Shown: piece by piece, positions 1 to 64,000 of the stretch | How positions within the stretch are numbered: position 1 is the stretch's first letter | How the letters are laid out: each line of letters opens with the position of its first letter | Assembly (NCBI GenBank): GCA_001179505.1 | Contig: CDMY01000380.1 | Coordinates: forward strand, 1 to 64,000 | DNA length: 64,000 nt | DNA from: Vitrella brassicaformis CCMP3155 | Taxonomy: Eukaryota; Protista; Chromerida | Reading direction: 5' to 3' | Program-made: the position numbers and the translations under genes | Notes under the pieces: generated by a model | The model's database searches: none | What the model was told of the DNA's origin: nothing | Seen by the model: the letters and a program-made list of their open reading frames with translations, nothing else

Positions 1-330
1 GGTAAATGAAATCGGCCACAGCCGCGCCACGTCAGATGAAGCAAGCCTCCTGAGTAGCTTCTCTTCGAGTCGAATCTCTCCACACAGGGTGGCCACTCGA
101 TGGATGCTGCCAGCCTCACTCGACTGCTGGCGCAGCCGGCGTCTGCATTCAAGCCGCCTGAGACTGGGCGAGCAGTTACCAATTGAACGAAGAGCAGATT
201 CGGGCGTCCCGAATCATCTGCAGCCACTTGCTGAACCACTACAAAGACCTGAGGGACAACAAATCCATCGCGCCATTGCGCATGTGCCTGACCGGCGAGG
301 GCGACCCCGGCAAATTCGCGGAATTGGGCA
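1..330 (+). pseudogene. Truncated PIF1-like (Helitron-type) helicase remnant
   Basis: Encodes EEQIRASRIICSHLLNHYKDLRDNKSIAPLRMCLTGEG, which breaks off at the start of a Walker A. It is a reverse-complement paralog of 26440-26760, which continues into PIF1 motifs Ia and II. Confidence 0.7.
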
Positions 331-402
331 CTAGCTCAATTCGCGGAAACAAAACGCAAGAAGCCATAAAGATAAAGACGCAACTGGGCATTAGCCCAAT
401 TC
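319..402. repeat. Two CTAG/TTAG-centred hairpin motifs (GAATTGGGC..GCYCAATTC) ending the PIF1 remnant
   Basis: The reverse complement of 373-402 (gaattgggctaatgcccagttgcgtcttta) matches the motif at 25774 and 27277. Confidence 0.7.
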
Positions 403-478
403 GCGGAAGCCGCGGACATCGGCCGCACCTCGTCGTGGGCAAAAATTAACGACCACCGGGCACCTCGCCGACAGCATC

Positions 479-2038
479 ATGGAGGAGGTCAACTCAAGCG
501 ACGTGGTCGGTGATCTGGTCATTGATGGCGAGACGGAGTATGATGACTTGCTCGTCGCCGCGAGAATCGCACAGGTAAGGAAGGAAGTTTGTGGGGAAAT
601 GCTTGTGTATCTGCGGATGGTCTTGAGTGCAGTCAGAGTCTCATCGTCTGCAGCAGACCGCAGCGCAGGGCACCTTGCAGAAACTGGCACACCTGCTCAG
701 GTTCGCGTGACAACATATGGCAGCGTGTACCCCCGCTTGGTCGTTTTGTCCTTCCAGTGATGTTCGCTGCGTCGACGATGACCGGGTTGAGGCGGCTCTT
801 TGTCGGCTCGACCAGTGCCCGATTGATGCTGATGATGACAGTCGCCTGAATCAACAAGACGCTACAGCTGTACCCCCTCCTCCCAAGCAGTCGAGTCTTC
901 CCGCTGATATGGATACTTGCGAATCGATCCACACTTTACGGTTGGGAAGGAGCTTGACGGTGGCGCTGCCGGAAACACGCAGGAGGGACAATGGTGGCGA
1001 CGGTGCGAGGAGCGTTGCGGCGTGGAAACGGCTGCGGGATGTTGTGCACGAGTTTGACTGGACGGTGAGGAAAAGTACTCCGTGCTTCTTCGCTCAGTCA
1101 TTTTGATCCTGCTTACTCGGTTGAAGGAGAATGAAGACGATAACAATGATCAAGATCAGCACCCTGCCCGTCGTGCTTCCAGCCATCTGCCGTTGCCTAG
1201 TGATCGATGTCGGATGCAGGAGGACTATGACATGGACATCACCAAAAAGCTGCAGCACATGGAGTCAACGATGGATGACTCGACACCATCAAGACATTGG
1301 CGCGGCAAACATCGATACGAGCCGGCGATTCGAACCAGCGAGCTCAGCTACCATCTCAGGCTGCAGACGGTCAAGTTTCCAATGCCTGTGACTGCACTGC
1401 CTCCCCCTCCGGCCGCCCAGAGCGATGTGGATAGATTGACTGGTGACTTGGCCGTGGCCAGTGCGTATGCCGGTATGCCACAGTCGTGCTACCGTGTTGT
1501 AATCATCGGCGAGATCCATGCTGTTGTCGACAACATGGTCATCGTTCGGGCCAACAAGGTGAGGGAGTACAATACACAAGTCATACGACACGAAATATCG
1601 TTATTGTTTGTGCTTAAAGGAGAGCCGTGCTTTGGATCTGGGGTCCTTCCTGTGTCTGGAAGATCAAACCATTCTCGGACCCGTACGCAGCAAATAGACG
1701 CACACTTGAGGCCGGATGTGGACTCTTAGTGCGTTGTGTGAGCAGGTGTCTGACGCGTTCGGTCCTGTGAATGCCCCATTTTATGTCATATTCGTGGAGG
1801 CACTCAACGAAAGAAGCACGAGAAAAAGACCAGCCGAGTCTTGGCCGACCGATGATGTCGAGGTCGCCCTTGCCAAGCTGCGAAAGGTACAACGTTTGTC
1901 GCGTGGCCGTCATATATGCAAATAAATTTGATCATGTCCCTCCTTTCATTCCAGGGTGCCGGTGTCGGGTGCCTGGAAGCTTATAGCTCGTACCTCCCTT
2001 CCTCGGGACCAGTTGACTCAAGCACAAGTGGTCAATAA
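479..2038 (+). CDS. Multi-exon hypothetical protein, possible OB-fold-like segment
   Basis: About seven phase-consistent exons were traced: MEEVNSSDV..., SESHRLQ..., DVRCVDD..., ...YRVVIIGEIHAVVDNMVIVRANK, ESRALDLG..., VSDAFGP..., GAGVGCLE...GQ*. Two joins rely on AAG acceptors. The family was not recognised. Confidence 0.55.
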
Positions 2039-2760
2039 TGTGAATGCACAGACCCGTATATCAGCAGCGATAATGTAGTGTTTCTGTACACCCTATCGAC
2101 CCAATCTATCAACATGATGGGCAATCTCCCTCCTTCTCCCCCTCCCCCTCCCCCTCCTCTTCTTGCTCCCTTGCCGACAACGTGTGCACCATGGCCCGCC
2201 GATGAGCGATGGCCTCCTGCTTGGCCTTCTCGTCGCTGTCGGGGTGCCTCGCCCTCATCGATAGGAAACGACCTGCTCTTTCGCTGGCCGTTCTCCTGCC
2301 ATTGGGCCAGCCATCTGTTCTTGGTCTTGTCATAGTTGACGCCCGCGACGCCGCTCTGTCGCTCAGCCCCTCTGCACAGTCGCCCTCCCGCTACGCTCCA
2401 TCTCGGCACGGTGCCGCCCAGCCATCGCCTGACATGCACACACATACATACAGATGCATTCATGAGGCTGACAAGAGGGAGCATTCGATTATGTGGTTAC
2501 CTTGGCCTCGTCGAAGCCGTGCTACGCAGAAGTACTTGCGCTGCGGCTTGTGGTCCTCCTGCCATGTAGCCACCCAGGACTCCGACTCCTGGTGCCACCG
2601 AACACCGGTCACATCAGACTGGTGCTCTGCAGTACAATCACAGACAAACACAGGTTACCCGTTTCCGTCCATCTCTGTTGCTCACCTGCGTCCCCAACAA
2701 TGGTCTTCCTTCTCTTGTCGGTGGTCTCGCGGCGGCGGCCAGCGTTGCGGGCTCCCTTGC
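2028..2760 (-). mobile_element. Double-AP2 element copy 1 (frameshifted) with conserved 3' tail
   Basis: HQSDVTGVRWHQESESWVATWQEDHKPQRKYF and QSGVAGVNYDKTKNRWLAQWQENGQRKSRSF are AP2-like. Both domains are frameshifted relative to paralogs. The shared introns and tail are present. Confidence 0.75.
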
Positions 2761-3186
2761 GGCCGAAGAATTATCGTGACAGTCAGAGAAGAAGCGCAGA
2801 TGATTTGTGTTTTTGTCGTTCTTGTCGACCCCATTGATGGTACAATCATTCAATCTGCCGAGATCCCTGCTTAGATCCCCCTGGGTTGGAAGCGGGGTGA
2901 TTACGGAGATAAATGGATCGCTGGAGAAATTTCCCGAGAACCCGCCACTCACAGGCACGCAATTGCAGGCACGTAGAGACATGCCCGAAGATTCTTATAT
3001 GTAAAGTGATGTCTATTTATCCCCCTTCCTAATTCCGATTCTCACTTGCGCCAGTACAAAAGATTCCCAATCGGTGGCTCAGTGAGAGAATACATGGACT
3101 CTCATCCTTCGGAAGTTACCCGACAGACCCACAGACGCGTCAGTGTCCATCGGAAAACGGATCGTAAATAATATGAACTGTCCGCC

Positions 3187-4127
3187 ATGAATTTCTCCTC
3201 CGGGATGGCACAGGCAGTGCTCGTGCTTCTTCTGGTGTGGTTTGCTGGATTGTCCGCAGGGCGATTCATGCGCGCGTCAGAGCCTTTTCTGGAACTAGAA
3301 GCTGGCAAGAATGTGTCCCGCCACCTGCAAACCAGTTTCACCGCTTCACGGAAGGCGCTGACAAATTGCACCCAACCAGGTTTATTGACGACCAGAAACG
3401 AAACGAGTACGGAATGCCCGCGTTTTGTACAGGCCTTTTTGCGTTGACATTTGACGACGCACCAACCGACAACTTCGAGCGGATGTTGGATGTATTAAAA
3501 GAACATCACGTACCGGCGACATTGTTCGTCATCGGAGACAAGCTCCGTGACCCTGAATCAGTTGCGCTGCTGAAGCGCGCCGAAAAGGAGGGTAACAGAC
3601 CAAGGAAACCAACATACGATGAGTGCATTCATTTCTTCCTGCGTCATGGAAGGACATTTGATCGAGAACCACTCATGGGACCACCCCCATTTGAGCAAGT
3701 TGAGCGATGATGAGATCCGGCATGAAATCGAGCGGACCGAGCAAATTTTCCATGAGCAACTGGGACATGGGAGCCGGTTTATGCGAGCGCCATAGTAAGC
3801 TCACGACCTCTTGTTTTAGCCAAAAGTAAAAACTCTATATGTCCTTTCAGTGGGGACGTTGGCAATTTGATTCCAATAGCCGCTGAATACAAATTGACAG
3901 TTGTCGGCTGGTCCGCCTGCTTGGATGTGAAGCCAAAAAAAGGTCGTGTCACAGTGGAGTCTAGACTCTCTGAAGCTGAACGGACAACGCCATCGCAGAT
4001 TTGCTTGCTGCATGACTCATCCCCTCTGGTGAAGACGAAATCCATTGACGCACTCCCGGAAATCATCAAGCTTGTGAGTGGAAAAGGATATAAGTTTGTG
4101 ACACTCGCGGAATGTCTCAAAGGCTAA
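3187..4127 (+). CDS. Secreted CE4/NodB polysaccharide (chitin-type) deacetylase, 4 exons
   Basis: Hydrophobic signal peptide followed by CE4 motifs TFDDAP, ENHSWDH, RAPYG and LLHD, plus the typical YKFVTLAECL end. Three phase-consistent introns. Confidence 0.85.
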
Positions 4128-4960
4128 GGTTCTTCATAAGACACAAGATGTTTTCTTTCTGATTGAATGAGACAATCGACGTTTTCTCGACGTTTTGAGT
4201 GACATTGAGCGAAGGAAAGTCAACGGGCTTCTGAGAGGCTCCTGTGATTCATTCACAGCGAGAAACCACTCAAAAAGTTGCTGGAAAATAAGTGGGTCAG
4301 CTCTGTAGTACGTATAAGCGGGTCAGACGCGTAAGTGGGTCAGCGATCGAACGGGATCATTGATGAAATTCACCACAACCACATCCAATTCGTCATTGTG
4401 CGTGGAAAACGTTTCGGCCCGTGATGACAACAATGATCACCGTAACGATGCGAAGGCGAGGCCCGAAGGGCCGAGCCGAGCAACGACTAGCCAGCGATTG
4501 ACTCAACTCCTCCGCTTCGGTCTGCGCTTCGCGCATCCCTCGCTCCACCATACATGAATCACTCAGATTGACTGACCTGCCTAGGCCACACCCCCTCCCC
4601 TTCGGATATGACTATATTTCATCATGTTTCCTCGACTGTCCAAGTATCTCCTGTCTCCTGACTCCAGATTGATTCTTTTGTCCAGTGTCATTGCATTCGA
4701 CTGTATATTCAACTCTTTCCATGTCCGTATTCTCAACAACGATTCCTGCCATCTACTCAGTCAGATCCATCTATCTCCCTCTTGCCAAGCCCCCAATCCA
4801 TCCATCCATCCATCCCTTCTCAACTATCTAACAAGCAACGTAATCCAAGCCCATCTTTGTCGGTTGTGTACTCTCGTGGGTCTCACACCTCCCTCTCCCT
4901 CTCTCTACTATCTACATCTGTGGCTGTCCTACTCTATCCCCCACCACTATATTTCGATCT

Positions 4961-5150
4961 TCAAGGGCTCTGGAACAACTTCTTCGTGTGGGCCATTCTG
5001 CGCTGCAGGTCGAGTGTTGTGAGCGGGCGCCCCCCGTCGCCGCCAAAGTACGACCGCCCCCCCCCACGACCTCTGCCGCCACGCCCGCCACCTCTGCCAC
5101 CTCTGCCGCCTCTGCCACCACCACCGCCACGCCCATCCTTGTCGTCCCAA
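4961..5150 (-). pseudogene. Orphan RGG-rich terminal exon
   Basis: A tgcag acceptor is followed by [62 protein letters not shown]. It abuts AP2 copy 2 and no upstream exons are visible. Confidence 0.45.
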
Positions 5151-5152
5151 CT

Positions 5153-5874
5153 GCAAATGAGAGGGACAGAAAGGCGGCACCTGTTCTCATGTGTGTGGGT
5201 TTGCTGCAGCACACCAGTCTGATGTGCCGGGTGTTTCCTGGCACGAGAATACCCAGGCCTGGGTGGCTTCATGGCACGAGGGCGGCAAGCCGAAGTTCGA
5301 GAACTTCTACGTTAGTGAGCACGGCTTCCACAAGGCCAAGGTAACCACTTAATCGGCTGAACTTCATGCTGTTATGTCAGCGTCATGTTGCACCTGTATG
5401 TATGTGTGTGTATGTCAGGTGTTGGCTGAGGAGCACCGTCTCGAGATGGAGCGTAGCGGGCGGGCGTCTGTGCGGAAGCCGGCTGAGCACCAGAGCGGCG
5501 TCAGGGGCGTCAACTACATGCAGAGAAACCATGCATGGCGGGCCGAATGGCAGGAGGCCGGCGAGAAGAAGGGCAAGACCTTCTCCGTCAAGGAGCTTGG
5601 CTTCGAGAAGGCCAAGCAGATGGCCATCGCACACCGGCGGGCCATGGAGTCAAGGCACTACACGTTTGTCGGCAAGGGTAGCAGCAGAGCAGCCCGCCGT
5701 AGATGATAGTGAGCGTCCCAAGAGGAAGGGGGGAGGGGGAGAGTGAGTGAGTGTTCATAGTAGCCCATCATGTTGATAGATTGGCAGTAGCCCATCATGT
5801 TGATAGATTGGCTTGATAGGTTGTACAGAGACACTACATTATCGCTGTTGATATACTGGTCTGTGCATTCACAT
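5153..5874 (+). mobile_element. Double-AP2 element copy 2 (5'-truncated in intron 1) with 3' tail
   Basis: HQSDVPGVSWHENTQAWVASWHEGGKPKFENFYVSEHGFHKAK, then an intron, then VLAEEHRLEMERSG...HQSGVRGVNYMQRNHAWRAEWQEAGEKKGKTFSVKELGFEKAKQMAIAHRRAME. The tail runs to GCATTCACAT. Confidence 0.85.
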
Positions 5875-6545
5875 GAGCGCATTGTACGACAGTGCACACA
5901 CTGACTACTGCACACACTGGATGCGTTTCTCAAGAATGCCGGTAGTCAGGAGACCACAAGTGCGGTGGGGCGTTTCCAAGGTGTTGCGTCACGGAAGAAT
6001 CCGATATCTACGAAATCCGTCTAAAGGAATGTCTCAAAGTCTGAAGGTTTCGAAGCAGTGTCTCTTCCTTCTACGCAAAAAAGAAAGGGTCCTTTTTCCG
6101 CAAGTCCGAATGAATGCCTTGTGTGTTCATGAGGACGCTCGAATGAATGAATGAATGAATGAATGAATGGGTTTTCCATGCGAGTTCTCGTTCGCCTACG
6201 GCAAAGTAAGACACACATCCACACGGAGAGAGAAAGTGAGAGAAGATCGTGGATTTCGCAACACCATTGTCCGGCCGTTTGAATTTGCTATGGTGTCTCA
6301 GACCGCGCCCAAGATCGCCAAGCAAGATGGCGCCCCCGATGGCTAAAAGAGGAAGGCCGACGAAGCGATCGGTGTCTGTGAGGTATTCCTGTGGTCAAAT
6401 TAGAAAGGCTAATCATCTATGTCTTGTTGTGTCTGTCGGGTGAGGCTGTGCGTGCTGCTGCCACTGGACAAAACGCAGAAGCAGCCCATGAAAGCAGCCC
6501 AGAACGCCTACTACTACAGACACAAACAGTAGCGAACGAGATGGG

Positions 6546-6580
<35 letters not shown>

Positions 6581-7692
6581 CAGAGAGAGACGTAGCAAAA
6601 GTGACACAACTGACTCTGCAATGACGAATTAAATTTCTGGGTGTCTCCTTTCATGCCTTGCCGATCACATAGATGCGCCTACGCAGGCGCCTATACTGAT
6701 TGTCTCCTCGCCTACATAGGCGCGCCTACCACCATCAGCGCGGAACAAGTGCAAACCCCGCCAGACACTCTATACAGAAAACACGCTGCCTCGTGTAGAA
6801 AAGCAGCCTGATGCCACTGACTACTCCCTGGTGCATGCTTGCGTTTCCTAGCCGATCGGCCGACGGACACACTGCTTCGACAAGCAATGGCAACACAACA
6901 CGTACCGACAGACACACTGGCGTCTATGAGCATATCCGTCTTCTCCTCTACTTCTCCTTCCCCTAGCCACATGTACCTCCATGGATATACCATCACGGAG
7001 GCAAGTGGCGTATATACACAAGAACAAGAGTCAATCACACGCATGCGCACAGGCACAGGCACAGGATAGACACACGTCGTGGACTACATACAGAGGGCGA
7101 CTGACAAGGACACTGGGCTGTGGGGAGGCCCACAGTGGCAAAGGGACAGACAGGCGAGATAGACAGGCAGGCGTGTGTGCAGACATGCGCGGCATCCATC
7201 CATCCATCCATGTGGCGTTTGTGCGCACCTGGCGGAAGAATAGACGTGCCTCTAAACAGCCATCACAATGCGTCCCACATAGACAGAATCACGATGCGAA
7301 CGGTCCGCTTCGCATTAAATGAGAAGAGGAAAGATATGCTCACTGCAGCCCGAATCAACCAGTGCTCTGAGTTTCACACATAGCACAGCAAAGCACTGGA
7401 CAACTGATGTAACCCCTCTTTAGTTGCGAGTCGATGGGAAGTGGACAGAGGCTGATCAGGCTTCACCAGATCTCCCTCCCCTGCGCACTGCTCTCTCCCA
7501 GACCAGCAGGGTCGTCTCAGCGCGTCGATCGTTCCCAAGCGATGGCGTCACCACATCATGCGAGGATTCTGAGACCTTGCAGCCATCCAACTGTATCTGG
7601 ACCTCTCTGTGCTGCCTCTCCTCAAAGAGCATGCACGTATGTGTGCTCCTCCTCTTCTCCCTGTACCGGTATGAGAGATCGCGTCTATGTCG

Positions 7693-8580
7693 TCAGCATT
7701 CCGCTGTTCGTCTCGTATGCACACACAACACCCAGTCCCTTGCTGTACTTGTTGTTCTCGCCCTTGTTGTTGTGATGACACGCGCCTTCTCCTTCCGCTC
7801 GACCTCATCGAGGTGGCTCTTGAGCAGCTCTGCAGTGCGCTTCATGCGATGGCTGCTTGGGAAGAGCGTGATGCCGTACAACTTCTTGTCGTGAGTCAGT
7901 CGCTTGCAGTCCCAGTGGAGGTGGCCGTTGAGGCAGTACTTGTAATGGATGGATTCACCGTTATCAGCCCCTGCGTCCTCGCCGACGTCCATTGGCGCCG
8001 CAGCAGCACCCACGCTCATTCTCGCGTCTTGTCTTTGCCCCGGCGATACCTCACTTCGACCTTGCACACCCTCCCCATGGCGGTCTCCAGAGTGACGTCG
8101 CGCTTGATGATCTTCTTGCTGATGGGCAGCTTGAACGCCGCCGGCACCACCTTGATGTAGGCGTGCTTGAGTGCTTTGGCCGTGAGCACCTCCTTCGCGC
8201 GTTGACCTTGCCGTTGTTGACTAGGGCCGATTTGGTGATGTCCCAGGTGATTGCCTCGATCCTCCCGTTGGGCTGAGAGCGTAGCGAAGACGGGTTGGAA
8301 TTTCGTCGTAGGTATCCTTCACGTTTGCCTCGTGTTGCTCCAGCACGTCACTTGGCGGAGCTGTCCTTGGAGCCACTTGACCGCTTGTGGCTCTGATTGC
8401 TCTTCCTCCTTGGCCTCCTTGTACTCGGCAGTGAGGGCTTGTCCTCCTGCTCGGTTAGTGGTTAGGGGTGTAACAAAACAAGGGGGAAAGCACTACACAA
8501 GCTCGCGGAAAGCACTACACAAGCTTCCGGCGCCGGGGGGGGACGGCTCTGCGGCGTGGGGGAGGCTCGGGGTGGCGCAT
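7693..8580 (-). pseudogene. Degenerate ORF of unknown family with several frameshifts
   Basis: Coding-like blocks lie in different frames without usable splice joins: QALTAEYKEAKEEE..., KEVLTAKALKHAYIKVVP..., IHYKYCLNGHLHWDCKRL... Confidence 0.35.
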
Positions 8581-8893
8581 CTCTGAGATCTACGACTTAG
8601 TCCAGCAAACGACTCGTATTCAGCGGACGGCCGTGGGTTTCGGTCTGGAGGCATCGTGAGTGTGTTCCTTGGGTTCCTCTGTGCATGTGGAGCGTGCGTG
8701 GGTGATTCCTGTTGCGTGTCGTTCGTTTGATTGTGCGTGACACTGGACCAGGCTCTCGGGCTTAGGACGTTTCGTGAAACCGCTCTCTCTTATACAAGCT
8801 CGCTGATAAAGCGCGAGGCGGGTTCGATCTCAGTCTGGTAAAAGCCGAATTCGTGGACAGCGGGTCTTTGTTTCGGCGTTCTTTCAGAGCACA

Positions 8894-11800
8894 ATGGCAT
8901 CAGATCTTTCGGAACTGTATGATGCGTTCGGGAATTACATTGGGCCTCCCGTTGACGAGAACGAGGACGATGACGAGGAAGATATCATTCTCTCGCCGCA
9001 GGCGCATATGGAGGATGAGGATGGGATGGATGCAGAGGGAGGTGCTGGAGCGAGGGATGGGGATACGCTGGAGATGCAGATGGAGGACGTCGAGGGGGAT
9101 CGGTCGGTGGTGCTCTTCGAAGACAAGAAGTTCTACCCCGACGCAGACGAGGTGTACGGCGGAGCGGAGACCCTTGTGCAGGAGGAAGACACCCAGCCAC
9201 TCACTGAGCCCATCATTGCCCCCGTCCGCACCAAGAACTTCGACCTACTAGAGAAGGATCTTCCGTCGACCACGTTCTCGTTTGACTTCCTGAGCGGCCT
9301 CATGTACAAGCGCGAGCTGATTCGGAACATTTGCCTGCTGGGCCATCTGCACCACGGCAAGACACACTTCATGGACATGCTTGTGCAAGAAACCCACGAG
9401 AAGGACTGGAGGTTGGGCAAGTCGTACCGCTACACCGACACGAGGGTGGACGAGCAGGAGAGGGGACTGTCCATCAAGGCCGTCCCGATGTCACTCATAC
9501 TCCAGACCTCACAGGAAAAGTCCTACCTCGTCAACATTCTCGACACGCCTGGTGCGCACAACGAGGGGGACCATACTCACACACGACCGGATAGACGGGC
9601 CTCCTTTCCCTTGCTGGGATATACTTTTGTTTAGGCCATGTTTGTTTCGCCGACGAGGCCGCGGCGGCCATGCGTATCAGCGACGGGGCTGTGATTCTGA
9701 TCGATGCGCTTGAGGGCGTGATGGCAAATACGGAGCGGCTGCTGAAGTTTGCGGTCCAGGAGAACCTCACCATCCTGGTTGTCATCAACTGTATCGATAG
9801 GCTCATCATGGAACTCAGACTGCCGCCCAACGATGCGTACCACAAACTCAGACACACCATCGAAGAGGTCAGCCAGGAAACAATACTCCATAGTACTTCA
9901 TCCATTGTGATCCTTTGAGTGTCGGGTGTGCAGGTCAATAGCATTCTCGAGTCTACATGTTCGATGTTGGGTCATCCCGCCATCCGTGTGTCGCCCATCA
10001 AGGGCACCGTAGCCTTTGCGTCGGGCTACTACCAGTTCGCTTTCACTGTCCACTCATTCGCGCAGATGTACGCCGAGTCATGCGATGAGACGCTCGACCA
10101 TGACTTCTTCGCGAGGTGAGCTCACCGGGGGAGAAAAGAAAGGGTGCGGTGACATGTGGGAATGCCATGCGTACCCATCTACCTAGATGTCTGTGGGGCG
10201 ATGTATATTTCGATCCTGAGTCGCGTACCTTCCGTCGCAGTCCCCCGCCCAGCCGGCCCGGGCAGCCCCGCACCTTCGTGCAGTTCATCCTGGAGCCCCT
10301 CTACAAGATCTTCGCGCACACATCATCCGAAGAACAGCCTGAGCTGGAACCGCTGCTCAGAGAGGTGACAGAGGGAGAGGCACAGGGAATGAGGGGCTCA
10401 CTGGATTGACTTGGTTGTGTGTGATCTAACCTCTCCAGTTGGGTGTGTTCCTTCGCAAGGATGACTTCATTCTTGATACGCGGTCCCTCGTCAAGAAGGT
10501 CTCCCGATCATTCTTCGGGACATCGAGGTGAGGGCAGCAGAGACGCACAAATTGCATCCACGCGGACCGACCTGGATGCATCGTGTGTGACGATAGTGCG
10601 TTTGTGGATATGGTCGTGGCTCACGTGCCCAACCCCCGGGAGAATGCCAGACGGAAGGTCGAGCACATATACACGGGAGACCAAAAAGGACTTATCGCCG
10701 CTGAAATGAAGGCAGGAGAACGCGAGACGCCATCTGAAACACGGTGTTATACATGCACGCATCTGTCCCATTGCAGGATTGCGCGACTGATGGTCATTTG
10801 ATGATTCACACGACCAAGAACTACCACCGGCCTGACTGCGGCCAGTTTGACGTGCTGGGGCGGGTCATGTCCGGCACAATCTACAAGGGACAACGAGTCA
10901 AGGTACGGACGAAGCCGCGCGGTTACGCAAAGCGAACACACACTCATCAAGAGGAAGCCGTCCGATATTGCACTGCATCACCCAATGCAGGTGTTGGGTG
11001 AGGCGTTCAGTTTGGACGACGATGAGGACAAGACTGAGCGGGAGGTCACAGCTCTCTGGATATACGAAGGGAGATACAGAGTAGAGGTAACAAGACGTTC
11101 CGGTTGGCGCCATGTGTCTGACTGGAGCAATCCCTTTCCGTCTCTGGGGTTGTGTCAGGTGAGCCACGTGCCTGCGGGCAACTGGGTTCTGATCGGCGGT
11201 GTCGACCCATCCATCACCAAGACATCGACCATAACCAACATCGACAACGACCAAGAAACAGAAATATTCGCGCCCCTCAAGTTCAACACCAGCAGGTATC
11301 GTATCACCCAGGACATTCGTTGCGTGGAAGGCATCTGTGGTGCTGTCGCCCTTTGCCGTCCGTCTGTTGGCCAGTGTTATCAAGGTGGCGTGTGAGCCAC
11401 TGAATCCCTCCGACTTGCCCAAGATGCTCGAGGGGCTGCGGAAGATCGACAAGTCATACCCACTGGCCAAAACCAAGGTGACTCGCACTCCGGCAACACA
11501 CACAACCCAAGTAATGCGCCATTCAGGTAGAGGAGTCGGGCGAGCATGTGATCGTTGGCACGGGCGAGATAGCAATGGACTGCATGCTGCACGACCTCAG
11601 GAAACTATACGGAGACCTGGAAATAAAGGTACACCTGAAAGAAGACGGTGTATCATTTGGCGAACCTGCTTATGTCTTCCAGGTTGCCGATCCGGTTGTA
11701 ACGTTCTGCGAAACAGTCACGGAGCATTCGACAATGAAGTGCTTTGCGGAGACACCAAACAAGAAGAACAAGGTCTACATGGCAGCTGAACAGCTAGACC

Positions 11801-13321
11801 CAGGTACATCCAGAGCTATCAAGGCAATTAAACACGCATGCATCCTCTCTCTCTGCACTGTCTCTGTGTATGCCCTAGGTGTGGCTGATGATTTGGAGAA
11901 GGGTCTCATTAGCAGCAAATGGGAACACAGGTTAGCCTACAAAACCGCAAGCTGGCAAGCAGACATACATGGACGTGTTGTGCTTACACTGGTGTCAGCC
12001 AACTCGGCGATTTCTTTATGCACAAGTATTCATGGGACGTGTTGTCCGCCCGCTCCATTTGGGCATTTGGACCCGACGCACAGGGACCAAACATGCTGCT
12101 CGACGAAACTCTGCCCACAGATGTGCAGCAGCAACTAGGAACAGCAGACCTTGGGGCTCCGCAACCTGTCTGCTGTTTGCAGGTTGACAAGGCTCTGTTG
12201 GGTACAGTGAGAGATTTGATCGTCCAGGGCTTTCAGTGGGCAACACGAGAGGGGCCGCTCATTGAAGAGAATATACGGTGCACAAAACCAAGAAAGGAGA
12301 AGGCAGGGAAAGTCAGCGGACGTAGCTGTGTGTTCTGTCTATTCAGCAACGTGAAGTTTAAGTTAAACGATGCGCTGATTGCCAGCGACCCCATCAGCAG
12401 GGGAGGGGGACAAATCATACCCACAGCAAGGTACAGGCAGCAGAGACCAAATCTGCATGGCTCATCCATCCGTGCACATACGTGTGTGTGTGTGTGTGTG
12501 TGTGCAGGCGTGTGGCCTATTCGGCTTTTCTGCTGGCTACTCCCCGCCTGATGGAGCCCGTCCTATACAGCGAGATTCAGTGTCCCGCAGACTGCGTGTC
12601 AGCTGTGTACACAGTCCTAGCCAGGTCAACCGATTTGAGGCAGCATACACGTAGGGGACATTTGAGTCTGGACTATTCTCGTTCAGGCGTCGCGGTCGTG
12701 TGGTTCGTGACCTTCCCAAGCCAGGGACGCCCCTGTACATCTGTCAGGCGGTGCTACCGGCCATCGAATCATTCGGATTCGAAACAGACCTCAGGTGAAA
12801 CATACAAGCACCGGGGAGATCGGCACGTGGTGACCGCTCTGTTTGTCTGTTGTGTATCAGGACCCACACATCTGGCCAGGCATTTTGCATGTCGATGTTC
12901 GACAGGTGGGAAGTCGTCCCTGGCGACCCACTCGACAAGGTGACACCTGCCTGCTAAACCCGAACCATCCTGTGTAAGGCGGGCACGCCCTTGTGTGTGT
13001 GCGTGAGCAATTCAGTCGATCGTCTTGCGTCCGTTGGAGCCTGCGCCGCACCAGCACCTCGCCAGAGAATTCCTGCTGAAGACAAGGAGAAGAAAGGTGA
13101 CCTGACCAACCGCCCATGTGTGCGTTGCTCGTGTTGGCACCTAGATGGTGTTCCTCAGGGTTTGAGTGAAGACGTGGCTTTGCAGAAGTACTTCGACGAG
13201 CCGATGCTCAAGGAGCTCAGAGGGCGAGAGGAAGGTACAAACCACGCATTGTGCGCGTATGTATGTGCCTCACGTGTTTCCGTGTGTGTCAGATTTCCAG
13301 GACTTCCAGGCCTACTTTTAA
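8894..13321 (+). CDS. EFTUD2: U5 snRNP 116-kDa GTPase (Snu114), multi-exon
   Basis: Acidic N-terminus with [12 protein letters not shown]1 [13 protein letters not shown], then [38 protein letters not shown] and [19 protein letters not shown]. Ends DFQAYF*. Confidence 0.97.
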
Positions 13322-13626
13322 ACCTGGCGGCCAAAGTTCTGTTTTCGATGCACATCATATTCTCCAACAAACCTCTCCAGTCACACTATATAGCGTCAGG
13401 CATCAGACATCTTGCATTGCATTAAGCTGACTTAGTCGACGATTCCGGCGAGATGAATGTTGAGTAGTTTGATGAATGGCTGATCAGCTGGAACTTTCAA
13501 ATTCACTCAATACCACAATAACTCGCCAGTTTCCACAGGAGAGACTGGCGGACATCGCAATGTACTCATGAAGCAAAACCCTCACTGAGGCCACAGCCAA
13601 CCTTGTACGCAGTGCATATATGCCCA

Positions 13627-13920
13627 TGAACGAACGACATCTATACAATATCAACAGGTGGCTACAATCAACGCTCTCCTTCCTCCTCTTCTTCTTCTTC
13701 TCCGAGATGCCCGACTCACATGCCCCCTGCATGTGTGCTGCGCCAGGTCGGTTGACCTGGCGAGGACTGTGTACACGGCTGACACGCAGTCTGCGGGGCG
13801 CTGTAAGGACGACCTCCCCCTCCTCCTCCACGCAGAAGAAGAGGAGGGGGAGGGGGGAGGAGAGTGAGTAAGGATTGTTGATTGTAGCCACCTGTTGATA
13901 TGTTTAGACGGTTTGTTCAC
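13627..13920. mobile_element. Small foldback: inverted AP2-element tails enclosing a captured EFTUD2 fragment
   Basis: A perfect 25-bp inverted repeat lies at 13648-13672 and 13877-13901 (gttgattgtagccacctgttgatat). The interior 13711-13803 is a diverged reverse complement of 12578-12670. Confidence 0.8.
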
Positions 13921-14760
13921 TCGAACCACGCCCGAGTAGTGACAGATCTGTACAACGAAACGGCCGGGAGAGCAACTCAACGACAACGAAGCCCGGGCCC
14001 GCAAGCACGCTCGCGAGGTGCTGTCACGTCATCTAGCTGTGACACGAGTCATGACACACACGAATGACAGCTTCGTCAGGGACTCTCACGCCTGAGCAGC
14101 CGGTCCTATGATGATTGACGTGTAACGATGCCCCGGGGGCCACACACGCGTTGGTCCACGGCTGTGTGTTAACGTTGCCATCTGTTTGTCCGCCGGTGCC
14201 AGTGTAGGGAGCAGTGTTCAACGTGTGCATGCTCTTATGCATGTATATGGTGCTAGTTTAGTGCGTGACATGACAGGACAAATGGAGTGCCTGTAACTGC
14301 ATCCATGCGACGTCATACGCAAACGAATGGTCATTGGGGGGTTGGGCCATTCCAATGGCGAAGCGGAGGAATGTTGCAGGGTGCATGAGATGACACGTCA
14401 ATACACACGACAGCTCAGATCAGTTTCACGGATCTTGCTCTAGCTGAAAGCTGAGCTGGTGGGTGGTTATCAGGTCCCAGTTTACCGGCGCGGAACCAAC
14501 TTTTTTTCCAGGGGGTCTTTTCAAGATCTGCTTTGTGATGGTTGTGGAGGGGGTCACTGCGAGGAACGAGTTTGCTTCGAGCTTCAAATCCGCTCACGCG
14601 TCCGCGCGAAAAACGGCGGCAAAAAACCCGGAAAATCGGTTTTTGGCTGTTTTCTCTCGGGTTTATGGTGCGTTCGCCGCGCAAGTCTGAGTGTGAGTGC
14701 TCCTTCGTCTGCTCTGTCCTCACGCAAGCGGTCACGCGCTCTGCCTTCCGTGAAACACGA

Positions 14761-15600
14761 GAACCAGCCACCGAAAGTTGACGCTGCCATCAACCCAAAT
14801 CACCACAATTGTGTCAATGCATGATACGTTTCGCTATGCTGTGTTCACACGCAAGCGCTACTGGCTTTTCGTTCCGTCAGAAAGAAGAACCAGTCACTGA
14901 AAGGTTACACAGCCATGAACCATCAGTCACACAATGCGTCGCTCAGGGCACAACTGCTTTACGTTCTCTTTCGTACGCAAGTGGCCGTCGCTCTTCGACC
15001 CGCAAACGAGACCATAGCCGCTGAAAACTTGCTCACCGCTAACTCAACCGCAGTGTCCCTGCACACGCTTCAAGGTCGATCTGGTTGATGAAATATATGT
15101 ACACGGACGCTGCGAGAGACGAGTTTGGTTCTAATTGCAATTGCGCCCTGGCGTTCGGGTAAAACGTGGCGAACACTGGTGTCTGTTGCACGGAAATCGG
15201 CATTTTGTGCTGATTTCTCTCGGGACTCTCATTTATTCGACGCAAAAGCATGTATGTCTGATACATTTCGCCACGCTGTGTTTGGACGCAAGCGGCCGTT
15301 GCCCTGCGCCGTCTTGAGAAAGAGAACCAGCCACCGAAAGTTCACACAGCCGCCAACCTAAATCAGCACGATTGTGTCAATGCATGATACATCTCGCTAT
15401 GCTGTATTCACACGCAAACGACCATCGCTCTCCGCCCCGTCAAAAGGAGAACCGTCACCGAAAGTTTACACAGCCGTCGATAATCCCAAACTATCTGGAC
15501 ACACCTCTCCCACTTCGGTCCTCACGCATGTGGCCGTCGCTCTCTTCGCCTCAAAAGGACAACCAACCAATAAAGGTTTACACACCCCAACCACCAAACG
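14761..15600 (+). repeat. Degenerate tandem/direct repeat array
   Basis: A roughly 100-bp block at 14761-14860 recurs at about 15323-15420. The core gaaccagccaccgaaag(g/t)t and its variants occur at about 14763, 14887, 15325, 15450 and 15560. Confidence 0.7.
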
Positions 15601-15632
15601 GTGTGCATCGTGGGTTGTCAAACGTGTGGATT

Positions 15633-16162
15633 AATTCGTTATCACGTGAAAAGGACTTTCTCTCATGACAAAACAGACTCCTTGCCAGCGCCAGGCAAGC
15701 CTTGAGCCCTTACAGGCCCGAATGAATCGAATGCGACGCATTTGCAGTGAAGTGCTTGTGCGAAACTCACAAACGACGCGAGCCATGACGCGAGCAGAAA
15801 ACACTTCGCCATGCAATGACAGGGCGTCAGTCGAGTCACATGAATGTGTGCGTGCTTGTCAGTCAATCAATGAATTGATTCACTTCATTCATTCATTCAT
15901 TCATTCAGTGAATCACTGCATCACTGCATCACTACAGACAACCCTCCTCGGTTGCTTCGCTTGGGAGACGGCCGTGATGACTCAAGAGAGAATGACAGAG
16001 TGATTCGTTCGTTCATGCCTTATCCAGCGGCACGTCCCATTGCAGAATCACTATCATGACACTGATGTGTGAGACCTCTAAAGAGGAGCAGAGCGATCAC
16101 AGGAGTGCACGCTGAAGTCTGTTTTCACCTGAGAAAAAGTCCGTTTCAGGTGATAACGAATT
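15633..16162. mobile_element. MITE copy A (about 530 bp, about 47-bp imperfect TIRs, AATT at both ends)
   Basis: Left end aattcgttatcacgtgaaaaggactttctctcatgacaaaacagact versus reverse-complemented right end aattcgttatcacctgaaacggactttttctcaggtgaaaacagact. An inverted paralog lies at 38138-39101. Confidence 0.8.
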
Positions 16163-16829
16163 GATCATCCCGTCAGGCATGCTTTCGCACCCCGCTCTGT
16201 TCTTTTGCAGCCACTCATGTGCTTCAGCCCGCCGTCCATTGAGCGCCACCCCCGGCCAGGCCAATGTAAAAGCCGAAAGGTGCACAGTGTTCTGAGAGCT
16301 TTTCTTTGTGTGTCGTTGTTTAGTGCCAAGTCTCTTCTACAATAACCACAATTTCAGTTCTGTCAGTAGACCACACGGTTTGACTAACTAAAGAATACTA
16401 AAGAGTCGTCTGAGACACTCTGAGAGACGGCTTGTTGCGATGATTGGGGTTTGTCAGAGGGGGAAAAAGATGCTCTGCTCACTTGTAAAGTCCTACGTGC
16501 TAAACAAAGACCCAACAAGGAGAGAAAGTAGAGGTTTGACGGAAAGCCGAGATGATGATGCAAGATGGAGGGCCCTTCCCAGGCCTGACACTGCCTCAGC
16601 TTCGGAATCCGTTCCTGAATGTAAGAGGAGCGAGATGTCTCCTTTCCGTGCATCGAAGTAATCCGAGCTCTAATTACAGCATCCGTATACCCTTTCCTTA
16701 CATTCTTTGCTCCGTTTAGGTTAATTCATCCGTTGCGAGCACGATCTCTTGTCTGGTTATCCGTGAAGAAGTGATGACACCCCGTGCAAGCCTCCTCCTC
16801 TGCCACACATCTTTTAAAACGTCCCAAAT

Positions 16830-18550
16830 GTGCCAAAAGATATTTAAACCGGCAAACCGCGGAGAAATATTTAAAAGAACGCAAACAAATAAAGAATTGA
16901 GGAGAAATTTTAAAAAATCCGATAAAGAAGGAACGCAATCTAAAAGCCGCACAGCACACATTAGACAGACATAAGATTACATACAACACATAGAGACATG
17001 CATACATAATTCATAATTCATACAAACAGCCAGACAGTGTCGGCAGATGCACCACATGCATTCACAGAGACAGACAGTCGGGGCTTGTACGTACACGATT
17101 AAATGGCTTTCACGCACGTGTTCTACACTAAGGAAGAAACGGACAAGGGCTGTCGTGTGCATCCCCCGGCCTAACTCCCGCCGGGGTCTCGAATGATGAG
17201 CATGGGAATGAAGGGGTTTCTCGTGCTGATGAAGGGACGGAAGACTCAGTGCGCGGCAGTTCCTGCTACTGTTGCTTCCCTCGTTGGTGCATTTGGCATG
17301 AAAGTGGAACACGCTCTCCCACATTTACGCCCGGTGCTTAGGGCAACACTGGAGACGGAAAATGGCCGACCGGGGAATTCCGCATCGCTCCCCTCTTACT
17401 CCGCAGGGATCGGGGACGAACTTGCCAATCTTCGACAAACGAGCGTTCTTTCGTTTGGCCAGTCCAGTAATCTCAGGCGAGAAAAATCTGATAGTGTTCT
17501 CGCCTCTCACCTTTCTGCTTCCCCTCCAGCACTCCTGTCGTTCCAAAAGGCCTTCCCTGGCGACTCTCAAGAAAAAAGAGAGAGTCGATTCTGCGTGGCT
17601 GCCGACGCGCCTCACTGATACTGTGATTGACGTCGCGTGCGTGTTCGTGTGCGCGTGTGTGTTAGGTGTGGACAGACCTTCGTGTGTTACACAAGTGAAA
17701 GCCTCTTCTCCGTGTCTCCCAATCGTCGACCAACGAACAATTATTTCACAGATCGTTCTCCACTACTGTAGACACAGCTCGTCTCAAAGACAGCTCATCC
17801 ATAGGCGGCGAGCAGGAAGGAGTTTTTGTCACTGTCTGTGGGTTTTCTCCTCCCGCAGCCGAGGTGCATCAGTCAGCGGATGTGTTGATGTGAAATGGAT
17901 CATGTGTCATATTCATGCGCCTTCTACACCCTGCAGTCAACAATGGTGCTGTTCGGAGCCCAGCACGTGAAGGGAGGGAATGCTGCAGGGTGGCTTGAAA
18001 TGACACACCGATGCCCAACACGAGAAGCATGACACTGAAGGACATTTCGCCTCCTTGCTGATGATGTACCGCTGCGCTGGTGAAGGGAGATGCCAGCATC
18101 TCTCCCATATGTTCCAAATGAAGCAGCATAGGGTAGCCGTTGACATGAAACCGAACTCTGCACAAAATGACGGTCAAAGAAAGGCGGTTGCCTCCAAATA
18201 TGCCAGTAAATCGAGGAAACAAGAAAACACGGGGATGGTGAGGATTCGTTGTCTCTGTGTCTTAATGTCGTTCGTTGAAGTTCTTGTTCGCTCTGGTGTG
18301 GCCACACTCGGGACCTCCGGAGGTCTGCATAGCGTCCATCGTCCCTGCATCACACTCTACCACTAGACACCGCTCCACCGGCACAACCCCCCTGCCCGGG
18401 AGCAATGCGCGTGATAATCTTATGCAGTAGTTATGAGACAGGATTGGCCAGGATATGACCGTTATGTACAGTGTCTCAGCTGCATGCGATGGCGTGCGTG
18501 AGGCTCAGTGACGAACATTCTCTTCACTCACATCGGATCTGACATTATGC
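16830..18550. repeat. Dispersed non-coding repeat family
   Basis: 16950-17040 matches 37790-37870. 16830-16860 matches 46000-46030. 18068-18105 matches 45858-45897. 18512-18545 matches 46145-46175. Confidence 0.65.
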
Positions 18551-18619
18551 ATCTTATGCATAGTCGTTTGTAGCCGTTCAGTCCCTCATTCATTCACTGC
18601 ATGGCCATTCTCAATATGC

Positions 18620-18659
18620 TAAAGTTAAGGGAAGACATATGTGACTTCCCTTAACTTTA
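18620..18659. repeat. Perfect 15-bp inverted repeat (hairpin)
   Basis: taaagttaagggaag, a 10-nt loop, then cttcccttaacttta. Confidence 0.85.
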
Positions 18660-18865
18660 TTAACCGAGCCAACTCTCCCCCTTATTAGTTAAGGGAGGCC
18701 AGGCCTAATTAACCGAGGGGAGATGTGGCTAGACCGTAGAAGGAACGGATGGGCGGACCTGCCGTGGAGTGAAGGTGCGGCGGATGGACTCCAAGTGGGT
18801 GAATTATCCGTGAATCGCAACCCAGCGATGAATTTATCTTGACGCCCTCGCCGAAACGAGTCCTC

Positions 18866-19942
18866 ATGATATTCCTTTTTCTACTCGTTACTGATTTCGT
18901 CGTTCTAAGCCAGAGCCTGCGGGTGGGTGCCTACACAGATGCCTCCGGCGTATTTGTCCGGAAGGACATGCCCGTGTCGGCTCAAACACACAATTACACC
19001 GGCGGTCCCGTTCCAACGCGTGACAACATTTTCGTTTTGTGGTGTGGCAAGCGTCCAGACACCCATGTTTCCCACCAACTTCAACACTTACTGAAGGGTA
19101 TATCCTTCTTTCAGCCCCAATCGCCCGTCTACTTCATTACCGAGAGGAAGATCCTATCAGCGAGTCTGGAGAAAAAATTGACTGCTTTCCCCAATGTACA
19201 CCCAGTCTTTTGGTCTTCTTCTTTTCTTGACGGCACTCCAGTCGAAGGCATCCAACCTGAGGAGCCGAACTGGGTAGAATTTAGCGATGTCGTTCGGGTA
19301 GTGGTACTTTGGCGCTGGGGCGGGACATACATCGACGCGGATGATCTTATGGTTGGCCCACTTATCCGGGATCTCAACGTTCTTCCCATCCTAGAATGGC
19401 CCGGGATGGAAACAATTAGTTGGAAGAACGCCACTCTCCCCTTGGTGGATGGTCGGCACAAGCACAACCCCAGCTTAAACCCAGAGTGGAATTTCCAAGC
19501 CCAAGCCGACCCCATGGTCAACTTTGAGCCAGGAAATCCCTTCTTATGGGCCTGGATGCAGAAGATGGCGGAGAATCGATCAAGTAGAGATTGGGGTCAA
19601 ATTATTCCCACAGAGATTATCCGCGCCCGTCCAAAGGAATTTGCTCGACATATCCACCTCGTCCCCCAACACTATCTCTTGATCCACCCCGCCTTTGCCC
19701 GGTTTTTTAAAGGCCAGGGGCCTCTCTTCCCACCTTATGATCTCCGTTTGGCCAATCTACCTATGTATGACACACCCATCACCAGGGACGAGTTCATGTC
19801 TGTCTGGGAAGAAATTGGGAGGGCAGAGTATAGTTCTTTCTTAGTCAAAAATTCAGGAATGAGAGGATGGAAAAGTAAAGGTGCCCTGCTTGACTTTCCT
19901 AGCTGGGTGGCCCATACGGACCCCAGCGAACTGAAACGTTGA
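18866..19942 (+). CDS. Intronless GT32 (DXD) glycosyltransferase with N-terminal signal/anchor
   Basis: A single uninterrupted ORF with the GT32 signature FSDVVRVVVLWRWGGTYIDAD. The first in-frame ATG at 18866 gives MIFLFLLVTDFVVLSQS. Confidence 0.85.
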   Translation: MIFLFLLVTDFVVLSQSLRVGAYTDASGVFVRKDMPVSAQTHNYTGGPVPTRDNIFVLWCGKRPDTHVSHQLQHLLKGISFFQPQSPVYFITERKILSASLEKKLTAFPNVHPVFWSSSFLDGTPVEGIQPEEPNWVEFSDVVRVVVLWRWGGTYIDADDLMVGPLIRDLNVLPILEWPGMETISWKNATLPLVDGRHKHNPSLNPEWNFQAQADPMVNFEPGNPFLWAWMQKMAENRSSRDWGQIIPTEIIRARPKEFARHIHLVPQHYLLIHPAFARFFKGQGPLFPPYDLRLANLPMYDTPITRDEFMSVWEEIGRAEYSSFLVKNSGMRGWKSKGALLDFPSWVAHTDPSELKR

Positions 19943-20399
19943 AAAGTGAAATTCCAGGATACGGACCAGTCAGGAAGCAGAGAGAGACGCTATTGTGCCG
20001 CCGGTTCCTCAGTAGATGAGGGATAGGGGTGACCGACTCTGGTGGTAATGGGATCGGCGAATGGTTAGGTGGATGATGCGAATGAGAGAATTGCGATGTC
20101 CAGGTCACATCAGCCTTTCAACACATCTCCAAGGTCCGCAGAGCCGAAAGGCTGGCCGGACAAGCTCAGCCGCAACTTCTGTACGGTGAGTGCCCACCCA
20201 AAGGACAGGTCTTTTCAATGCAATGCATAGCGAGCGTGCCCTTTTCACTGCGTCTGCATATGCATATCTAAACCCTACACAATACATGCATATACAATAC
20301 ATGTATGTACAACACATGTATGTATATGCAACACAACGACATGCGTCTGTGCAGTCAATGAGCGTTGTCCATTGTTTCTGCATGTATTGTTTCCCTTCG

Positions 20400-21300
20400 C
20401 TTGATACGAACTGATGTAGGGTGAGCGTAGGCGAAGTCGATGGATTTCACACAGTGCCACACAGACTAGGCAAGGACTAATCGTCTTCCTCTTCTTCCCC
20501 GCCCTTGTGCAGATAGCCACACACTCATCATTCTTCACCTCCAACATGACCTGGGCCTTTCCTGCCTCAGCGGCGAGCTCTAACGAACGCACCTCCTCCC
20601 GTGCCCACTCCCTATACTCCTCAACAGCCATCTCAATATATCTATATCCTCTCTCTCAGCTGACAACACTGGGAATTTCTTGTAGAACATGGGGACCCGC
20701 TTGTGCTTGAGCTGACACTGAATATAGACCCTGCTGACTTGGGAATCATATGGGTCTCTCGTGAGTGCAACAGACAGGTGCTTCCTGTCTGGCCAACCTA
20801 GGATATCTGTAGGGCAGCCCTTCTTTTCTCTAGGGCACTCCTTCTCGTCTCTGGGGGACAAAAAAGTCCAGCCGCCTATTTACCGCTGCCTTCACCTCCG
20901 CGGCCTCCTTCTGGCTGGCGAACCTGTAATCTGACATGTCCGTGGCGTCCCAACCGAGGCGCCTCCGTATGTGCTCCCTTCAAACAGTGGCTTCCTGAAT
21001 GGCGTCCTGGACGGTCTCCTGGGTGGCTGAGAGGATGCGGAAGTAACGGCGGTGGCGACCCCAGGCACCCACGTGCACGTTTGTGCAAAGCCAGCTGCAG
21101 AGGGGCTCTCTCCATCGCACGCTGCCGAAGTAGATCTGTCGCTGTCTGGCAACAAGAATCAATCTCGTCAGGACTCATCCCTTTGCCGTAGATCCTCTTT
21201 CTGTCATCCTGCATGTCGCATTTCTCGAGAATTTTCTCGATCTCCTCTAACTCATCAGTGCGGTCAAAGAATAGACGAATGTCCTGAAGATGACAGGTGT
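20400..21300 (-). pseudogene. Transposase-like remnant with a piggyBac-style C-terminal Cys-rich domain
   Basis: Coding blocks are interrupted by an in-frame TGA (about 20981) and frameshifts. The C-terminus CVAICTRAGKKRKTISPCLVCVALCEIH resembles the C-x2-C...C-x2-C...C-x2-H domain. No TIR or TTAA site was found. Confidence 0.4.
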
Positions 21301-21499
21301 CCCTACTGAACCTCGCCACTGAAAGAAACAAACAAGAGACACTTCCATGTCATGTCTCTACCCTTCTTTCACTTACATGGTCACCGCATCCCACTTGAAG
21401 CTGCATACGCCACCCATGTGGGTCGTGGGGATAATGTTGTTGGTCAGGAGGAATGTCCGAGAGGTCTGGTCAGGAGGAATGTCCGAGAGGTCTTAATGT

Positions 21500-22180
21500 C
21501 GTCCCTTTCCCAGGCAGCCTGGGCCGCTTTCTCGAGAGGGCGGCCCACTGCGGTGAGGAGGAGTACGACGACGACGACGACGACTTGGACACGATCGTGG
21601 TGATTGAGTTGGATGGCGATAAGGACCGACAGGCGGCCGTCAAGGAGATGGTCGGTCTCCCAGCCGAGTCGCCCACCGAGCCACGCCCGTCCCCCGCAGC
21701 AGCAGCAGCTGGCACGTCGTCCTCCACCCGGCCCCCTGCTCGTCTGGCAGCGTCCTCAGCGTCTGGTGCCAAGGATGTCATTGAGCTAGATGGGGCGGGG
21801 GAAGGGCAACGGGGGGACGTAGTGATGACGGGCATTAGAAAGAGGCGACCAGCAACCACAGGCACCCCAGCAGTAGCCACCCCAGCAGCAGCCACCCCAG
21901 CAGCAGCCACCCTTGCAGCATCTGCTCGACAAGGAGGCTGAGAGGGAGGCGCTGGAGACGGCATACGGCCTTACGACGTGCCAGTGGTCGATCAGCAGAC
22001 CATCGAGCCTGCCCACATGCTGGAGACCACCTTCGCCAGCTTCGTGTTGCGACTCCCCTACTCCGATGACGACCGGCTCGATCTGCACACCAACATAGTG
22101 GGTGCATGTCTGAGGCTGACAGAGGATTACTGGAGAACCTTCACGCAGGTCCGCACCTATAGAAAGGCAAACACAGGAAA
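21500..22180 (+). pseudogene. Frameshifted low-complexity ORF with SIM-like motifs
   Basis: DDDDDDLDTIVVIELDGD, KDVIELDG and GDVVMTG are followed by two frame changes. Confidence 0.3.
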
Positions 22181-23937
22181 AGTGATGATTGTCTTGCTCT
22201 GCCCGTTGAACGTTCGATCGCGATCGTATGAACCGCCTGCTGTGCGTCGTGGATGAGCTCCACCGCCCTCAGCCGTAGACCGCCGGACGGCCTGGTGTTT
22301 GTTGGCGAATGCATCGCTGTCCGTGTGGCTCCTGCTTTATGGGCTTTGCACACGCGTTTAGCGCCTTGGAATATAAGGAGGGTGCCACAGGCAGGTTGGC
22401 CGGCCATTGTGGCGCGGCAACACAATCATGCACGCCTCATGATATATCCACACGTACGACACAGCACAAAGTTGGAAGGAAACACGGTTGCGTGTCTGTC
22501 TGTCTGTCTGTCTGTTCCCTGTCTTGTAGGCGAGACGCTCTTCGGTGATCTCGACGGCTGCACGTCGAGCGGCGTCTCTTGGCGTTCCTGGCGTCTCTCC
22601 TCGGCCAGGGAGGTGGCATTCCTCCTGCCCAGCCGGCGGACCCATTGAGCAGCTTCGTGGACGTTCTCTTCATCGTCGTCTGACTCTGATGGGGCTCATT
22701 CAACAAGTTTGGGCAGCTGATGGATACGATAGTGGTCATGTCGCACATCGCGCCGACCAATACGGGTCGACTCCGCAACTATCTGCTGCTGAATCAGCAA
22801 AAGATAGTCGCGAGAAGGACCTCTGCTTTGACGGCAACCTACAGGAGGCATTCTATTGTGCCGTGACGAACCGGCCTGCCACCGACGCCGGTTATGGAGC
22901 CTCACCTTGCTATGATGGTGCTCACCTAGTGAGTTTCTAGAGACAGCCAGGGTGTTATCTATGGACACAGTCATTTCGTAGTCATTTCGTCATTGAATTC
23001 GACACAGTCATTTCGTCATGGTCGAGTCTGTCGGCACCCACCGGTATGCCATAGCTGCATAGTGACCAGCCGGCCACATGCCCCGACCACCGGAAGGGGG
23101 TGTGATGGCCGGCTCCGTGTCTCGTGTAGCACCGTGGGACATTCAGAAACACCCTCCTGCTCCCTAGCGTGTGATGCATGATTGCCCGTGCGACCGAATG
23201 CCGCCAAGAGCCGGCCGCTGCTGCTGTCTTAGTTTTTTGCCACGTGTGGAGTTGCCTGTCGCCCTCTGTGGAGGTCCTGAGTGCTAATGTAAACTACGTG
23301 CATCAGCCGGCATACAACATTGCTAGTGTGATTTCATCGGCCGTCTTTATGCAATGTCATGGCGGTGTGCGGTGTGTCTCAGTTTGTTTCATTCACCACC
23401 ACACATCGCCACATAATGTATGACTGCACTACCACAGGTGCGGAACGAACCGATTGTTGCGCCGCTGCTGTTCACAGCCTCACGCCCGAATGTTTATCAC
23501 TGGCAAGGAGGCACTACCACCCATCACCGCTGGTGGACTCCCGTTGAACCCAAACCCTCGCAATCCCCTTCCTCGCTCACGCACTCGCCAGTCGTTATCT
23601 CCCCTCTGGGAAGCATTTTCTGAAGCAGCAAAACTAAGAATGCGGCGGCTAAACTACATACAATAAAAAATGACTTTCGATCCCGTGGGTTACGCCGCAT
23701 TGCGAAAATCCGTGTAACTCGAGCGGATGCCTCCCTTACACCTCTTGCGAGTGAATGCAGAGTAGTCATTCACTCAGAGAGCATGTCCAGAAGGCTAGGA
23801 GTAAATGACAGAGCTGTGTTTGTCCATCCCAACACTGTCGCCGATTGCCAATCACGATGCAGCAAATAGGAGCGCGTACTCACTCTGCTGTTTTATCTCA
23901 CTGCTCAGTGCTATTCGCTATCCTTCTTCTTCCTTTG

Positions 23938-25622
23938 CTAGCACCCCTCCCCTCCCCGGCCGTCCATCTCCACATCCGGCGGTCCAGGCCTACCCCGGTC
24001 CCCTCCAACCATCGCCCGCTTGATATCTGCGACAGGGTCGAGTGAGAACAGTGGCAGCCGCTTGTCCGTCAAGGATGGCGGCCTGGGCAACCTCAGGGGA
24101 GGGCTAGGAGGGCGTGCGGTGCCCGAGCCAGGGATCGACAGCGATATCATGGGGAGAGGCTGAGTTGGCGGAGAGCCGCCAGGCCACTGGTGCTGATGCT
24201 GGTGCCGCTGCGTCTGCTTGTTTAGGATATCGGGGACCAGCTTGGCCCTGCCGCAACCATCTCCCACCACCACCGTCTGGGTGCGACCGTCATACCTGAA
24301 TCACTCACACGAAACGAGAGACACGCCTTAGGTAGGTCGGCAGTGGATAAGACGACGGTGACGTACCAGAGGTAGTAAAGAGTCGTATGCTCCTTTGAGA
24401 GCTCGAGGCCGCTCTCCTCGCTGTTTTTCTGCTTTACCTGTATACGAGAAGCCTCAGATGCAACACAACGAGTGTATGCACCATCCCATGACTCGCTGAC
24501 CTGGTACAGCTTGATAGGTATGCAAGTGATTCGTGATGTTGGCCGCTGCTCACTCGGGGACACCTCGGTGCTTCCGGTTTTCCCATCTGTGCTTGCAGTG
24601 CTCCTGGTCGCTGATGGTGAGGCCTCAGACCCCCCATTGCCTCGGGAGCGCCGATCCTCTCTCTTGAGCTGCAGCGACACGAAGCAGCCCGCATCGAAGG
24701 CGCAAAACAGCACATTCTCGGACCGATCAAACGCCGCTGCCGAACACCGATGGTGCGAGTCGAGCGCATACACGTGAGCTGTCAGGCGGTAGGTGAGCAG
24801 GATCTCGTGCGACTGCGAGTCCCACACAATGAACTCACCGACGCAGCACGCCACAACGTAAGGCCCGCTGCCCGACCCGCCCAGAGTGTCCGTGATGTCG
24901 CAGTGGTTGACCGTCTCCCTCGCACCCAGCAGCTTGTGCACCACGCGGCCCCGCTCGAGCGAATAGACATATACTGGCACGTCCTCGAGGGAGCTTGTGT
25001 GGCCGCTGGCGTCCACCACTTGGCTCGCATGGCCCGCCAGGATGTGGTTCTTGGGCTTGTAGAAGGACACACACGTGACCGCAGACGAGGGACAGGGCTC
25101 TGGCGATGACGGAGCGCTCTCGGTACTCGGAGGTCGATACGTGCACGCCAATGCGTTGGTCTCGATAAAAAAGGACCGCAGAGTGCCATCCGCATAGCCG
25201 CAGACAAGAGCGTTGTTGAGGGGGCAGGCGATGCAGGTCAAGACTGGGGCTGAGGCATCCGAGTCCACCCCCTCTTCAGGCGCCGGGATCTCCTTCTGGA
25301 GCTTCAGAGTCACACCACTGTGGATGCGGATCACTCCGTCTTCACAGCCACTGAACAGGCAGGGGCCCAGTGCGCTCTTGGTGTTGAGGGCAGCACATCG
25401 GATGGCGCTTGAAGGCTGCACGCGATAGAGGTATTTCCGGATGCCTGACTTGGCGCTGAAGTTCTCGATAGAGTCTTTGGTGATGACAAGGATGCCGCTG
25501 GCTGCGCCCTGTTCCGCATCGAAGAAGGCAGCGACGACCTTCGGACGCTTGGAGAGAGGCAGATCCGTCCGCCCCTGCACTTGGTTCACAGGCCTGGTCA
25601 CCTGCAGGGCCTGGTTCCCCAT
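23938..25622 (-). CDS. WD40/beta-propeller-like protein, 2 exons
   Basis: WD-like strands LFSGCEDGVIRIH, LVCGYADGTLRSF, ILAGHASQ and VVHKLLGARETVNHCDI. The intron is 24296-24366. The likely start is MGNQ. Confidence 0.75.
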
Positions 25623-25737
25623 GAAGATGATAACGATACACCCCAGGTGAGATAAATACAAGATCGCGTGGCCGCCTTCGACCGCCGTGCGTTCGCAGGA
25701 GTCTCGCTGTTCGATTTGTGTCGCGGTCTCGGAGAGG

Positions 25738-27323
25738 GAATTGAGCTAGTGCCTGGCTAGTGCTCATTTGCTCGAATTGGGCTAGAGCCCATTTGCGTCT
25801 TTCAGAAACAACACGTTCGGCAGAAAAAACGTTCGATCACGATCGTATGGACGGCAAAGGAAAATCGGTAGCGGTGTTGTCTTGCTTGCACTACTAGAGA
25901 CACGTCGAGAAGCTTCGTTTTTTCGTTAAACTGATGTGCCCTAAAGCGGCAAGGTGTTGCTTGAAAAAGCTCGCGCGTGCGCCACTGAAGGAGAAATCCC
26001 CAAGGCACGAACTTCCTAAAAGATGCATCTACTGACTGAACACACGAAACGCGCCAGTTTGTGGTGGATGGGATGTTTCTCCTTTGTCCGTTCATGCAGC
26101 TGGTTGAGCTTTGTCTTTCTTGGTTGCCTTTTCGCAGGTCCCTCAGTGCCGCATCGACTTTGTCGAGCTTCTGGCGGTTAACGAAAGAGATCTCGCCGAC
26201 TATCGTGTAGTGGATATGCTTGTAAGGCTCCTCTCTGCAAATGCGGTCACCATCGACTGCCTGCTGCTTCCCCGTTTGGCGCCGCAGCCTCTTCTCGCCA
26301 CTCTCGAAGCCATCGAAGAGGTGCAGGAGCGAATCGACTGTCGAGCCTTCGGTGTTATCTGCAGCCACACCGGTAGGTAAGTGCCGCCAGACACAGCCAA
26401 TGTCTGCATTGCAGTTCAGCAGAACAAGCCTTCACGGCTTTCATGACGGTCTTACCGGTCAGGCACATGCGCAATGGCGCGATGTATTTATTGTCCCTCA
26501 GGTCTTTGTAGTGGTTCAGCAAGTGGCTGCAGATGATTTGGAACGCCCGCATCTGCTCTTCGTTCAATCGGTAACGGCTCGCCCAGTGAACAGAGAACGT
26601 CCTGTCGTCGACCGTCTCAGGCGGCTGCAATGCGGACGCCGGCTGCTCCAGCAGTCGAGTGAGGTCGGCAGCATCCATCGAGTGACCACAGTGTGTCTGG
26701 CGGCACTTCAGGAGGCTTGCTTCATCTGACGTGGCGCGGCTGTGGCCGATTTCATTTACCTTGTTGCGTTGCTGGTGCAGGTCATCGTTAGGCTGATCCT
26801 GGCGGCTCCCATTTGATTGACAAGCCGATTGACAGTCATCGAAGGCAGTCTTCGATAGCCCCTTCAACAGGCGCGCTAGATTGATACATGTCTATTGATA
26901 TCATCGCTGCATATCGATAGGCTGGCATCCAATTGCATCCAGCGGTGCATTGATATACTTGGCGAAGCACGTCTTCAACACGGGCGCAGCAGAAGCGGCA
27001 ACATGGGGGGTGTCTTGTGTTCTTGGTGCAGCCCTCTGAGTACCTGTATGTTATCGACACGTCTGTCTTCGAGATCTGCATGCTTTTCAAGCCCTCGATT
27101 GTTGTCTGCATGTTTTTGAAACTCTCGCCATTGTTGCATGCGTCGGTGTGCTTCTCGCAAACACTCGTGCTGTGCACGTCTCTGTGACGCAGAATTGAAC
27201 CACCACTTCGCACGCTGCTTTCCACCCCTGCCCAATTCGCGGCCCGGGGTGCCCTACCCCTTACTCGGAATTCCGTGAATTGGGCTAGAGCCCTTTTGCG
27301 TCTTTATGAAACAACACGTTCGG
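25738..27323 (-). mobile_element. Decayed Helitron-type PIF1 helicase fragment between 47-bp direct repeats
   Basis: PLRMCLTG-KT (Walker A with a deletion), TGVAADNTEGSTVDSLL (motif Ia, frameshifted) and IVGEISFVNRQKLDKVDAALRDLRK (motif II with DE changed to GE). The repeats at 25774-25820 and 27277-27323 match at 44 of 47 positions. Confidence 0.75.
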
Positions 27324-27389
27324 AATTTTGATGGCGCAAGTTGGAGGCCTGAAGGGTTCGGACCACTTGATCCTCCCTCCCGTCTGGTC

Positions 27390-28640
27390 ATGGTCGTGTT
27401 GTACCTGGTTTCCCTCGTCTGCCTTGGCGCAAGTCCGGCGTTATCCTTACATGCTGCCGCCCCATTCTTGCATCATCGCTTGTGGAAGATGTTCGCCGAC
27501 AGGAGGAGCACAGGGGTTGCGGCTGCACCAATCCTAGAGCTTGAGGGCTTCAGGGAGCAAGTAGAACTTGACCGCGCAGGTGATCGTCGAACCCTGCTAC
27601 TTGCTGACTTGAAGGAACTCGGGAGCCTGGTGGCGTCTGGCAGCACTTCATCTTTGTTGTCCGGGCCGTTGGCCGTAGAGAGCAACATAGAAGACATGTC
27701 TGAGTTGCCGCTCTTGCAGGCACGAGTACTCCAGAGTTTTGCACCCCCTGACATGTTCACGCCCACCGTTCCGCCCAGGCTCAACAAGACGGTCTGGAAG
27801 GGAGATAAGCATCCTGAATATGACCTCCGCCTAGGTGAGTAGAAATGGACGCTGCATCCCTTCTCTCTGCATGAGACTTGTGTGTCCTGCAACAGGCCGC
27901 TTGTTGGACATGATTACGTATGGGTATCCGCAGCTCTTTGACTTCGAACCAGATTTGGAGCTCTTCGCGTACGCTTCACAAACATACCATGGCATTGCTC
28001 TTGACCTGCGCTATGGATGGATGTAGCAAGGACATCGTATTTGAAGACCCCGTTGGGCTCCAGCTGCGAGGGAGAAGCACGTACAAACAAATCTGGAAAG
28101 GTATGCAGATGTGAATTGTGGCTGCACGCAACTATTTCTCACATTGGCAGGGCTGTACTACCTGCGCAAGAGCATCGATTGGTACGAGATCCGCCATCAC
28201 GTCGTGTGGGATCCCTACATGGAGGTCGTTCGTGTTTCCTGGCACCTCAAGCTCAAGGTGAACGGCACGATCCGACAGCAATTAGGAAGGGGTGAATTGA
28301 TGGCAGAGCGGATCGATGCTTGCTGCTTCTCGCATGCATGACATCAGGCTCCGATGGTGTCAGACCTGATTTATGCCGACGGCATATCTGTTTATTACGT
28401 GAACGATGACGGGTACGCGGCCGTCGCGCGCACAGAGTTGCCAGTTCAGAACAATGTTGATGCTGTGTGCTCAGGCTGGTGACCAAGCACCAAGTGACTC
28501 TCCTCAATGCAAGGCCTCCATGGCTGTGGCGGGTGCTCAACATCAAAGGCTGGCTGTACTATCTTACTCCATCAGGCCCGCAGATAGTCCAACCCGCACC
28601 CTGTACCCCAATTCGACGTCAAGCGCCGAGGGTTGACTGA
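27390..28640 (+). CDS. DUF2358 (NTF2/SnoaL-like) protein with probable bipartite plastid leader
   Basis: The spliced core reads PEYDLRLGRLLDMITYGYPQLFDFEPDLELF.KDIVFEDPVGLQLRGRSTYKQIWKGLYYLR...DGISVYYVNDDG. A signal peptide is followed by a basic/Ser-Ala-rich stretch. Confidence 0.7.
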
Positions 28641-28879
28641 AGAGGATGTGTCGTGAATGTGCATGCGAGACCAGTCGTGAGGCAGGCACTTCATTTAAGT
28701 CTTGCCAGTAGTCGAATGCCCTGCATAGCAATGCGACCTAATGCAGCCATTCATGCGGAACACACCACAACTATCTCTCCATCGGAACTTTCATTTGAAT
28801 TCTCCTGCTCGGAGACGACGAGACGACACCGCTGGTGGTCAGCATAAACAAGACAGAAAGATCCATCGCTTCGGTACTC

Positions 28880-30522
28880 ACTGCCTCTGTCCCTTCCCTT
28901 TGCAGCAGTGGACTCAGTCAGGACACAACCCTGGAGAGGGCAACCACGAGCGCAACGACTGGAAGCGGTATTACACGCGTGTCAAGGAAAATTTCCTATT
29001 GGGCCTTCAAGAGCCCGAAAGGTAGGCAACCGTCTGGGTCTCAATGCAGTGCATGCCTCCGTCCATCGTCTGGTGCTCTTTGTTCTCACAGAGGCCCTCC
29101 AACTCTACGACGTCTTCTGCTCCTGGTCGAGCCGCTACCGCATCCCCGGTCTGACCATGAGTGTCAACACATTCCTCGGCAGGGCCGTGGGGGCGAGCTG
29201 CCATCGATCGACCAGGGACGTAGCTGGAGCACAGCACGGTGCTGTGCCGTCAGGGACGAGTTGATCAAGGAGCTCGAAGGTCTCTGGCTTTACAACCGCT
29301 GTCAGCACGTGTACCCCGTCTACCTCAATGACACTGGCCATGTACCAAACAACCCACACATGCGAATCGCCGCAAGTTTCTTCTGCTCTCCGTTTCAGGT
29401 TGTGTCTGACACGTCCGACAAGGTTCCCCTCTCCGACTTCCCTGATGGCTACTCCAAGGACGACCTCCTCAAGGTCCCGCCCCGCGACAAGTATCGCCGT
29501 CTTCGCGCCACCCAGGATCCGCCCCACGCCCCGCTCACTCGCATCGGCCAGCTGAAGGCAGCCCTCCGCAAGACAGCGCAACAAAGGTATGAGGAGTACC
29601 GGCAGCGAGAGATCGACAGCATCAAGAAGGCAAATTGAGGTCCTCGAGACCAGGTCAGTCGACGTCGAGAGCATCCCTCGTCCCAGGGGGGTCAGCCGTC
29701 GCAACTCGCGCAAGGGGCCTTCGGGACGTGTCACCGTTCCTTCGGCGATGGTCTTCACCGCGGAAAGGAGAAGGCGCTGCGGGCAGCCCTGGAGTGCAGG
29801 TTGCAGCACCTGCAGGGCCATGGGTGTCCCAAGTGCCGGGACTTGGGGTCAGGGTGGGAGGAGTTCCAGCAACGGGACAATCGGAGGCTGGAGATCGAGC
29901 GTGTCGACAGTTGTATCGAGGAGGTCGAGGCCGCCATACGTGATGGACGTGAGGTGTCTCCTCCCCCTGGGATGGGTGGTAGGGCGTCTGGGATGGCATG
30001 GGTACGAAAGGAAACACATCACGTACATTCCTCCCAGATCAGACCCATCACCAGTATTATGATTTGTTTGCGTGCAGGACACGAGCCACACGGTGGACGG
30101 TCAACCGCGGTGTCAGATTCGCTTCACGCCAGCACAGCCTCCCATGGACACCAGCATGAAGGCGCTGCTCGCTGCTCTCTAGCTCAAGCGGAAGCACCGG
30201 GTCGAGGGCGGGTGCGAGAGGTGTTTGCAGTCGGCCAGCACGCGTGACAACGAGGAGGGTGGGCGGGCCTCAGCTGCATGGACTCGCGAGAACGCAGGTG
30301 GCGACCATCGACGCGGCACTCAGCCAGATCGACAAGGGCGTGGTTCCCTCGTCTCTCACGGGCACAGGGTGCACCTACCTTCCGCGACAAGACACCGTCG
30401 TGACGCATCACACTCGCAACAAAAACAGGTGTCATCCGAGCTTTTCATTTGGCCCCCGGTCTAAGCTCGATCAGCTGGAAGCAGTCAAGCTGGCTCTTGA
30501 GGCCAAGAGACATCATCTGTAG
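28880..30522 (+). pseudogene. Degenerate multi-exon ORF with Zn-ribbon-like and AP2-like segments
   Basis: RCGQPWSA/..HLQGHGCPKC is split by a frameshift. The terminal segment is GCTYLPRQDTVVTHHTRNKNRCHPSFSFGPRSKLDQLEAVKLALEAKR. Confidence 0.35.
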
Positions 30523-32356
30523 GGCGGGACGCGTGAGAATTGCCGATGAACAATCGCTCCCTTGGCTTCCTGGAGTTTTGCCCTTCCCTTCCGCCTTTGG
30601 TTGTCTGTCAGCGACTGATCTGGGGCGGTCGAATGTGTCACGGGAAGGGCATGTTCGACCGCGGTCAGTCCCTCATTTGTTGTGTTCCATAATGCGGGTT
30701 CGGGGGGGTCGTGAGGTTTTGGGAAGGACCGAGCGACCCCCGCGCAACCCCCGTGCGGTTGTCCAGTGTCATTGTCTTTTTGGCTGGTAGGCCCTCGTAA
30801 ATTGATGGTAGGCCTGTAAACTGCATGATCTACGTGGAATGCGTACATACGAGCAGGTGCATGCCGCTGCATAGTGGTTTTATCGTATCAGACTCATCTC
30901 GGTCTGTATGCAAATGAAAACGATCAATTACCGATGGTGGATGGATGGATGGATGCTTCGCAACCAGAAACTTCAAATAAAAGGGCGTCAGGATCATGAA
31001 GGCGAAGCGGCGCGATGCCAAAGCGATGTTCGCGAGCAGAGCGTAAATTAAACGTCGGTCGATTGTGTGTGGACTGCTGGTACAAACAAATGATGAAGGC
31101 TCAAGCTATCTCTGTTCGCACACACGGGGGACTGCTCTTATCAACGACTGCCTGTCTGTCACACAGACGGGCACAAACAAACGAATGAACGAACGATCGG
31201 ACGACGAACGACGAACGAACGTAGCCTCTCGTTCCTGTGACGATGGGAATCAACCACCCCGTGGAAGCCTCCTCCCTTTGGCCACGACGGTGGTTGATGA
31301 AATTAGCTCTCTTTTTTATATCGAGACACCGGACAAATAGAGAAAAATTGTTCATTGATTGGTTGATCAATTGATTGAGTTGTTGATTAATTAATGCTCG
31401 GAGGCCCTTCGGTTGGCTGGTTGATGTCTTCTCCTGGTGAGGCATCACTGAATCGCTGACTCTCGCTCTCCTCAGAGAGAGAGGTCAGTTTGTGTACGTG
31501 ACACACTCGTGGCCGTGTTGCTCATCGATTGCTATCAAATCAAGTGACATACAGTCGCACGAACAGCTCTCTCTCGTGTCACGAACCGAACGTGGTCTCA
31601 CACCACCCATTCGCGGCACGCACCACCGCATCCACCCTCGTGTGCACCTCTCACTGAAAGGTCCGATAAAACTCTCTGCCCGCTGGCGGCTGGAACGGCC
31701 AGCAGCATCAGCCCTGCTGCAGGAGAGAGAGAAAGGGACCAAGGGAAGACAACAAGGAGGAAACGGCAAACAAAGAGAACGAAGAAAGACAGAAACACCC
31801 AGAAGGCAAGGAGGCAGGCACAAGGACAGAAGACGGATTCACTCGTAAGCACTTCGACGCATCCACAGACACGCTCTTTTTGCTACGTAAGTGTCCTTTC
31901 GCGTGGCATCACTGAGCCGCACACGCAGACCACCACCCACACGCGACGCAGCCGAAGCCCGAAGAGGTCCTCCCTGACACAAACAGATCCACAGCATCCA
32001 GGACTCGAGTGGCATCACTGACCCGTGCTCGCAGACTACCTCCCACACACGACGGTTCAGTTCAGTTCGGTTCGGCTGGGGCTTCAGGGGTGCCCTGGCT
32101 TTCGTGCAGAAGGGTTTGATTCGGGTCTTGCACGCTCAAAAAAAGGTTCAGCTGCACCGTTGCATGCGGGGCTGATTCAAAATCGGCAAAGATCTATTAT
32201 TACGAACATGAAGTGGGTAGCGTGCCACTCGATCGGAGTGGCGGGTCCGAATGAGGGTTTAGGGTTTGAGAACTTATCGTGAAACAGAAACACAGAGGGT
32301 ATGGCCTGAAACCTTACCCGTGCTTCGGTTAGAGGTGCTTCCCTCCTGGCATCTCA

Positions 32357-35300
32357 ATGGCCGCTACTTCTGCCGAGGCTTTGGCTGTCTTCGGAAGCAA
32401 TGTTGTCAAGACTTTGCCTGACAAAAGTGAGAGTTGTTTCATGTTGGTTCTTCATTCGTATCTGCCATGTCATCAGGCTATGAGAAGCGCAAGATTGCTG
32501 CCCAGGAGGTTGAACAGCTGATTCGGAGCTACTACAGTCAACAGCATCCTGGGAACACGGCGCACGAGAAGACCCGCGCTGCCCTGGAGTTGCTGGTTCG
32601 TGAGTATCTGGAGAATCCGCTGGGCAACTACAGGAAGGGGGGTCTGATTGGCTTGGCGTCTGTGGCAATAGGGCTTGAGGCAGCGAACATACAAACACAC
32701 CTGGGTGAGCTCAAGATATGACTATTCACAGACTCGAAAGCACAAGGATCGGTGGCGATAGATTTGCTGGTGCCGCCTATACTCAAGTGCTTCTCTGACC
32801 CTGAGTCACGCGTACGTTACTACGCATGCGAGGTAAACACGAGGCGAGTCGGCAGAGCCCCATTTGATTGTCTTGAGGGTGCAGTCACTGTACAACGTTG
32901 CCAAGGTTGCGCGTCACGATGTCCTCAAGTACTTCAATGACATATTTGATGGGCTGTGCAAGGTAGGCGCGTGAGGGAAGATGGGAACTAAAGCTGAATC
33001 GCAGACATGGACCCTCTGTCTGCAGCTTTTCGCCGACGTTGATGTTGAGGTGAAGAATGGCGCGCAGTACCTTGACAGGCTCATCAAGGACATAGTAACC
33101 GAGTGGTGAGAATGGTCAAAGTACAGTGATATGCATCTATGTGTACCTTTGCGGCATTCTGCCAGTCCTGCCTTCAATGTTGCGGAGTTCATCTCGCTGT
33201 TATCGCAGCGAATTCGTGTGCTGAATCCGTACGTCAGGCAGCTTATGGTACGTGTTTTGTGCACACCTACTGCATGGCGTATCTTCTGTGTTCTTACCAG
33301 TTGAGCTGGATCACCATCCTTGACTCCGTACCAGGTCGGTGGTCGCAAGCCTATGTAGCCGTCTGAACTATGTATTGCTGTTTGCAGACGTGGATATGTT
33401 ATCGTATCTCCCACAGTTTCTAGAGGGCCTTTTCAGCATGCTCGCAGATACAAACAGGTCTGCCACATCTTCGAGTGCTGCTTGTTTCGCATAGATGCAG
33501 CCGAAAGCATGTCTTGGCGATGCAGGGATATTCGGCATGGTGCGGACGCCTGCCTGTCCGAGTTCCTGAACGAAATCAAGCAGTCGGGGCCCAAAGGTGT
33601 GTGAGCCGACTAAACTCGCAAGTGAATGCACGAGCGCTGCGACCTTCATGATGAATGATCGATCAGAGGCTGAGAGTGTTATCGGTGAGGTGGCAAAGAT
33701 AGTTGTCAAGGGATGCAAAGCTGCTGGTAGGAAAGAACAGTAGGACATGCAGGATCTTGCGGCAATTCTGCTCGTTCGTGTAGAGAACTTCTGCCGTCTA
33801 ACTGCATTGGTGTGGCTCCATGATTTTGTCGAGATGGGTGCCTCTATTTCCCTGCAGCCTCTGTATCCTGCTCTTCTCGATGGAGTGTTGCATTGCGTGG
33901 ATGATAGCGAAGAAGGTGCGCAAATAGATAAGATTGGCAAATACCCCTACAGTCTCTCACTTGGACAGAGATAAGTCGAATTGCGGTTACGACACATACC
34001 GCTCTGTTGAATATGGTCAATAGTTCGGACTTCGCATTCGCTGTGCCAGAGCTGGTAGGCCTTGAGCTTGACACCAGCGGAATGTGAAAGACACACTTGA
34101 CACTCGTCTGTCTGTAATTCTCAGGTGACAGTCTTGCTTGACAAACTAAAGAATGAAGGGGTGAGTGGATTGTCGCGGACCAGAGAACTCAATCGGACAG
34201 AGAACTCAATCGGACAGGAACTCTTACCTTGTTTGTCTCGGCAGGTGACGGTCCGTGTAGCCTGCCTGCAGTGGGTGTGTATGCTGCTGACGCGCAGGTA
34301 CATCACCTGACCCGCATTGCTCCCTCGTAACTTTGGGCTCTCTGACGATTTGCCTTCAGGCCAGGACAGATGGCTCTGGTACTGGAGATATTGTTTGATC
34401 CCATCTTCGAGACGCTCAAGCATCCTGATAGCGAAGTTGTCGTCGCAGCACTGCAAGTCCTTGCGCAAATATCCCAACACGGTGAGAAATGGGTCTCATA
34501 ATGTACTCGGTAGTGACACGCGTTCTTGCGCCGATTGACGTAGTTCAGGTGACTTTTTTGACCTGGTGTCCCAGAAGTTACTGCACCTCTTTGCAAAAGA
34601 TCGGAAAATGCTCGTAAGCAATGCATGGACATGGCATCCTTATATATAGTCGTTTGGCACACATCGTTTTTCCCGTGCAGGATCAGCGCGGCCGTCTGGT
34701 TATTCGCCAACTGTGTACGTACCTAGATGTCCAGCAGCTCTACACGACCATTGCGAAGGCGCTTGAGCAAGAGCAGGTACTAAAGATAGGATCACACGCA
34801 AAGGACAGCCGATATATGTGTGTGTCTTAAGGACTTGGAGTACTGTCACCAGCTGGTCCAGATTTTCAATTGGATCCTTCTCACCGCCAAGGAAACCAAA
34901 GAGTTTCGAGAGAAGCTTCTTCATGGTAACAAGCTCAAAAAGTCAACTCCTGGTGTGCAATTCTAAGGGGCTTCATCCCTTGCTTGGCCCGCAGCCGATG
35001 AATCCGAACTCTTTCGACGCCTTCTGGTGCCGTGGTGAGCAAGCTTTTCGTGAAGCTGATCAGCATTTCTCGCTCACATTTTTCGTTTCGTCAGGTTTCA
35101 CAACCCCGTATCGACTCTTTCTCTCTGTCTATGGGTAAGTGCGCGTACAAGGACGCACACACACACACACACACACACATATCGTATTGTGGACGTGAGA
35201 ATCAGGTACAAGAGTACGACATGGCTTTTGAACTTGTCCGACGGTTGTAAGCGCAAAGTCAATTTGCCATACGGGTATCCAAAGAATCTCCCTTGACTGG

Positions 35301-36582
35301 CGATGCAGTGCCACTTTCGAGCCATCTGTAGAGTTTCTCGTCCAACTTGATCAGTTGGTACACCTAATGGAGTCACCCATCTTCGCACGTACGAGCCAAA
35401 TACAACCAACAAGCGGGTGTTTAATGTGATCGTCCTGTGCAGGAATGCGTCTTCATCTCCTCGACCCGAGATCACACCATACCCTGCTAAAAGCTCTCAT
35501 GGGTAAAGGAGCTGCTCGTTCTACTCTGCTCGACGACCTGTTCACCCTATTGTGTTCAGGTCTTGCCATGTTGATGCCTCAGGCCTCAGCTTTCCAGATC
35601 CTTCACCATCGACTGCAGATTGTGCAAACAGGTGACATATGGGCCTAAGTACCACACACTGTGCTCCCTTGCCCATCTTCTGTCAGGACTCCTCAGCGAA
35701 GGTCTTCAGAAGCCTGGTGTGGCTTCTCCTGGCACTCTGAAGGCGGAACTGTCCGGCCTTCTGCAGAAATTCGATGAAGTCACTTTGAGACATGTTAGGT
35801 ACAAGATCGTTGAAAATGCAATACACTCTGATGCCATGACATGATGTCACTTTGACAAGCTTCACTTATGACATGATGTCACTTAGAGACATTTGCCAGC
35901 GGTGGCCAAGCTGGCAAATGGCAAGCATTTCACTCTGCCAAATTTTTCACTGTTCTGTCGATGAAATGTCAATTTCACTCTGTTCTGTCAAATGAAAGCA
36001 TTTCACTGAAATGCTTTTCTGCCAGGCAAAATGCTGGCAAATGGCTTGGCAGAGTGAAATGTGTGTGTGGCGTCTGTACAATCTAACACCTGTCCATCCA
36101 CACGCATACCATCACACGACCGCTCATTCTCTCATCTCTCTTTCTGGTTGTGCAGGAGAGAGTCGAAGCCGCTTGAGGGCGAGGAGGGGGAGGATGACGA
36201 CGATGACGACGACGATTTTGAAGCCCGCCAGCCGTCACGTCTGACGCCGACCTGCAGACCGAGGCCACATCGGCATCCCTGCAGGCCGTCGCCGAGTCGG
36301 CAGTGTCTCATGAAATGGATGAAAATGGTACAAAGTGAAAGCTTTTTCTTCGTGGTCAGCGATTTGACACCGCGGCAGGAGTCTGACTTGTGCAAACACA
36401 TTCATCGACCAACAGTTTCGAAGACTTCTAGAGCCAGCCCCTCACGTAGAATACCGACATTATACGGCCCCGACCGACTCGACACGATCCGCGTGCTCCC
36501 TGAGACAGACATGTGCGTGCCGACTCGCCGTGACGTTCTGTATAGATATAATGCTCGAGGGGGTCATGATATGTGTGTGTGA
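32357..36582 (+). CDS. VAC14: VAC14 (PIKfyve/Fab1 complex HEAT scaffold), multi-exon; 3' end uncertain
   Basis: YEKRKIAAQEVE, NYRKGGLIGLA, FSDPESRVRYYACE, DVDVEVKNGAQYLDRLIKDIV, LSYLPQFLEGLF, LNWILLTAKE and MRLHLLDP. Confidence 0.95.
35890..36061. repeat. Small foldback/MITE-like insert in the last VAC14 intron
   Basis: An 11-bp stem lies at 35890-35920. A 16-bp inverted repeat pairs catttcactctgccaa (about 35926) with ttggcagagtgaaatg (36046-36061). Confidence 0.6.
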
Positions 36583-38137
36583 ATGTGTGGATGGATGCAT
36601 GGATGGACCTGTCATTGATTGTTTTTCAGCCATCAGTCATCGAGTAAGCCATAAAGACAGCCGGGAGGTAAGAAGGCATCGGTACGTCGGCGGGTGGGGG
36701 AGGGTCGAGTAGTTGTAGCATTGCATTGACATGATGCGAAGTGGACATCTCGATGTGTGTCGTCGCGAGTCCCGTCTATCCCTTCGACAAGGTGCGTACG
36801 AACGAGAAGGAAGAGCAGACAGGAGGACGTATACATGGAATGAATGGATGTGTATCGACCGTCTGGAATGAATGGATGTGATGCGACCTGTATGTGGGTT
36901 TGCCCGCATTCCCGTGACCACCGCCTCCGCGTGTGTGTGCAGCCGAGATGTGTGTTCATGAATGTTTGCACAAAGTGTTTGTCTTGCTCGTGCCCATGTG
37001 TATTTCGATGGATGTGTTGCGTGACCGTCGATGGGTGCGTGCGACTGACTGTCTGCCTGTCTTCCTGTCTGCCTGGATGGATGATTGGATGGATGGATGG
37101 ATGGATGTGTGTATGGATGTTTGTTTGTTTGTTTTCTGTGTTGTGTGTTTTAGCTTTTCTTTGCTTGTTTTGTTTTGTTTTTTTTTTTCCTTCTTTCTCT
37201 GTATGCTGTTTCTGAAACGGATTTCTGCGCGCGTTCTAATGGAAGGTCTCACATGGGTGTCATGTCCGTGATTTTGCAATGGGAAGTGCGGGAATCACCT
37301 TGCCAATCTGCAATGACACGGCGTTGCTCACACGAGTGCGTGTTCGGAACTTAGATTTCCGTCTTTTAAGCAAATTCGTGTGCGAAAAATTCTCTGCTCT
37401 TGCACTAGTCTTACAATGGTGCGCCGGCTTGTCGTGTTGACTCGCGCAAGGCGCTCATACAGGCGGGACGCGTTCTCGGCGCCCCCTCCCCCCCAAAACG
37501 GGGCTCCAACCCGTGGAAGCCTCCGCAATACAATTAAATACGTGTGCAGAAAAATATTTAACAAAAGTTCCAACAACAAGGAACACAACTTAAAAGCCGC
37601 CAAAAATGAAAGGAGAAATTTTTGAAATATTGGGGTTTCCGCGTTCGATGCGAGCTAAGCTCGCTGTCTGTTTTTTTGAATGTAAGGGATAAATGTTCTT
37701 CTCGCAAACCAATGTCCTCCAAACATCAAACTGGATAACACTCGTTTGTATGGTCGACACAGTCCATTTGCCTTCACACTTACACACCGCACGCACACAG
37801 AAGACAGACATAAGATTACAGACAACAGATAGAGACATGCATACACAATTCATACAGACAAACAGCCAGACAGGGAGTCAACTTGCATTAACCGTAACAC
37901 TCGTCTGTGTGTCCGTGATACTCATACAAATACAGTCCCATGAGCACGCAGAGTCAAACACTCCAGGGGAGGAGGGATCAATCCCCGCCCCATCAGCACA
38001 CCCCAGTCCCGCAAACCCTCCCTCCCTCCCCCACGCAGACAGAAGCTAGTCGCACGCGCGAGGGCGATAGACAAGCGAGAGCGAATCCATCCAGACACAT
38101 GACTGAATCCCCGAGCCTTCCACTCCTCCTTCTCCAA

Positions 38138-39101
38138 AATTCGTTATCATGCGAAACGGACTTTTTCTCAGGTGAAAACAGACTTCAGGCGTGCACTCCT
38201 GTGATCTCTCTGCTCCTCTCTAGAGGTCTCACACATCAGTGTAATGATAGTATTCTGCAATGGGACGGGCCGCTGGATAAGGCATGAACGAACGAATCAC
38301 TCTGTCAACCTTGCATTCTCGACTCACACGAGCGTGTGCTTGCATGTCAGTCAAGCAATAAATCAATCAATCATGGGTCATTGTCATTCATTGATTCATT
38401 CAGTGAATCACTGCATCACTACAGACAACTCCCTCGGTTGCTTCGCTTGGGAGACGGCCGTGATCCTGGCCTGACTGGCCACGAGGTGGCTGGCCATGGG
38501 TGGTTCACATCACCCATACATGGTCAATATAGCCGGCCACCCTATATAGAAACACCCACCACCCTTCCGGTCGGCTCTTCCGGCGGTAGAGCCGACCGGG
38601 GAGTCCCCTAGGTGGACACTGATGATGGAGACTCTATACTGTACATATGTATGGTTGGGACTCCCAGGTCGGCTCTACCGCCGGAAGAGCCGACCGGAAG
38701 GGTGGTGGGTGTTTCTATATAGGGTGGCCGGCTATATTGACCATGTATGGGTGATGTGAACCACCCATGGCCAGCCACCTCGTGGCCAGTCAGGCCAAGA
38801 TCACGGCCGTCTCCCAAGCGAAGCAACCGAGGGAGTTGTCTGTAGTGATGCAGTGATTCACTGAATCAATGAATGGAATCAATTCATTGATTGACTGACA
38901 TGCAAGCAAGCACACACTTATGTGTCTCGACTGATGGAATGGCAAAGTGTTTTGTGCTCGCGTCTTTTCTTCGCACAAGCACTTCACTGCAAATGCGTCG
39001 CATTCGGATCAAGAGGGCCTGTAAGGGCTCAAGGCTTGCCTGACGCTGGCAAGAAGTCTGTTTTATCATGAGAAAAAGTCCATTGCACGTGATAAGGAAT
39101 T
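38138..39101. mobile_element. MITE copy B (inverted relative to A) containing a roughly 210-bp-arm palindrome
   Basis: It has the same TIRs and AATT ends as copy A. The arms at about 38397-38607 and 38657-38868 are near-perfect reverse complements. Confidence 0.85.
38464..38611 (+). mobile_element. 148-bp mini-Helitron-like insert (5' TC, GC hairpin, 3' CTAG)
   Basis: It starts at gtgA|TC, where copy A has gtgA|T. A 12-bp stem lies at 38567-38599 and CTAG at 38608-38611. The next base is G rather than the canonical T. Confidence 0.55.
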
Positions 39102-39380
39102 CCAAGTGTATGGATGGATACATGGATGAGAATCGATGGGTTCGTATGGGAAGAAGACGTTGATGAGGGCGCCCTTGCGTGATGTGATGCATGCTGTCTG
39201 TCAATGCCATGGTCAAGAAATGGCCATCTCTCCTGTTCGCTAGATAAAGGAGACACTGTATGGCCCTTCAGGATTCTTTTCCGCCTGTGCTCTTTGTTAC
39301 CATGACGAAGGACAGCGGACCACAAGTGAGGGAGGCAGGGTGCGAAAAGGAATACAAAGGTCAACAATGGGTGTTTGTCA

Positions 39381-39570
39381 CTTCGAGGAGGCCAAGCAGG
39401 AGGCCATCGCACACCGGCAGGCCATGGAGAGGCTGCACTACACATTTGTCGACAAGGGGGCAGAGTCTGAGCAGCCCGCTGTAGACGATGAGGAGGGGAG
39501 TGAGGAAGAAGAGGAGGAGGGGAGTGAGTGAGGGTTGTTTATTGTAGCCCATGATGGTGTTAGAGTGTAT
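39381..39570 (+). mobile_element. AP2 element copy 3 (3' fragment)
   Basis: FEEAKQEAIAHRQAMERLHYTFVDKGAESEQPAVDDEEGSEEEEEEGSE* followed by the tail gagtgagggttgtttattgtagcccatgatg. Confidence 0.75.
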
Positions 39571-39679
39571 AGTTACAACGACGAATATCATTTCCTTGGC
39601 GTGCTACTATTTGACAGAACGTCGGAGGTTCTTGTTCGTTTATGCACATGAACGAACGACGACTACAAAGATCCCTCAC

Positions 39680-41044
39680 TCACTCGTCCCCCTCCAACAA
39701 CGATTGATCCAACAATGAGCCCGTTCTCTCTATCACTATCTCGCGTCAAAAGACACTTGAAATCCTCCTTTGTCTGATTCCGAGAACGCATTTCCATCCA
39801 AGCTGCGGCCACAGCAAGATAGTGGCTCACATTCTTACCTCACATGACTTACCTCCGCATCTTCCAGCCGACCTGATGATTCATAAAAAAGATGCATTGT
39901 TTGTGCGTCACATGGCATACCCAGGGCAGTCGTCAAGAATAAGGATATTTCTCGGAGACGCCATTTCCCTGAAGTTTAGCAGATCTTGAATCGCAGTCTT
40001 GAGCAGGCGACCTGTAGAACATTGAACAGATTTAGATCACCACACTCGTGTGGTCAGGGGAGTTGCTCACCTCCATCGACAAGCATCAGGTCGCATCCGA
40101 CATGTGGTTCTTGAGCATGGAATTTCGGAAGCGTTATTCGAGAGTTTCCACAGATGAGCGAAAAACGCCCGCCGTAACGCCTTGAAAAGAGTTGTGCCAC
40201 CTTGGCTACGTACTCGTGCTTGCACAGATCAAAAGAGATTACCCTGGCTTTCGGGTTACTGTTCAGCCTGACAGATACCAAAGCCAAAGCGCCAAAGCCT
40301 ATCGATACCCGTCAAAGTGCTTGCACATGATGAAGCTGGAATGGCCGCCGTTGAAGCCTACGTCCGCAAGCGGCTTGCATCAGTGAATCAAATTACGTGT
40401 GTACGTACCGGTCTCACAAATCGTATTCACAGACGAAATCGATGCGAAGTTCATGTACCTGTGCGCAGCTCAATCCAAGGCTGGTTTGTTGGCTGTGACC
40501 CTCGTGGCTCACATCTTAACTTGCGGCGCATGTGTATAAGTTCCACCTGAAGGCAACAATTTCACACCTGTTGTGTAGCTGTTGCAACACCCCTCTTACC
40601 TTCAATGGGGCCCGAGTCCGCGAGAATGCGCTTCATTTCGCCGTAGACCTTCACCATATTTGCATGCAAGAGGTTTGATGTGGTAAAGGATAAACACAAG
40701 TGGCACGTTACCTCACGATCTAACGAGGTTAACAGAGCGTCAACCGGTGGTACGTCGCCCTCGACAAACTTTGCGCAAAGCGGTAGCGGTAGACTTTTGT
40801 TCGAAGTCTGCGCCCTTGTTCAGTCGTGCAAAGGGAAAAGGCATGCATGGCAGCAGAGCCCTCGGATCAGAGGGGCGACGAATACCTGTGTCGTTTCTGG
40901 GAAGCGCTGGGGACGTAAGGGAGCTGCTTCCAGAATAACAGCGCGTCGTGGTTCAACGGTGGACGCAGTCGAATGGCTCAGATGAATGGCAGCGGGAGAA
41001 AGAAGTCTTCCAAGGAGGACAGCAACACAAATCAAGAACACCAT
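39680..41044 (-). CDS. Class I SAM methyltransferase (Methyltransf_24-like) with signal peptide, multi-exon
   Basis: The spliced motifs are ICETGFNGGHS, VISFDLCKH, LICGNSRITLP, CDLMLVDGGR, QDLLNF and ILILDD. The N-terminus is MVFLICVAVLLG. Confidence 0.75.
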
Positions 41045-41139
41045 CTAGATTGGGTCACTGAGAAAAGCCTCGCCTGACGTAAATTTCCATCCGGAACGTA
41101 CAGTCATCGGCACCACCTTTCCACGCGAGAGAACTCAGT

Positions 41140-41510
41140 GGTGCAAGACACACATCATGGGAAACGCCCTGCTCTTTGTCCTGCCACCCTCCTGCCATAT
41201 GGCCCGCCTGTGCCTGCTCTTGTCGTAGCTGATGCCCTTGACGCCGCTCCGCCGCTCACACCTTTTCACATACACCCTCCCGCTACGCTTCATCTCGACA
41301 CGGTGCGGCTCAGCCAACGCCTGACATACACACACATACATACAGGTGCATCATGACGCTGACAAGAGAGAGCATGAAGCGCGTTTTCACTTCAGTGGTT
41401 ACCTTGGCCTCGTCGAAGCCGTGCTCCTCGACGAGGAAGTACTCGTGCTTCTGCTCGCCGCCCTCATACCATGAAGCCACCAGGACTCCGACTCCTCGTG
41501 CCACGACACA
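41140..41510 (-). mobile_element. AP2 element copy 4 (internal fragment)
   Basis: WVASWYEGGEQKHEYFLVEEHGFDEAK, the conserved gtaaccac...atgtcag intron, then ALAEPHRVEMKRSG...SGVKGISYDK. Confidence 0.75.
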
Positions 41511-42321
41511 TATGAGACTGTGCTGCGGGCAACAAATATACACAGTTTGATTTTTGTCGCTTGAGGTCGAGTCAGGTTGCAACTTGCAACTTGTGAGGTT
41601 GAGTACGTATTTCAGAAGGGCTGGACAAGAAGAGATGCTAGAGGGCGGGGGAGAAGCATCTCTACTGTCACGTGCACTCCACTCACGTTACCTTACTCTT
41701 TACTGCCTGTGTCCTGGATCCTCATCATCAGGGAAACCAACAAGCTTTGTCCCGACACTGGGAACAGTCTCCGCGCCTGGCGGTATTCGACGAGCTACTC
41801 TGGCGTCCGTTCTCTCAATCTCGTCTGTCAGGACCCAGCGGTTTGTACAAAGTTGCCTGTTGTCCCTTTTCAGAATGTCCTGTAGGAAGGTGCTATGGTA
41901 AGGACATGGTCTCCCCACTCGATTCATATATCATATCGATATTCATAGCAAAGCAGGCAAAAGGGAGAAATCGTTTTGTCCCCCCGCTCATTCATTCACT
42001 CATTCATTCACTTCCTGGCTATTCTCGAGTCTGTTTCAATGAGGAGTCTGTTTCTCGTGAGAATGTGTTTCAGATGGACGAATGGATTAATGCATGTTTG
42101 TTTCTTTCTTACAGCTCACCATCACTCTGAGTGGGCAAGCAAAACACCTAGCAGTGTGACTTGTCTAACTTTTACACACAAAATCGATGGCCCCCCTCCC
42201 CTCCCTCCTCTTCCTCACCCTCTTCGAGAACAATGAAGTTGAACAGATATTCCTACGGGCCCTAGCCCAGATCGTGAGCATGATGGGATGATGCATAGAT
42301 ATCCTACCCCAGAGCACTCAC

Positions 42322-43227
<906 letters not shown>

Positions 43228-43419
43228 GCTTGGACAGGAATGACGTTGTTTCATACAGGATGTTCTTTCTCTTGCTTTCAGTACATGCTGGCGCTCGCTC
43301 ATTGCTAAATGAAGCGAGTACTGTAGAAGCTCTACAGTCCAATGTTGATGATTAATTTCTGCTTTCTGCAGGTCCTGCAGAGCCGGCATCGCGATGTATT
43401 TCTTGTTGACATGAGATCG

Positions 43420-44375
43420 AGTGTGTGCACAAGACCAGTATATCAACAGCGATAATGTAGTAGTGTCTCTGTACAACCTATCCAACCAATCTATCAACAT
43501 CATGGGCTGCCCTCACTCTCCCCTCCTCTTCTTCCTCTTGGGACGCTCCTCCTCACTATCATCTACGGCGGGCTGCTCTGCTGCTACCCTTGCCGACAAA
43601 CGTGTAGTGCCTTGACTCCATGGCCCGCCGGTGTGCGATGGCCATCTGCTTGGCCTTCTCGAAGCCAAGCTCCTTGATGGAGNNNNNNNNNNNNNNNNNN
43701 NNNNNNNNNNNNNNNNNNNNNNNNNNNNNNNNNNNNNNNNNNNNNNNNNNNNNNNNNNNNNNNNNNNNNNNNNNNNNNNNNNNNNNNNNNNNNNNNNNNN
43801 NNNNNNNNNNNNNNNNNNNNNNNNNNNNNNNNNNNNNNNNNNNNNNNNNNNNNNNNNNNNNNNNNNNNNNNNNNNNNNNNNNNNNNNNNNNNNNNNNNNN
43901 NNNNNNNNNNNNNNNNNNNNNNNNNNNNNNNNNNNNNNNNNNNNNNNNNNNNNNNNNNNNNNNNNNNNNNNNNNNNNNNNNNCCCGCTACGCTCCATCTC
44001 GAGACGGTGCTCCTCAGCCCTCGCCTGACATACACATACATACATACAGGTGCAACATGCATGGCTGACATAACAGCATGAAGTTCAGCCGATTGAGTGG
44101 ATACCTTGGCATTGTCGCCGTGCTCCTTGACGTAGGTCTTGTACTTATGCCTGCCGTCAGCCTTCTCCCACCAGGAAGCCACCCAGGCCTGGGTATTCTC
44201 GTTCCGGAAACACCCGGCACATCAGACTGGTGTGCTGCAGCAAACACACACACACACACAAGAACAGGTGTTGCCTTTCTGTCCCACTCATTTGCTCACC
44301 CGCGATACTGACGACAGTCTTCCTTCTCTTGTCGGTGGTCTCGCGGCGGTGGCCAGCTGGGAGTCGTCCCAATCG
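43420..44375 (-). mobile_element. AP2 element copy 5 (spans an assembly gap) with 3' tail
   Basis: RRETTDKRRKT exon, WVASWWEKADGRHKYK and the conserved introns. The 3' part differs from 5583-5711 at one position in about 130 nt. Confidence 0.8.
43683..43982. other. Assembly gap (300 N)
   Basis: Run of N. Confidence 1.
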
Positions 44376-44599
44376 CCCGTAGTACTATCATGTTGAAACA
44401 CAACAGACAGAGAAGATGCCCTTCACATTTGTGTTTTCTCGTGCCATGTTTGCATTCACCCCACCTCCGTGCGCCACTTGAGAAACCCCTCCTCTCCGTG
44501 CAAACGCATCATGCGCAAATGGAACTCCTGCATCGCCCTCTGGGACCTCTGTAAAACAAACACGAAGTGACCGAAAAACAAAAGGCGTGGCATGTCAAT

Positions 44600-45690
44600 T
44601 TCTCACCGCGCTGCACAATGCGCGATAGGCCGCGTCGGATATCAACGGGCGTCCATCCCTGTGAAAAAAGATATTGCATAAGTGCCGTGTATATGTGGCC
44701 TGCGTGGCTCCTCTCTCACCCCTGCACACGTGGCTGCACGTAGAGGTAGTAGAAGTCAGATATCGCCATCCTTGCACACCTCTCGATCAGCTCCCGCTGG
44801 CGCGACATCTCCTCCTTCAGCCACCTCACGAGATTGACCGCATACTGCGACACATAATGCAGGAAGTCAGCGCAGGGAATGTCATGCGCAATGCGTACCG
44901 AGAGCTGGTGGGACCTGACGAAGCGATCAAGCTCAGCCCAGGTGTAGATCCTGTCGTTGACAGCCGAGATGAAACGAATCAATTCCTGCACACAAAACAT
45001 GGAGAGACTCATACACATCGACATGTCATTTCGCCTCTGCACCTGCTCGTGGATGCCACCGCCTGCTGAGGTGTTTCTCACATGTTCTTGGCAAGCAAAC
45101 TTATAACTCCTACAGCTTGTCGGGTGCTTACTGTGTGCATGTGTGTTGTCCGCCCACCCCAACATTTGCCCATTTCGCTTGCTAGCGTTCGGTGCGAACG
45201 AACTTACGGAGTGCCAGGCAAACGGACTGTCGGACTTTTGTGCTATGTTATCGAACTCATTTGAACGACGCATGAAGATGCATTCACGTAACACATGAAT
45301 GCAGTCAGCACAGGGCTAATTTCTTAGTAGAATGTGTTGCGACCTACTACCGACACAGATGGGCTTTGATTAGATGGCGGTGTTGTGTACCGGTAAGTAA
45401 GGAGTGTGGTCGGACCCTCTGTCTCCAACCACAACAGATACAGGTTATACCACTGACACAGGCACACAGACAGAGATCCAGCATGACAGGGAGGTCGATA
45501 CTCACCGTGTGTCTGCTACCGACCGTCACGTGCACGAAATGGGATGAGCACCTCAAAACACCACACGAGTGTAGGTAGTGAGTAGGTACGAGTGCCAGTG
45601 TGTTGTTGTACCTCATAGACGGGTATGGTGCATCTCGGGCCGTAAAAGTGGCCCATGAGACGGCATGACATCCATGACCATGCAGCATCC
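44600..45690 (-). CDS. Probable multi-exon hypothetical protein (boundaries uncertain)
   Basis: A splice-bounded exon reads ELIRFISAVNDRIYTWAELDRFVRSHQ...ISDFYYLYVQPRVQ, with flanking exon-like blocks. The family was not recognised. Confidence 0.4.
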
Positions 45691-46608
45691 ATTGTATGTA
45701 CGTGCATTGTTGGTCTGTTATATACGGACAGGTGTTTGTTCGCTACTAAAAACGATGGGCTGACAGGCAGTCCTACCTAACCATGTCGGTCAGTTATGTT
45801 TGTTTCCCTGACACTCTGTACTGCCAGTGCTGCAGGGTGGTGGACAAGAAGATATACCGCTGCGCTGATGAAGGGAGGGAGATGCCAGCATCTCATGACT
45901 GACTGGACAGCTTGAGGCCACTGCGAGTGGGGGGGAACTAGGAAGATCGAGGCGAGTATCCGGAGTGAATTGAAGGCAGTGGGTACGACCGCCCCAAATG
46001 TGCCGAAAAATATTTGAAAATCGGCAAACCACCAGAGGAAATGATGGCCGTTATTTGTACTGTGACCAGCTGCATGCACGTGTGGTGTGACGTGTGGGAC
46101 TCATGACCTCTGTGTGTGTGGCTCAGTGACGGATATTCTCACGGATATTCTCTTCACTCACATCGGATCTGGCATGTGTAAACAGCTCGAAAAAGGGGAA
46201 ATACACGAGGAATTCAGGCCAAGTCCGTTGCTTTTTGTCATGGGAAAGGCCCCCCTTGGTTTCGACCCCTTTCAAATATCCACCGCCTTGTTTAAGATGT
46301 CACGGACCCATGAAAATTCGGGGGGTGGCGCTTCCGAAACATGTAAACGTAGTGTAAATGTCGCTCTTTCCCAAGTCTAGGCGGCTTTAGGGGTGTGTTT
46401 GGGTCTCATTCCTGATGCCTTCATGGCTCGTGACCCTTATGCGCCAAGGTGATTTTTTGCGTTAGAATTTGACAGGGTCCTTTCACCTTTTACTCACACT
46501 TTCGTTTACTCACCTTTCATTTCCTTGTTTATCGGCGGACTTATTTCGGAATTCGAACCTAGGAAGTATCGGCGGGCTGAGCGCTCCGCGCTGACGCTGA
46601 CCGACGGC

Positions 46609-48094
46609 ATGCTGCTGGAGCCCTTCTCAATCACCGACCCCACCGTCTACTCAACAGGCGGTGCCCTCTTCGCCTGCGGAGTGCTGGCGTCGGCCGCCGG
46701 CATGGGCGGCGGGTGAGACAAAGACAAAGACAAACATGCCGCGTGCAGTGCCACTCCATCTCACTGGTGCCATGTGTTGTATGCAGTGCCTTTTATGTGA
46801 CGATACTCATGTTTGTCGGGGGCATAACGCCGCACGACGCCGTGCCGATATCCAAGGTGAATGATTAAGGAAGGAAGGAGGTCGGCCCGACGTCTCCAGC
46901 TGCTGGGCGTGTGGCCTTGCTTTCTTTCAGGGGGTCATCTTTCTGGGATCTCTGACGGCACTGTCGTACAATGTGCTCAAGAGACATCCTGTGGAAGGGG
47001 GCTCGATCATCGACATGGTGCGCGAGAGGACGATTCACCCGCTCTGCAGTGTATTTGTTGGTGGCCTTGACTTGGATCTGCATGCAGAAGTTGGTGCAGA
47101 TGACCGTCCCTTTGGCACTCGGCGGCACCATGTTCGGTGTCCTGCTTCTCAACCTCACTCCCGCGTACCTGCTCACGGGCATTCTGGCCGCCATTGTCAC
47201 GTTCGTGACATTCAAGACATTCAGAGGAGCCCTCAACGCCCACATGCAAGAGAAGATGTCTTCCCTTTCCAGCAAGGACGAGGCAGAGGACAGCAGGCGC
47301 TACACGGTCCCGCATTTCAATCGAGACGAGCTCGAGGAGAGAAACAGTCTGAGCTCGCCCCTGCTCGGCCATGGCCCTCTCGACTCTGCTCTGCAGTCGT
47401 CTCGTGTCATTGTGGACTGCCTCCTTATGAGCCTTCTACTGGTGGCTGTCATTCTGCTGGGCTACAGTTCGCGTCAGTATCCCCACTCCCGACACGCCGC
47501 GAAAATTAGAGGAGGAATGTGCTTTGCGGCCTTTCTGCTGTCTGTGTGGCTGCACGGGTACTTTGTGGTGAAGATATTGAAAGAGGGAGGCGAGGATTGG
47601 ACGCTCCCTCGCTGCTGCATCTACGGGCTAGTGGCTTTCGTTGCCGGCATCTTTTCGGGGCTCGTCGGCATCGGGTAAGCCACTCAGCGAGTGACGGGCC
47701 GCCACCGCTTCATGTCTCACCATCCATGTCGATTAGCGCTGGGATTATCTTTTCTCCCTTCTTCCTGCTAATGCATGTCGAGCCCCTGTCAGCAGTGGCG
47801 TCGGCGGCCACCTGCGTGCTCTTCACCAGCACCTCCACCACAGCCCAGTACGCCCTTATGGGGCGGATACCCTTCGATCGCGCGGTTGTCTACGGCATCG
47901 TGGCGGCCGCGTCGTCTTCTCTCGGTGTGCGGTGGGCGGCATCGCTGACGAGACACAGACGGCGGTCGTACTTGATCTTCATTGTGGCGATTGCGAGCGG
48001 CCTGATGGCGGTCCTGCTGGTGGTCAAGGTGGTGATTGATGTCGCCCCGGGGGTTGATTGGGGTGATTGGGGGTTAGAAGACGCTATGAAATAG
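46609..48094 (+). CDS. TauE/SafE-family (sulfite exporter-like) membrane protein
   Basis: LASAAGMGGG.AFYV, AVPISK, KRHP...IIDM, LGGTMFGV, FSGLVGIG(A)GIIFSP and ASAATCVLFTSTST, with many transmembrane stretches. Confidence 0.85.
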
Positions 48095-48403
48095 CGCTTA
48101 CTGGATGCTGATTGACCTGTCGATGAGACAATCAAAATTGAATGACGACAAGCACACGAATCAAGTCGACCTGATGTCACGTGCACCGCACCTAGTCAAC
48201 GGAGGTAGGAGTCGATGGCGCACTGCCACACACGCACGAATCCAAAAACACGCAGATGTACACGTCTCAAAGCGAGGCAATGTCAGTTGTATCCCTTTAC
48301 CCGTTCTTCCCCGAGCAGCCCCCTCGTACAGAACGCGTACAAACGGTCAATGATGTGAATGCGAGTATATCAACAGCGATAATGTAATGTCTCTGTACAA
48401 CCC

Positions 48404-48869
48404 ACAAGACACGCTTAACGGACCTCCGTTGCTGGCAATATACACCCCATTGCCGTCGGTGACCTCCATTGCTGGCAACGGACCTTNNNNNNNNNNNNNN
48501 NNNNNNNNNNNNNNNNNNNNNNNNNNNNNNNNNNNNNNNNNNNNNNNNNNNNNNNNNNNNNNNNNNNNNNNNNNNNNNNNNNNNNNNNNNNNNNNNNNNN
48601 NNNNNNNNNNNNNNNNNNNNNNNNNNNNNNNNNNNNNNNNNNNNNNNNNNNNNNNNNNNNNNNNNNNNNNNNNNNNNNNNNNNNNNNNNNNNNNNNNNNN
48701 NNNNNNNNNNNNNNNNNNNNNNNNNNNNNNNNNNNNNNNNNNNNNNNNNNNNNNNNNNNNNNNNNNNNNNNNNNNNNNNNNNNNNNAAGGTCCGTTGCCA
48801 GCAATGGAGGTCACCGACGGCAATGGGGTGTATATTGCCAGCAACGGAGGTCCGTTAAGCGTGTCTTGT
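48404..48869. mobile_element. Exact 83-bp inverted repeats flanking a gap, interrupting an AP2-element tail
   Basis: 48404-48486 is the exact reverse complement of 48787-48869. The tail consensus gtacaacc|tatcaagcc is split at this point. Confidence 0.55.
48487..48786. other. Assembly gap (300 N)
   Basis: Run of N. Confidence 1.
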
Positions 48870-48871
48870 AT

Positions 48872-49345
48872 CAAGCCAATCTATCAACATCATGGGCTAC
48901 AGCCAACAACCCTCACTCACTCCCTCTTCCTCTTCTTCTTCTTCCTCCCAGCACTCAAAATCGCCAGACACAGCGCTTGGTTTGATCACTCCAGCGTACA
49001 CGCTGATGTCACCCTGTTTGCCGCCGCCCTCCACCTTCTCAGCCGAGCTACAATAGACAACCCTCCCTCACTCTCCCCCATATCTGTACAATCTGTCAAG
49101 CCAATCTATCAACATCATGGGCTACAGCCAACAACCCTCACTCACTCCCTCTTCCTCTTCTTCTTCTTCCTCCCAGCACTCAAATTCGCCAGACACAGCG
49201 CTTGGTTTGATCACTCCAGCGTACACGCTGATGTCACCCTGTTTGCCGCCGCCCTCCACCTTCTCAGCCGAGCTACAATAGACAACCCTCCCTCACTCTC
49301 CCCCATATCTGTACAATCTGTCAAGCCAATGTATCAACATGATGA
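48872..49345 (-). repeat. 225-bp tandem repeat (2 full units plus the start of a third)
   Basis: Units start with caagccaat at 48872, 49097 and 49322. Each unit is an AP2 tail plus an unrelated core. Confidence 0.9.
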
Positions 49346-49890
49346 GCTACAATAGACAACCCTCCATCACTCTCCCCTCCTCCTCCTCTTCTTCCTTGGG
49401 CGCTCCTCTACGGGCATCTCAACGCCCCCCCTGTCAAATCGATAGTGCAGCCTCTCCATGGCCCGCCGGTGTGCGATGGCCATCTGCTTGGCCTCCTCGT
49501 CGCCGCCCTCCTTCCACTTGGCCCGCCAACTGTTGGTGCTCTTGTCGTAGGTGACGCCCCTGACGCCGCACTGGTGCTCAGCCGGCTTCTGCACAGCCGC
49601 TCGCCCGGTGGCCACCATCTCGAGACGGTGCTCCTCAGCCAACGCCTGACATACATACATACATACAGGTGCAACATGAGGCTGACATAACAGCATGAAG
49701 TTCAGCCGATTAAGTGGTTACCTTGGCCTTGTCGCCGTGCTCCTTGACGTAGAAGGTCTTGTGCTTATGCCTGCCGTCAGCCTTCTCCCACCAGGAAGCC
49801 ACCCAGGCCTGGGTATTCTCGTTCCAGGAAACACCCGGCACACCAGACTGGTGTGCTGCAGCAAACACACACACACACGAGAACACAGGT
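49339..49890 (-). mobile_element. AP2 element copy 6 (deletion in the second AP2 domain)
   Basis: HQSGVPGVSWNENTQAWVASWWEKADGRHKHKTFYVKEHG, an intron, then HQCGVRGVTYDKSTNSWRAKWKEGG-DEEAKQMAIAHRRAME...RPRKKRRRRGE*. Confidence 0.8.
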
Positions 49891-51574
49891 GTCGCCGGTC
49901 CACAGGTGTACAGAAATTCGTGTGGGCAGCCCGTTAGAATGATATCCACATTGGACAGACTCCCGACGTGAATCGTTCCAGCGCGACGCGCATTGGAGGA
50001 GACTCAGTCAAGAGGAGTCTCAGGCATTGGCACAGGGCTGCCAACGGCGCGCCACACAGTGCGCCACATCAGCTACTGCACCTGGTCCAGTCGAGGACAG
50101 AATTCACCACTTTCCACGAGTTCGTGGATCACTTGCGCGTCCCCACTTCCCTCCAGATGTCGCGGAACGACATGCACCAAGAACATGGCTCGATGGAGCC
50201 TTCTACGGGTGCAAAATACATAAGAGGGCAGTGGTGATGTCTCACACACACGCGTCATTTCAGTGGTTCAGTGACGTCGACACATCCAAGTATTAGAGCT
50301 ACTGACATCGCCCCGCCGGCCCCTACTCACCAGAATGCCAGCACACACCTCCAAGCGGCGGGCCTGTCAGGTGAGTCATTCATCCACATGTCAGTCTGCG
50401 TGATGGATGCCGAACGAACGACACATTGGGGTGGGGATGGGCAGGTGCCGACCAGTGCGTGTGTAGTAGTAGTAGTGTTTAAAGTAAGGATTGAAAGGTG
50501 GCCCCATGGCAGACCCTCCCGACAGTAAGTTGACCTCAAATATGACTCCTCTCTTTTTGTTGTGATCCCTCACCTCGGGGAATCGCCTTGTTTTCTGCAG
50601 AAAAAACACACGCTTGGCTTCAAATGGCGATTTTTTGACCCCTGTGGTGACCCCTACGAGGCTTTCTGACCCTGGTCGTCGATTTTAGACCCCAAATCTT
50701 GACCCCCTTGACCCCGTTACTTTCAACACTGTTAATAATATAATATTAATAATACAGAACACTCATTCGGATCATCGTATGGTTGTTGGCTATAATTGTT
50801 TTGGTGTGGTGCATGCATGGATGGACGGTCGCGGATGCGTGAATGGATTCATCGGAGGAGAGAGGTGGTTGCGTCCATACAGGTGAAGGACATCCTTCAC
50901 ACAAACAGGCGAGATGTCCACCACATGTGATGCCCCACCGCCACGAGCACGCACCAACACATGCATCTACGCATACACGCATTCACCCATTGCAGTGAAA
51001 AGTCACTAATTTGCCAGTTTGCCAATACCGAAAAACACAAAGAAAGAGGGGGACGATAAAAAGCACAAAGAGCCTCTCAAACAAACGAAAAACATATAGA
51101 TTCACCGTAGGTCTTCAGACAGACTTAGACAGAAAAAAGCTGAACGGTGGATGCGAAGGGGAACCTGCTGTCAGCATGTTTCCACATGGTTGCAGATGTC
51201 ATGGGTATGACCACGTGTGTGACAAGAACAAACAAAGAAAGCGTCCATGTACGGATGAACAAACAAAAGCACATTGCACGCGTAAGATAAGAATAAGTAT
51301 CAACAGCCAACGGCGGGAAAGGGAAGAAAACGCACGGCACCGCCAGCGAGCCACCCACGCCAGCAGAAAATCAACACCAACGGAACTTGGCGAGCAATCA
51401 AGCTTCATCTTCACATGACACACGGACCATCCAGCCAGCCAGCCAGCCGGCCACGCGACCAACCAACAAATACACCCATCCCGCCTTTCTTAGACGCAAC
51501 ATCACACCACACACCCCTTCAAGCGCAGTCAGCAACATGAGCATTCACAAAACTTCCCTCGCTCCGTCGCTCCC

Positions 51575-52550
51575 TCACTGGTTGTCGGCCGGCATGGCCA
51601 GGAGCGACTGGCACTCCTTGACGGCCTGCTGCTGGTTGGGCGGCATCGACGCTGGCTCACGCTCCTCGTGGTCGTTGTTGTTGTTGTTGTTGTTGTTGTT
51701 GTCGCGCCAGCACGAGCCCATGGTGCAGTTCATCCAGCAGGGCTTGTTCCACCTGCAGTCATGTGCAAGGACCAGGAGGGAATTGTCTGTGTGCACCGGT
51801 CGGTGTACACATTGTAGGTGACTGCGTACCAGGTGCAGTCCCAGCAGCACTTTGGAGCGTCCTCATTGTCGTCATCATCGGCATCATCGTCCTCAGCTGC
51901 ACACGTGACAGACAACAGGCGCACATGACAACAGATTAAGACACACGGCACACGTTCGGGCATGGGTCGTTCCCTCTCTGTCTGTCTGTCTGTCTGTCTG
52001 TCTGCTTGCTTGTTTGTCTCCCTCTCCCTCTCTCACCGTCTATGGCTTTGGCTTCGGCGAGTATCTGTTCGCAGGCCTTGCGGACGCGGGCGGCGGACCA
52101 ATCGTCATCGTTGCAGTGGCTCATATCGTTGCAGTGGCAGTGCGCCCACCCACACTCCAGCCAGCAGTCGTGCTTCCATGAGCACGACCAGCAGCACGAA
52201 CGACCTGTACATACAAGACCAAATACACAGAGCCACACGCATAGAACCAAACATTTATGGTGATTGGAGGGCTGTGGAGTGATACAAAGTCGTTCTCATA
52301 AAAAGACACGGTGACTGCCTGCAGTGCATTGCTGACCTTCCTCCGTGGCATTGGCCGGCTGAAGGCCCTGCACACAAGAGAGGCACAGCACATGACAGAC
52401 AGCAACAAAACGAGCAAACACGGGGTAGAGGAGAAGCAGACAACGCACGTACGCAAGTACGGCTGGCCAGGCCTCACTCACCCTAAGGTCACGCGCGAGA
52501 GCAGGAGTCACTGCCAGGATCAAAACGACGCAGCACGCCAGCTTCATCAT
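51575..52550 (-). CDS. Small secreted protein with two Cys/Trp-rich repeats, 5 exons
   Basis: Phase-consistent GT-AG exons give MMKLACCVVLILAVTPALA-RDLRGLQPANATEEGRSCCWSCSWKHDCWLECGWAHCHC...ACEQILAEAK...KCCWDCTWWNKPCWMNCTMGSCW...KECQSLLAMPADNQ*. Confidence 0.8.
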
Positions 52551-53128
52551 GGTCTTGGTGCTGATTGATGGCAATGTGGACGTTGTTGAACTCGGTAGCG
52601 GGAGGATGGCCGGCCTTTCGCAGCAAGACAGCACCGCGAGAAAGGGGCGGTAACGGGAAAGGATTTCAGTTACCGCCAAAACGCACGGACGCAGATCGCG
52701 CCTTCCAACGGCTCATTCGATTCGTGACTTGCACCCCCTGTGAAGGCCCGTAGAAGCATAGCAGTCGCGGAGAGCGAGCCGTCACTGATCTTATCCGAGA
52801 GAGGCTGGTAGAGAGAGCTGTCTAGTGTCTTCGCATGTCTACGTGCATTCCCCAAATTGCTTGCCAGAAGACATCTGGTCCCTGCAGCTCAAGCATCTAC
52901 TGATCCCTACTTCGTTCACTGGCAGCCCACTTCCTTCACCGCGTCTGCAAGCTTAGCCGATAAAGTCGCCCATGCTTCCGTGTAAGTCAACCATCTCATA
53001 AAGGGTTTCACAGATTCAAGATCTGTGGGTTTGACGTGCTTCACACCTCCCACGTAGCGACTGGGCAACGTGTGCCTGCAACAAGTCTTGCAAGCACTCC
53101 CGGCTCGACAGGGAGCGAAGTCGTCCAG

Positions 53129-55298
53129 ATGACCAAGGCGTTGATCCTGGTTGGCGGTTACGGCACGCGGCTGCGGCCTTTGACGCTGTCGGTGCCAAAG
53201 CCCCTCATCCACTTCTGCAACAAGTCTATCGTCGAACACCAAATCGAAGCACTCGTCAACGTACGCAGCCGCACACGGACACGCAGAGGCGAGGCAAGGC
53301 AGCCAAGGCACGCAATGCCGAGGGAAACGGGAGGCAGGGAAGAACAGATGTGCTGTTATTTCGTCTGGTGGTGTGTGCAGCAAGCGGGTGTCAACCACGT
53401 CATCTTGGCAGTGGCGTATCAGCCCGACGCCATGATAGATGCCCTCCACCACCTCGAGAGCAAGGTGACCAGACACCAACCCACACAGCCACTCACTGCA
53501 GCAGGCACCTATTTTCTCTGCGGTGTGCGTTGTTTGTTCGTTAGTTCGGCATTCGGATCACGTGCTCGAGGGAAGAGGAGCCGCTCGGCACAGGTCTGCA
53601 CAAAGGGCTTGGATGCCGCTAATGGCATCTCATTGATAATGTCTGTCTGTCTGTCTGTTTGTGTGATGGCGTGTGCATTTGGTCAGCTGGTCCGATTCGG
53701 CTGGCGAAGGATCTGATAGTGGAGAATGGGGACGACTCTGACTCGTTCTTCGTGTGCAACAGCGACGTCATCTGTGAGTTCCCCCTCAAGGAAATGATCG
53801 CATTCCACCAGAAACACGGACAAGAGGGAACCATACTGGTCAGACACCCCGGCGGTGGCACCAACACACTACACACGATACGACCACATTCGGTCTCTGG
53901 TGTGGTGTACAGGTGACGAAGGTGGATGATCCGTCAAAGTATGGTGTGGTGGTGGCGGAGGACGACGGCAAGATAGAGCGATTCGTCGGTCAGCCAGCCA
54001 GCCAGCCATTTACCCACCACTCTTGTGTGTACCGGTCCCTCTCCTTGATTGATCCATTGTCGTTCTCTCTGTCCCTGCCGTGCCGGTTATGCCACAGAGA
54101 AGCCCAAGGAGTTTGTTGGCGACTGCATCAACGCGGGGCTGTACATATTCAGGAAATCCATCATCGACCGCATCGAGGTCAGTCACCCAGCACACCGCCC
54201 CCATTCGTGTCATGTGCATGACTGCATTTTCTTGTGTATGTGCAGCCCCGGCCGACGTCGATAGAGAAGGAGGTGTTCCCCGTCATGGCGGCTGAGGGCG
54301 CCCTCTACCGCATGAAGCTCCAGGGTTACTGGTGACCTATCAGGAGATAATACGACGACGCGCGCCAACATACTGGTTGTCATGTGTGCGTATGTGTTGG
54401 TTGGTTCAGGGCTGACATTGGGCAGCCGAAGGACTTCCTCAAGGGCATGCACCTCTACCTCGACAGCGTCGACAAAAAGTGGAAAAAGGGACAAATCGAA
54501 CACGTAAGACACACAACCTGACAGACACGCATGTGCGCATACGTGCGTCAGCGTAGGATCGATGTGGTGTTGTGTGTGTGATTGTGGTCAGGATGACGAG
54601 ATTCCGAAGCTCGCCAAGGGGGACAAGTTCATCGGCAACGTACTCGTGGTCAGCCACAACGACACAGCAGGCACCCTTTCGAACGGGTTCATGTGCGTGT
54701 GGTTTTGATTGATGTGTGTGTATGGATGGATCAGTCCGAGTCAGCGACGATCGGCGACGGGTGTCTGATCGGCCCCGACGTCACCATCGGACCCAACTGC
54801 AGAATCGACGACGGTAACTGACACATTGACACACTCTACCGGGCGAGAAAAGGCACGGATGGCACATCCTCTCTGCTGTGCTGTGTTGCCCCCTGCGTGC
54901 GTTGTACATGTAGGTGTGAGGATCCAGAGGTCGGCTCTCATGGAAGGTGAGAGACCGAAAGCATGGGAGAGTAGGGGGATGGATGCATTGATGGATGGAT
55001 GGTCCTCCCCGGGTGCGTCCGCAGGTGTGACGGTGCGGTCGTACTCGTGGATCGACAGCTCGATTCTGGGCTGGGAGTCGACCGTCGGCAAATGGGTCGG
55101 TCAGTCAGTCCACCAACCATACGTACCAACCCACAATGACCTTCTTGTGTCGTTTTGGTTCAGGTGCGGATAGAGGGTTTGACGGTGGTTGGCCAGGACG
55201 TGCAGATCAACAAGGAGTGCTACATCAACGGTGCGTTCATCCTCCCGCACAAGGGCATCAACAACAGCATACACACATCTGGCACCATCGTCATGTGA
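53129..55298 (+). CDS. GMPPB: Mannose-1-phosphate guanylyltransferase (GDP-mannose pyrophosphorylase beta), multi-exon
   Basis: [71 protein letters not shown] and hexapeptide repeats. Ends [18 protein letters not shown]. Confidence 0.96.
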
Positions 55299-55299
55299 T

Positions 55300-57070
55300 G
55301 TCGTGGCGTGGCATGGGACGGCATGGGAGGGATGGAGGGGTGGATAGATCCATGAGATACACTTTCTACCACATCCATGCCACCCACATACATGCTGCAG
55401 ACGGGGGAAGTGGCCATCCATTGGCCAACCCAGACCGACCATGTAGTCTGCCTGTCCGCCAGACAGACAGGGCCAGACAGACCTGTCTGTCTGGCTGGCT
55501 GGTGTGATGTTTGCGTTTGTCTAAAGGGAGTGGATGAGTGGACAACTCGGTTTGTCTGTCTGTACCTACCCACCTACCTACCCGACCCTCTGCCTGACTG
55601 TCTGCCTGTCTGCGTGTATGCCTGTCTGCGTGTATGCGTATGGTGTGGAACCTCTCTCCTCATTCGTGTGGTGTGTGGTGCCTGTACATATGGACGTAAC
55701 GGGACGGATCGCATAGGCCGTAGCTAGCGCACTGACGGATGAAGCATGGGAGAGAGGATGGAATGTTGTCAAGATAGTGGGTGGCCACACACCCCGAGAG
55801 GCAGGGGGAATGGCACAATGGGATGTATGCACTGAGCGCGGAGTGCATTTTTCCGTGGAGTGATGATCGACCGGTCGATCCTGAGCGAGCTGGAGAGGAA
55901 GGCAAGTGGGTGGATGGATGGATACAATCTGGGTGACTGATGAGTCGAGTGTCCTGACTTGCTGCTGGCCGTGCTGTCTCGGTCTGTCTGACTAGTCGGT
56001 GTGGACGGATGCATGCCTTGGAAACGGAGGCTGGCCAGACGAGAAAGATTACCAACCTAGTGCCTGCCTGCGTGGCCTGCCTCGCTCTTTCTCAGATACA
56101 TGTTCATGCGTTCGTGCATCCATCGCACCGCACCCACACACTCACAACGACGTACGGACACAGCGACTTTTATCCACATCTGCCTGCCTGCCTGCCTGCC
56201 TGCCTACTTACCGACCGACAATTCGAGAGAGCTGGTGCTGTTCGTCTCTTGTTTGTCCATCCATACATTCATCCAGTGCCATCCCCACTGTTTTTCCCTA
56301 CTTCTTGTGTGTAAAGCGCCCGACGGATGGCCGTCTGTATTGGTATCTTACGCCCCAGCGGGCTGGTTGGTCTTTTTGCGGACCTCTCTGCTGCCGTGCT
56401 GCCTCTATCGATAGACACCGTGGGAGGCAGGCAGGATGGCAGAGCACGTACGTATACACGCTTGCCATGCACACCCTGGCTGTGGCTGGCTGGCTGGCTG
56501 GCTGACGCACGTGTTTTGCTGTGTACACTCACCCACCGATCAACTCACTTTTTACACACATCTGGTCGATGCTTGTACGTGCCAGTTTTGAGCCCCAAGG
56601 GGTCTGGGGCGCGATGCTCACGTCTATGTGCATCCATTCTGCTAATGTGGGTGTGTGTCCATCTGTCGGCGTATGTACCATCTGCCCTGCTGTTCCTCGG
56701 GCAGCCATCGACCTGTGTGTTTCTCTGTGGATCTTCGACTTTTCCAGCAACGACGACGTGCAATTATACCGTGATGAACGAACAGGGCAACAATGAATGA
56801 ATCAATCCATCGATCTATCAGTCAGACAAACACCAAACACCACACAGTCGTCCACATGCGCGAAGAGTCCTTTACACTGCACACAGGCCCAATGGAGGGA
56901 TGGATGGATGGATGGCAGCACTTAATGTACACTTGCACATTCACACGCGGAGAGGTACATGTACACGGATACATGCAGCCCTTCTGCCGGATCAGCAACC
57001 CCCAACCCAACACAGCCCCAACCCACCGATCCATCCATCCCATCCATTCATCAATCAATCGAGTTCAATC
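55300..57070. repeat. Microsatellite-rich intergenic tract ((CTGC)n, (GGAT)n, (CTGT)n, (GGCT)n)
   Basis: Short tetranucleotide runs occur throughout and there is no coherent ORF. Confidence 0.7.
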
Positions 57071-57079
57071 ACCTCTCTT

Positions 57080-58250
57080 TCACCTCTCGGCGACGCCGCC
57101 GCCCCGCCACAAACAGGCTGCACAAAACCACCACGGAGGAACACTTCCCTGCTGATGTGACAAGTCCTTCCTGGCTATGTACTTACTTGGGATATCTGCG
57201 CGCGCCGCCTCTCTGGCGAAGTTGCTAGTGGGTCGAAGCTCACGTCAATCTGCTCACCGTCACTCAGACCGATATCGGGATCGCCTACCCATGCAGACAG
57301 CCGATCACAACAAGGCAGACGAGATGTGTTGTGTTGTGGTGCTGCCCTGCTCCGTGGTGGGGTGCGGGTCTTCACTCACCGATAAGTGTGGAGAGATTTC
57401 CAATTAGTTGTCCGTCGCACGAGAAGCGCATGCGGTGCAGCACACTCTCAGAGATGCCCCTCTGCCTCAGCAGACGCGACCTCACCAGCCTCTGCTTCAG
57501 AGCACCAAAGGTCACAGCCTGGCAGGAGAGGGGAAGAGTGGACACATCGATGGATGGATCAGTGAGCCACAGGCAAGTCACTCGCGTGCCTTCCTTATTT
57601 TGATAGTCTGCCTGCGCGGCCCAGAAAGCCCACTTGGCCACGCAATGTCAAGCGCCAGACTGGTGACAGACAGGCAGGCGGGAATGAATCAATCGTGCCC
57701 GTGCATTGCCTGCACCGAGCTCGCCCTGCCCACCTGATGGTTTCGTCGGGCGCAGGGGCATCGGTCGACGCACAAGGCCTGCAGGCAGCCACATGACCCA
57801 CCACAGCTTCCAATGAGCATCTGGCTCAGGTCTTGCCCCTCGTGCCTTCCCCGCCGCTCACTGAATCACTCGCCCTCACTGACTCACTCGGGCGATGTTA
57901 TCGCTTTCTCGAGCAGCGCGTCGAAGTCGAAGTCATCACCACCACTCCCGCAACGCCCTGGCCGCGATGGCCGAGCCCCCCCTCCTGCTGCGGTTCCACC
58001 TGCTGCCTGGGAGGATGGTTCAGTAGGAGACGGCTTCTTGTTGCGAGGGGGAGGTCTTAGCCGCTTTGGCGCCTCTGCGATCTCGAGATCATCATCACCT
58101 GATTCATGACCTCCGCTGGCACTTCGCGTTCGTTTGCCTGAATGGCGTTGGAAGAGAGCGACCAAACACAACAGTAGTGTGTGTGCGTTCGTCTCTCTCA
58201 CCGACGCCAGCTGCGAGCATCGGCGGGTCATCATCGTCGAACAGCGCCAT
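57080..58250 (-). CDS. Protein with a SUMO/ubiquitin-like domain (Rad60/Esc2/NFATC2IP-like), multi-exon
   Basis: Acidic/basic N-terminus MALFDDDDPP... The spliced domain reads RQTIKIRK|AVTFGALKQRL...RMRFSCDGQLIGNLSTLI|GDPDIGLSDGEQIDVSF, matching the SUMO-like RFxFDG...DxIdV pattern. The last exon is tentative. Confidence 0.65.
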
Positions 58251-58459
58251 CTACCCAGGGCTCTATTGTGTATCCCGGAGTGCTGCAAACGAAACGGCTG
58301 TCCTCAGCGGGGTGCAGCGGCTCTGTGAAGTGCTCTTGGGTTAGAGCGTCAGTGTCCCTCGTAACAAACCAAAGAAGGGAGGAGTAGGAGATCCTTCTTT
58401 GGAGATGGCGCCGTGAGAGTTAGAACGCATACGTATGAACGGAAGCACTCCAACGTGAA
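58251..58459. promoter_or_regulatory. Putative bidirectional promoter
   Basis: Only 209 bp separate the divergent ATGs at 58250 (-) and 58460 (+). Confidence 0.5.
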
Positions 58460-61400
58460 ATGAGCCGTCGCAGAGGGAGATATCACGCTGACAGTGACGA
58501 AATCGACTCGGGTGAGACAGCGACACAGCTAGGCGTTGATCTCGCCTTCATTCCTCCTTGTGTGCATCTGTGACACACATGTGCGTGCGTTCAGATGACT
58601 CCAACGATTCGGACTTCGCGCACTCGGCAGTGCCCAAGAAGGGCGACGGAGAGCCGCCACGGAAAAGCAGCCGGCTGAAGAAAGCGCCCACGTATGCAAT
58701 CGAGATGTGCCCATCTCGACGCACTTCAAACCCACATCGGTGTCTGTCTGTCTGTCTATGTGTTGTGTGTCATATTGTATGTCAGATCTTACAAGGGTTA
58801 CACCGAGGAGCCCGAGGAGGATGGGGAGAGTGAGGAGGACACCAAGGAGGGGCAGGAGGCCGTCGAGGAGCCCCTGCCCGTCATCGTGCCTCCCTTCGTC
58901 GAAAAGTTCCTCAAGAGGCGCCTCAAGCCTGGCGTCAAGGCTGTCGCTGTCCAGCCAGGCGAGCTGCACCACCACCACCACAAGGAAAACGACTTCGAGT
59001 ACCTAGGTACCTACCTGCCCCACTGAGACCACCCACACAACACAACACAGCACAACACAACCACTGATCATCGATCGGTGCGTGTATTGAATGATGTGTG
59101 AATGGATGTGTGATGGTCGGTGCAGTCAAGTTCACGAATCAGTCGTATCTGCACGCCAAGTGGTTTCCGTACGAGGAGGTGGCGGAGGACGGGGACCGCA
59201 ACAAGCGCATTCGCTTCCTGCGGTACATCAAGCGCATCAAGGAGAAGGGCGAGGAGGAAGACCCCGCCGTCGACTGCCCTGTCGTCGAACGCATTCTCGA
59301 TTGCACCGACATGCACAGGGCCATGTACCCCAACCGGTCCGCACACCTCGAACGCGCCGACTGGGAAATGTACTGCCTCAGAATCATTGATGCCCTCGTC
59401 ACGTTTGAACGAAGCGGGGTGAGTCACTCAGGGGCGTCTGACGCGAGAGGAAGGAACAGCGTGTCCATGCCGCGACCCTACCTTGCTCTCTTGTATAGGT
59501 GTACTACGGCATCCCGTTTCATCGTCCGGTGGACCCCGAGTACGACGGAGCGCCCGACTACTTTAGCGTGGTCAAGTTCCCCATGGACTTCACAACAATA
59601 CAGGGGCGCCTCTACAGACGCGTGTACGAGAAGCCGCAGGTACGGAGAGACCGATGAGGAACACATGGCTTGTGGGTGGACGTAGACGGGTGTTGTTTGT
59701 TCACTAGGACTTCTGGAACGACGTGCAGAAGGTATGGACAGCGTGCCACGAGTACAACAGCCCACAGGGCGACGTTGCCACCAAATGCAGACTCCTCAAG
59801 GCACTCTTCGACAAGGCACGCGAATGAAGCCGCGCATCCGTTCATCGAGCACTTTGTTGTTGGTCTCTCTGTGTGCCTTGTGCCTCATTTGATGGATCAG
59901 CTGTACGGCGAGTGGTCTGAGGTCTCGCGTTCGGGCATCCCCGGTCAAATCCCTGACAACGTAAGTACTTGCACAGACACCTATATCCATCCATTCGTGC
60001 ACACATGCGGATGATGCCTCTCTGTCCGTCTGCCTGGCTGTCTGTCTGTCTGTCTGTGGGTTGGCTGTTTGTCTGGTCATCAGAGTCCGGCGTATGTCGA
60101 GGATTACAAAGGCATCACGGAGGCCGAGGCCATCCAGCACATCACATTCGTGGGACTCCTCGTGAAGGAACGCACGCAACTGTACCTGGTCAAGTGGAAG
60201 GTGACCCCAACCTCCAAAAAACATGGCGAGACACCCATTTGGAGACACACGTCGCTTGTGTGGGCTGCCTCCATCCAGGGTTTGAGTTACACTGAGTCGA
60301 CATGGGAGCCTTTGGACAGTCCGACTCCCGAGGAGGCGGCCAAGATAGCCGACTTCCATCGGCACGCTAATGTGGAGAACCTGGGCACTCGGAGCAGGGA
60401 TGGGCGGGGGGCCGACCTGGTGCGCAAGCAGGAGACGTTCAAGAGGGACATGAGGGACCTCATCGAGAGGGCCATGAGAGAGCTGCACCCGGAGTACTAC
60501 CGGCCCCCGCCACAGCAGCAGCACCGGCCCGCATACCAGATGGGATCAGTCCCCAGAATGCTCCCTCCAGGTACGTGCCTCACCCATCTGATCTCACCCA
60601 TCTGAAGCCAAGCCGTCCATCTCCTTGCTTCCTTCCTTCCTCTGTCTGTCTGTCTGTCTGTGCAACATGGTCAGGTGTGTCGGGGCCTCCCCCCAATGCC
60701 CAGGCCATCTACCATCCCTCATTGGCCGCCCGTCGGGAGTCCCCCCCGCACCGCGGACCAGTGCCAAGCGTCGCACAGGCACATCACATCTTCCGATCCC
60801 CCGTCCTACCCAACTTCACCACCACCACTCAGAACGTCCCACCCCAACACCAACCGCAGCACCAGCAGCCACCCGGCTTTCCGCAGTACCCGCCGCGCGT
60901 GCCGCTTGTCCGGCCCCCACCGGGCGTGACGATGGACAATGCCGTGGGTGGCTTCATCAAGAGCCCCACCAGTGCTGGTCCCCAGGAGATGCTCTCTGAG
61001 ATCACCGCACCCAAGCAGGAGCATGGCCTGCAGACCAACGGCGTGGTCAAGCAGGAAGAGCAGGGGGAGCAACCCGAAGGCCAGCATGACGGCGACAGTG
61101 AGGAGGACGGTGGGTCGGGGGCCATCAAGCCAGAGGTCAAGGGGGAGGCGGCTGGAGACATGTGTGAGGGAGGCGGGCCGTCGGAGGCCGAGGCTTCCCG
61201 TCACACACCCGACGTCCATCCGCCCATCCCGCCCGTCGCCCTGGGTGTGCTTGCCTGTCCCCTGCCCGCACGTCTTGCCAGTCGAGTTGTGCGCGTCGCC
61301 ATGCCGCCTGCTTCGCATCACCCTTCACCACCACCACGGCCAGCAGAGTCACCAGCAGACCTCAAGAGAGTCATCGACAATTGTGAGGGCGGTGAGCCCG

Positions 61401-64000
61401 CCACTGGCGGCAATGGTAATGGCAATGGCGGCCCCCCCGACGGTCAGCCAGCGGGTGGACAGCCGCCCCCTGCCCCGCCATCTGCTCCACACGGGTCCCC
61501 CTCTGTGGGTGAGGCCGCCAACGAGAGCATCAGCACCAACTCAACCAACCAGACACAGATGCCCTCGGCTCCTACGGGCGCCGCCACGATGGATGCCTCG
61601 CCACCACCACCGCCACCCCCACCTTCACCCCAAGGTCTCACGGCGATGCCGGGGGCGCCTCAGCAGTTGAGTGGCGTCTCACCATTCTCGCAGGCCGGGG
61701 GGCCTCCGCCGTCGTTTGCTCATACTGGTGGCGACGTCGAGATCGGTCTGGCCAACGGGCCGCAGTCGGGTGGGCGGGGAGGGCAGGTGCGGCGGTCGGG
61801 CCCAGGGCCGTGTGCCCCGCCACCCCAGGGCTTCAACCCACCCCTCGCCCCCATCGACCGATCATCGCGGGGCATGGGGGTCATCCCGCGGCCCATGCAC
61901 CATCAGGCCATGCAGTTGTCCCCACACCAGATGGTTCGGGGGTCCTCTGGTCGTGAGTACGTGCCTGCGCAGCACCAGCCGCCCGCGTGGCATCAGGTGG
62001 CGCAAGCTCGACAGCAGATGGCTGGGCAGCAGATGGCTGGGCAGGACATCCAGCGCGACACCCTCATGCAGGCCAAGGTCGCCACAGCCTTCCTGGAGGG
62101 CCGGGGACGCGCCGTCAAGGGCTGGTTCACCAAGGTACGCAATGCGCAACACACAGAGACACAAAGACAAGGAAAGATGAGAGAGAGAGAGAGAGAGAGA
62201 CGCACGAAGATTATGTATGTCTCCGATTTGGATGTGTGGTGTGGCGATGAATTGATTGGCATCACTGAATACAGGCAGCGGTGGACCACACGATGAGCAA
62301 GGTGCCCCTCCCGCCCCCTGCGGGCATTACGCGTTTCTACGGTGAGTCCCCGCCGTTCAAGAACGACTGCAAGCTCTTCGACTACCAGTTGGACGGCCTC
62401 AACTGGCTCCTCAACCTCTGGTCCAACGGACGCAACGGCATACTCGCCGACGAAATGGGTCTCGGAAAAACCATGCAGTGCGTCGCATTCCTCAACCACC
62501 TCGTGAGGCACCAAACAGTGGGGAAGGGGCCTCAATGCATCCATGGATGGATACGTGATTGGTGTGCAGATGACTAGGGAGAACGACTATCCGGGTCCGT
62601 TCCTCGTGTTGGCGCCACTCAGCACGCTCGAGCACTGGCGGAGCACTGCAGAGGTGAGGGAGGCTGAAAGGCTGAGAGTCGTGTCGCATCTATGTCTGTA
62701 TGTGTGTATATGTGTATGTCATGTGTTGTGTGTATGGTGCCTGCAGACGTGGACTGACATGAATGTTGTGCTGTACTATGACGAGGCCGGCGCCAAAGGG
62801 CGGGAGACACTCAGACACTATGAGTGGTCAGCACAGCAGCGACAGATAGACAAATGCACCCTCCATCCCTATCCTAATGTGTGTTGGCAGGTTTCACTGT
62901 GTGATGCACCCGAATAATAATGTGGGCAGTCATGGTCAGCCGCCCACATTGACGCAGACGACCCACTTCAAGTTCAACCTCTGCATCTGCTCATACGAGG
63001 TCTTCCTCGCAGACCAGGCCATCCTGGGAGCCATTCCATGGCAGGTGCGCACAGACAGCCAAACCTCCCTCCCGCTGCTCCATGGACGGAGGGTTGGACG
63101 CATGCGTGTTCTGTCTTTTGTTTTGTCTGTGTATGTGTCAGTTCATTGTGATAGACGAGGCGCATCGGTTGAAGAACCGCGAGGCCAAAGTGCTCTCTGT
63201 GCTCAGATCCACACCATGCCAGTACACTGTGGTACGGGCGTGTGTATTATGTATCCATCCATTCACCCATTCATCCATTCATTTATATTTCTCATGCGTA
63301 CCTGGCTGGGACCCATCAACCATCACACTGTGCGTATGTATGTATGTGTGACTGCAGTTGTTGTCTGGTACGCCCATCCAGAACAGCACGGCTGAGTTGT
63401 GGCCTCTCCTCAACTTCATCGAGCCAGTCAAGTTCGCAGACGAACGGGCATTCCATGAGCAATTCGGCGACCTGTCCACGCCCGAACAGGTGGGTTTCGT
63501 TGTGTGTGGGTACATCACATACAGCGCAACTTTCCCTCGTCTGTCTGTGTGTCGTGTATGGTGCAGGTTGCGGGTTTGCAGGAGGTGTTGAAGCCACACT
63601 TGCTGCGTCGCGTCAAGGAGGACGTGGAGCACTCCATCCCGCCACTCGAGGAGACCATAATCGATGTAGAACTCACTGCCGGACAAAAGGTGTGCATGCC
63701 GCACCCATACCCATCAACAAGCAGCCGGACGGACAGATAGGTATTGACAGACTCTCGGTGCTGGTGGCTTCAGGCGTACTACCGTGCGATATACGACCGG
63801 AACATGTATTTCCTGAGTGGGGGCGACCGTCGTGGCGGGTCCTTCACCAATGTCGAGATGGAGCTGCGCAAGTGCTGCAACCACCCTTTCCTCAGCCTCG
63901 CAATATACGAAAAGGAAACGGCACTCTGCAGGGTGGGTCGGACAGGCACTCGTTCACTCACCGGCCGACACATGCGCATGTTGGCGTGCAGATGTACTTA
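58460..64000 (+). CDS. CHD-family SNF2 chromatin remodeler (CHD6-9-like ATPase) with chromodomains and a bromodomain; 3' end outside the window
   Basis: Chromodomains EYL|[13 protein letters not shown] and YLVKWK|[10 protein letters not shown]; bromodomain [23 protein letters not shown]; ATPase motifs [27 protein letters not shown] and [12 protein letters not shown]. Confidence 0.93.

Follow-up and report, generated by a model that had tools for sequence, protein, structure and literature searches.

Dispersed AP2-pair copies in Vitrella brassicaformis as a probable young subfamily of lineage-specific genes

In a 64,000-nucleotide window of contig CDMY01000380 of Vitrella brassicaformis CCMP3155 (the whole stretch of DNA analysed here), a unit encoding two AP2 domains recurs six times. 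We consider it probable that these copies form a young subfamily of Vitrella lineage-specific AP2-pair genes, spread by partial duplication and recombination and not as a transposon. This reading draws on the anatomy of the copies, on their relationship to older genes with the same architecture and on the way in which similarity changes along their sequences.

Six copies and their anatomy

A preliminary description of this DNA had claimed six copies of an intron-retaining element, and a self-BLAST with copy 2 as query indeed recovered all of them (E-values 1e-32 to 1e-129). The six share 67-92% pairwise identity, and a 27-nt conserved motif has a chance expectation of 0 matches. The repeated unit of about 0.7 kb comprises an AP2 exon (AP2-1), an intron of 72-78 nt, a further AP2 exon (AP2-2) and some 170 nt of 3' tail; the flanks of the window copies contain no sequence that could be aligned between copies.

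2038-2813, minus strand: copy 1, a pseudogene (self-BLAST; DNA contigs confirm its sequence and single-copy depth)
Copy 1 parts, minus strand: partial upstream basic exon (ends 2686); upstream intron 2685-2627; AP2-1 exon 2626-2501; conserved intron 2500-2429; AP2-2 exon; tail to 2038
5153-5874, plus strand: copy 2, the best preserved copy (self-BLAST, Pfam)
Copy 2 parts, plus strand: 3' part of upstream intron 5153-5209; AP2-1 exon 5210-5340; intron 5341-5418; AP2-2 exon 5419-5706, stop TGA; tail 5707-5874
39381-39567, plus strand: copy 3, a fragment (self-BLAST)
41170-41510, minus strand: copy 4, a fragment or pseudogene (self-BLAST)
43983-44437, minus strand: copy 5, 5' half (self-BLAST; an N gap splits the copy), with upstream basic exon, upstream intron, AP2-1 exon, intron and first 42 nt of the AP2-2 exon
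43426-43682, minus strand: copy 5, 3' half beyond the N gap (self-BLAST; an RNA contig of depth 338 covers this half)
49308-49896, minus strand: copy 6, core of the annotated 163-aa protein P0005 (self-BLAST, annotation)
48364-49307, minus strand: disrupted tail of copy 6 (self-BLAST, repeat and inverted-end comparison)

Other contigs carry two further copies, making eight known in all; these are spread in both orientations over no fewer than three contigs, in two cases on a short contig or at the end of one. Copy number was estimated from summed contig depth instead of being counted in an assembly. Across three DNA data sets, the copy 2 cassette reached a summed depth 7-15 times that of unique flank, which suggests roughly a dozen copies genome-wide at 80% likeness or above.

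None of the window copies is proven intact. Four are broken or fragmentary, in keeping with the earlier claim that most are truncated or frameshifted, copy 2 is without a start and copy 6 has a damaged AP2-2. The frameshifts of copy 1, at least three, are real, because the sequence is reproduced by an independent DNA contig (run X4, spanning 1900-2478 with zero differences) and by a marine-sediment metagenome contig (2269-2636, one difference). Copy 2 has neither an upstream exon of the type seen in copies 1 and 5 nor an in-frame ATG; its tail contains an internal 27-nt duplication, and an environmental sample reproduces its 5' junction without change. In copy 3, only the final ~35 codons of AP2-2 (a type B C-terminus) remain, followed by the beginning of the tail; the fragment is the last coding exon in an annotated gene model. 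In copy 4, an AP2-1 exon with 10-nt and 1-nt deletions and the conserved intron are followed by an AP2-2 that stops after β3.

Copy 5 is split by an N gap (43683-43982). Its AP2-1 exon has 1-nt and 3-nt deletions as assembled, and its 3' half holds 41 codons of the C-terminus, which match copy 2 at 99%, and then the tail, which stops 17 nt away from where a convergent Ras/Arf-type gene ends. The stretch of about 130 nt with one mismatch reported earlier corresponds to 5583-5705 of copy 2, 99% identical to copy 5 over 123 nt. The two halves are collinear and in one orientation, with about 122 nt absent (copy 2 positions 5461-5582), and the transcript L003 is 100% identical to the 44 nt that lead into the gap and the 131 nt that follow it, offering an in-frame bridge of 122 nt. 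Continuity of copy 5 across the gap is nevertheless only likely and unproven, because L003 differs from its exon 1 by indels.

Copy 6 consists of an AP2-1 exon, the intron, an AP2-2 exon lacking ~13 codons in frame (β3 and the helix start), a basic C-terminus of type B and the first part of the tail. It does carry a tail, as the preliminary description had it, but the interruption of this tail had been overlooked. A 225-bp tandem duplication (2.3 units, 48871-49396) is followed by an inserted element whose 83-nt perfect inverted ends (48404-48486 and 48787-48869) enclose a further N gap (48487-48786), outside the AP2 coding sequence. The tail picks up again at 48402-48364 with its last 39 nt, terminating GCATTCACAT.

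Intron, tail and gene family

Both exons of copy 2 score above the Pfam gathering cut-off for AP2 (PF00847; 38.6 and 48.9 bits against 33.3), so the two AP2-like domains described earlier hold up. For P0001, AlphaFold predicts three strands (58-61, 66-73, 76-83) and a helix (89-111), with pLDDT 82-91 in this part. This is the three-stranded β-sheet packed on a helix of the AP2/ERF (ApiAP2) fold, and the best PDB matches are AP2 proteins. The intron gtaaccac...tgtatgtcag was found in copies 1, 2, 4, 5 and 6, just as had been listed, and is spliced out in the public transcripts L003 and L004. Together with the MMETSP protein P0002 and RNA contigs, these transcripts show that the family is expressed and spliced.

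The tails of copies 1 and 2 and of L001 and L006 finish at ...GTGCATTCACAT, and that of copy 5 with the variant GTGCACACAC. The common 3' end ...GCATTCACAT of copies 1, 2 and 6, L001 and L006 is genuine: the 3' ends of five or six copies fall within ~15 nt of one position, whereas their 5' ends differ. The earlier account of the tail was right about its absence from copy 4, the shared end and the lack of poly(A), but copy 3 has only a 60%-identical tail start and copy 5 the variant end. Intron identity is 94-97% (copies 2, 5 and 6, L001), compared with 80-91% for exons. Tail identity is 80-92% among copies 1, 2 and 5, L001 and L006, except for copy 1 with L001 (71%) and L001 with L006 (74%); it is down to 64% for copy 6 and lower still for copy 3. 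The non-coding parts thus appear to be conserved equally to the exons or more, a pattern that appears new. No significant fold was obtained for the tail (z -1.0 to -1.25).

When 1.84 billion representative proteins were searched with a profile, 29 matched at E<=1e-30. The best 10 of these 29 were looked up, and all 10 are from Vitrella (P0008-14, P0016, P0017 and P0020). These ten paralogs carry the AP2 pair one to four times each, often at the extreme C-terminus, and the top Vitrella relatives match profile positions 14-169 in a single stretch. P0014 has an extra Tc5-type HTH beside AP2 and no catalytic domain. In the older paralogs L005, L010 and L012, the intron between the domains sits at the same codon as in the young copies, but its sequence is unrelated and the tail is absent; L010 also has the matching phase-1 intron immediately before the HQSDV motif. 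Since older AP2-pair genes share this architecture, the cassette would be the module at the 3' end of the genes of an ordinary family. Of the young subfamily, no complete member from start to stop was recovered, and its function is therefore putative.

Woo et al. (2015, eLife; PMC4501334, Appendix 6) reported that Vitrella has one cluster of 50 homologous apiAP2 genes and, judged by sequence, our copies belong to this Vitrella-specific expansion. Cluster and copies have in common the species, the tandem AP2 pair, the helical linker, the position of the inter-domain intron and the phase-1 intron before the first domain, and the window copies are 50-65% identical in amino acids to P0010, P0017, P0018, P0006 and others. 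They differ in being a much younger subgroup, recognisable by an almost identical intron and a common 3' tail, and in being mostly fragments or pseudogenes dispersed among unrelated genes. Mosaic recombination, hypervariable β-sheet residues and a shared 3' boundary are not described by Woo et al. (PMC4501334).

Among solved structures, the closest sequences and folds are the Toxoplasma gondii mitoribosomal proteins AP2IX-6 and AP2VIIb-2 (PDB 9fi8, 9hqv, 9g6k, 9i05; PMC11652630), with a phmmer E of 4.9e-9, a Foldseek E of 3.6e-5 and 35% identity over an alignment spanning the linker, the second AP2 domain and a short stretch after it. Small size and two AP2-like domains are common to them and the Vitrella copies. 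They are, however, single-copy, conserved across Myzozoa, mitochondrial and rRNA-binding, whereas the multi-copy Vitrella sequences evolve fast and have basic NLS-like tails and no demonstrated presequence. In PfSIP2 bound to SPE2 DNA (PDB 6sy0; Foldseek E=3.5e-3), tandem AP2 domains act as one DNA-binding unit, but identity to the copies is 20-22% and PfSIP2 is a single conserved, unamplified Plasmodium gene.

Mosaicism and substitution rates

The copies are recombinant mosaics, which likewise appears to be new. Copy 6 resembles L001 up to copy 2 position 5547 and L006 from 5552; copy 2 matches L001 at the C-terminus, and in the variable patch it is copy 6 that matches L001. Triplet max-chi-square tests (permutation p<=0.0005) placed breakpoints near copy 2 positions 5518, 5547-5552 and 5729, and in each of two DNA runs 7-8 distinct paralog contigs diverge from copy 2 precisely where the variable turn begins, at 5518. 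Such relationships, changing along the sequence between paralogs, are those expected of concerted evolution by gene conversion.

Nonsynonymous changes are clustered in the β-sheet of AP2 domain 2, again a pattern that appears new. Among copy 2, L001, L003 and L004, whole-exon dN/dS is 1-1.7; in the variable segment of the AP2-2 β-sheet, dN is 0.14-0.42 against a dS of 0.03-0.21, and dN exceeds dS in 6 of 6 pairs, compared with a dN of 0.03-0.15 and a dS of 0.05-0.29 in the remainder, all values coming from few sites and from sequences half of which (2/4) are possibly chimeric Trinity-type transcripts, with recombination inflating such tests. In the AlphaFold model, the variable residues lie in β1, the turn, alternate β2 positions and β3. 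The fastest change falls on the likely DNA-contact residues.

Origin of the copies and its meaning

According to the gene-family explanation that we favor, family genes would encode small basic-tailed proteins with two AP2 domains linked by a long helix, and the recurring unit would be the gene's 3'-terminal module (phase-1 intron, AP2-1 exon, conserved intron, AP2-2 exon and 3' UTR). Small DNA-level duplications, often of only part of a gene, may create the copies, leaving 5'-truncated fragments, pseudogenes or terminal exons for neighbouring gene models; most window copies are non-functional. After duplication, the copies go on exchanging segments by gene conversion or recombination, which evens out intron, linker, C-terminus and tail and keeps a sharp edge where homology ends. 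The common 3' boundary may then be the end of an ancestral duplicated or converted tract. The AP2-2 β1-β2 turn, alternate β2 residues and β3 change much faster than other parts and mostly nonsynonymously, possibly through diversifying selection on binding specificity, with intact members acting as presumptive nuclear DNA binders.

The preliminary description had favored a mobile AP2 cassette. Its picture of a DNA-level, intron-retaining, dispersed and recently amplified unit with a common 3' boundary stands; its transposable-element mobility is not supported. As for the refuting conditions named there, the copies lie in no large segmental duplications and are not under purifying selection (dN/dS ~1 or higher), so that the idea is not refuted on this count but gains no positive support. 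A non-autonomous element, copied in trans by a tail-recognising enzyme with frequent 5' truncation, is in our view unlikely. It would account for the shared 3' end and variable 5' ends of copies 1, 2 and 6, L001 and L006, the unrelated flanks in both orientations on at least three contigs, the dozen or so copies with low intron divergence, and non-coding parts as conserved as coding ones or more. Yet the sharp termini and target-site duplications proposed earlier were sought in vain: around copies 1 and 2 there are no terminal inverted repeats or recognisable target-site duplications, no poly(A), simple 3' repeat or A-rich tract follows the tails, and Helitron-type ends are absent. No enzyme or catalytic ORF was found in or beside any copy, the unit having an AP2 ORF only. 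A partner sharing the tail had also been suggested; tail depth equals AP2 depth in the DNA data sets, and therefore there is no sign of such a family. Moreover, copies 1 and 6 and L006 remain alike for ~16 nt past the supposed end, some paralogs share extra pieces upstream of the 5' break of copy 2, older ordinary genes have a module of identical architecture, the copies are recombinant mosaics, and the recurrence of the copy 2 5' junction in the environmental sample means that no polymorphism was seen. We regard as quite unlikely the related notion that the young unit amplifies itself as a DNA module, with a 3' end that is recognised and contact residues that are diversified, possibly copied to new sites by template switching or a rolling-type process; if true, it would be a natural generator of sequence-specific binders and a direct view of ApiAP2 expansion.

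Several named element classes were rejected. For a cut-and-paste DNA transposon or MITE, the inverted ends and target-site duplications are missing (copies 1 and 2), and 5' ends vary. A Helitron would have a 5' TC and a 3' CTRR with a subterminal hairpin, but these copies end in ...GCATTCACAT, their tail fold is insignificant and there is no Rep/helicase. AP2 domains occur in HNH-AP2 homing endonucleases, and integrases of the lambda/Tn916 type have them as arm-binding domains (Magnani 2004 and Balaji 2005, as cited in PMC4501334). These share the AP2/integrase DNA-binding fold (weak structural matches 3jtz and 2wcc, E ~1-2), but no HNH, tyrosine-recombinase or other catalytic domain lies in or next to the copies; Pfam shows AP2 alone in them, the ten best paralogs have no catalytic domain, and relatives on viral contigs are only 27-47% identical.

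Capture or transduction of AP2 fragments as passengers of other repeats, such as inverted-repeat elements or Helitron-like inserts, seems very unlikely: although an inverted-repeat element lies within the copy 6 tail, a 25-50-copy repeat (4229-4639) and a ~4-copy repeat (4764-4955) lie just upstream of copy 2, and copy 3 adjoins a large inverted repeat whose counterpart lies at 15.6-16.2 kb, no repeat is attached consistently to the cassette, and the adjoining repeats vary between copies and in copy number. An assembly artefact, with collapsed or mis-joined repeats making part of the frameshifts, mosaics and truncations, is highly improbable. Two N gaps inside copies, members on short contigs or contig ends and the indels separating L003 from copy 5 exon 1 would fit it, but independent runs, including a 2025 marine-sediment metagenome, reproduce copy 1, the copy 2 junction and copy 2 exon 2, and mosaic breakpoints involve copies from separate contigs. 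Retroposition from unspliced transcripts, the shared end being a polyadenylation site, is scarcely credible. The copies have a common 3' end, variable 5' truncation and a transcribed tail, but show no intron loss (every copy long enough keeps one or two introns, though transcripts splice efficiently) and no A-rich tract or simple repeat, and an RNA contig runs past the copy 5 tail, perhaps from the convergent neighbour gene.

Two observations weigh against the gene-family explanation itself. One fixed 3' end with differing 5' ends also fits copying with a defined 3' end, and an intron divergence of 3-6% predicts alignable co-duplicated flanks, of which there are none; under gene conversion, the duplications would therefore have to be older and their flanks decayed. 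The young look of the unit amid unrelated flanks is nonetheless explained at least equally well by the demonstrated recombination or gene conversion between paralogs.

In malaria-type parasites, ApiAP2 proteins serve as the main specific transcription factors. On the growth of this family, Woo et al. (PMC4501334) noted for chromerids that duplication was important, with no more detail. As the preliminary description had supposed, the family is part of the process that multiplies ApiAP2 genes in Vitrella, and the locus gives a close-range view of such growth in a free-living relative of the parasites: a two-exon AP2-pair module is apparently duplicated piecewise, its copies recombine, and the majority end as pseudogenes. 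It also advises caution in annotation, as many small Vitrella 'AP2 genes' are fragments. With change gathering in the sheet predicted to contact DNA, and with scaffold and non-coding parts nearly identical between copies, the subfamily would provide a testable model for the turnover of binding specificities.

Copies of the AP2-pair unit and their state

We located the copies by BLAST, with copy c2 as the query against the window. This recovered all six look-alike AP2-pair stretches claimed in the preliminary description, an observation that is sound, with identities of 67-92% and E-values down to 1e-129.

Copies of the AP2-pair unit found by BLAST with c2
c1: 2038-2813, minus strand
c2: 5153-5874, plus strand (query copy)
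c3: 39381-39567, plus strand
c4: 41170-41510, minus strand
c5: 43983-44437 and 43426-43682, minus strand, N gap between the halves
c6: 49308-49896, minus strand

The unit opens in an upstream intron, of which it holds the 3' part, and continues with the AP2-1 exon, an intron of 72-78 nt, the AP2-2 exon, which closes with a C-terminus that is short and basic, and ~170 nt of non-coding tail. Both c2 exons pass the AP2 threshold of Pfam. Pairwise comparison including 1.5 kb of flank revealed no sequence common to the copies outside the unit. The window matches contig CDMY01000380.1 at 100%, its best protein hits are from Vitrella brassicaformis CCMP3155, and c6 corresponds to the annotated 163-aa protein P0005 on this contig. 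Two extra copies with the same intron and/or tail were found, one at the extreme end of contig CDMY01000815 (L001) and one on the 7.8-kb contig CDMY01000967 (L006). Candidate inverted AP2 tails at 13.6-13.9 kb were not counted, since they amount only to a run of purine-rich sequence and an inverted repeat of 25 nt that weakly resembles the tail start. The 3' ends of the upstream and inter-domain introns (5177-5197 and 5390-5410) are 81% alike, a hint that a unit of one intron plus one AP2 exon was duplicated in tandem to give the AP2 pair.

Most copies are broken, as had been claimed. Copy c1 carries at least three frameshifts, and independent DNA contigs, among them one of a marine-sediment metagenome from 2025, reproduce its sequence. 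Both c3 and c4 are fragments; c5 spans a gap, and its assembled AP2-1 shows small deletions; and c6 has an in-frame loss of ~13 AP2-2 codons and a disrupted tail. Both AP2 exons of c2 are intact. Its likeness to c1 and c5 begins within the upstream intron; it lacks the normal donor as well as the upstream exon, and no in-frame ATG lies ahead of AP2-1. The c3 fragment, with the ~35 terminal codons of AP2 plus an acidic tail, forms the final coding exon of an annotated gene model (39367-39531, plus strand).

Both sides of the gap at 43683-43982 are collinear in c5, with ~122 nt of the unit missing. The transcript L003 bridges this gap in frame, matching 44 nt ahead of it and 131 nt past it at 100%, and c5 is likely continuous here. 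Because L003 differs from the first exon of c5 by indels, it may derive from a near-identical paralog. The gap at 48487-48786 lies within an element inserted in the c6 tail, and a tandem duplication adjoins it.

Features in the disrupted c6 tail
48404-48486 and 48787-48869: inverted-end arms, 83 nt each, perfectly complementary, either side of the N gap
48871-49396: tandem repeat, 225-bp unit x2.3, 95% identity

The arms look like the ends of an inserted inverted-repeat (MITE-like) element, and the 225-bp unit comprises the AP2 tail start and unrelated sequence. Past the inserted element the c6 tail picks up again, with the same GCATTCACAT ending.

The window is rich in repeats at 36-50 kb. 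Inverted dispersed repeats unrelated to the AP2 unit (1-295 versus 26455-26760; 15633-16162 versus 38138-39101) are 78-95% identical. At 4229-4639, a stretch containing a TGTC microsatellite reaches 25-50x unique depth in three DNA data sets and is thus far more abundant than the AP2 unit. Two short non-coding repeats upstream of c2 (4764-4955) and c5 (45089-45164) both recur on L001 (9047-9238 and 8816-8891; 86% and 98.7% identical), where they precede another AP2 gene (568 aa; contig CDMY01000815). Possibly they serve as promoter or 5' modules common to these genes; alternatively, they may be small mobile pieces.

Segment exchange and the variable patch of AP2-2

Identity among c2, c5, c6 and L001 is 94-97% in the intron versus 80-91% in the exons, the opposite of what is expected under purifying selection on the protein. 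Purifying selection and large segmental duplications with shared flanks had been named as outcomes speaking against mobility; the partition identities run the other way, and the 1.5-kb flanks are unrelated. Informative-site analysis of sequence triplets identified the copies as clear mosaics (permutation p<=0.0005). The partner of c6 is L001 as far as c2 position 5547 and L006 from position 5552 on. In the c2/c6/L001 triplet, 13 informative sites at 5513-5545, in the variable patch of AP2-2, join c6 and L001, with none of the sites there favoring a different grouping; at the C-terminus c2 grouped with L001. There are two C-terminal types: c2, c5, L001 and the transcripts close with the short tail GKGSSRAARRR, and c6, L006 and c3 with a lysine/arginine-rich one. 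Mosaicism and the two C-terminal types therefore indicate that paralogs exchange segments, which explains a nearly identical core in unrelated flanks as well as a sharp homology edge. Likeness to c2 ends exactly at 5518, the patch start, in 7-8 distinct paralog contigs per DNA data set (n=2).

Whole-exon dN/dS was ~1-1.7 among c2, L001 and the transcripts L003 and L004. In exon 2 codons 31-59, dN was 0.14-0.42 versus a dS of 0.03-0.21; outside them, dN was 0.03-0.15 versus a dS of 0.05-0.29. Between c2 and L001, both genomic, changes were nonsynonymous in 19 codons and synonymous in 2. The substitutions are clustered, unlike the even spread of a decaying pseudogene. In a structure model, the variable residues lie in beta1, in the turn between beta1 and beta2, at every other position of beta2 and in beta3, with the interleaved tryptophans and an alanine constant. 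Aligned through Pfam, the variable positions would correspond to the arginines and the glutamate with which plant ERF1 contacts bases in the AtERF1-DNA structure. We read this pattern as probable diversifying selection on binding specificity, or kept distinct specificities, in a conversion-homogenised scaffold; relaxed constraint in dying copies also contributes.

Expression, abundance and gene family

The transcripts L003 and L004 and the MMETSP protein P0002 show use of the inter-domain intron as well as of the upstream acceptor, and one RNA contig connects a c1-type upstream exon with the AP2-1 exon of a paralog. Summed depth of contigs placed at >=80% likeness, a rough guide only, was 7-15x the unique flank on the c2 cassette and points to about a dozen similar copies. 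Copy c1 was at single-copy depth, and tail depth was not above that of the AP2 part.

Summed contig depth on the c2 cassette and its unique flank
Run X4: cassette 54-120; unique flank 7-8
Run X1: cassette ~330; unique flank 26
Metagenome X7: cassette 24-42; unique flank 4-5

The 2025 marine sediment metagenome (runs X7 and X14-X16) holds near-identical Vitrella sequence, including the c1 frameshifts and the c2 5' junction. Between c1 and c2, summed RNA-contig depth reaches ~6800 at 3133-4409 (plus strand), with GT..AG joints at ~3590-3652 and ~3794-3851; some of these RNA contigs do not fully match the window and may stem from a paralog.

Searching an AP2-pair profile against 1.84 billion representative proteins gave 2089 hits, and 29 had E<=1e-30. 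All ten looked up, the top-ranked of these 29, are Vitrella proteins, in which the pair is present 1-4 times, often at the very C-terminus, behind varied N-terminal regions, some with PHD fingers. Three of these paralog loci have the inter-domain intron at the same codon as the cassette copies; their intron sequences are unrelated to the cassette intron, and the tail is absent. A phase-1 intron directly precedes the HQSDV motif of P0017, just where c1 and c5 have it. By this architecture, the unit is the 3'-terminal module of a family of ordinary genes. Vitrella has one cluster of 50 homologous apiAP2 genes (Woo et al. 2015, PMC4501334), and given this cluster and the shared architecture, we regard the six copies as a young branch of a known expansion. 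The 730-aa Vitrella model P0014 (L011 4001-6826, contig CDMY01000538) combines AP2 pairs with a Tc5/CENP-B-type HTH, a transposase-type DNA-binding domain (Pfam E=5.6e-7); no catalytic domain was detected in it.

Closest in sequence and fold among solved structures are small AP2 proteins with two domains from the Toxoplasma mitoribosome (AP2IX-6, E=4.9e-9, 35% identity), followed by the tandem AP2 repeat of PfSIP2 on DNA. These matches show that two AP2 domains joined by a linker are an old design in this lineage, but not that the Vitrella copies bind RNA or are targeted to mitochondria. No relatives of the unit were found in a collection of bacterial and archaeal genomes that holds no Vitrella, and JGI metagenome contigs gave three distant AP2 loci only and no Vitrella transcripts. 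AP2 domains on viral contigs were just 27-47% identical, with no tail match.

Boundaries of the copies and their origin

The preliminary description had proposed a mobile AP2 cassette with a defined 3' end, which was mostly not borne out. Its common 3' boundary is real, although the 5' ends vary: c1 and c5 reach ~190 nt farther, via the upstream exon, those of c2 and c6 lie within the upstream intron, and c4, c3 and L006 start later still. About 16 nt past GCATTCACAT are common to c1, L006 and c6, and the sequence upstream of the c2 5' break is present in at least one paralog. As to sharp termini and target-site duplications, no flanking inverted or direct repeats were found at the c1 and c2 boundaries. 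The copies lack poly(A), as described; their 3' end departs from the Helitron rules, the tail fold is not significant, and Pfam domains other than AP2 were not found in them. The conserved intron and tail gave nothing significant in Rfam or single-strand folding (sole match E=0.21; z-scores +0.7 to -1.25), and the idea of an intron-borne small RNA was therefore dropped. A composite transposon in which c1 and c2 bracket the gene at 3.1-4.4 kb was also rejected: c1 and c2 are just 69% identical, c1 is a single-copy pseudogene, and the very high summed RNA-contig depth and the GT..AG splice joints of that stretch counted against it. A contig joint from 2953 to 4981, considered as a sign of a paralogous locus without the 2-kb middle, was too weak, with a 26-nt side at 80% likeness.

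The shared 3' boundary is the sole feature that a simple duplication model fails to predict, and it speaks for an element with a defined 3' end that is mobilised in trans; given the missing repeats, poly(A), Helitron end and non-AP2 domain, we consider such an element improbable. We favor, with reasonable though not strong confidence, a fast-turnover, recombining subfamily of AP2-pair genes whose local debris fills the window. In such a subfamily, gene conversion would keep the AP2-pair scaffold uniform while the variable patch of AP2-2 diverges.

Follow-up and report, generated by a model that had tools for sequence, protein, structure and literature searches.

Templated insertions, as made in MMBIR, polymerase-theta end joining and SD-MMEJ, place a short inverted copy of nearby sequence at a junction, may add a second short snap-back copy, and are met at loci prone to secondary structure (PMC8421209, PMC7165422, PMC5728401). 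Pack-MULEs and other DNA transposons that carry gene fragments hold intron-containing pieces of host genes between inverted ends (PMC5861414, PMC1947982), and in plants the inverted duplication of a target sequence is a known route to miRNA genes (PMC3237417). On a smaller scale, a short template switch converts a quasi-palindrome to a perfect stem in a single step (PMC5453318, PMC8794818).

The locus described here lies in a window of 64,000 nucleotides, the whole stretch of DNA that was analysed, at the start of contig CDMY01000380.1 of Vitrella brassicaformis CCMP3155. Vitrella is a chromerid, and chromerids are the free-living sister group of apicomplexan parasites. Genome searches covered the whole assembly of this strain (72,700,666 bases, 1064 contigs). 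That assembly was built from Illumina shotgun reads, and Vitrella is reported to have one cluster of 50 homologous apiAP2 genes (PMC4501334), the family to which the AP2 sequences at this locus belong. The unit at 13627-13920 consists of two AP2-gene 3′ tails, set as inverted arms around a backwards copy of a piece of the neighboring Snu114 gene. A sequence-only reading of the window had singled out this place, and all the items it described are present in the sequence, with coordinates off by at most 1 nt. The features of the unit and of its parent gene are as follows.

8894 to 13321, plus strand: Snu114/EFTUD2 gene (U5 snRNP GTPase), single copy; PF16004 and GTP_EFTU in the first exon, EFG_C pieces in the last exons
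12509 to 12624, plus strand: exon ending in VYTVLA(R); aligns to hSnu114 residues 814-851, E 1e-13
12578 to 12671, plus strand: parent segment of the copy, 47 nt of exon and 47 nt of intron; repeat search, genome BLAST and ungapped alignment
12625 to 12686, plus strand: 62-nt intron, GT...AG; neighboring exons contiguous in hSnu114
13627 to 13704, minus strand: left arm, AP2-family 3′ tail, inverted; tail model match at 13620-13696 (minus), E 2e-5, with BLAST and alignments
13648 to 13672, no strand: left copy of a perfect 25-bp inverted repeat, partner at 13877-13901; repeat search
13710 to 13803, minus strand: inverted 94-nt copy of a Snu114 exon-intron junction (the cargo); 80/94 identical, genome E 1.3e-22
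13741 to 13762, no strand: perfect 9-bp stem with a 4-nt loop, within the copy; folding and alignment to the parent
13813 to 13853, no strand: 16-nt inverted repeat, 94% (13813-13828 and 13838-13853); snap-back copy of the right arm purine tract
13831 to 13920, plus strand: right arm, AP2-family 3′ tail, direct; tail model match at 13842-13926 (plus), E 1e-11

When the whole unit was compared with the genome by BLAST, the matches were the unit itself, the Snu114 parent, and AP2-tail sequence on contigs C797 and C848.

An inverted copy of a Snu114 exon-intron junction

The exons of the parent gene were searched one by one, and the domain and structure matches are therefore exon-level rather than those of a joined protein: the first exon matches PF16004, the EFTUD2 N-terminus, with 112 bits and GTP_EFTU with 57 bits, the last exons yield consecutive EFG_C pieces, and the best matches among solved structures (PDB) are hSnu114/Cwf10. 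Since the exon at 12688-12795 aligns to residues 853-888 of human Snu114, directly following the residues covered by the exon upstream of it, the sequence between the two can be assigned as a 62-nt GT-AG intron. The last intron of the gene and the stop codon at 13319-13321 are those predicted from the reading frame. The 5′ splice site of the 62-nt intron lies within a quasi-palindrome (12619-12640); in RNA, a stem of 6 bp, two of them G-U, could form there.

The copy and its parent segment align as reverse complements without a gap (80/94 identical, 85%), as the sequence-only reading had proposed for a diverged copy across the exon-intron junction, and the homology ends sharply on both sides. 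Half of the copied stretch is exon (47 nt) and the other 47 nt come from the 62-nt intron, which excludes spliced mRNA as the template and bears out the same reading on this point; unspliced RNA is formally possible as template, and DNA is the simpler reading. Template and copy lie 1038 nt apart (~1.04 kb) on the same contig, in inverted orientation. From the predicted Snu114 stop it is 305 nt to the start of the unit and 388 nt to that of the copy, in keeping with the distance of about 400 bp first reported.

In the 72.7 Mb searched, the only other match of 13710-13803 is the parent segment itself. PF16004 occurs at one locus in the genome, and the remaining protein matches of the exon, the inverted copy excepted, lie on other contigs at about 50% identity. 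With a single PF16004 locus and a DNA match to the neighbor alone, the adjacent Snu114 gene is the sole credible source. A second EFTUD2 paralog or a common repeat, either of which would have spoken against the first reading had it been closer to the fragment, was considered as the source and rejected on the same grounds: the closest and only relative of the copy in the assembly is the adjacent single-copy gene.

Parent and copy differ at 14 positions, four in the exon part (4/47, three of them at third codon positions) and ten in the intron part (10/47), a difference in counts that is not significant (p = 0.15). Five of the 14 fall in the 9-bp hairpin, whose arms are 13741-13749 and 13754-13762. 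This hairpin had been described as present in the copy and absent from the parent, and so it is: the same positions in the parent, where the quasi-palindrome lies, make only four Watson-Crick and two G-T pairs. Four clustered differences (parent positions 12634, 12635, 12638 and 12639) all restore pairing, with the result that the 3′ arm is the exact complement of the 5′ arm, as a single short template switch would leave it. Counted as events rather than as sites, the divergence is about 11 in 94. The differences are also strongly directional, with A or T in the parent and G or C in the copy at 12 sites and the opposite at one (p = 0.003); when the hairpin cluster is left aside the ratio is 9 to 1 (p = 0.02), and the GC content is 67% in the copy against 55% in the parent. 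Biased conversion, error-prone synthesis and decay of the parent are candidate causes. An outgroup that would polarize the differences was sought with a 20-mer common to parent and copy, which had no match in a metagenome scan.

The age implied by 15% divergence would also suit an inverted segmental duplication that once took in more of the Snu114 3′ region and of which nearly all has since been deleted, and a lower count of differences in the exon (4/47) than in the intron (10/47) would be expected under selection on the parent, although the contrast does not reach significance (p = 0.15). However, when 13323-14400 was searched with word size 7 against the complete gene, the 94 nt came up and no other Snu114 relic, which argues against a decayed larger duplication, and the fragment is directly bracketed by unrelated AP2 tails. 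We regard an origin as such a relic as quite unlikely. Still less room is left for an artefact of a short-read scaffold. The assembly does derive from Illumina shotgun reads (PMC4501334) and another inverted repeat in the window brackets a gap of N, but mis-joins yield identical copies and not 85%-identical ones, 12400-14200 is free of N runs, and the arms as well as the copy carry private differences; with such divergence, such private changes and no gap near, a mis-join is very unlikely.

AP2-family tails as arms, and the rarity of such units

On contig C848 the arms match the last part of an open reading frame and the 3′ UTR behind it. In an alignment of 12 such tails the last codons are purine-rich, the stop region comes next, and a motif in the UTR is conserved. 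AP2-related loci number at least 43 in the genome; within the window, PF00847 (AP2) is matched twice at 5191-5703, with 38.2 and 48.3 bits and thus above the cut-off of 33.3 bits. The right arm of the unit contains all three parts of the tail. The left arm is without about 12 nt around the stop-codon region by comparison with the right arm. Weak homology of the left arm to a genic tail may extend to ~13585, and homology of the right arm to its counterpart on contig C797 may extend to ~13945. The 3′ ends of the two arms face outward, the left one being inverted and the right one direct.

The sequence-only reading had the cargo flanked by AP2 tails in the form of a perfect 25-bp inverted repeat. 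That repeat is real (13648-13672 and 13877-13901; zero expected in shuffles), but the arms are in fact longer, covering 13627-13704 and 13831-13920, and diverged. The 25-mer occurs at only four sites in the genome at up to three mismatches, one of them genic. Read from the left, the interval between the arms consists of 5 nt, then the 94-nt copy, another 9 nt, a pyrimidine tract of 16 nt at 13813-13828 and a 9-nt loop. The tract corresponds, as its reverse complement, to 13838-13853 of the right arm, a template 9 nt away. Identity between the two arms is 65-83%, and neither is closer to its partner than to other tails. Across this unit, the C797 unit and the genic C848 tail, likeness ranges over ~65-89% depending on the stretch, and in comparisons with the right arm of this unit its left arm is outscored by both arms on C797. 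Pairwise scores favor neither left-left and right-right orthology nor arm-to-arm copying. The four arms of the two units all begin at one and the same edge of the purine tract, which a fragile hot spot and common descent of a discrete unit fit equally.

A sequence model built from the 12 tails and run on the whole genome found about 30 significant tails and only two compact inverted pairs, of which the unit described here is one. The second, C797:6181-6287 (minus) and 6317-6434 (plus), has a spacer of ~13 nt without cargo; its arms face outward too, are ~66-75% alike and are longer, reaching model position ~111-117 of 122. BLAST with either compact unit finds only the other, and genome-wide searches for further tail-cargo-tail units by the 25-mer pattern, a degenerate motif, BLAST with both units and the tail model gave none. 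Head-to-head AP2 pairs with outward tails also exist at the scale of kilobases, on contigs C380 (2042/5788) and C848 (3485/5789). In the head-to-head pair of the window (2038-2800 and 5190-5874), the 3′ tails are 93% alike and the coding parts 70-86%.

These data bear on the proposal that came with the discovery of the unit, namely that the fragment had been captured by a mobile AP2 element. A foldback, MITE or Pack-type element with AP2 tails as terminal inverted repeats, which acquired the Snu114 fragment, would account for inverted ends around foreign DNA and for a second unit on C797 that shares the inner truncation point. It would also suit AP2 units that end sharply at one 3′ position and are followed by at least five different downstream sequences, as well as a 25-bp core that is perfect in otherwise diverged arms (P ~0.004-0.15). 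On the other hand, comparing the sequence outside 13627 with that outside 13919 gives no direct repeat that could be a target-site duplication, and the flanks of the C797 unit have only a weak 5/8 resemblance. By the tail model, AP2 units carry the tail at the 3′ end only, with no inverted tail at the 5′ side, and a compact unit can thus not be the internal-deletion derivative of one AP2 unit; nor did the model find in the genome a longer, autonomous relative with the same sequence at both ends. As for multiple copies at unrelated loci, the genome has only two compact pairs, one of them empty. Either arm is as divergent from its partner as from other tails, and the cargo comes from the adjacent gene, so that a capture that never moved would be indistinguishable from repair. 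A mobile Pack-type or MITE-type element is therefore not supported: we consider it unlikely, with the one-ended tails, the missing target-site duplication, the count of two units and the distance between the arms all speaking against the proposed capture. The search for other tail-cargo-tail units that had been suggested along with it led to the empty pair on C797. A Helitron-type end was considered separately and rejected, the 3′ boundary of AP2 units in the tail alignment not being CTRR by eye.

Other repeats are found in the window. What appears as a 233-nt perfect palindrome at 48404-48869 is mostly a gap of N (48487-48786) between an 83-nt perfect inverted repeat, which interrupts an AP2 tail and could be either a TIR element or an assembly problem. 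It is followed at 48871-49320 by two tandem units of 225 nt, 100% identical and with a truncated AP2 tail in each, next to which lies a third, diverged unit. From 14398 to 15600 and beyond, starting ~480 nt past the unit, lies a repeat of high copy number, with at least 50 loci that are 78-90% identical; it is often found on small contigs that also bear AP2 tails. Finally, 1-295 and 26455-26760 form an inverted repeat of ~300 nt, 89-100% identical, with its copies 26 kb apart.

Templated repair as a proposed origin, and the question of an RNA role

We lean, with moderate confidence, towards reading the unit as a templated, inverted filler insertion that break repair or replicative template switching placed at the center of a small inverted repeat and that has decayed since. 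The first layer would have been a small inverted repeat of two 3′ tails, both from the expanded apiAP2 family of Vitrella and with their ends outward, left either by the loss of the center from a head-to-head AP2 gene pair or by an old snap-back duplication at the purine tract. In the second, a break or a stalled fork at the center of the repeat would have led to the copying, in reverse, of 94 nt from Snu114 1.04 kb upstream, an insertion of the templated or 'filler' type such as MMBIR or polymerase-theta may produce; the 16-nt stretch that adjoins the copied fragment would be a snap-back copy of the purine tract of the arm. The copy would then have diverged, and one short template switch may have produced the perfect 9-bp hairpin at the former 5′ splice site.

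Several observations agree with such a history. The three inserted pieces (left arm, cargo and 16-nt tract) are all inverted copies with templates at most 1.3 kb away, and, as in templated insertions, the inserts copy a nearby template backwards (94 nt from a distance of 1038 nt, 16 nt from a distance of 9 nt). An insertion at the center of an inverted repeat is also supported by the existence of an empty counterpart, the C797 unit. Microhomology was not seen at either junction of the copy (13709/13710 and 13803/13804), where 15% divergence could have erased a signal of 1-5 nt. Against a repair origin count this lack of visible microhomology, the distance of the template, which at ~1.04 kb is beyond the 100 bp or less usually scored, the fact that there is a single example, and the start edge shared by the four arms, which fits the descent of a discrete unit equally well. 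The 12:1 bias from A/T to G/C is left unexplained by repair and is likewise counted against it.

A quite different possibility, akin to the read-through dsRNA raised by the sequence-only reading, is that the unit is a functional RNA locus, transcribed for instance by read-through from Snu114, whose product would be a hairpin RNA or would anneal to the Snu114 pre-mRNA over its 5′ splice site. The complementarity that dsRNA would need exists: the unit forms a long hairpin in folding (z = -10.2 as DNA, z = -11.2 as RNA), and parent and copy, if on one plus-strand transcript, would pair at 87 of 94 positions (80 Watson-Crick and 7 G-U; -172.6 kcal/mol). Four loci exceed the Pfam cut-off for Piwi (C537:21682-21969, C227:629506-629844, C413:3013-3210 and C425:36331-36528), and the genome thus probably encodes Argonaute-type proteins; the plant route to miRNA genes by inverted duplication of a target sequence (PMC3237417) would provide a precedent. 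Yet no Rfam family comes near threshold, low-complexity miRNA models giving matches far below it on the purine/pyrimidine hairpin, the excess of G-U pairs on the plus strand (7 vs 3) is not significant, and the arms are decayed. Since the 25-mer has one genic match in the genome at up to three mismatches, targeting of the whole family is unlikely. Taken together, a functional RNA locus seems very unlikely, and we infer that the unit serves no function. More improbable again is the specific case in which the unit would lie in or just beyond the Snu114 3′ UTR and be co-transcribed, its antisense copy pairing across the 5′ splice site of intron 12625-12686. If true, a splicing-sensitive feedback, or else a source of small RNA, would be built into a core spliceosome gene, and the perfect 25-bp stem could give a small RNA against one AP2 paralog; the antisense copy would matter far more if it were transcribed together with Snu114.

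If the unit is instead a scar of templated repair, it would be a clean and datable case of copy-paste DNA repair in a chromerid, and would suggest that short, intron-bearing pieces of genes can enter nearby inverted repeats without a transposon. For genome annotation, such pieces mimic captured exons or Pack-type elements. The case would also bear on the rearrangement of the 50-member apiAP2 family and its neighborhood.

Comparison with known systems

Set beside the systems named at the outset, the unit is nearest to the templated insertions of MMBIR, polymerase-theta end joining and SD-MMEJ (PMC8421209, PMC7165422, PMC5728401). The likeness lies in a short, inverted copy of nearby sequence at a junction, in a second short snap-back copy, and in a locus prone to secondary structure. 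The differences are that the template is ~1 kb away here and within ~100 bp there, that 94 nt is at the long end of the range with no microhomology visible at the junctions, and that the event is old (15% diverged), which makes the enzymology unreadable. Young plant miRNA or hairpin-RNA genes likewise begin as an inverted duplication of the 3′ sequence of a gene that gives a long hairpin (PMC3237417), whereas here the stem is decayed except for 25 bp and the unit is known from sequence. Pack-MULEs and other DNA transposons that carry gene fragments resemble the unit in their inverted ends around part of a host gene, intron sequence included (PMC5861414, PMC1947982). The unit differs from them in that a target-site duplication, a family of copies and an autonomous partner sharing both ends are all missing, and in a cargo taken from the adjacent gene with no sign of movement. 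Within the copy, the four clustered substitutions that turn an imperfect stem into a perfect 9-bp stem resemble quasi-palindrome correction (PMC5453318, PMC8794818), except that a gain in the copy and a loss in the parent cannot be told apart without an outgroup. Most likely, then, the organism and the setting are new and the kind of event is known.
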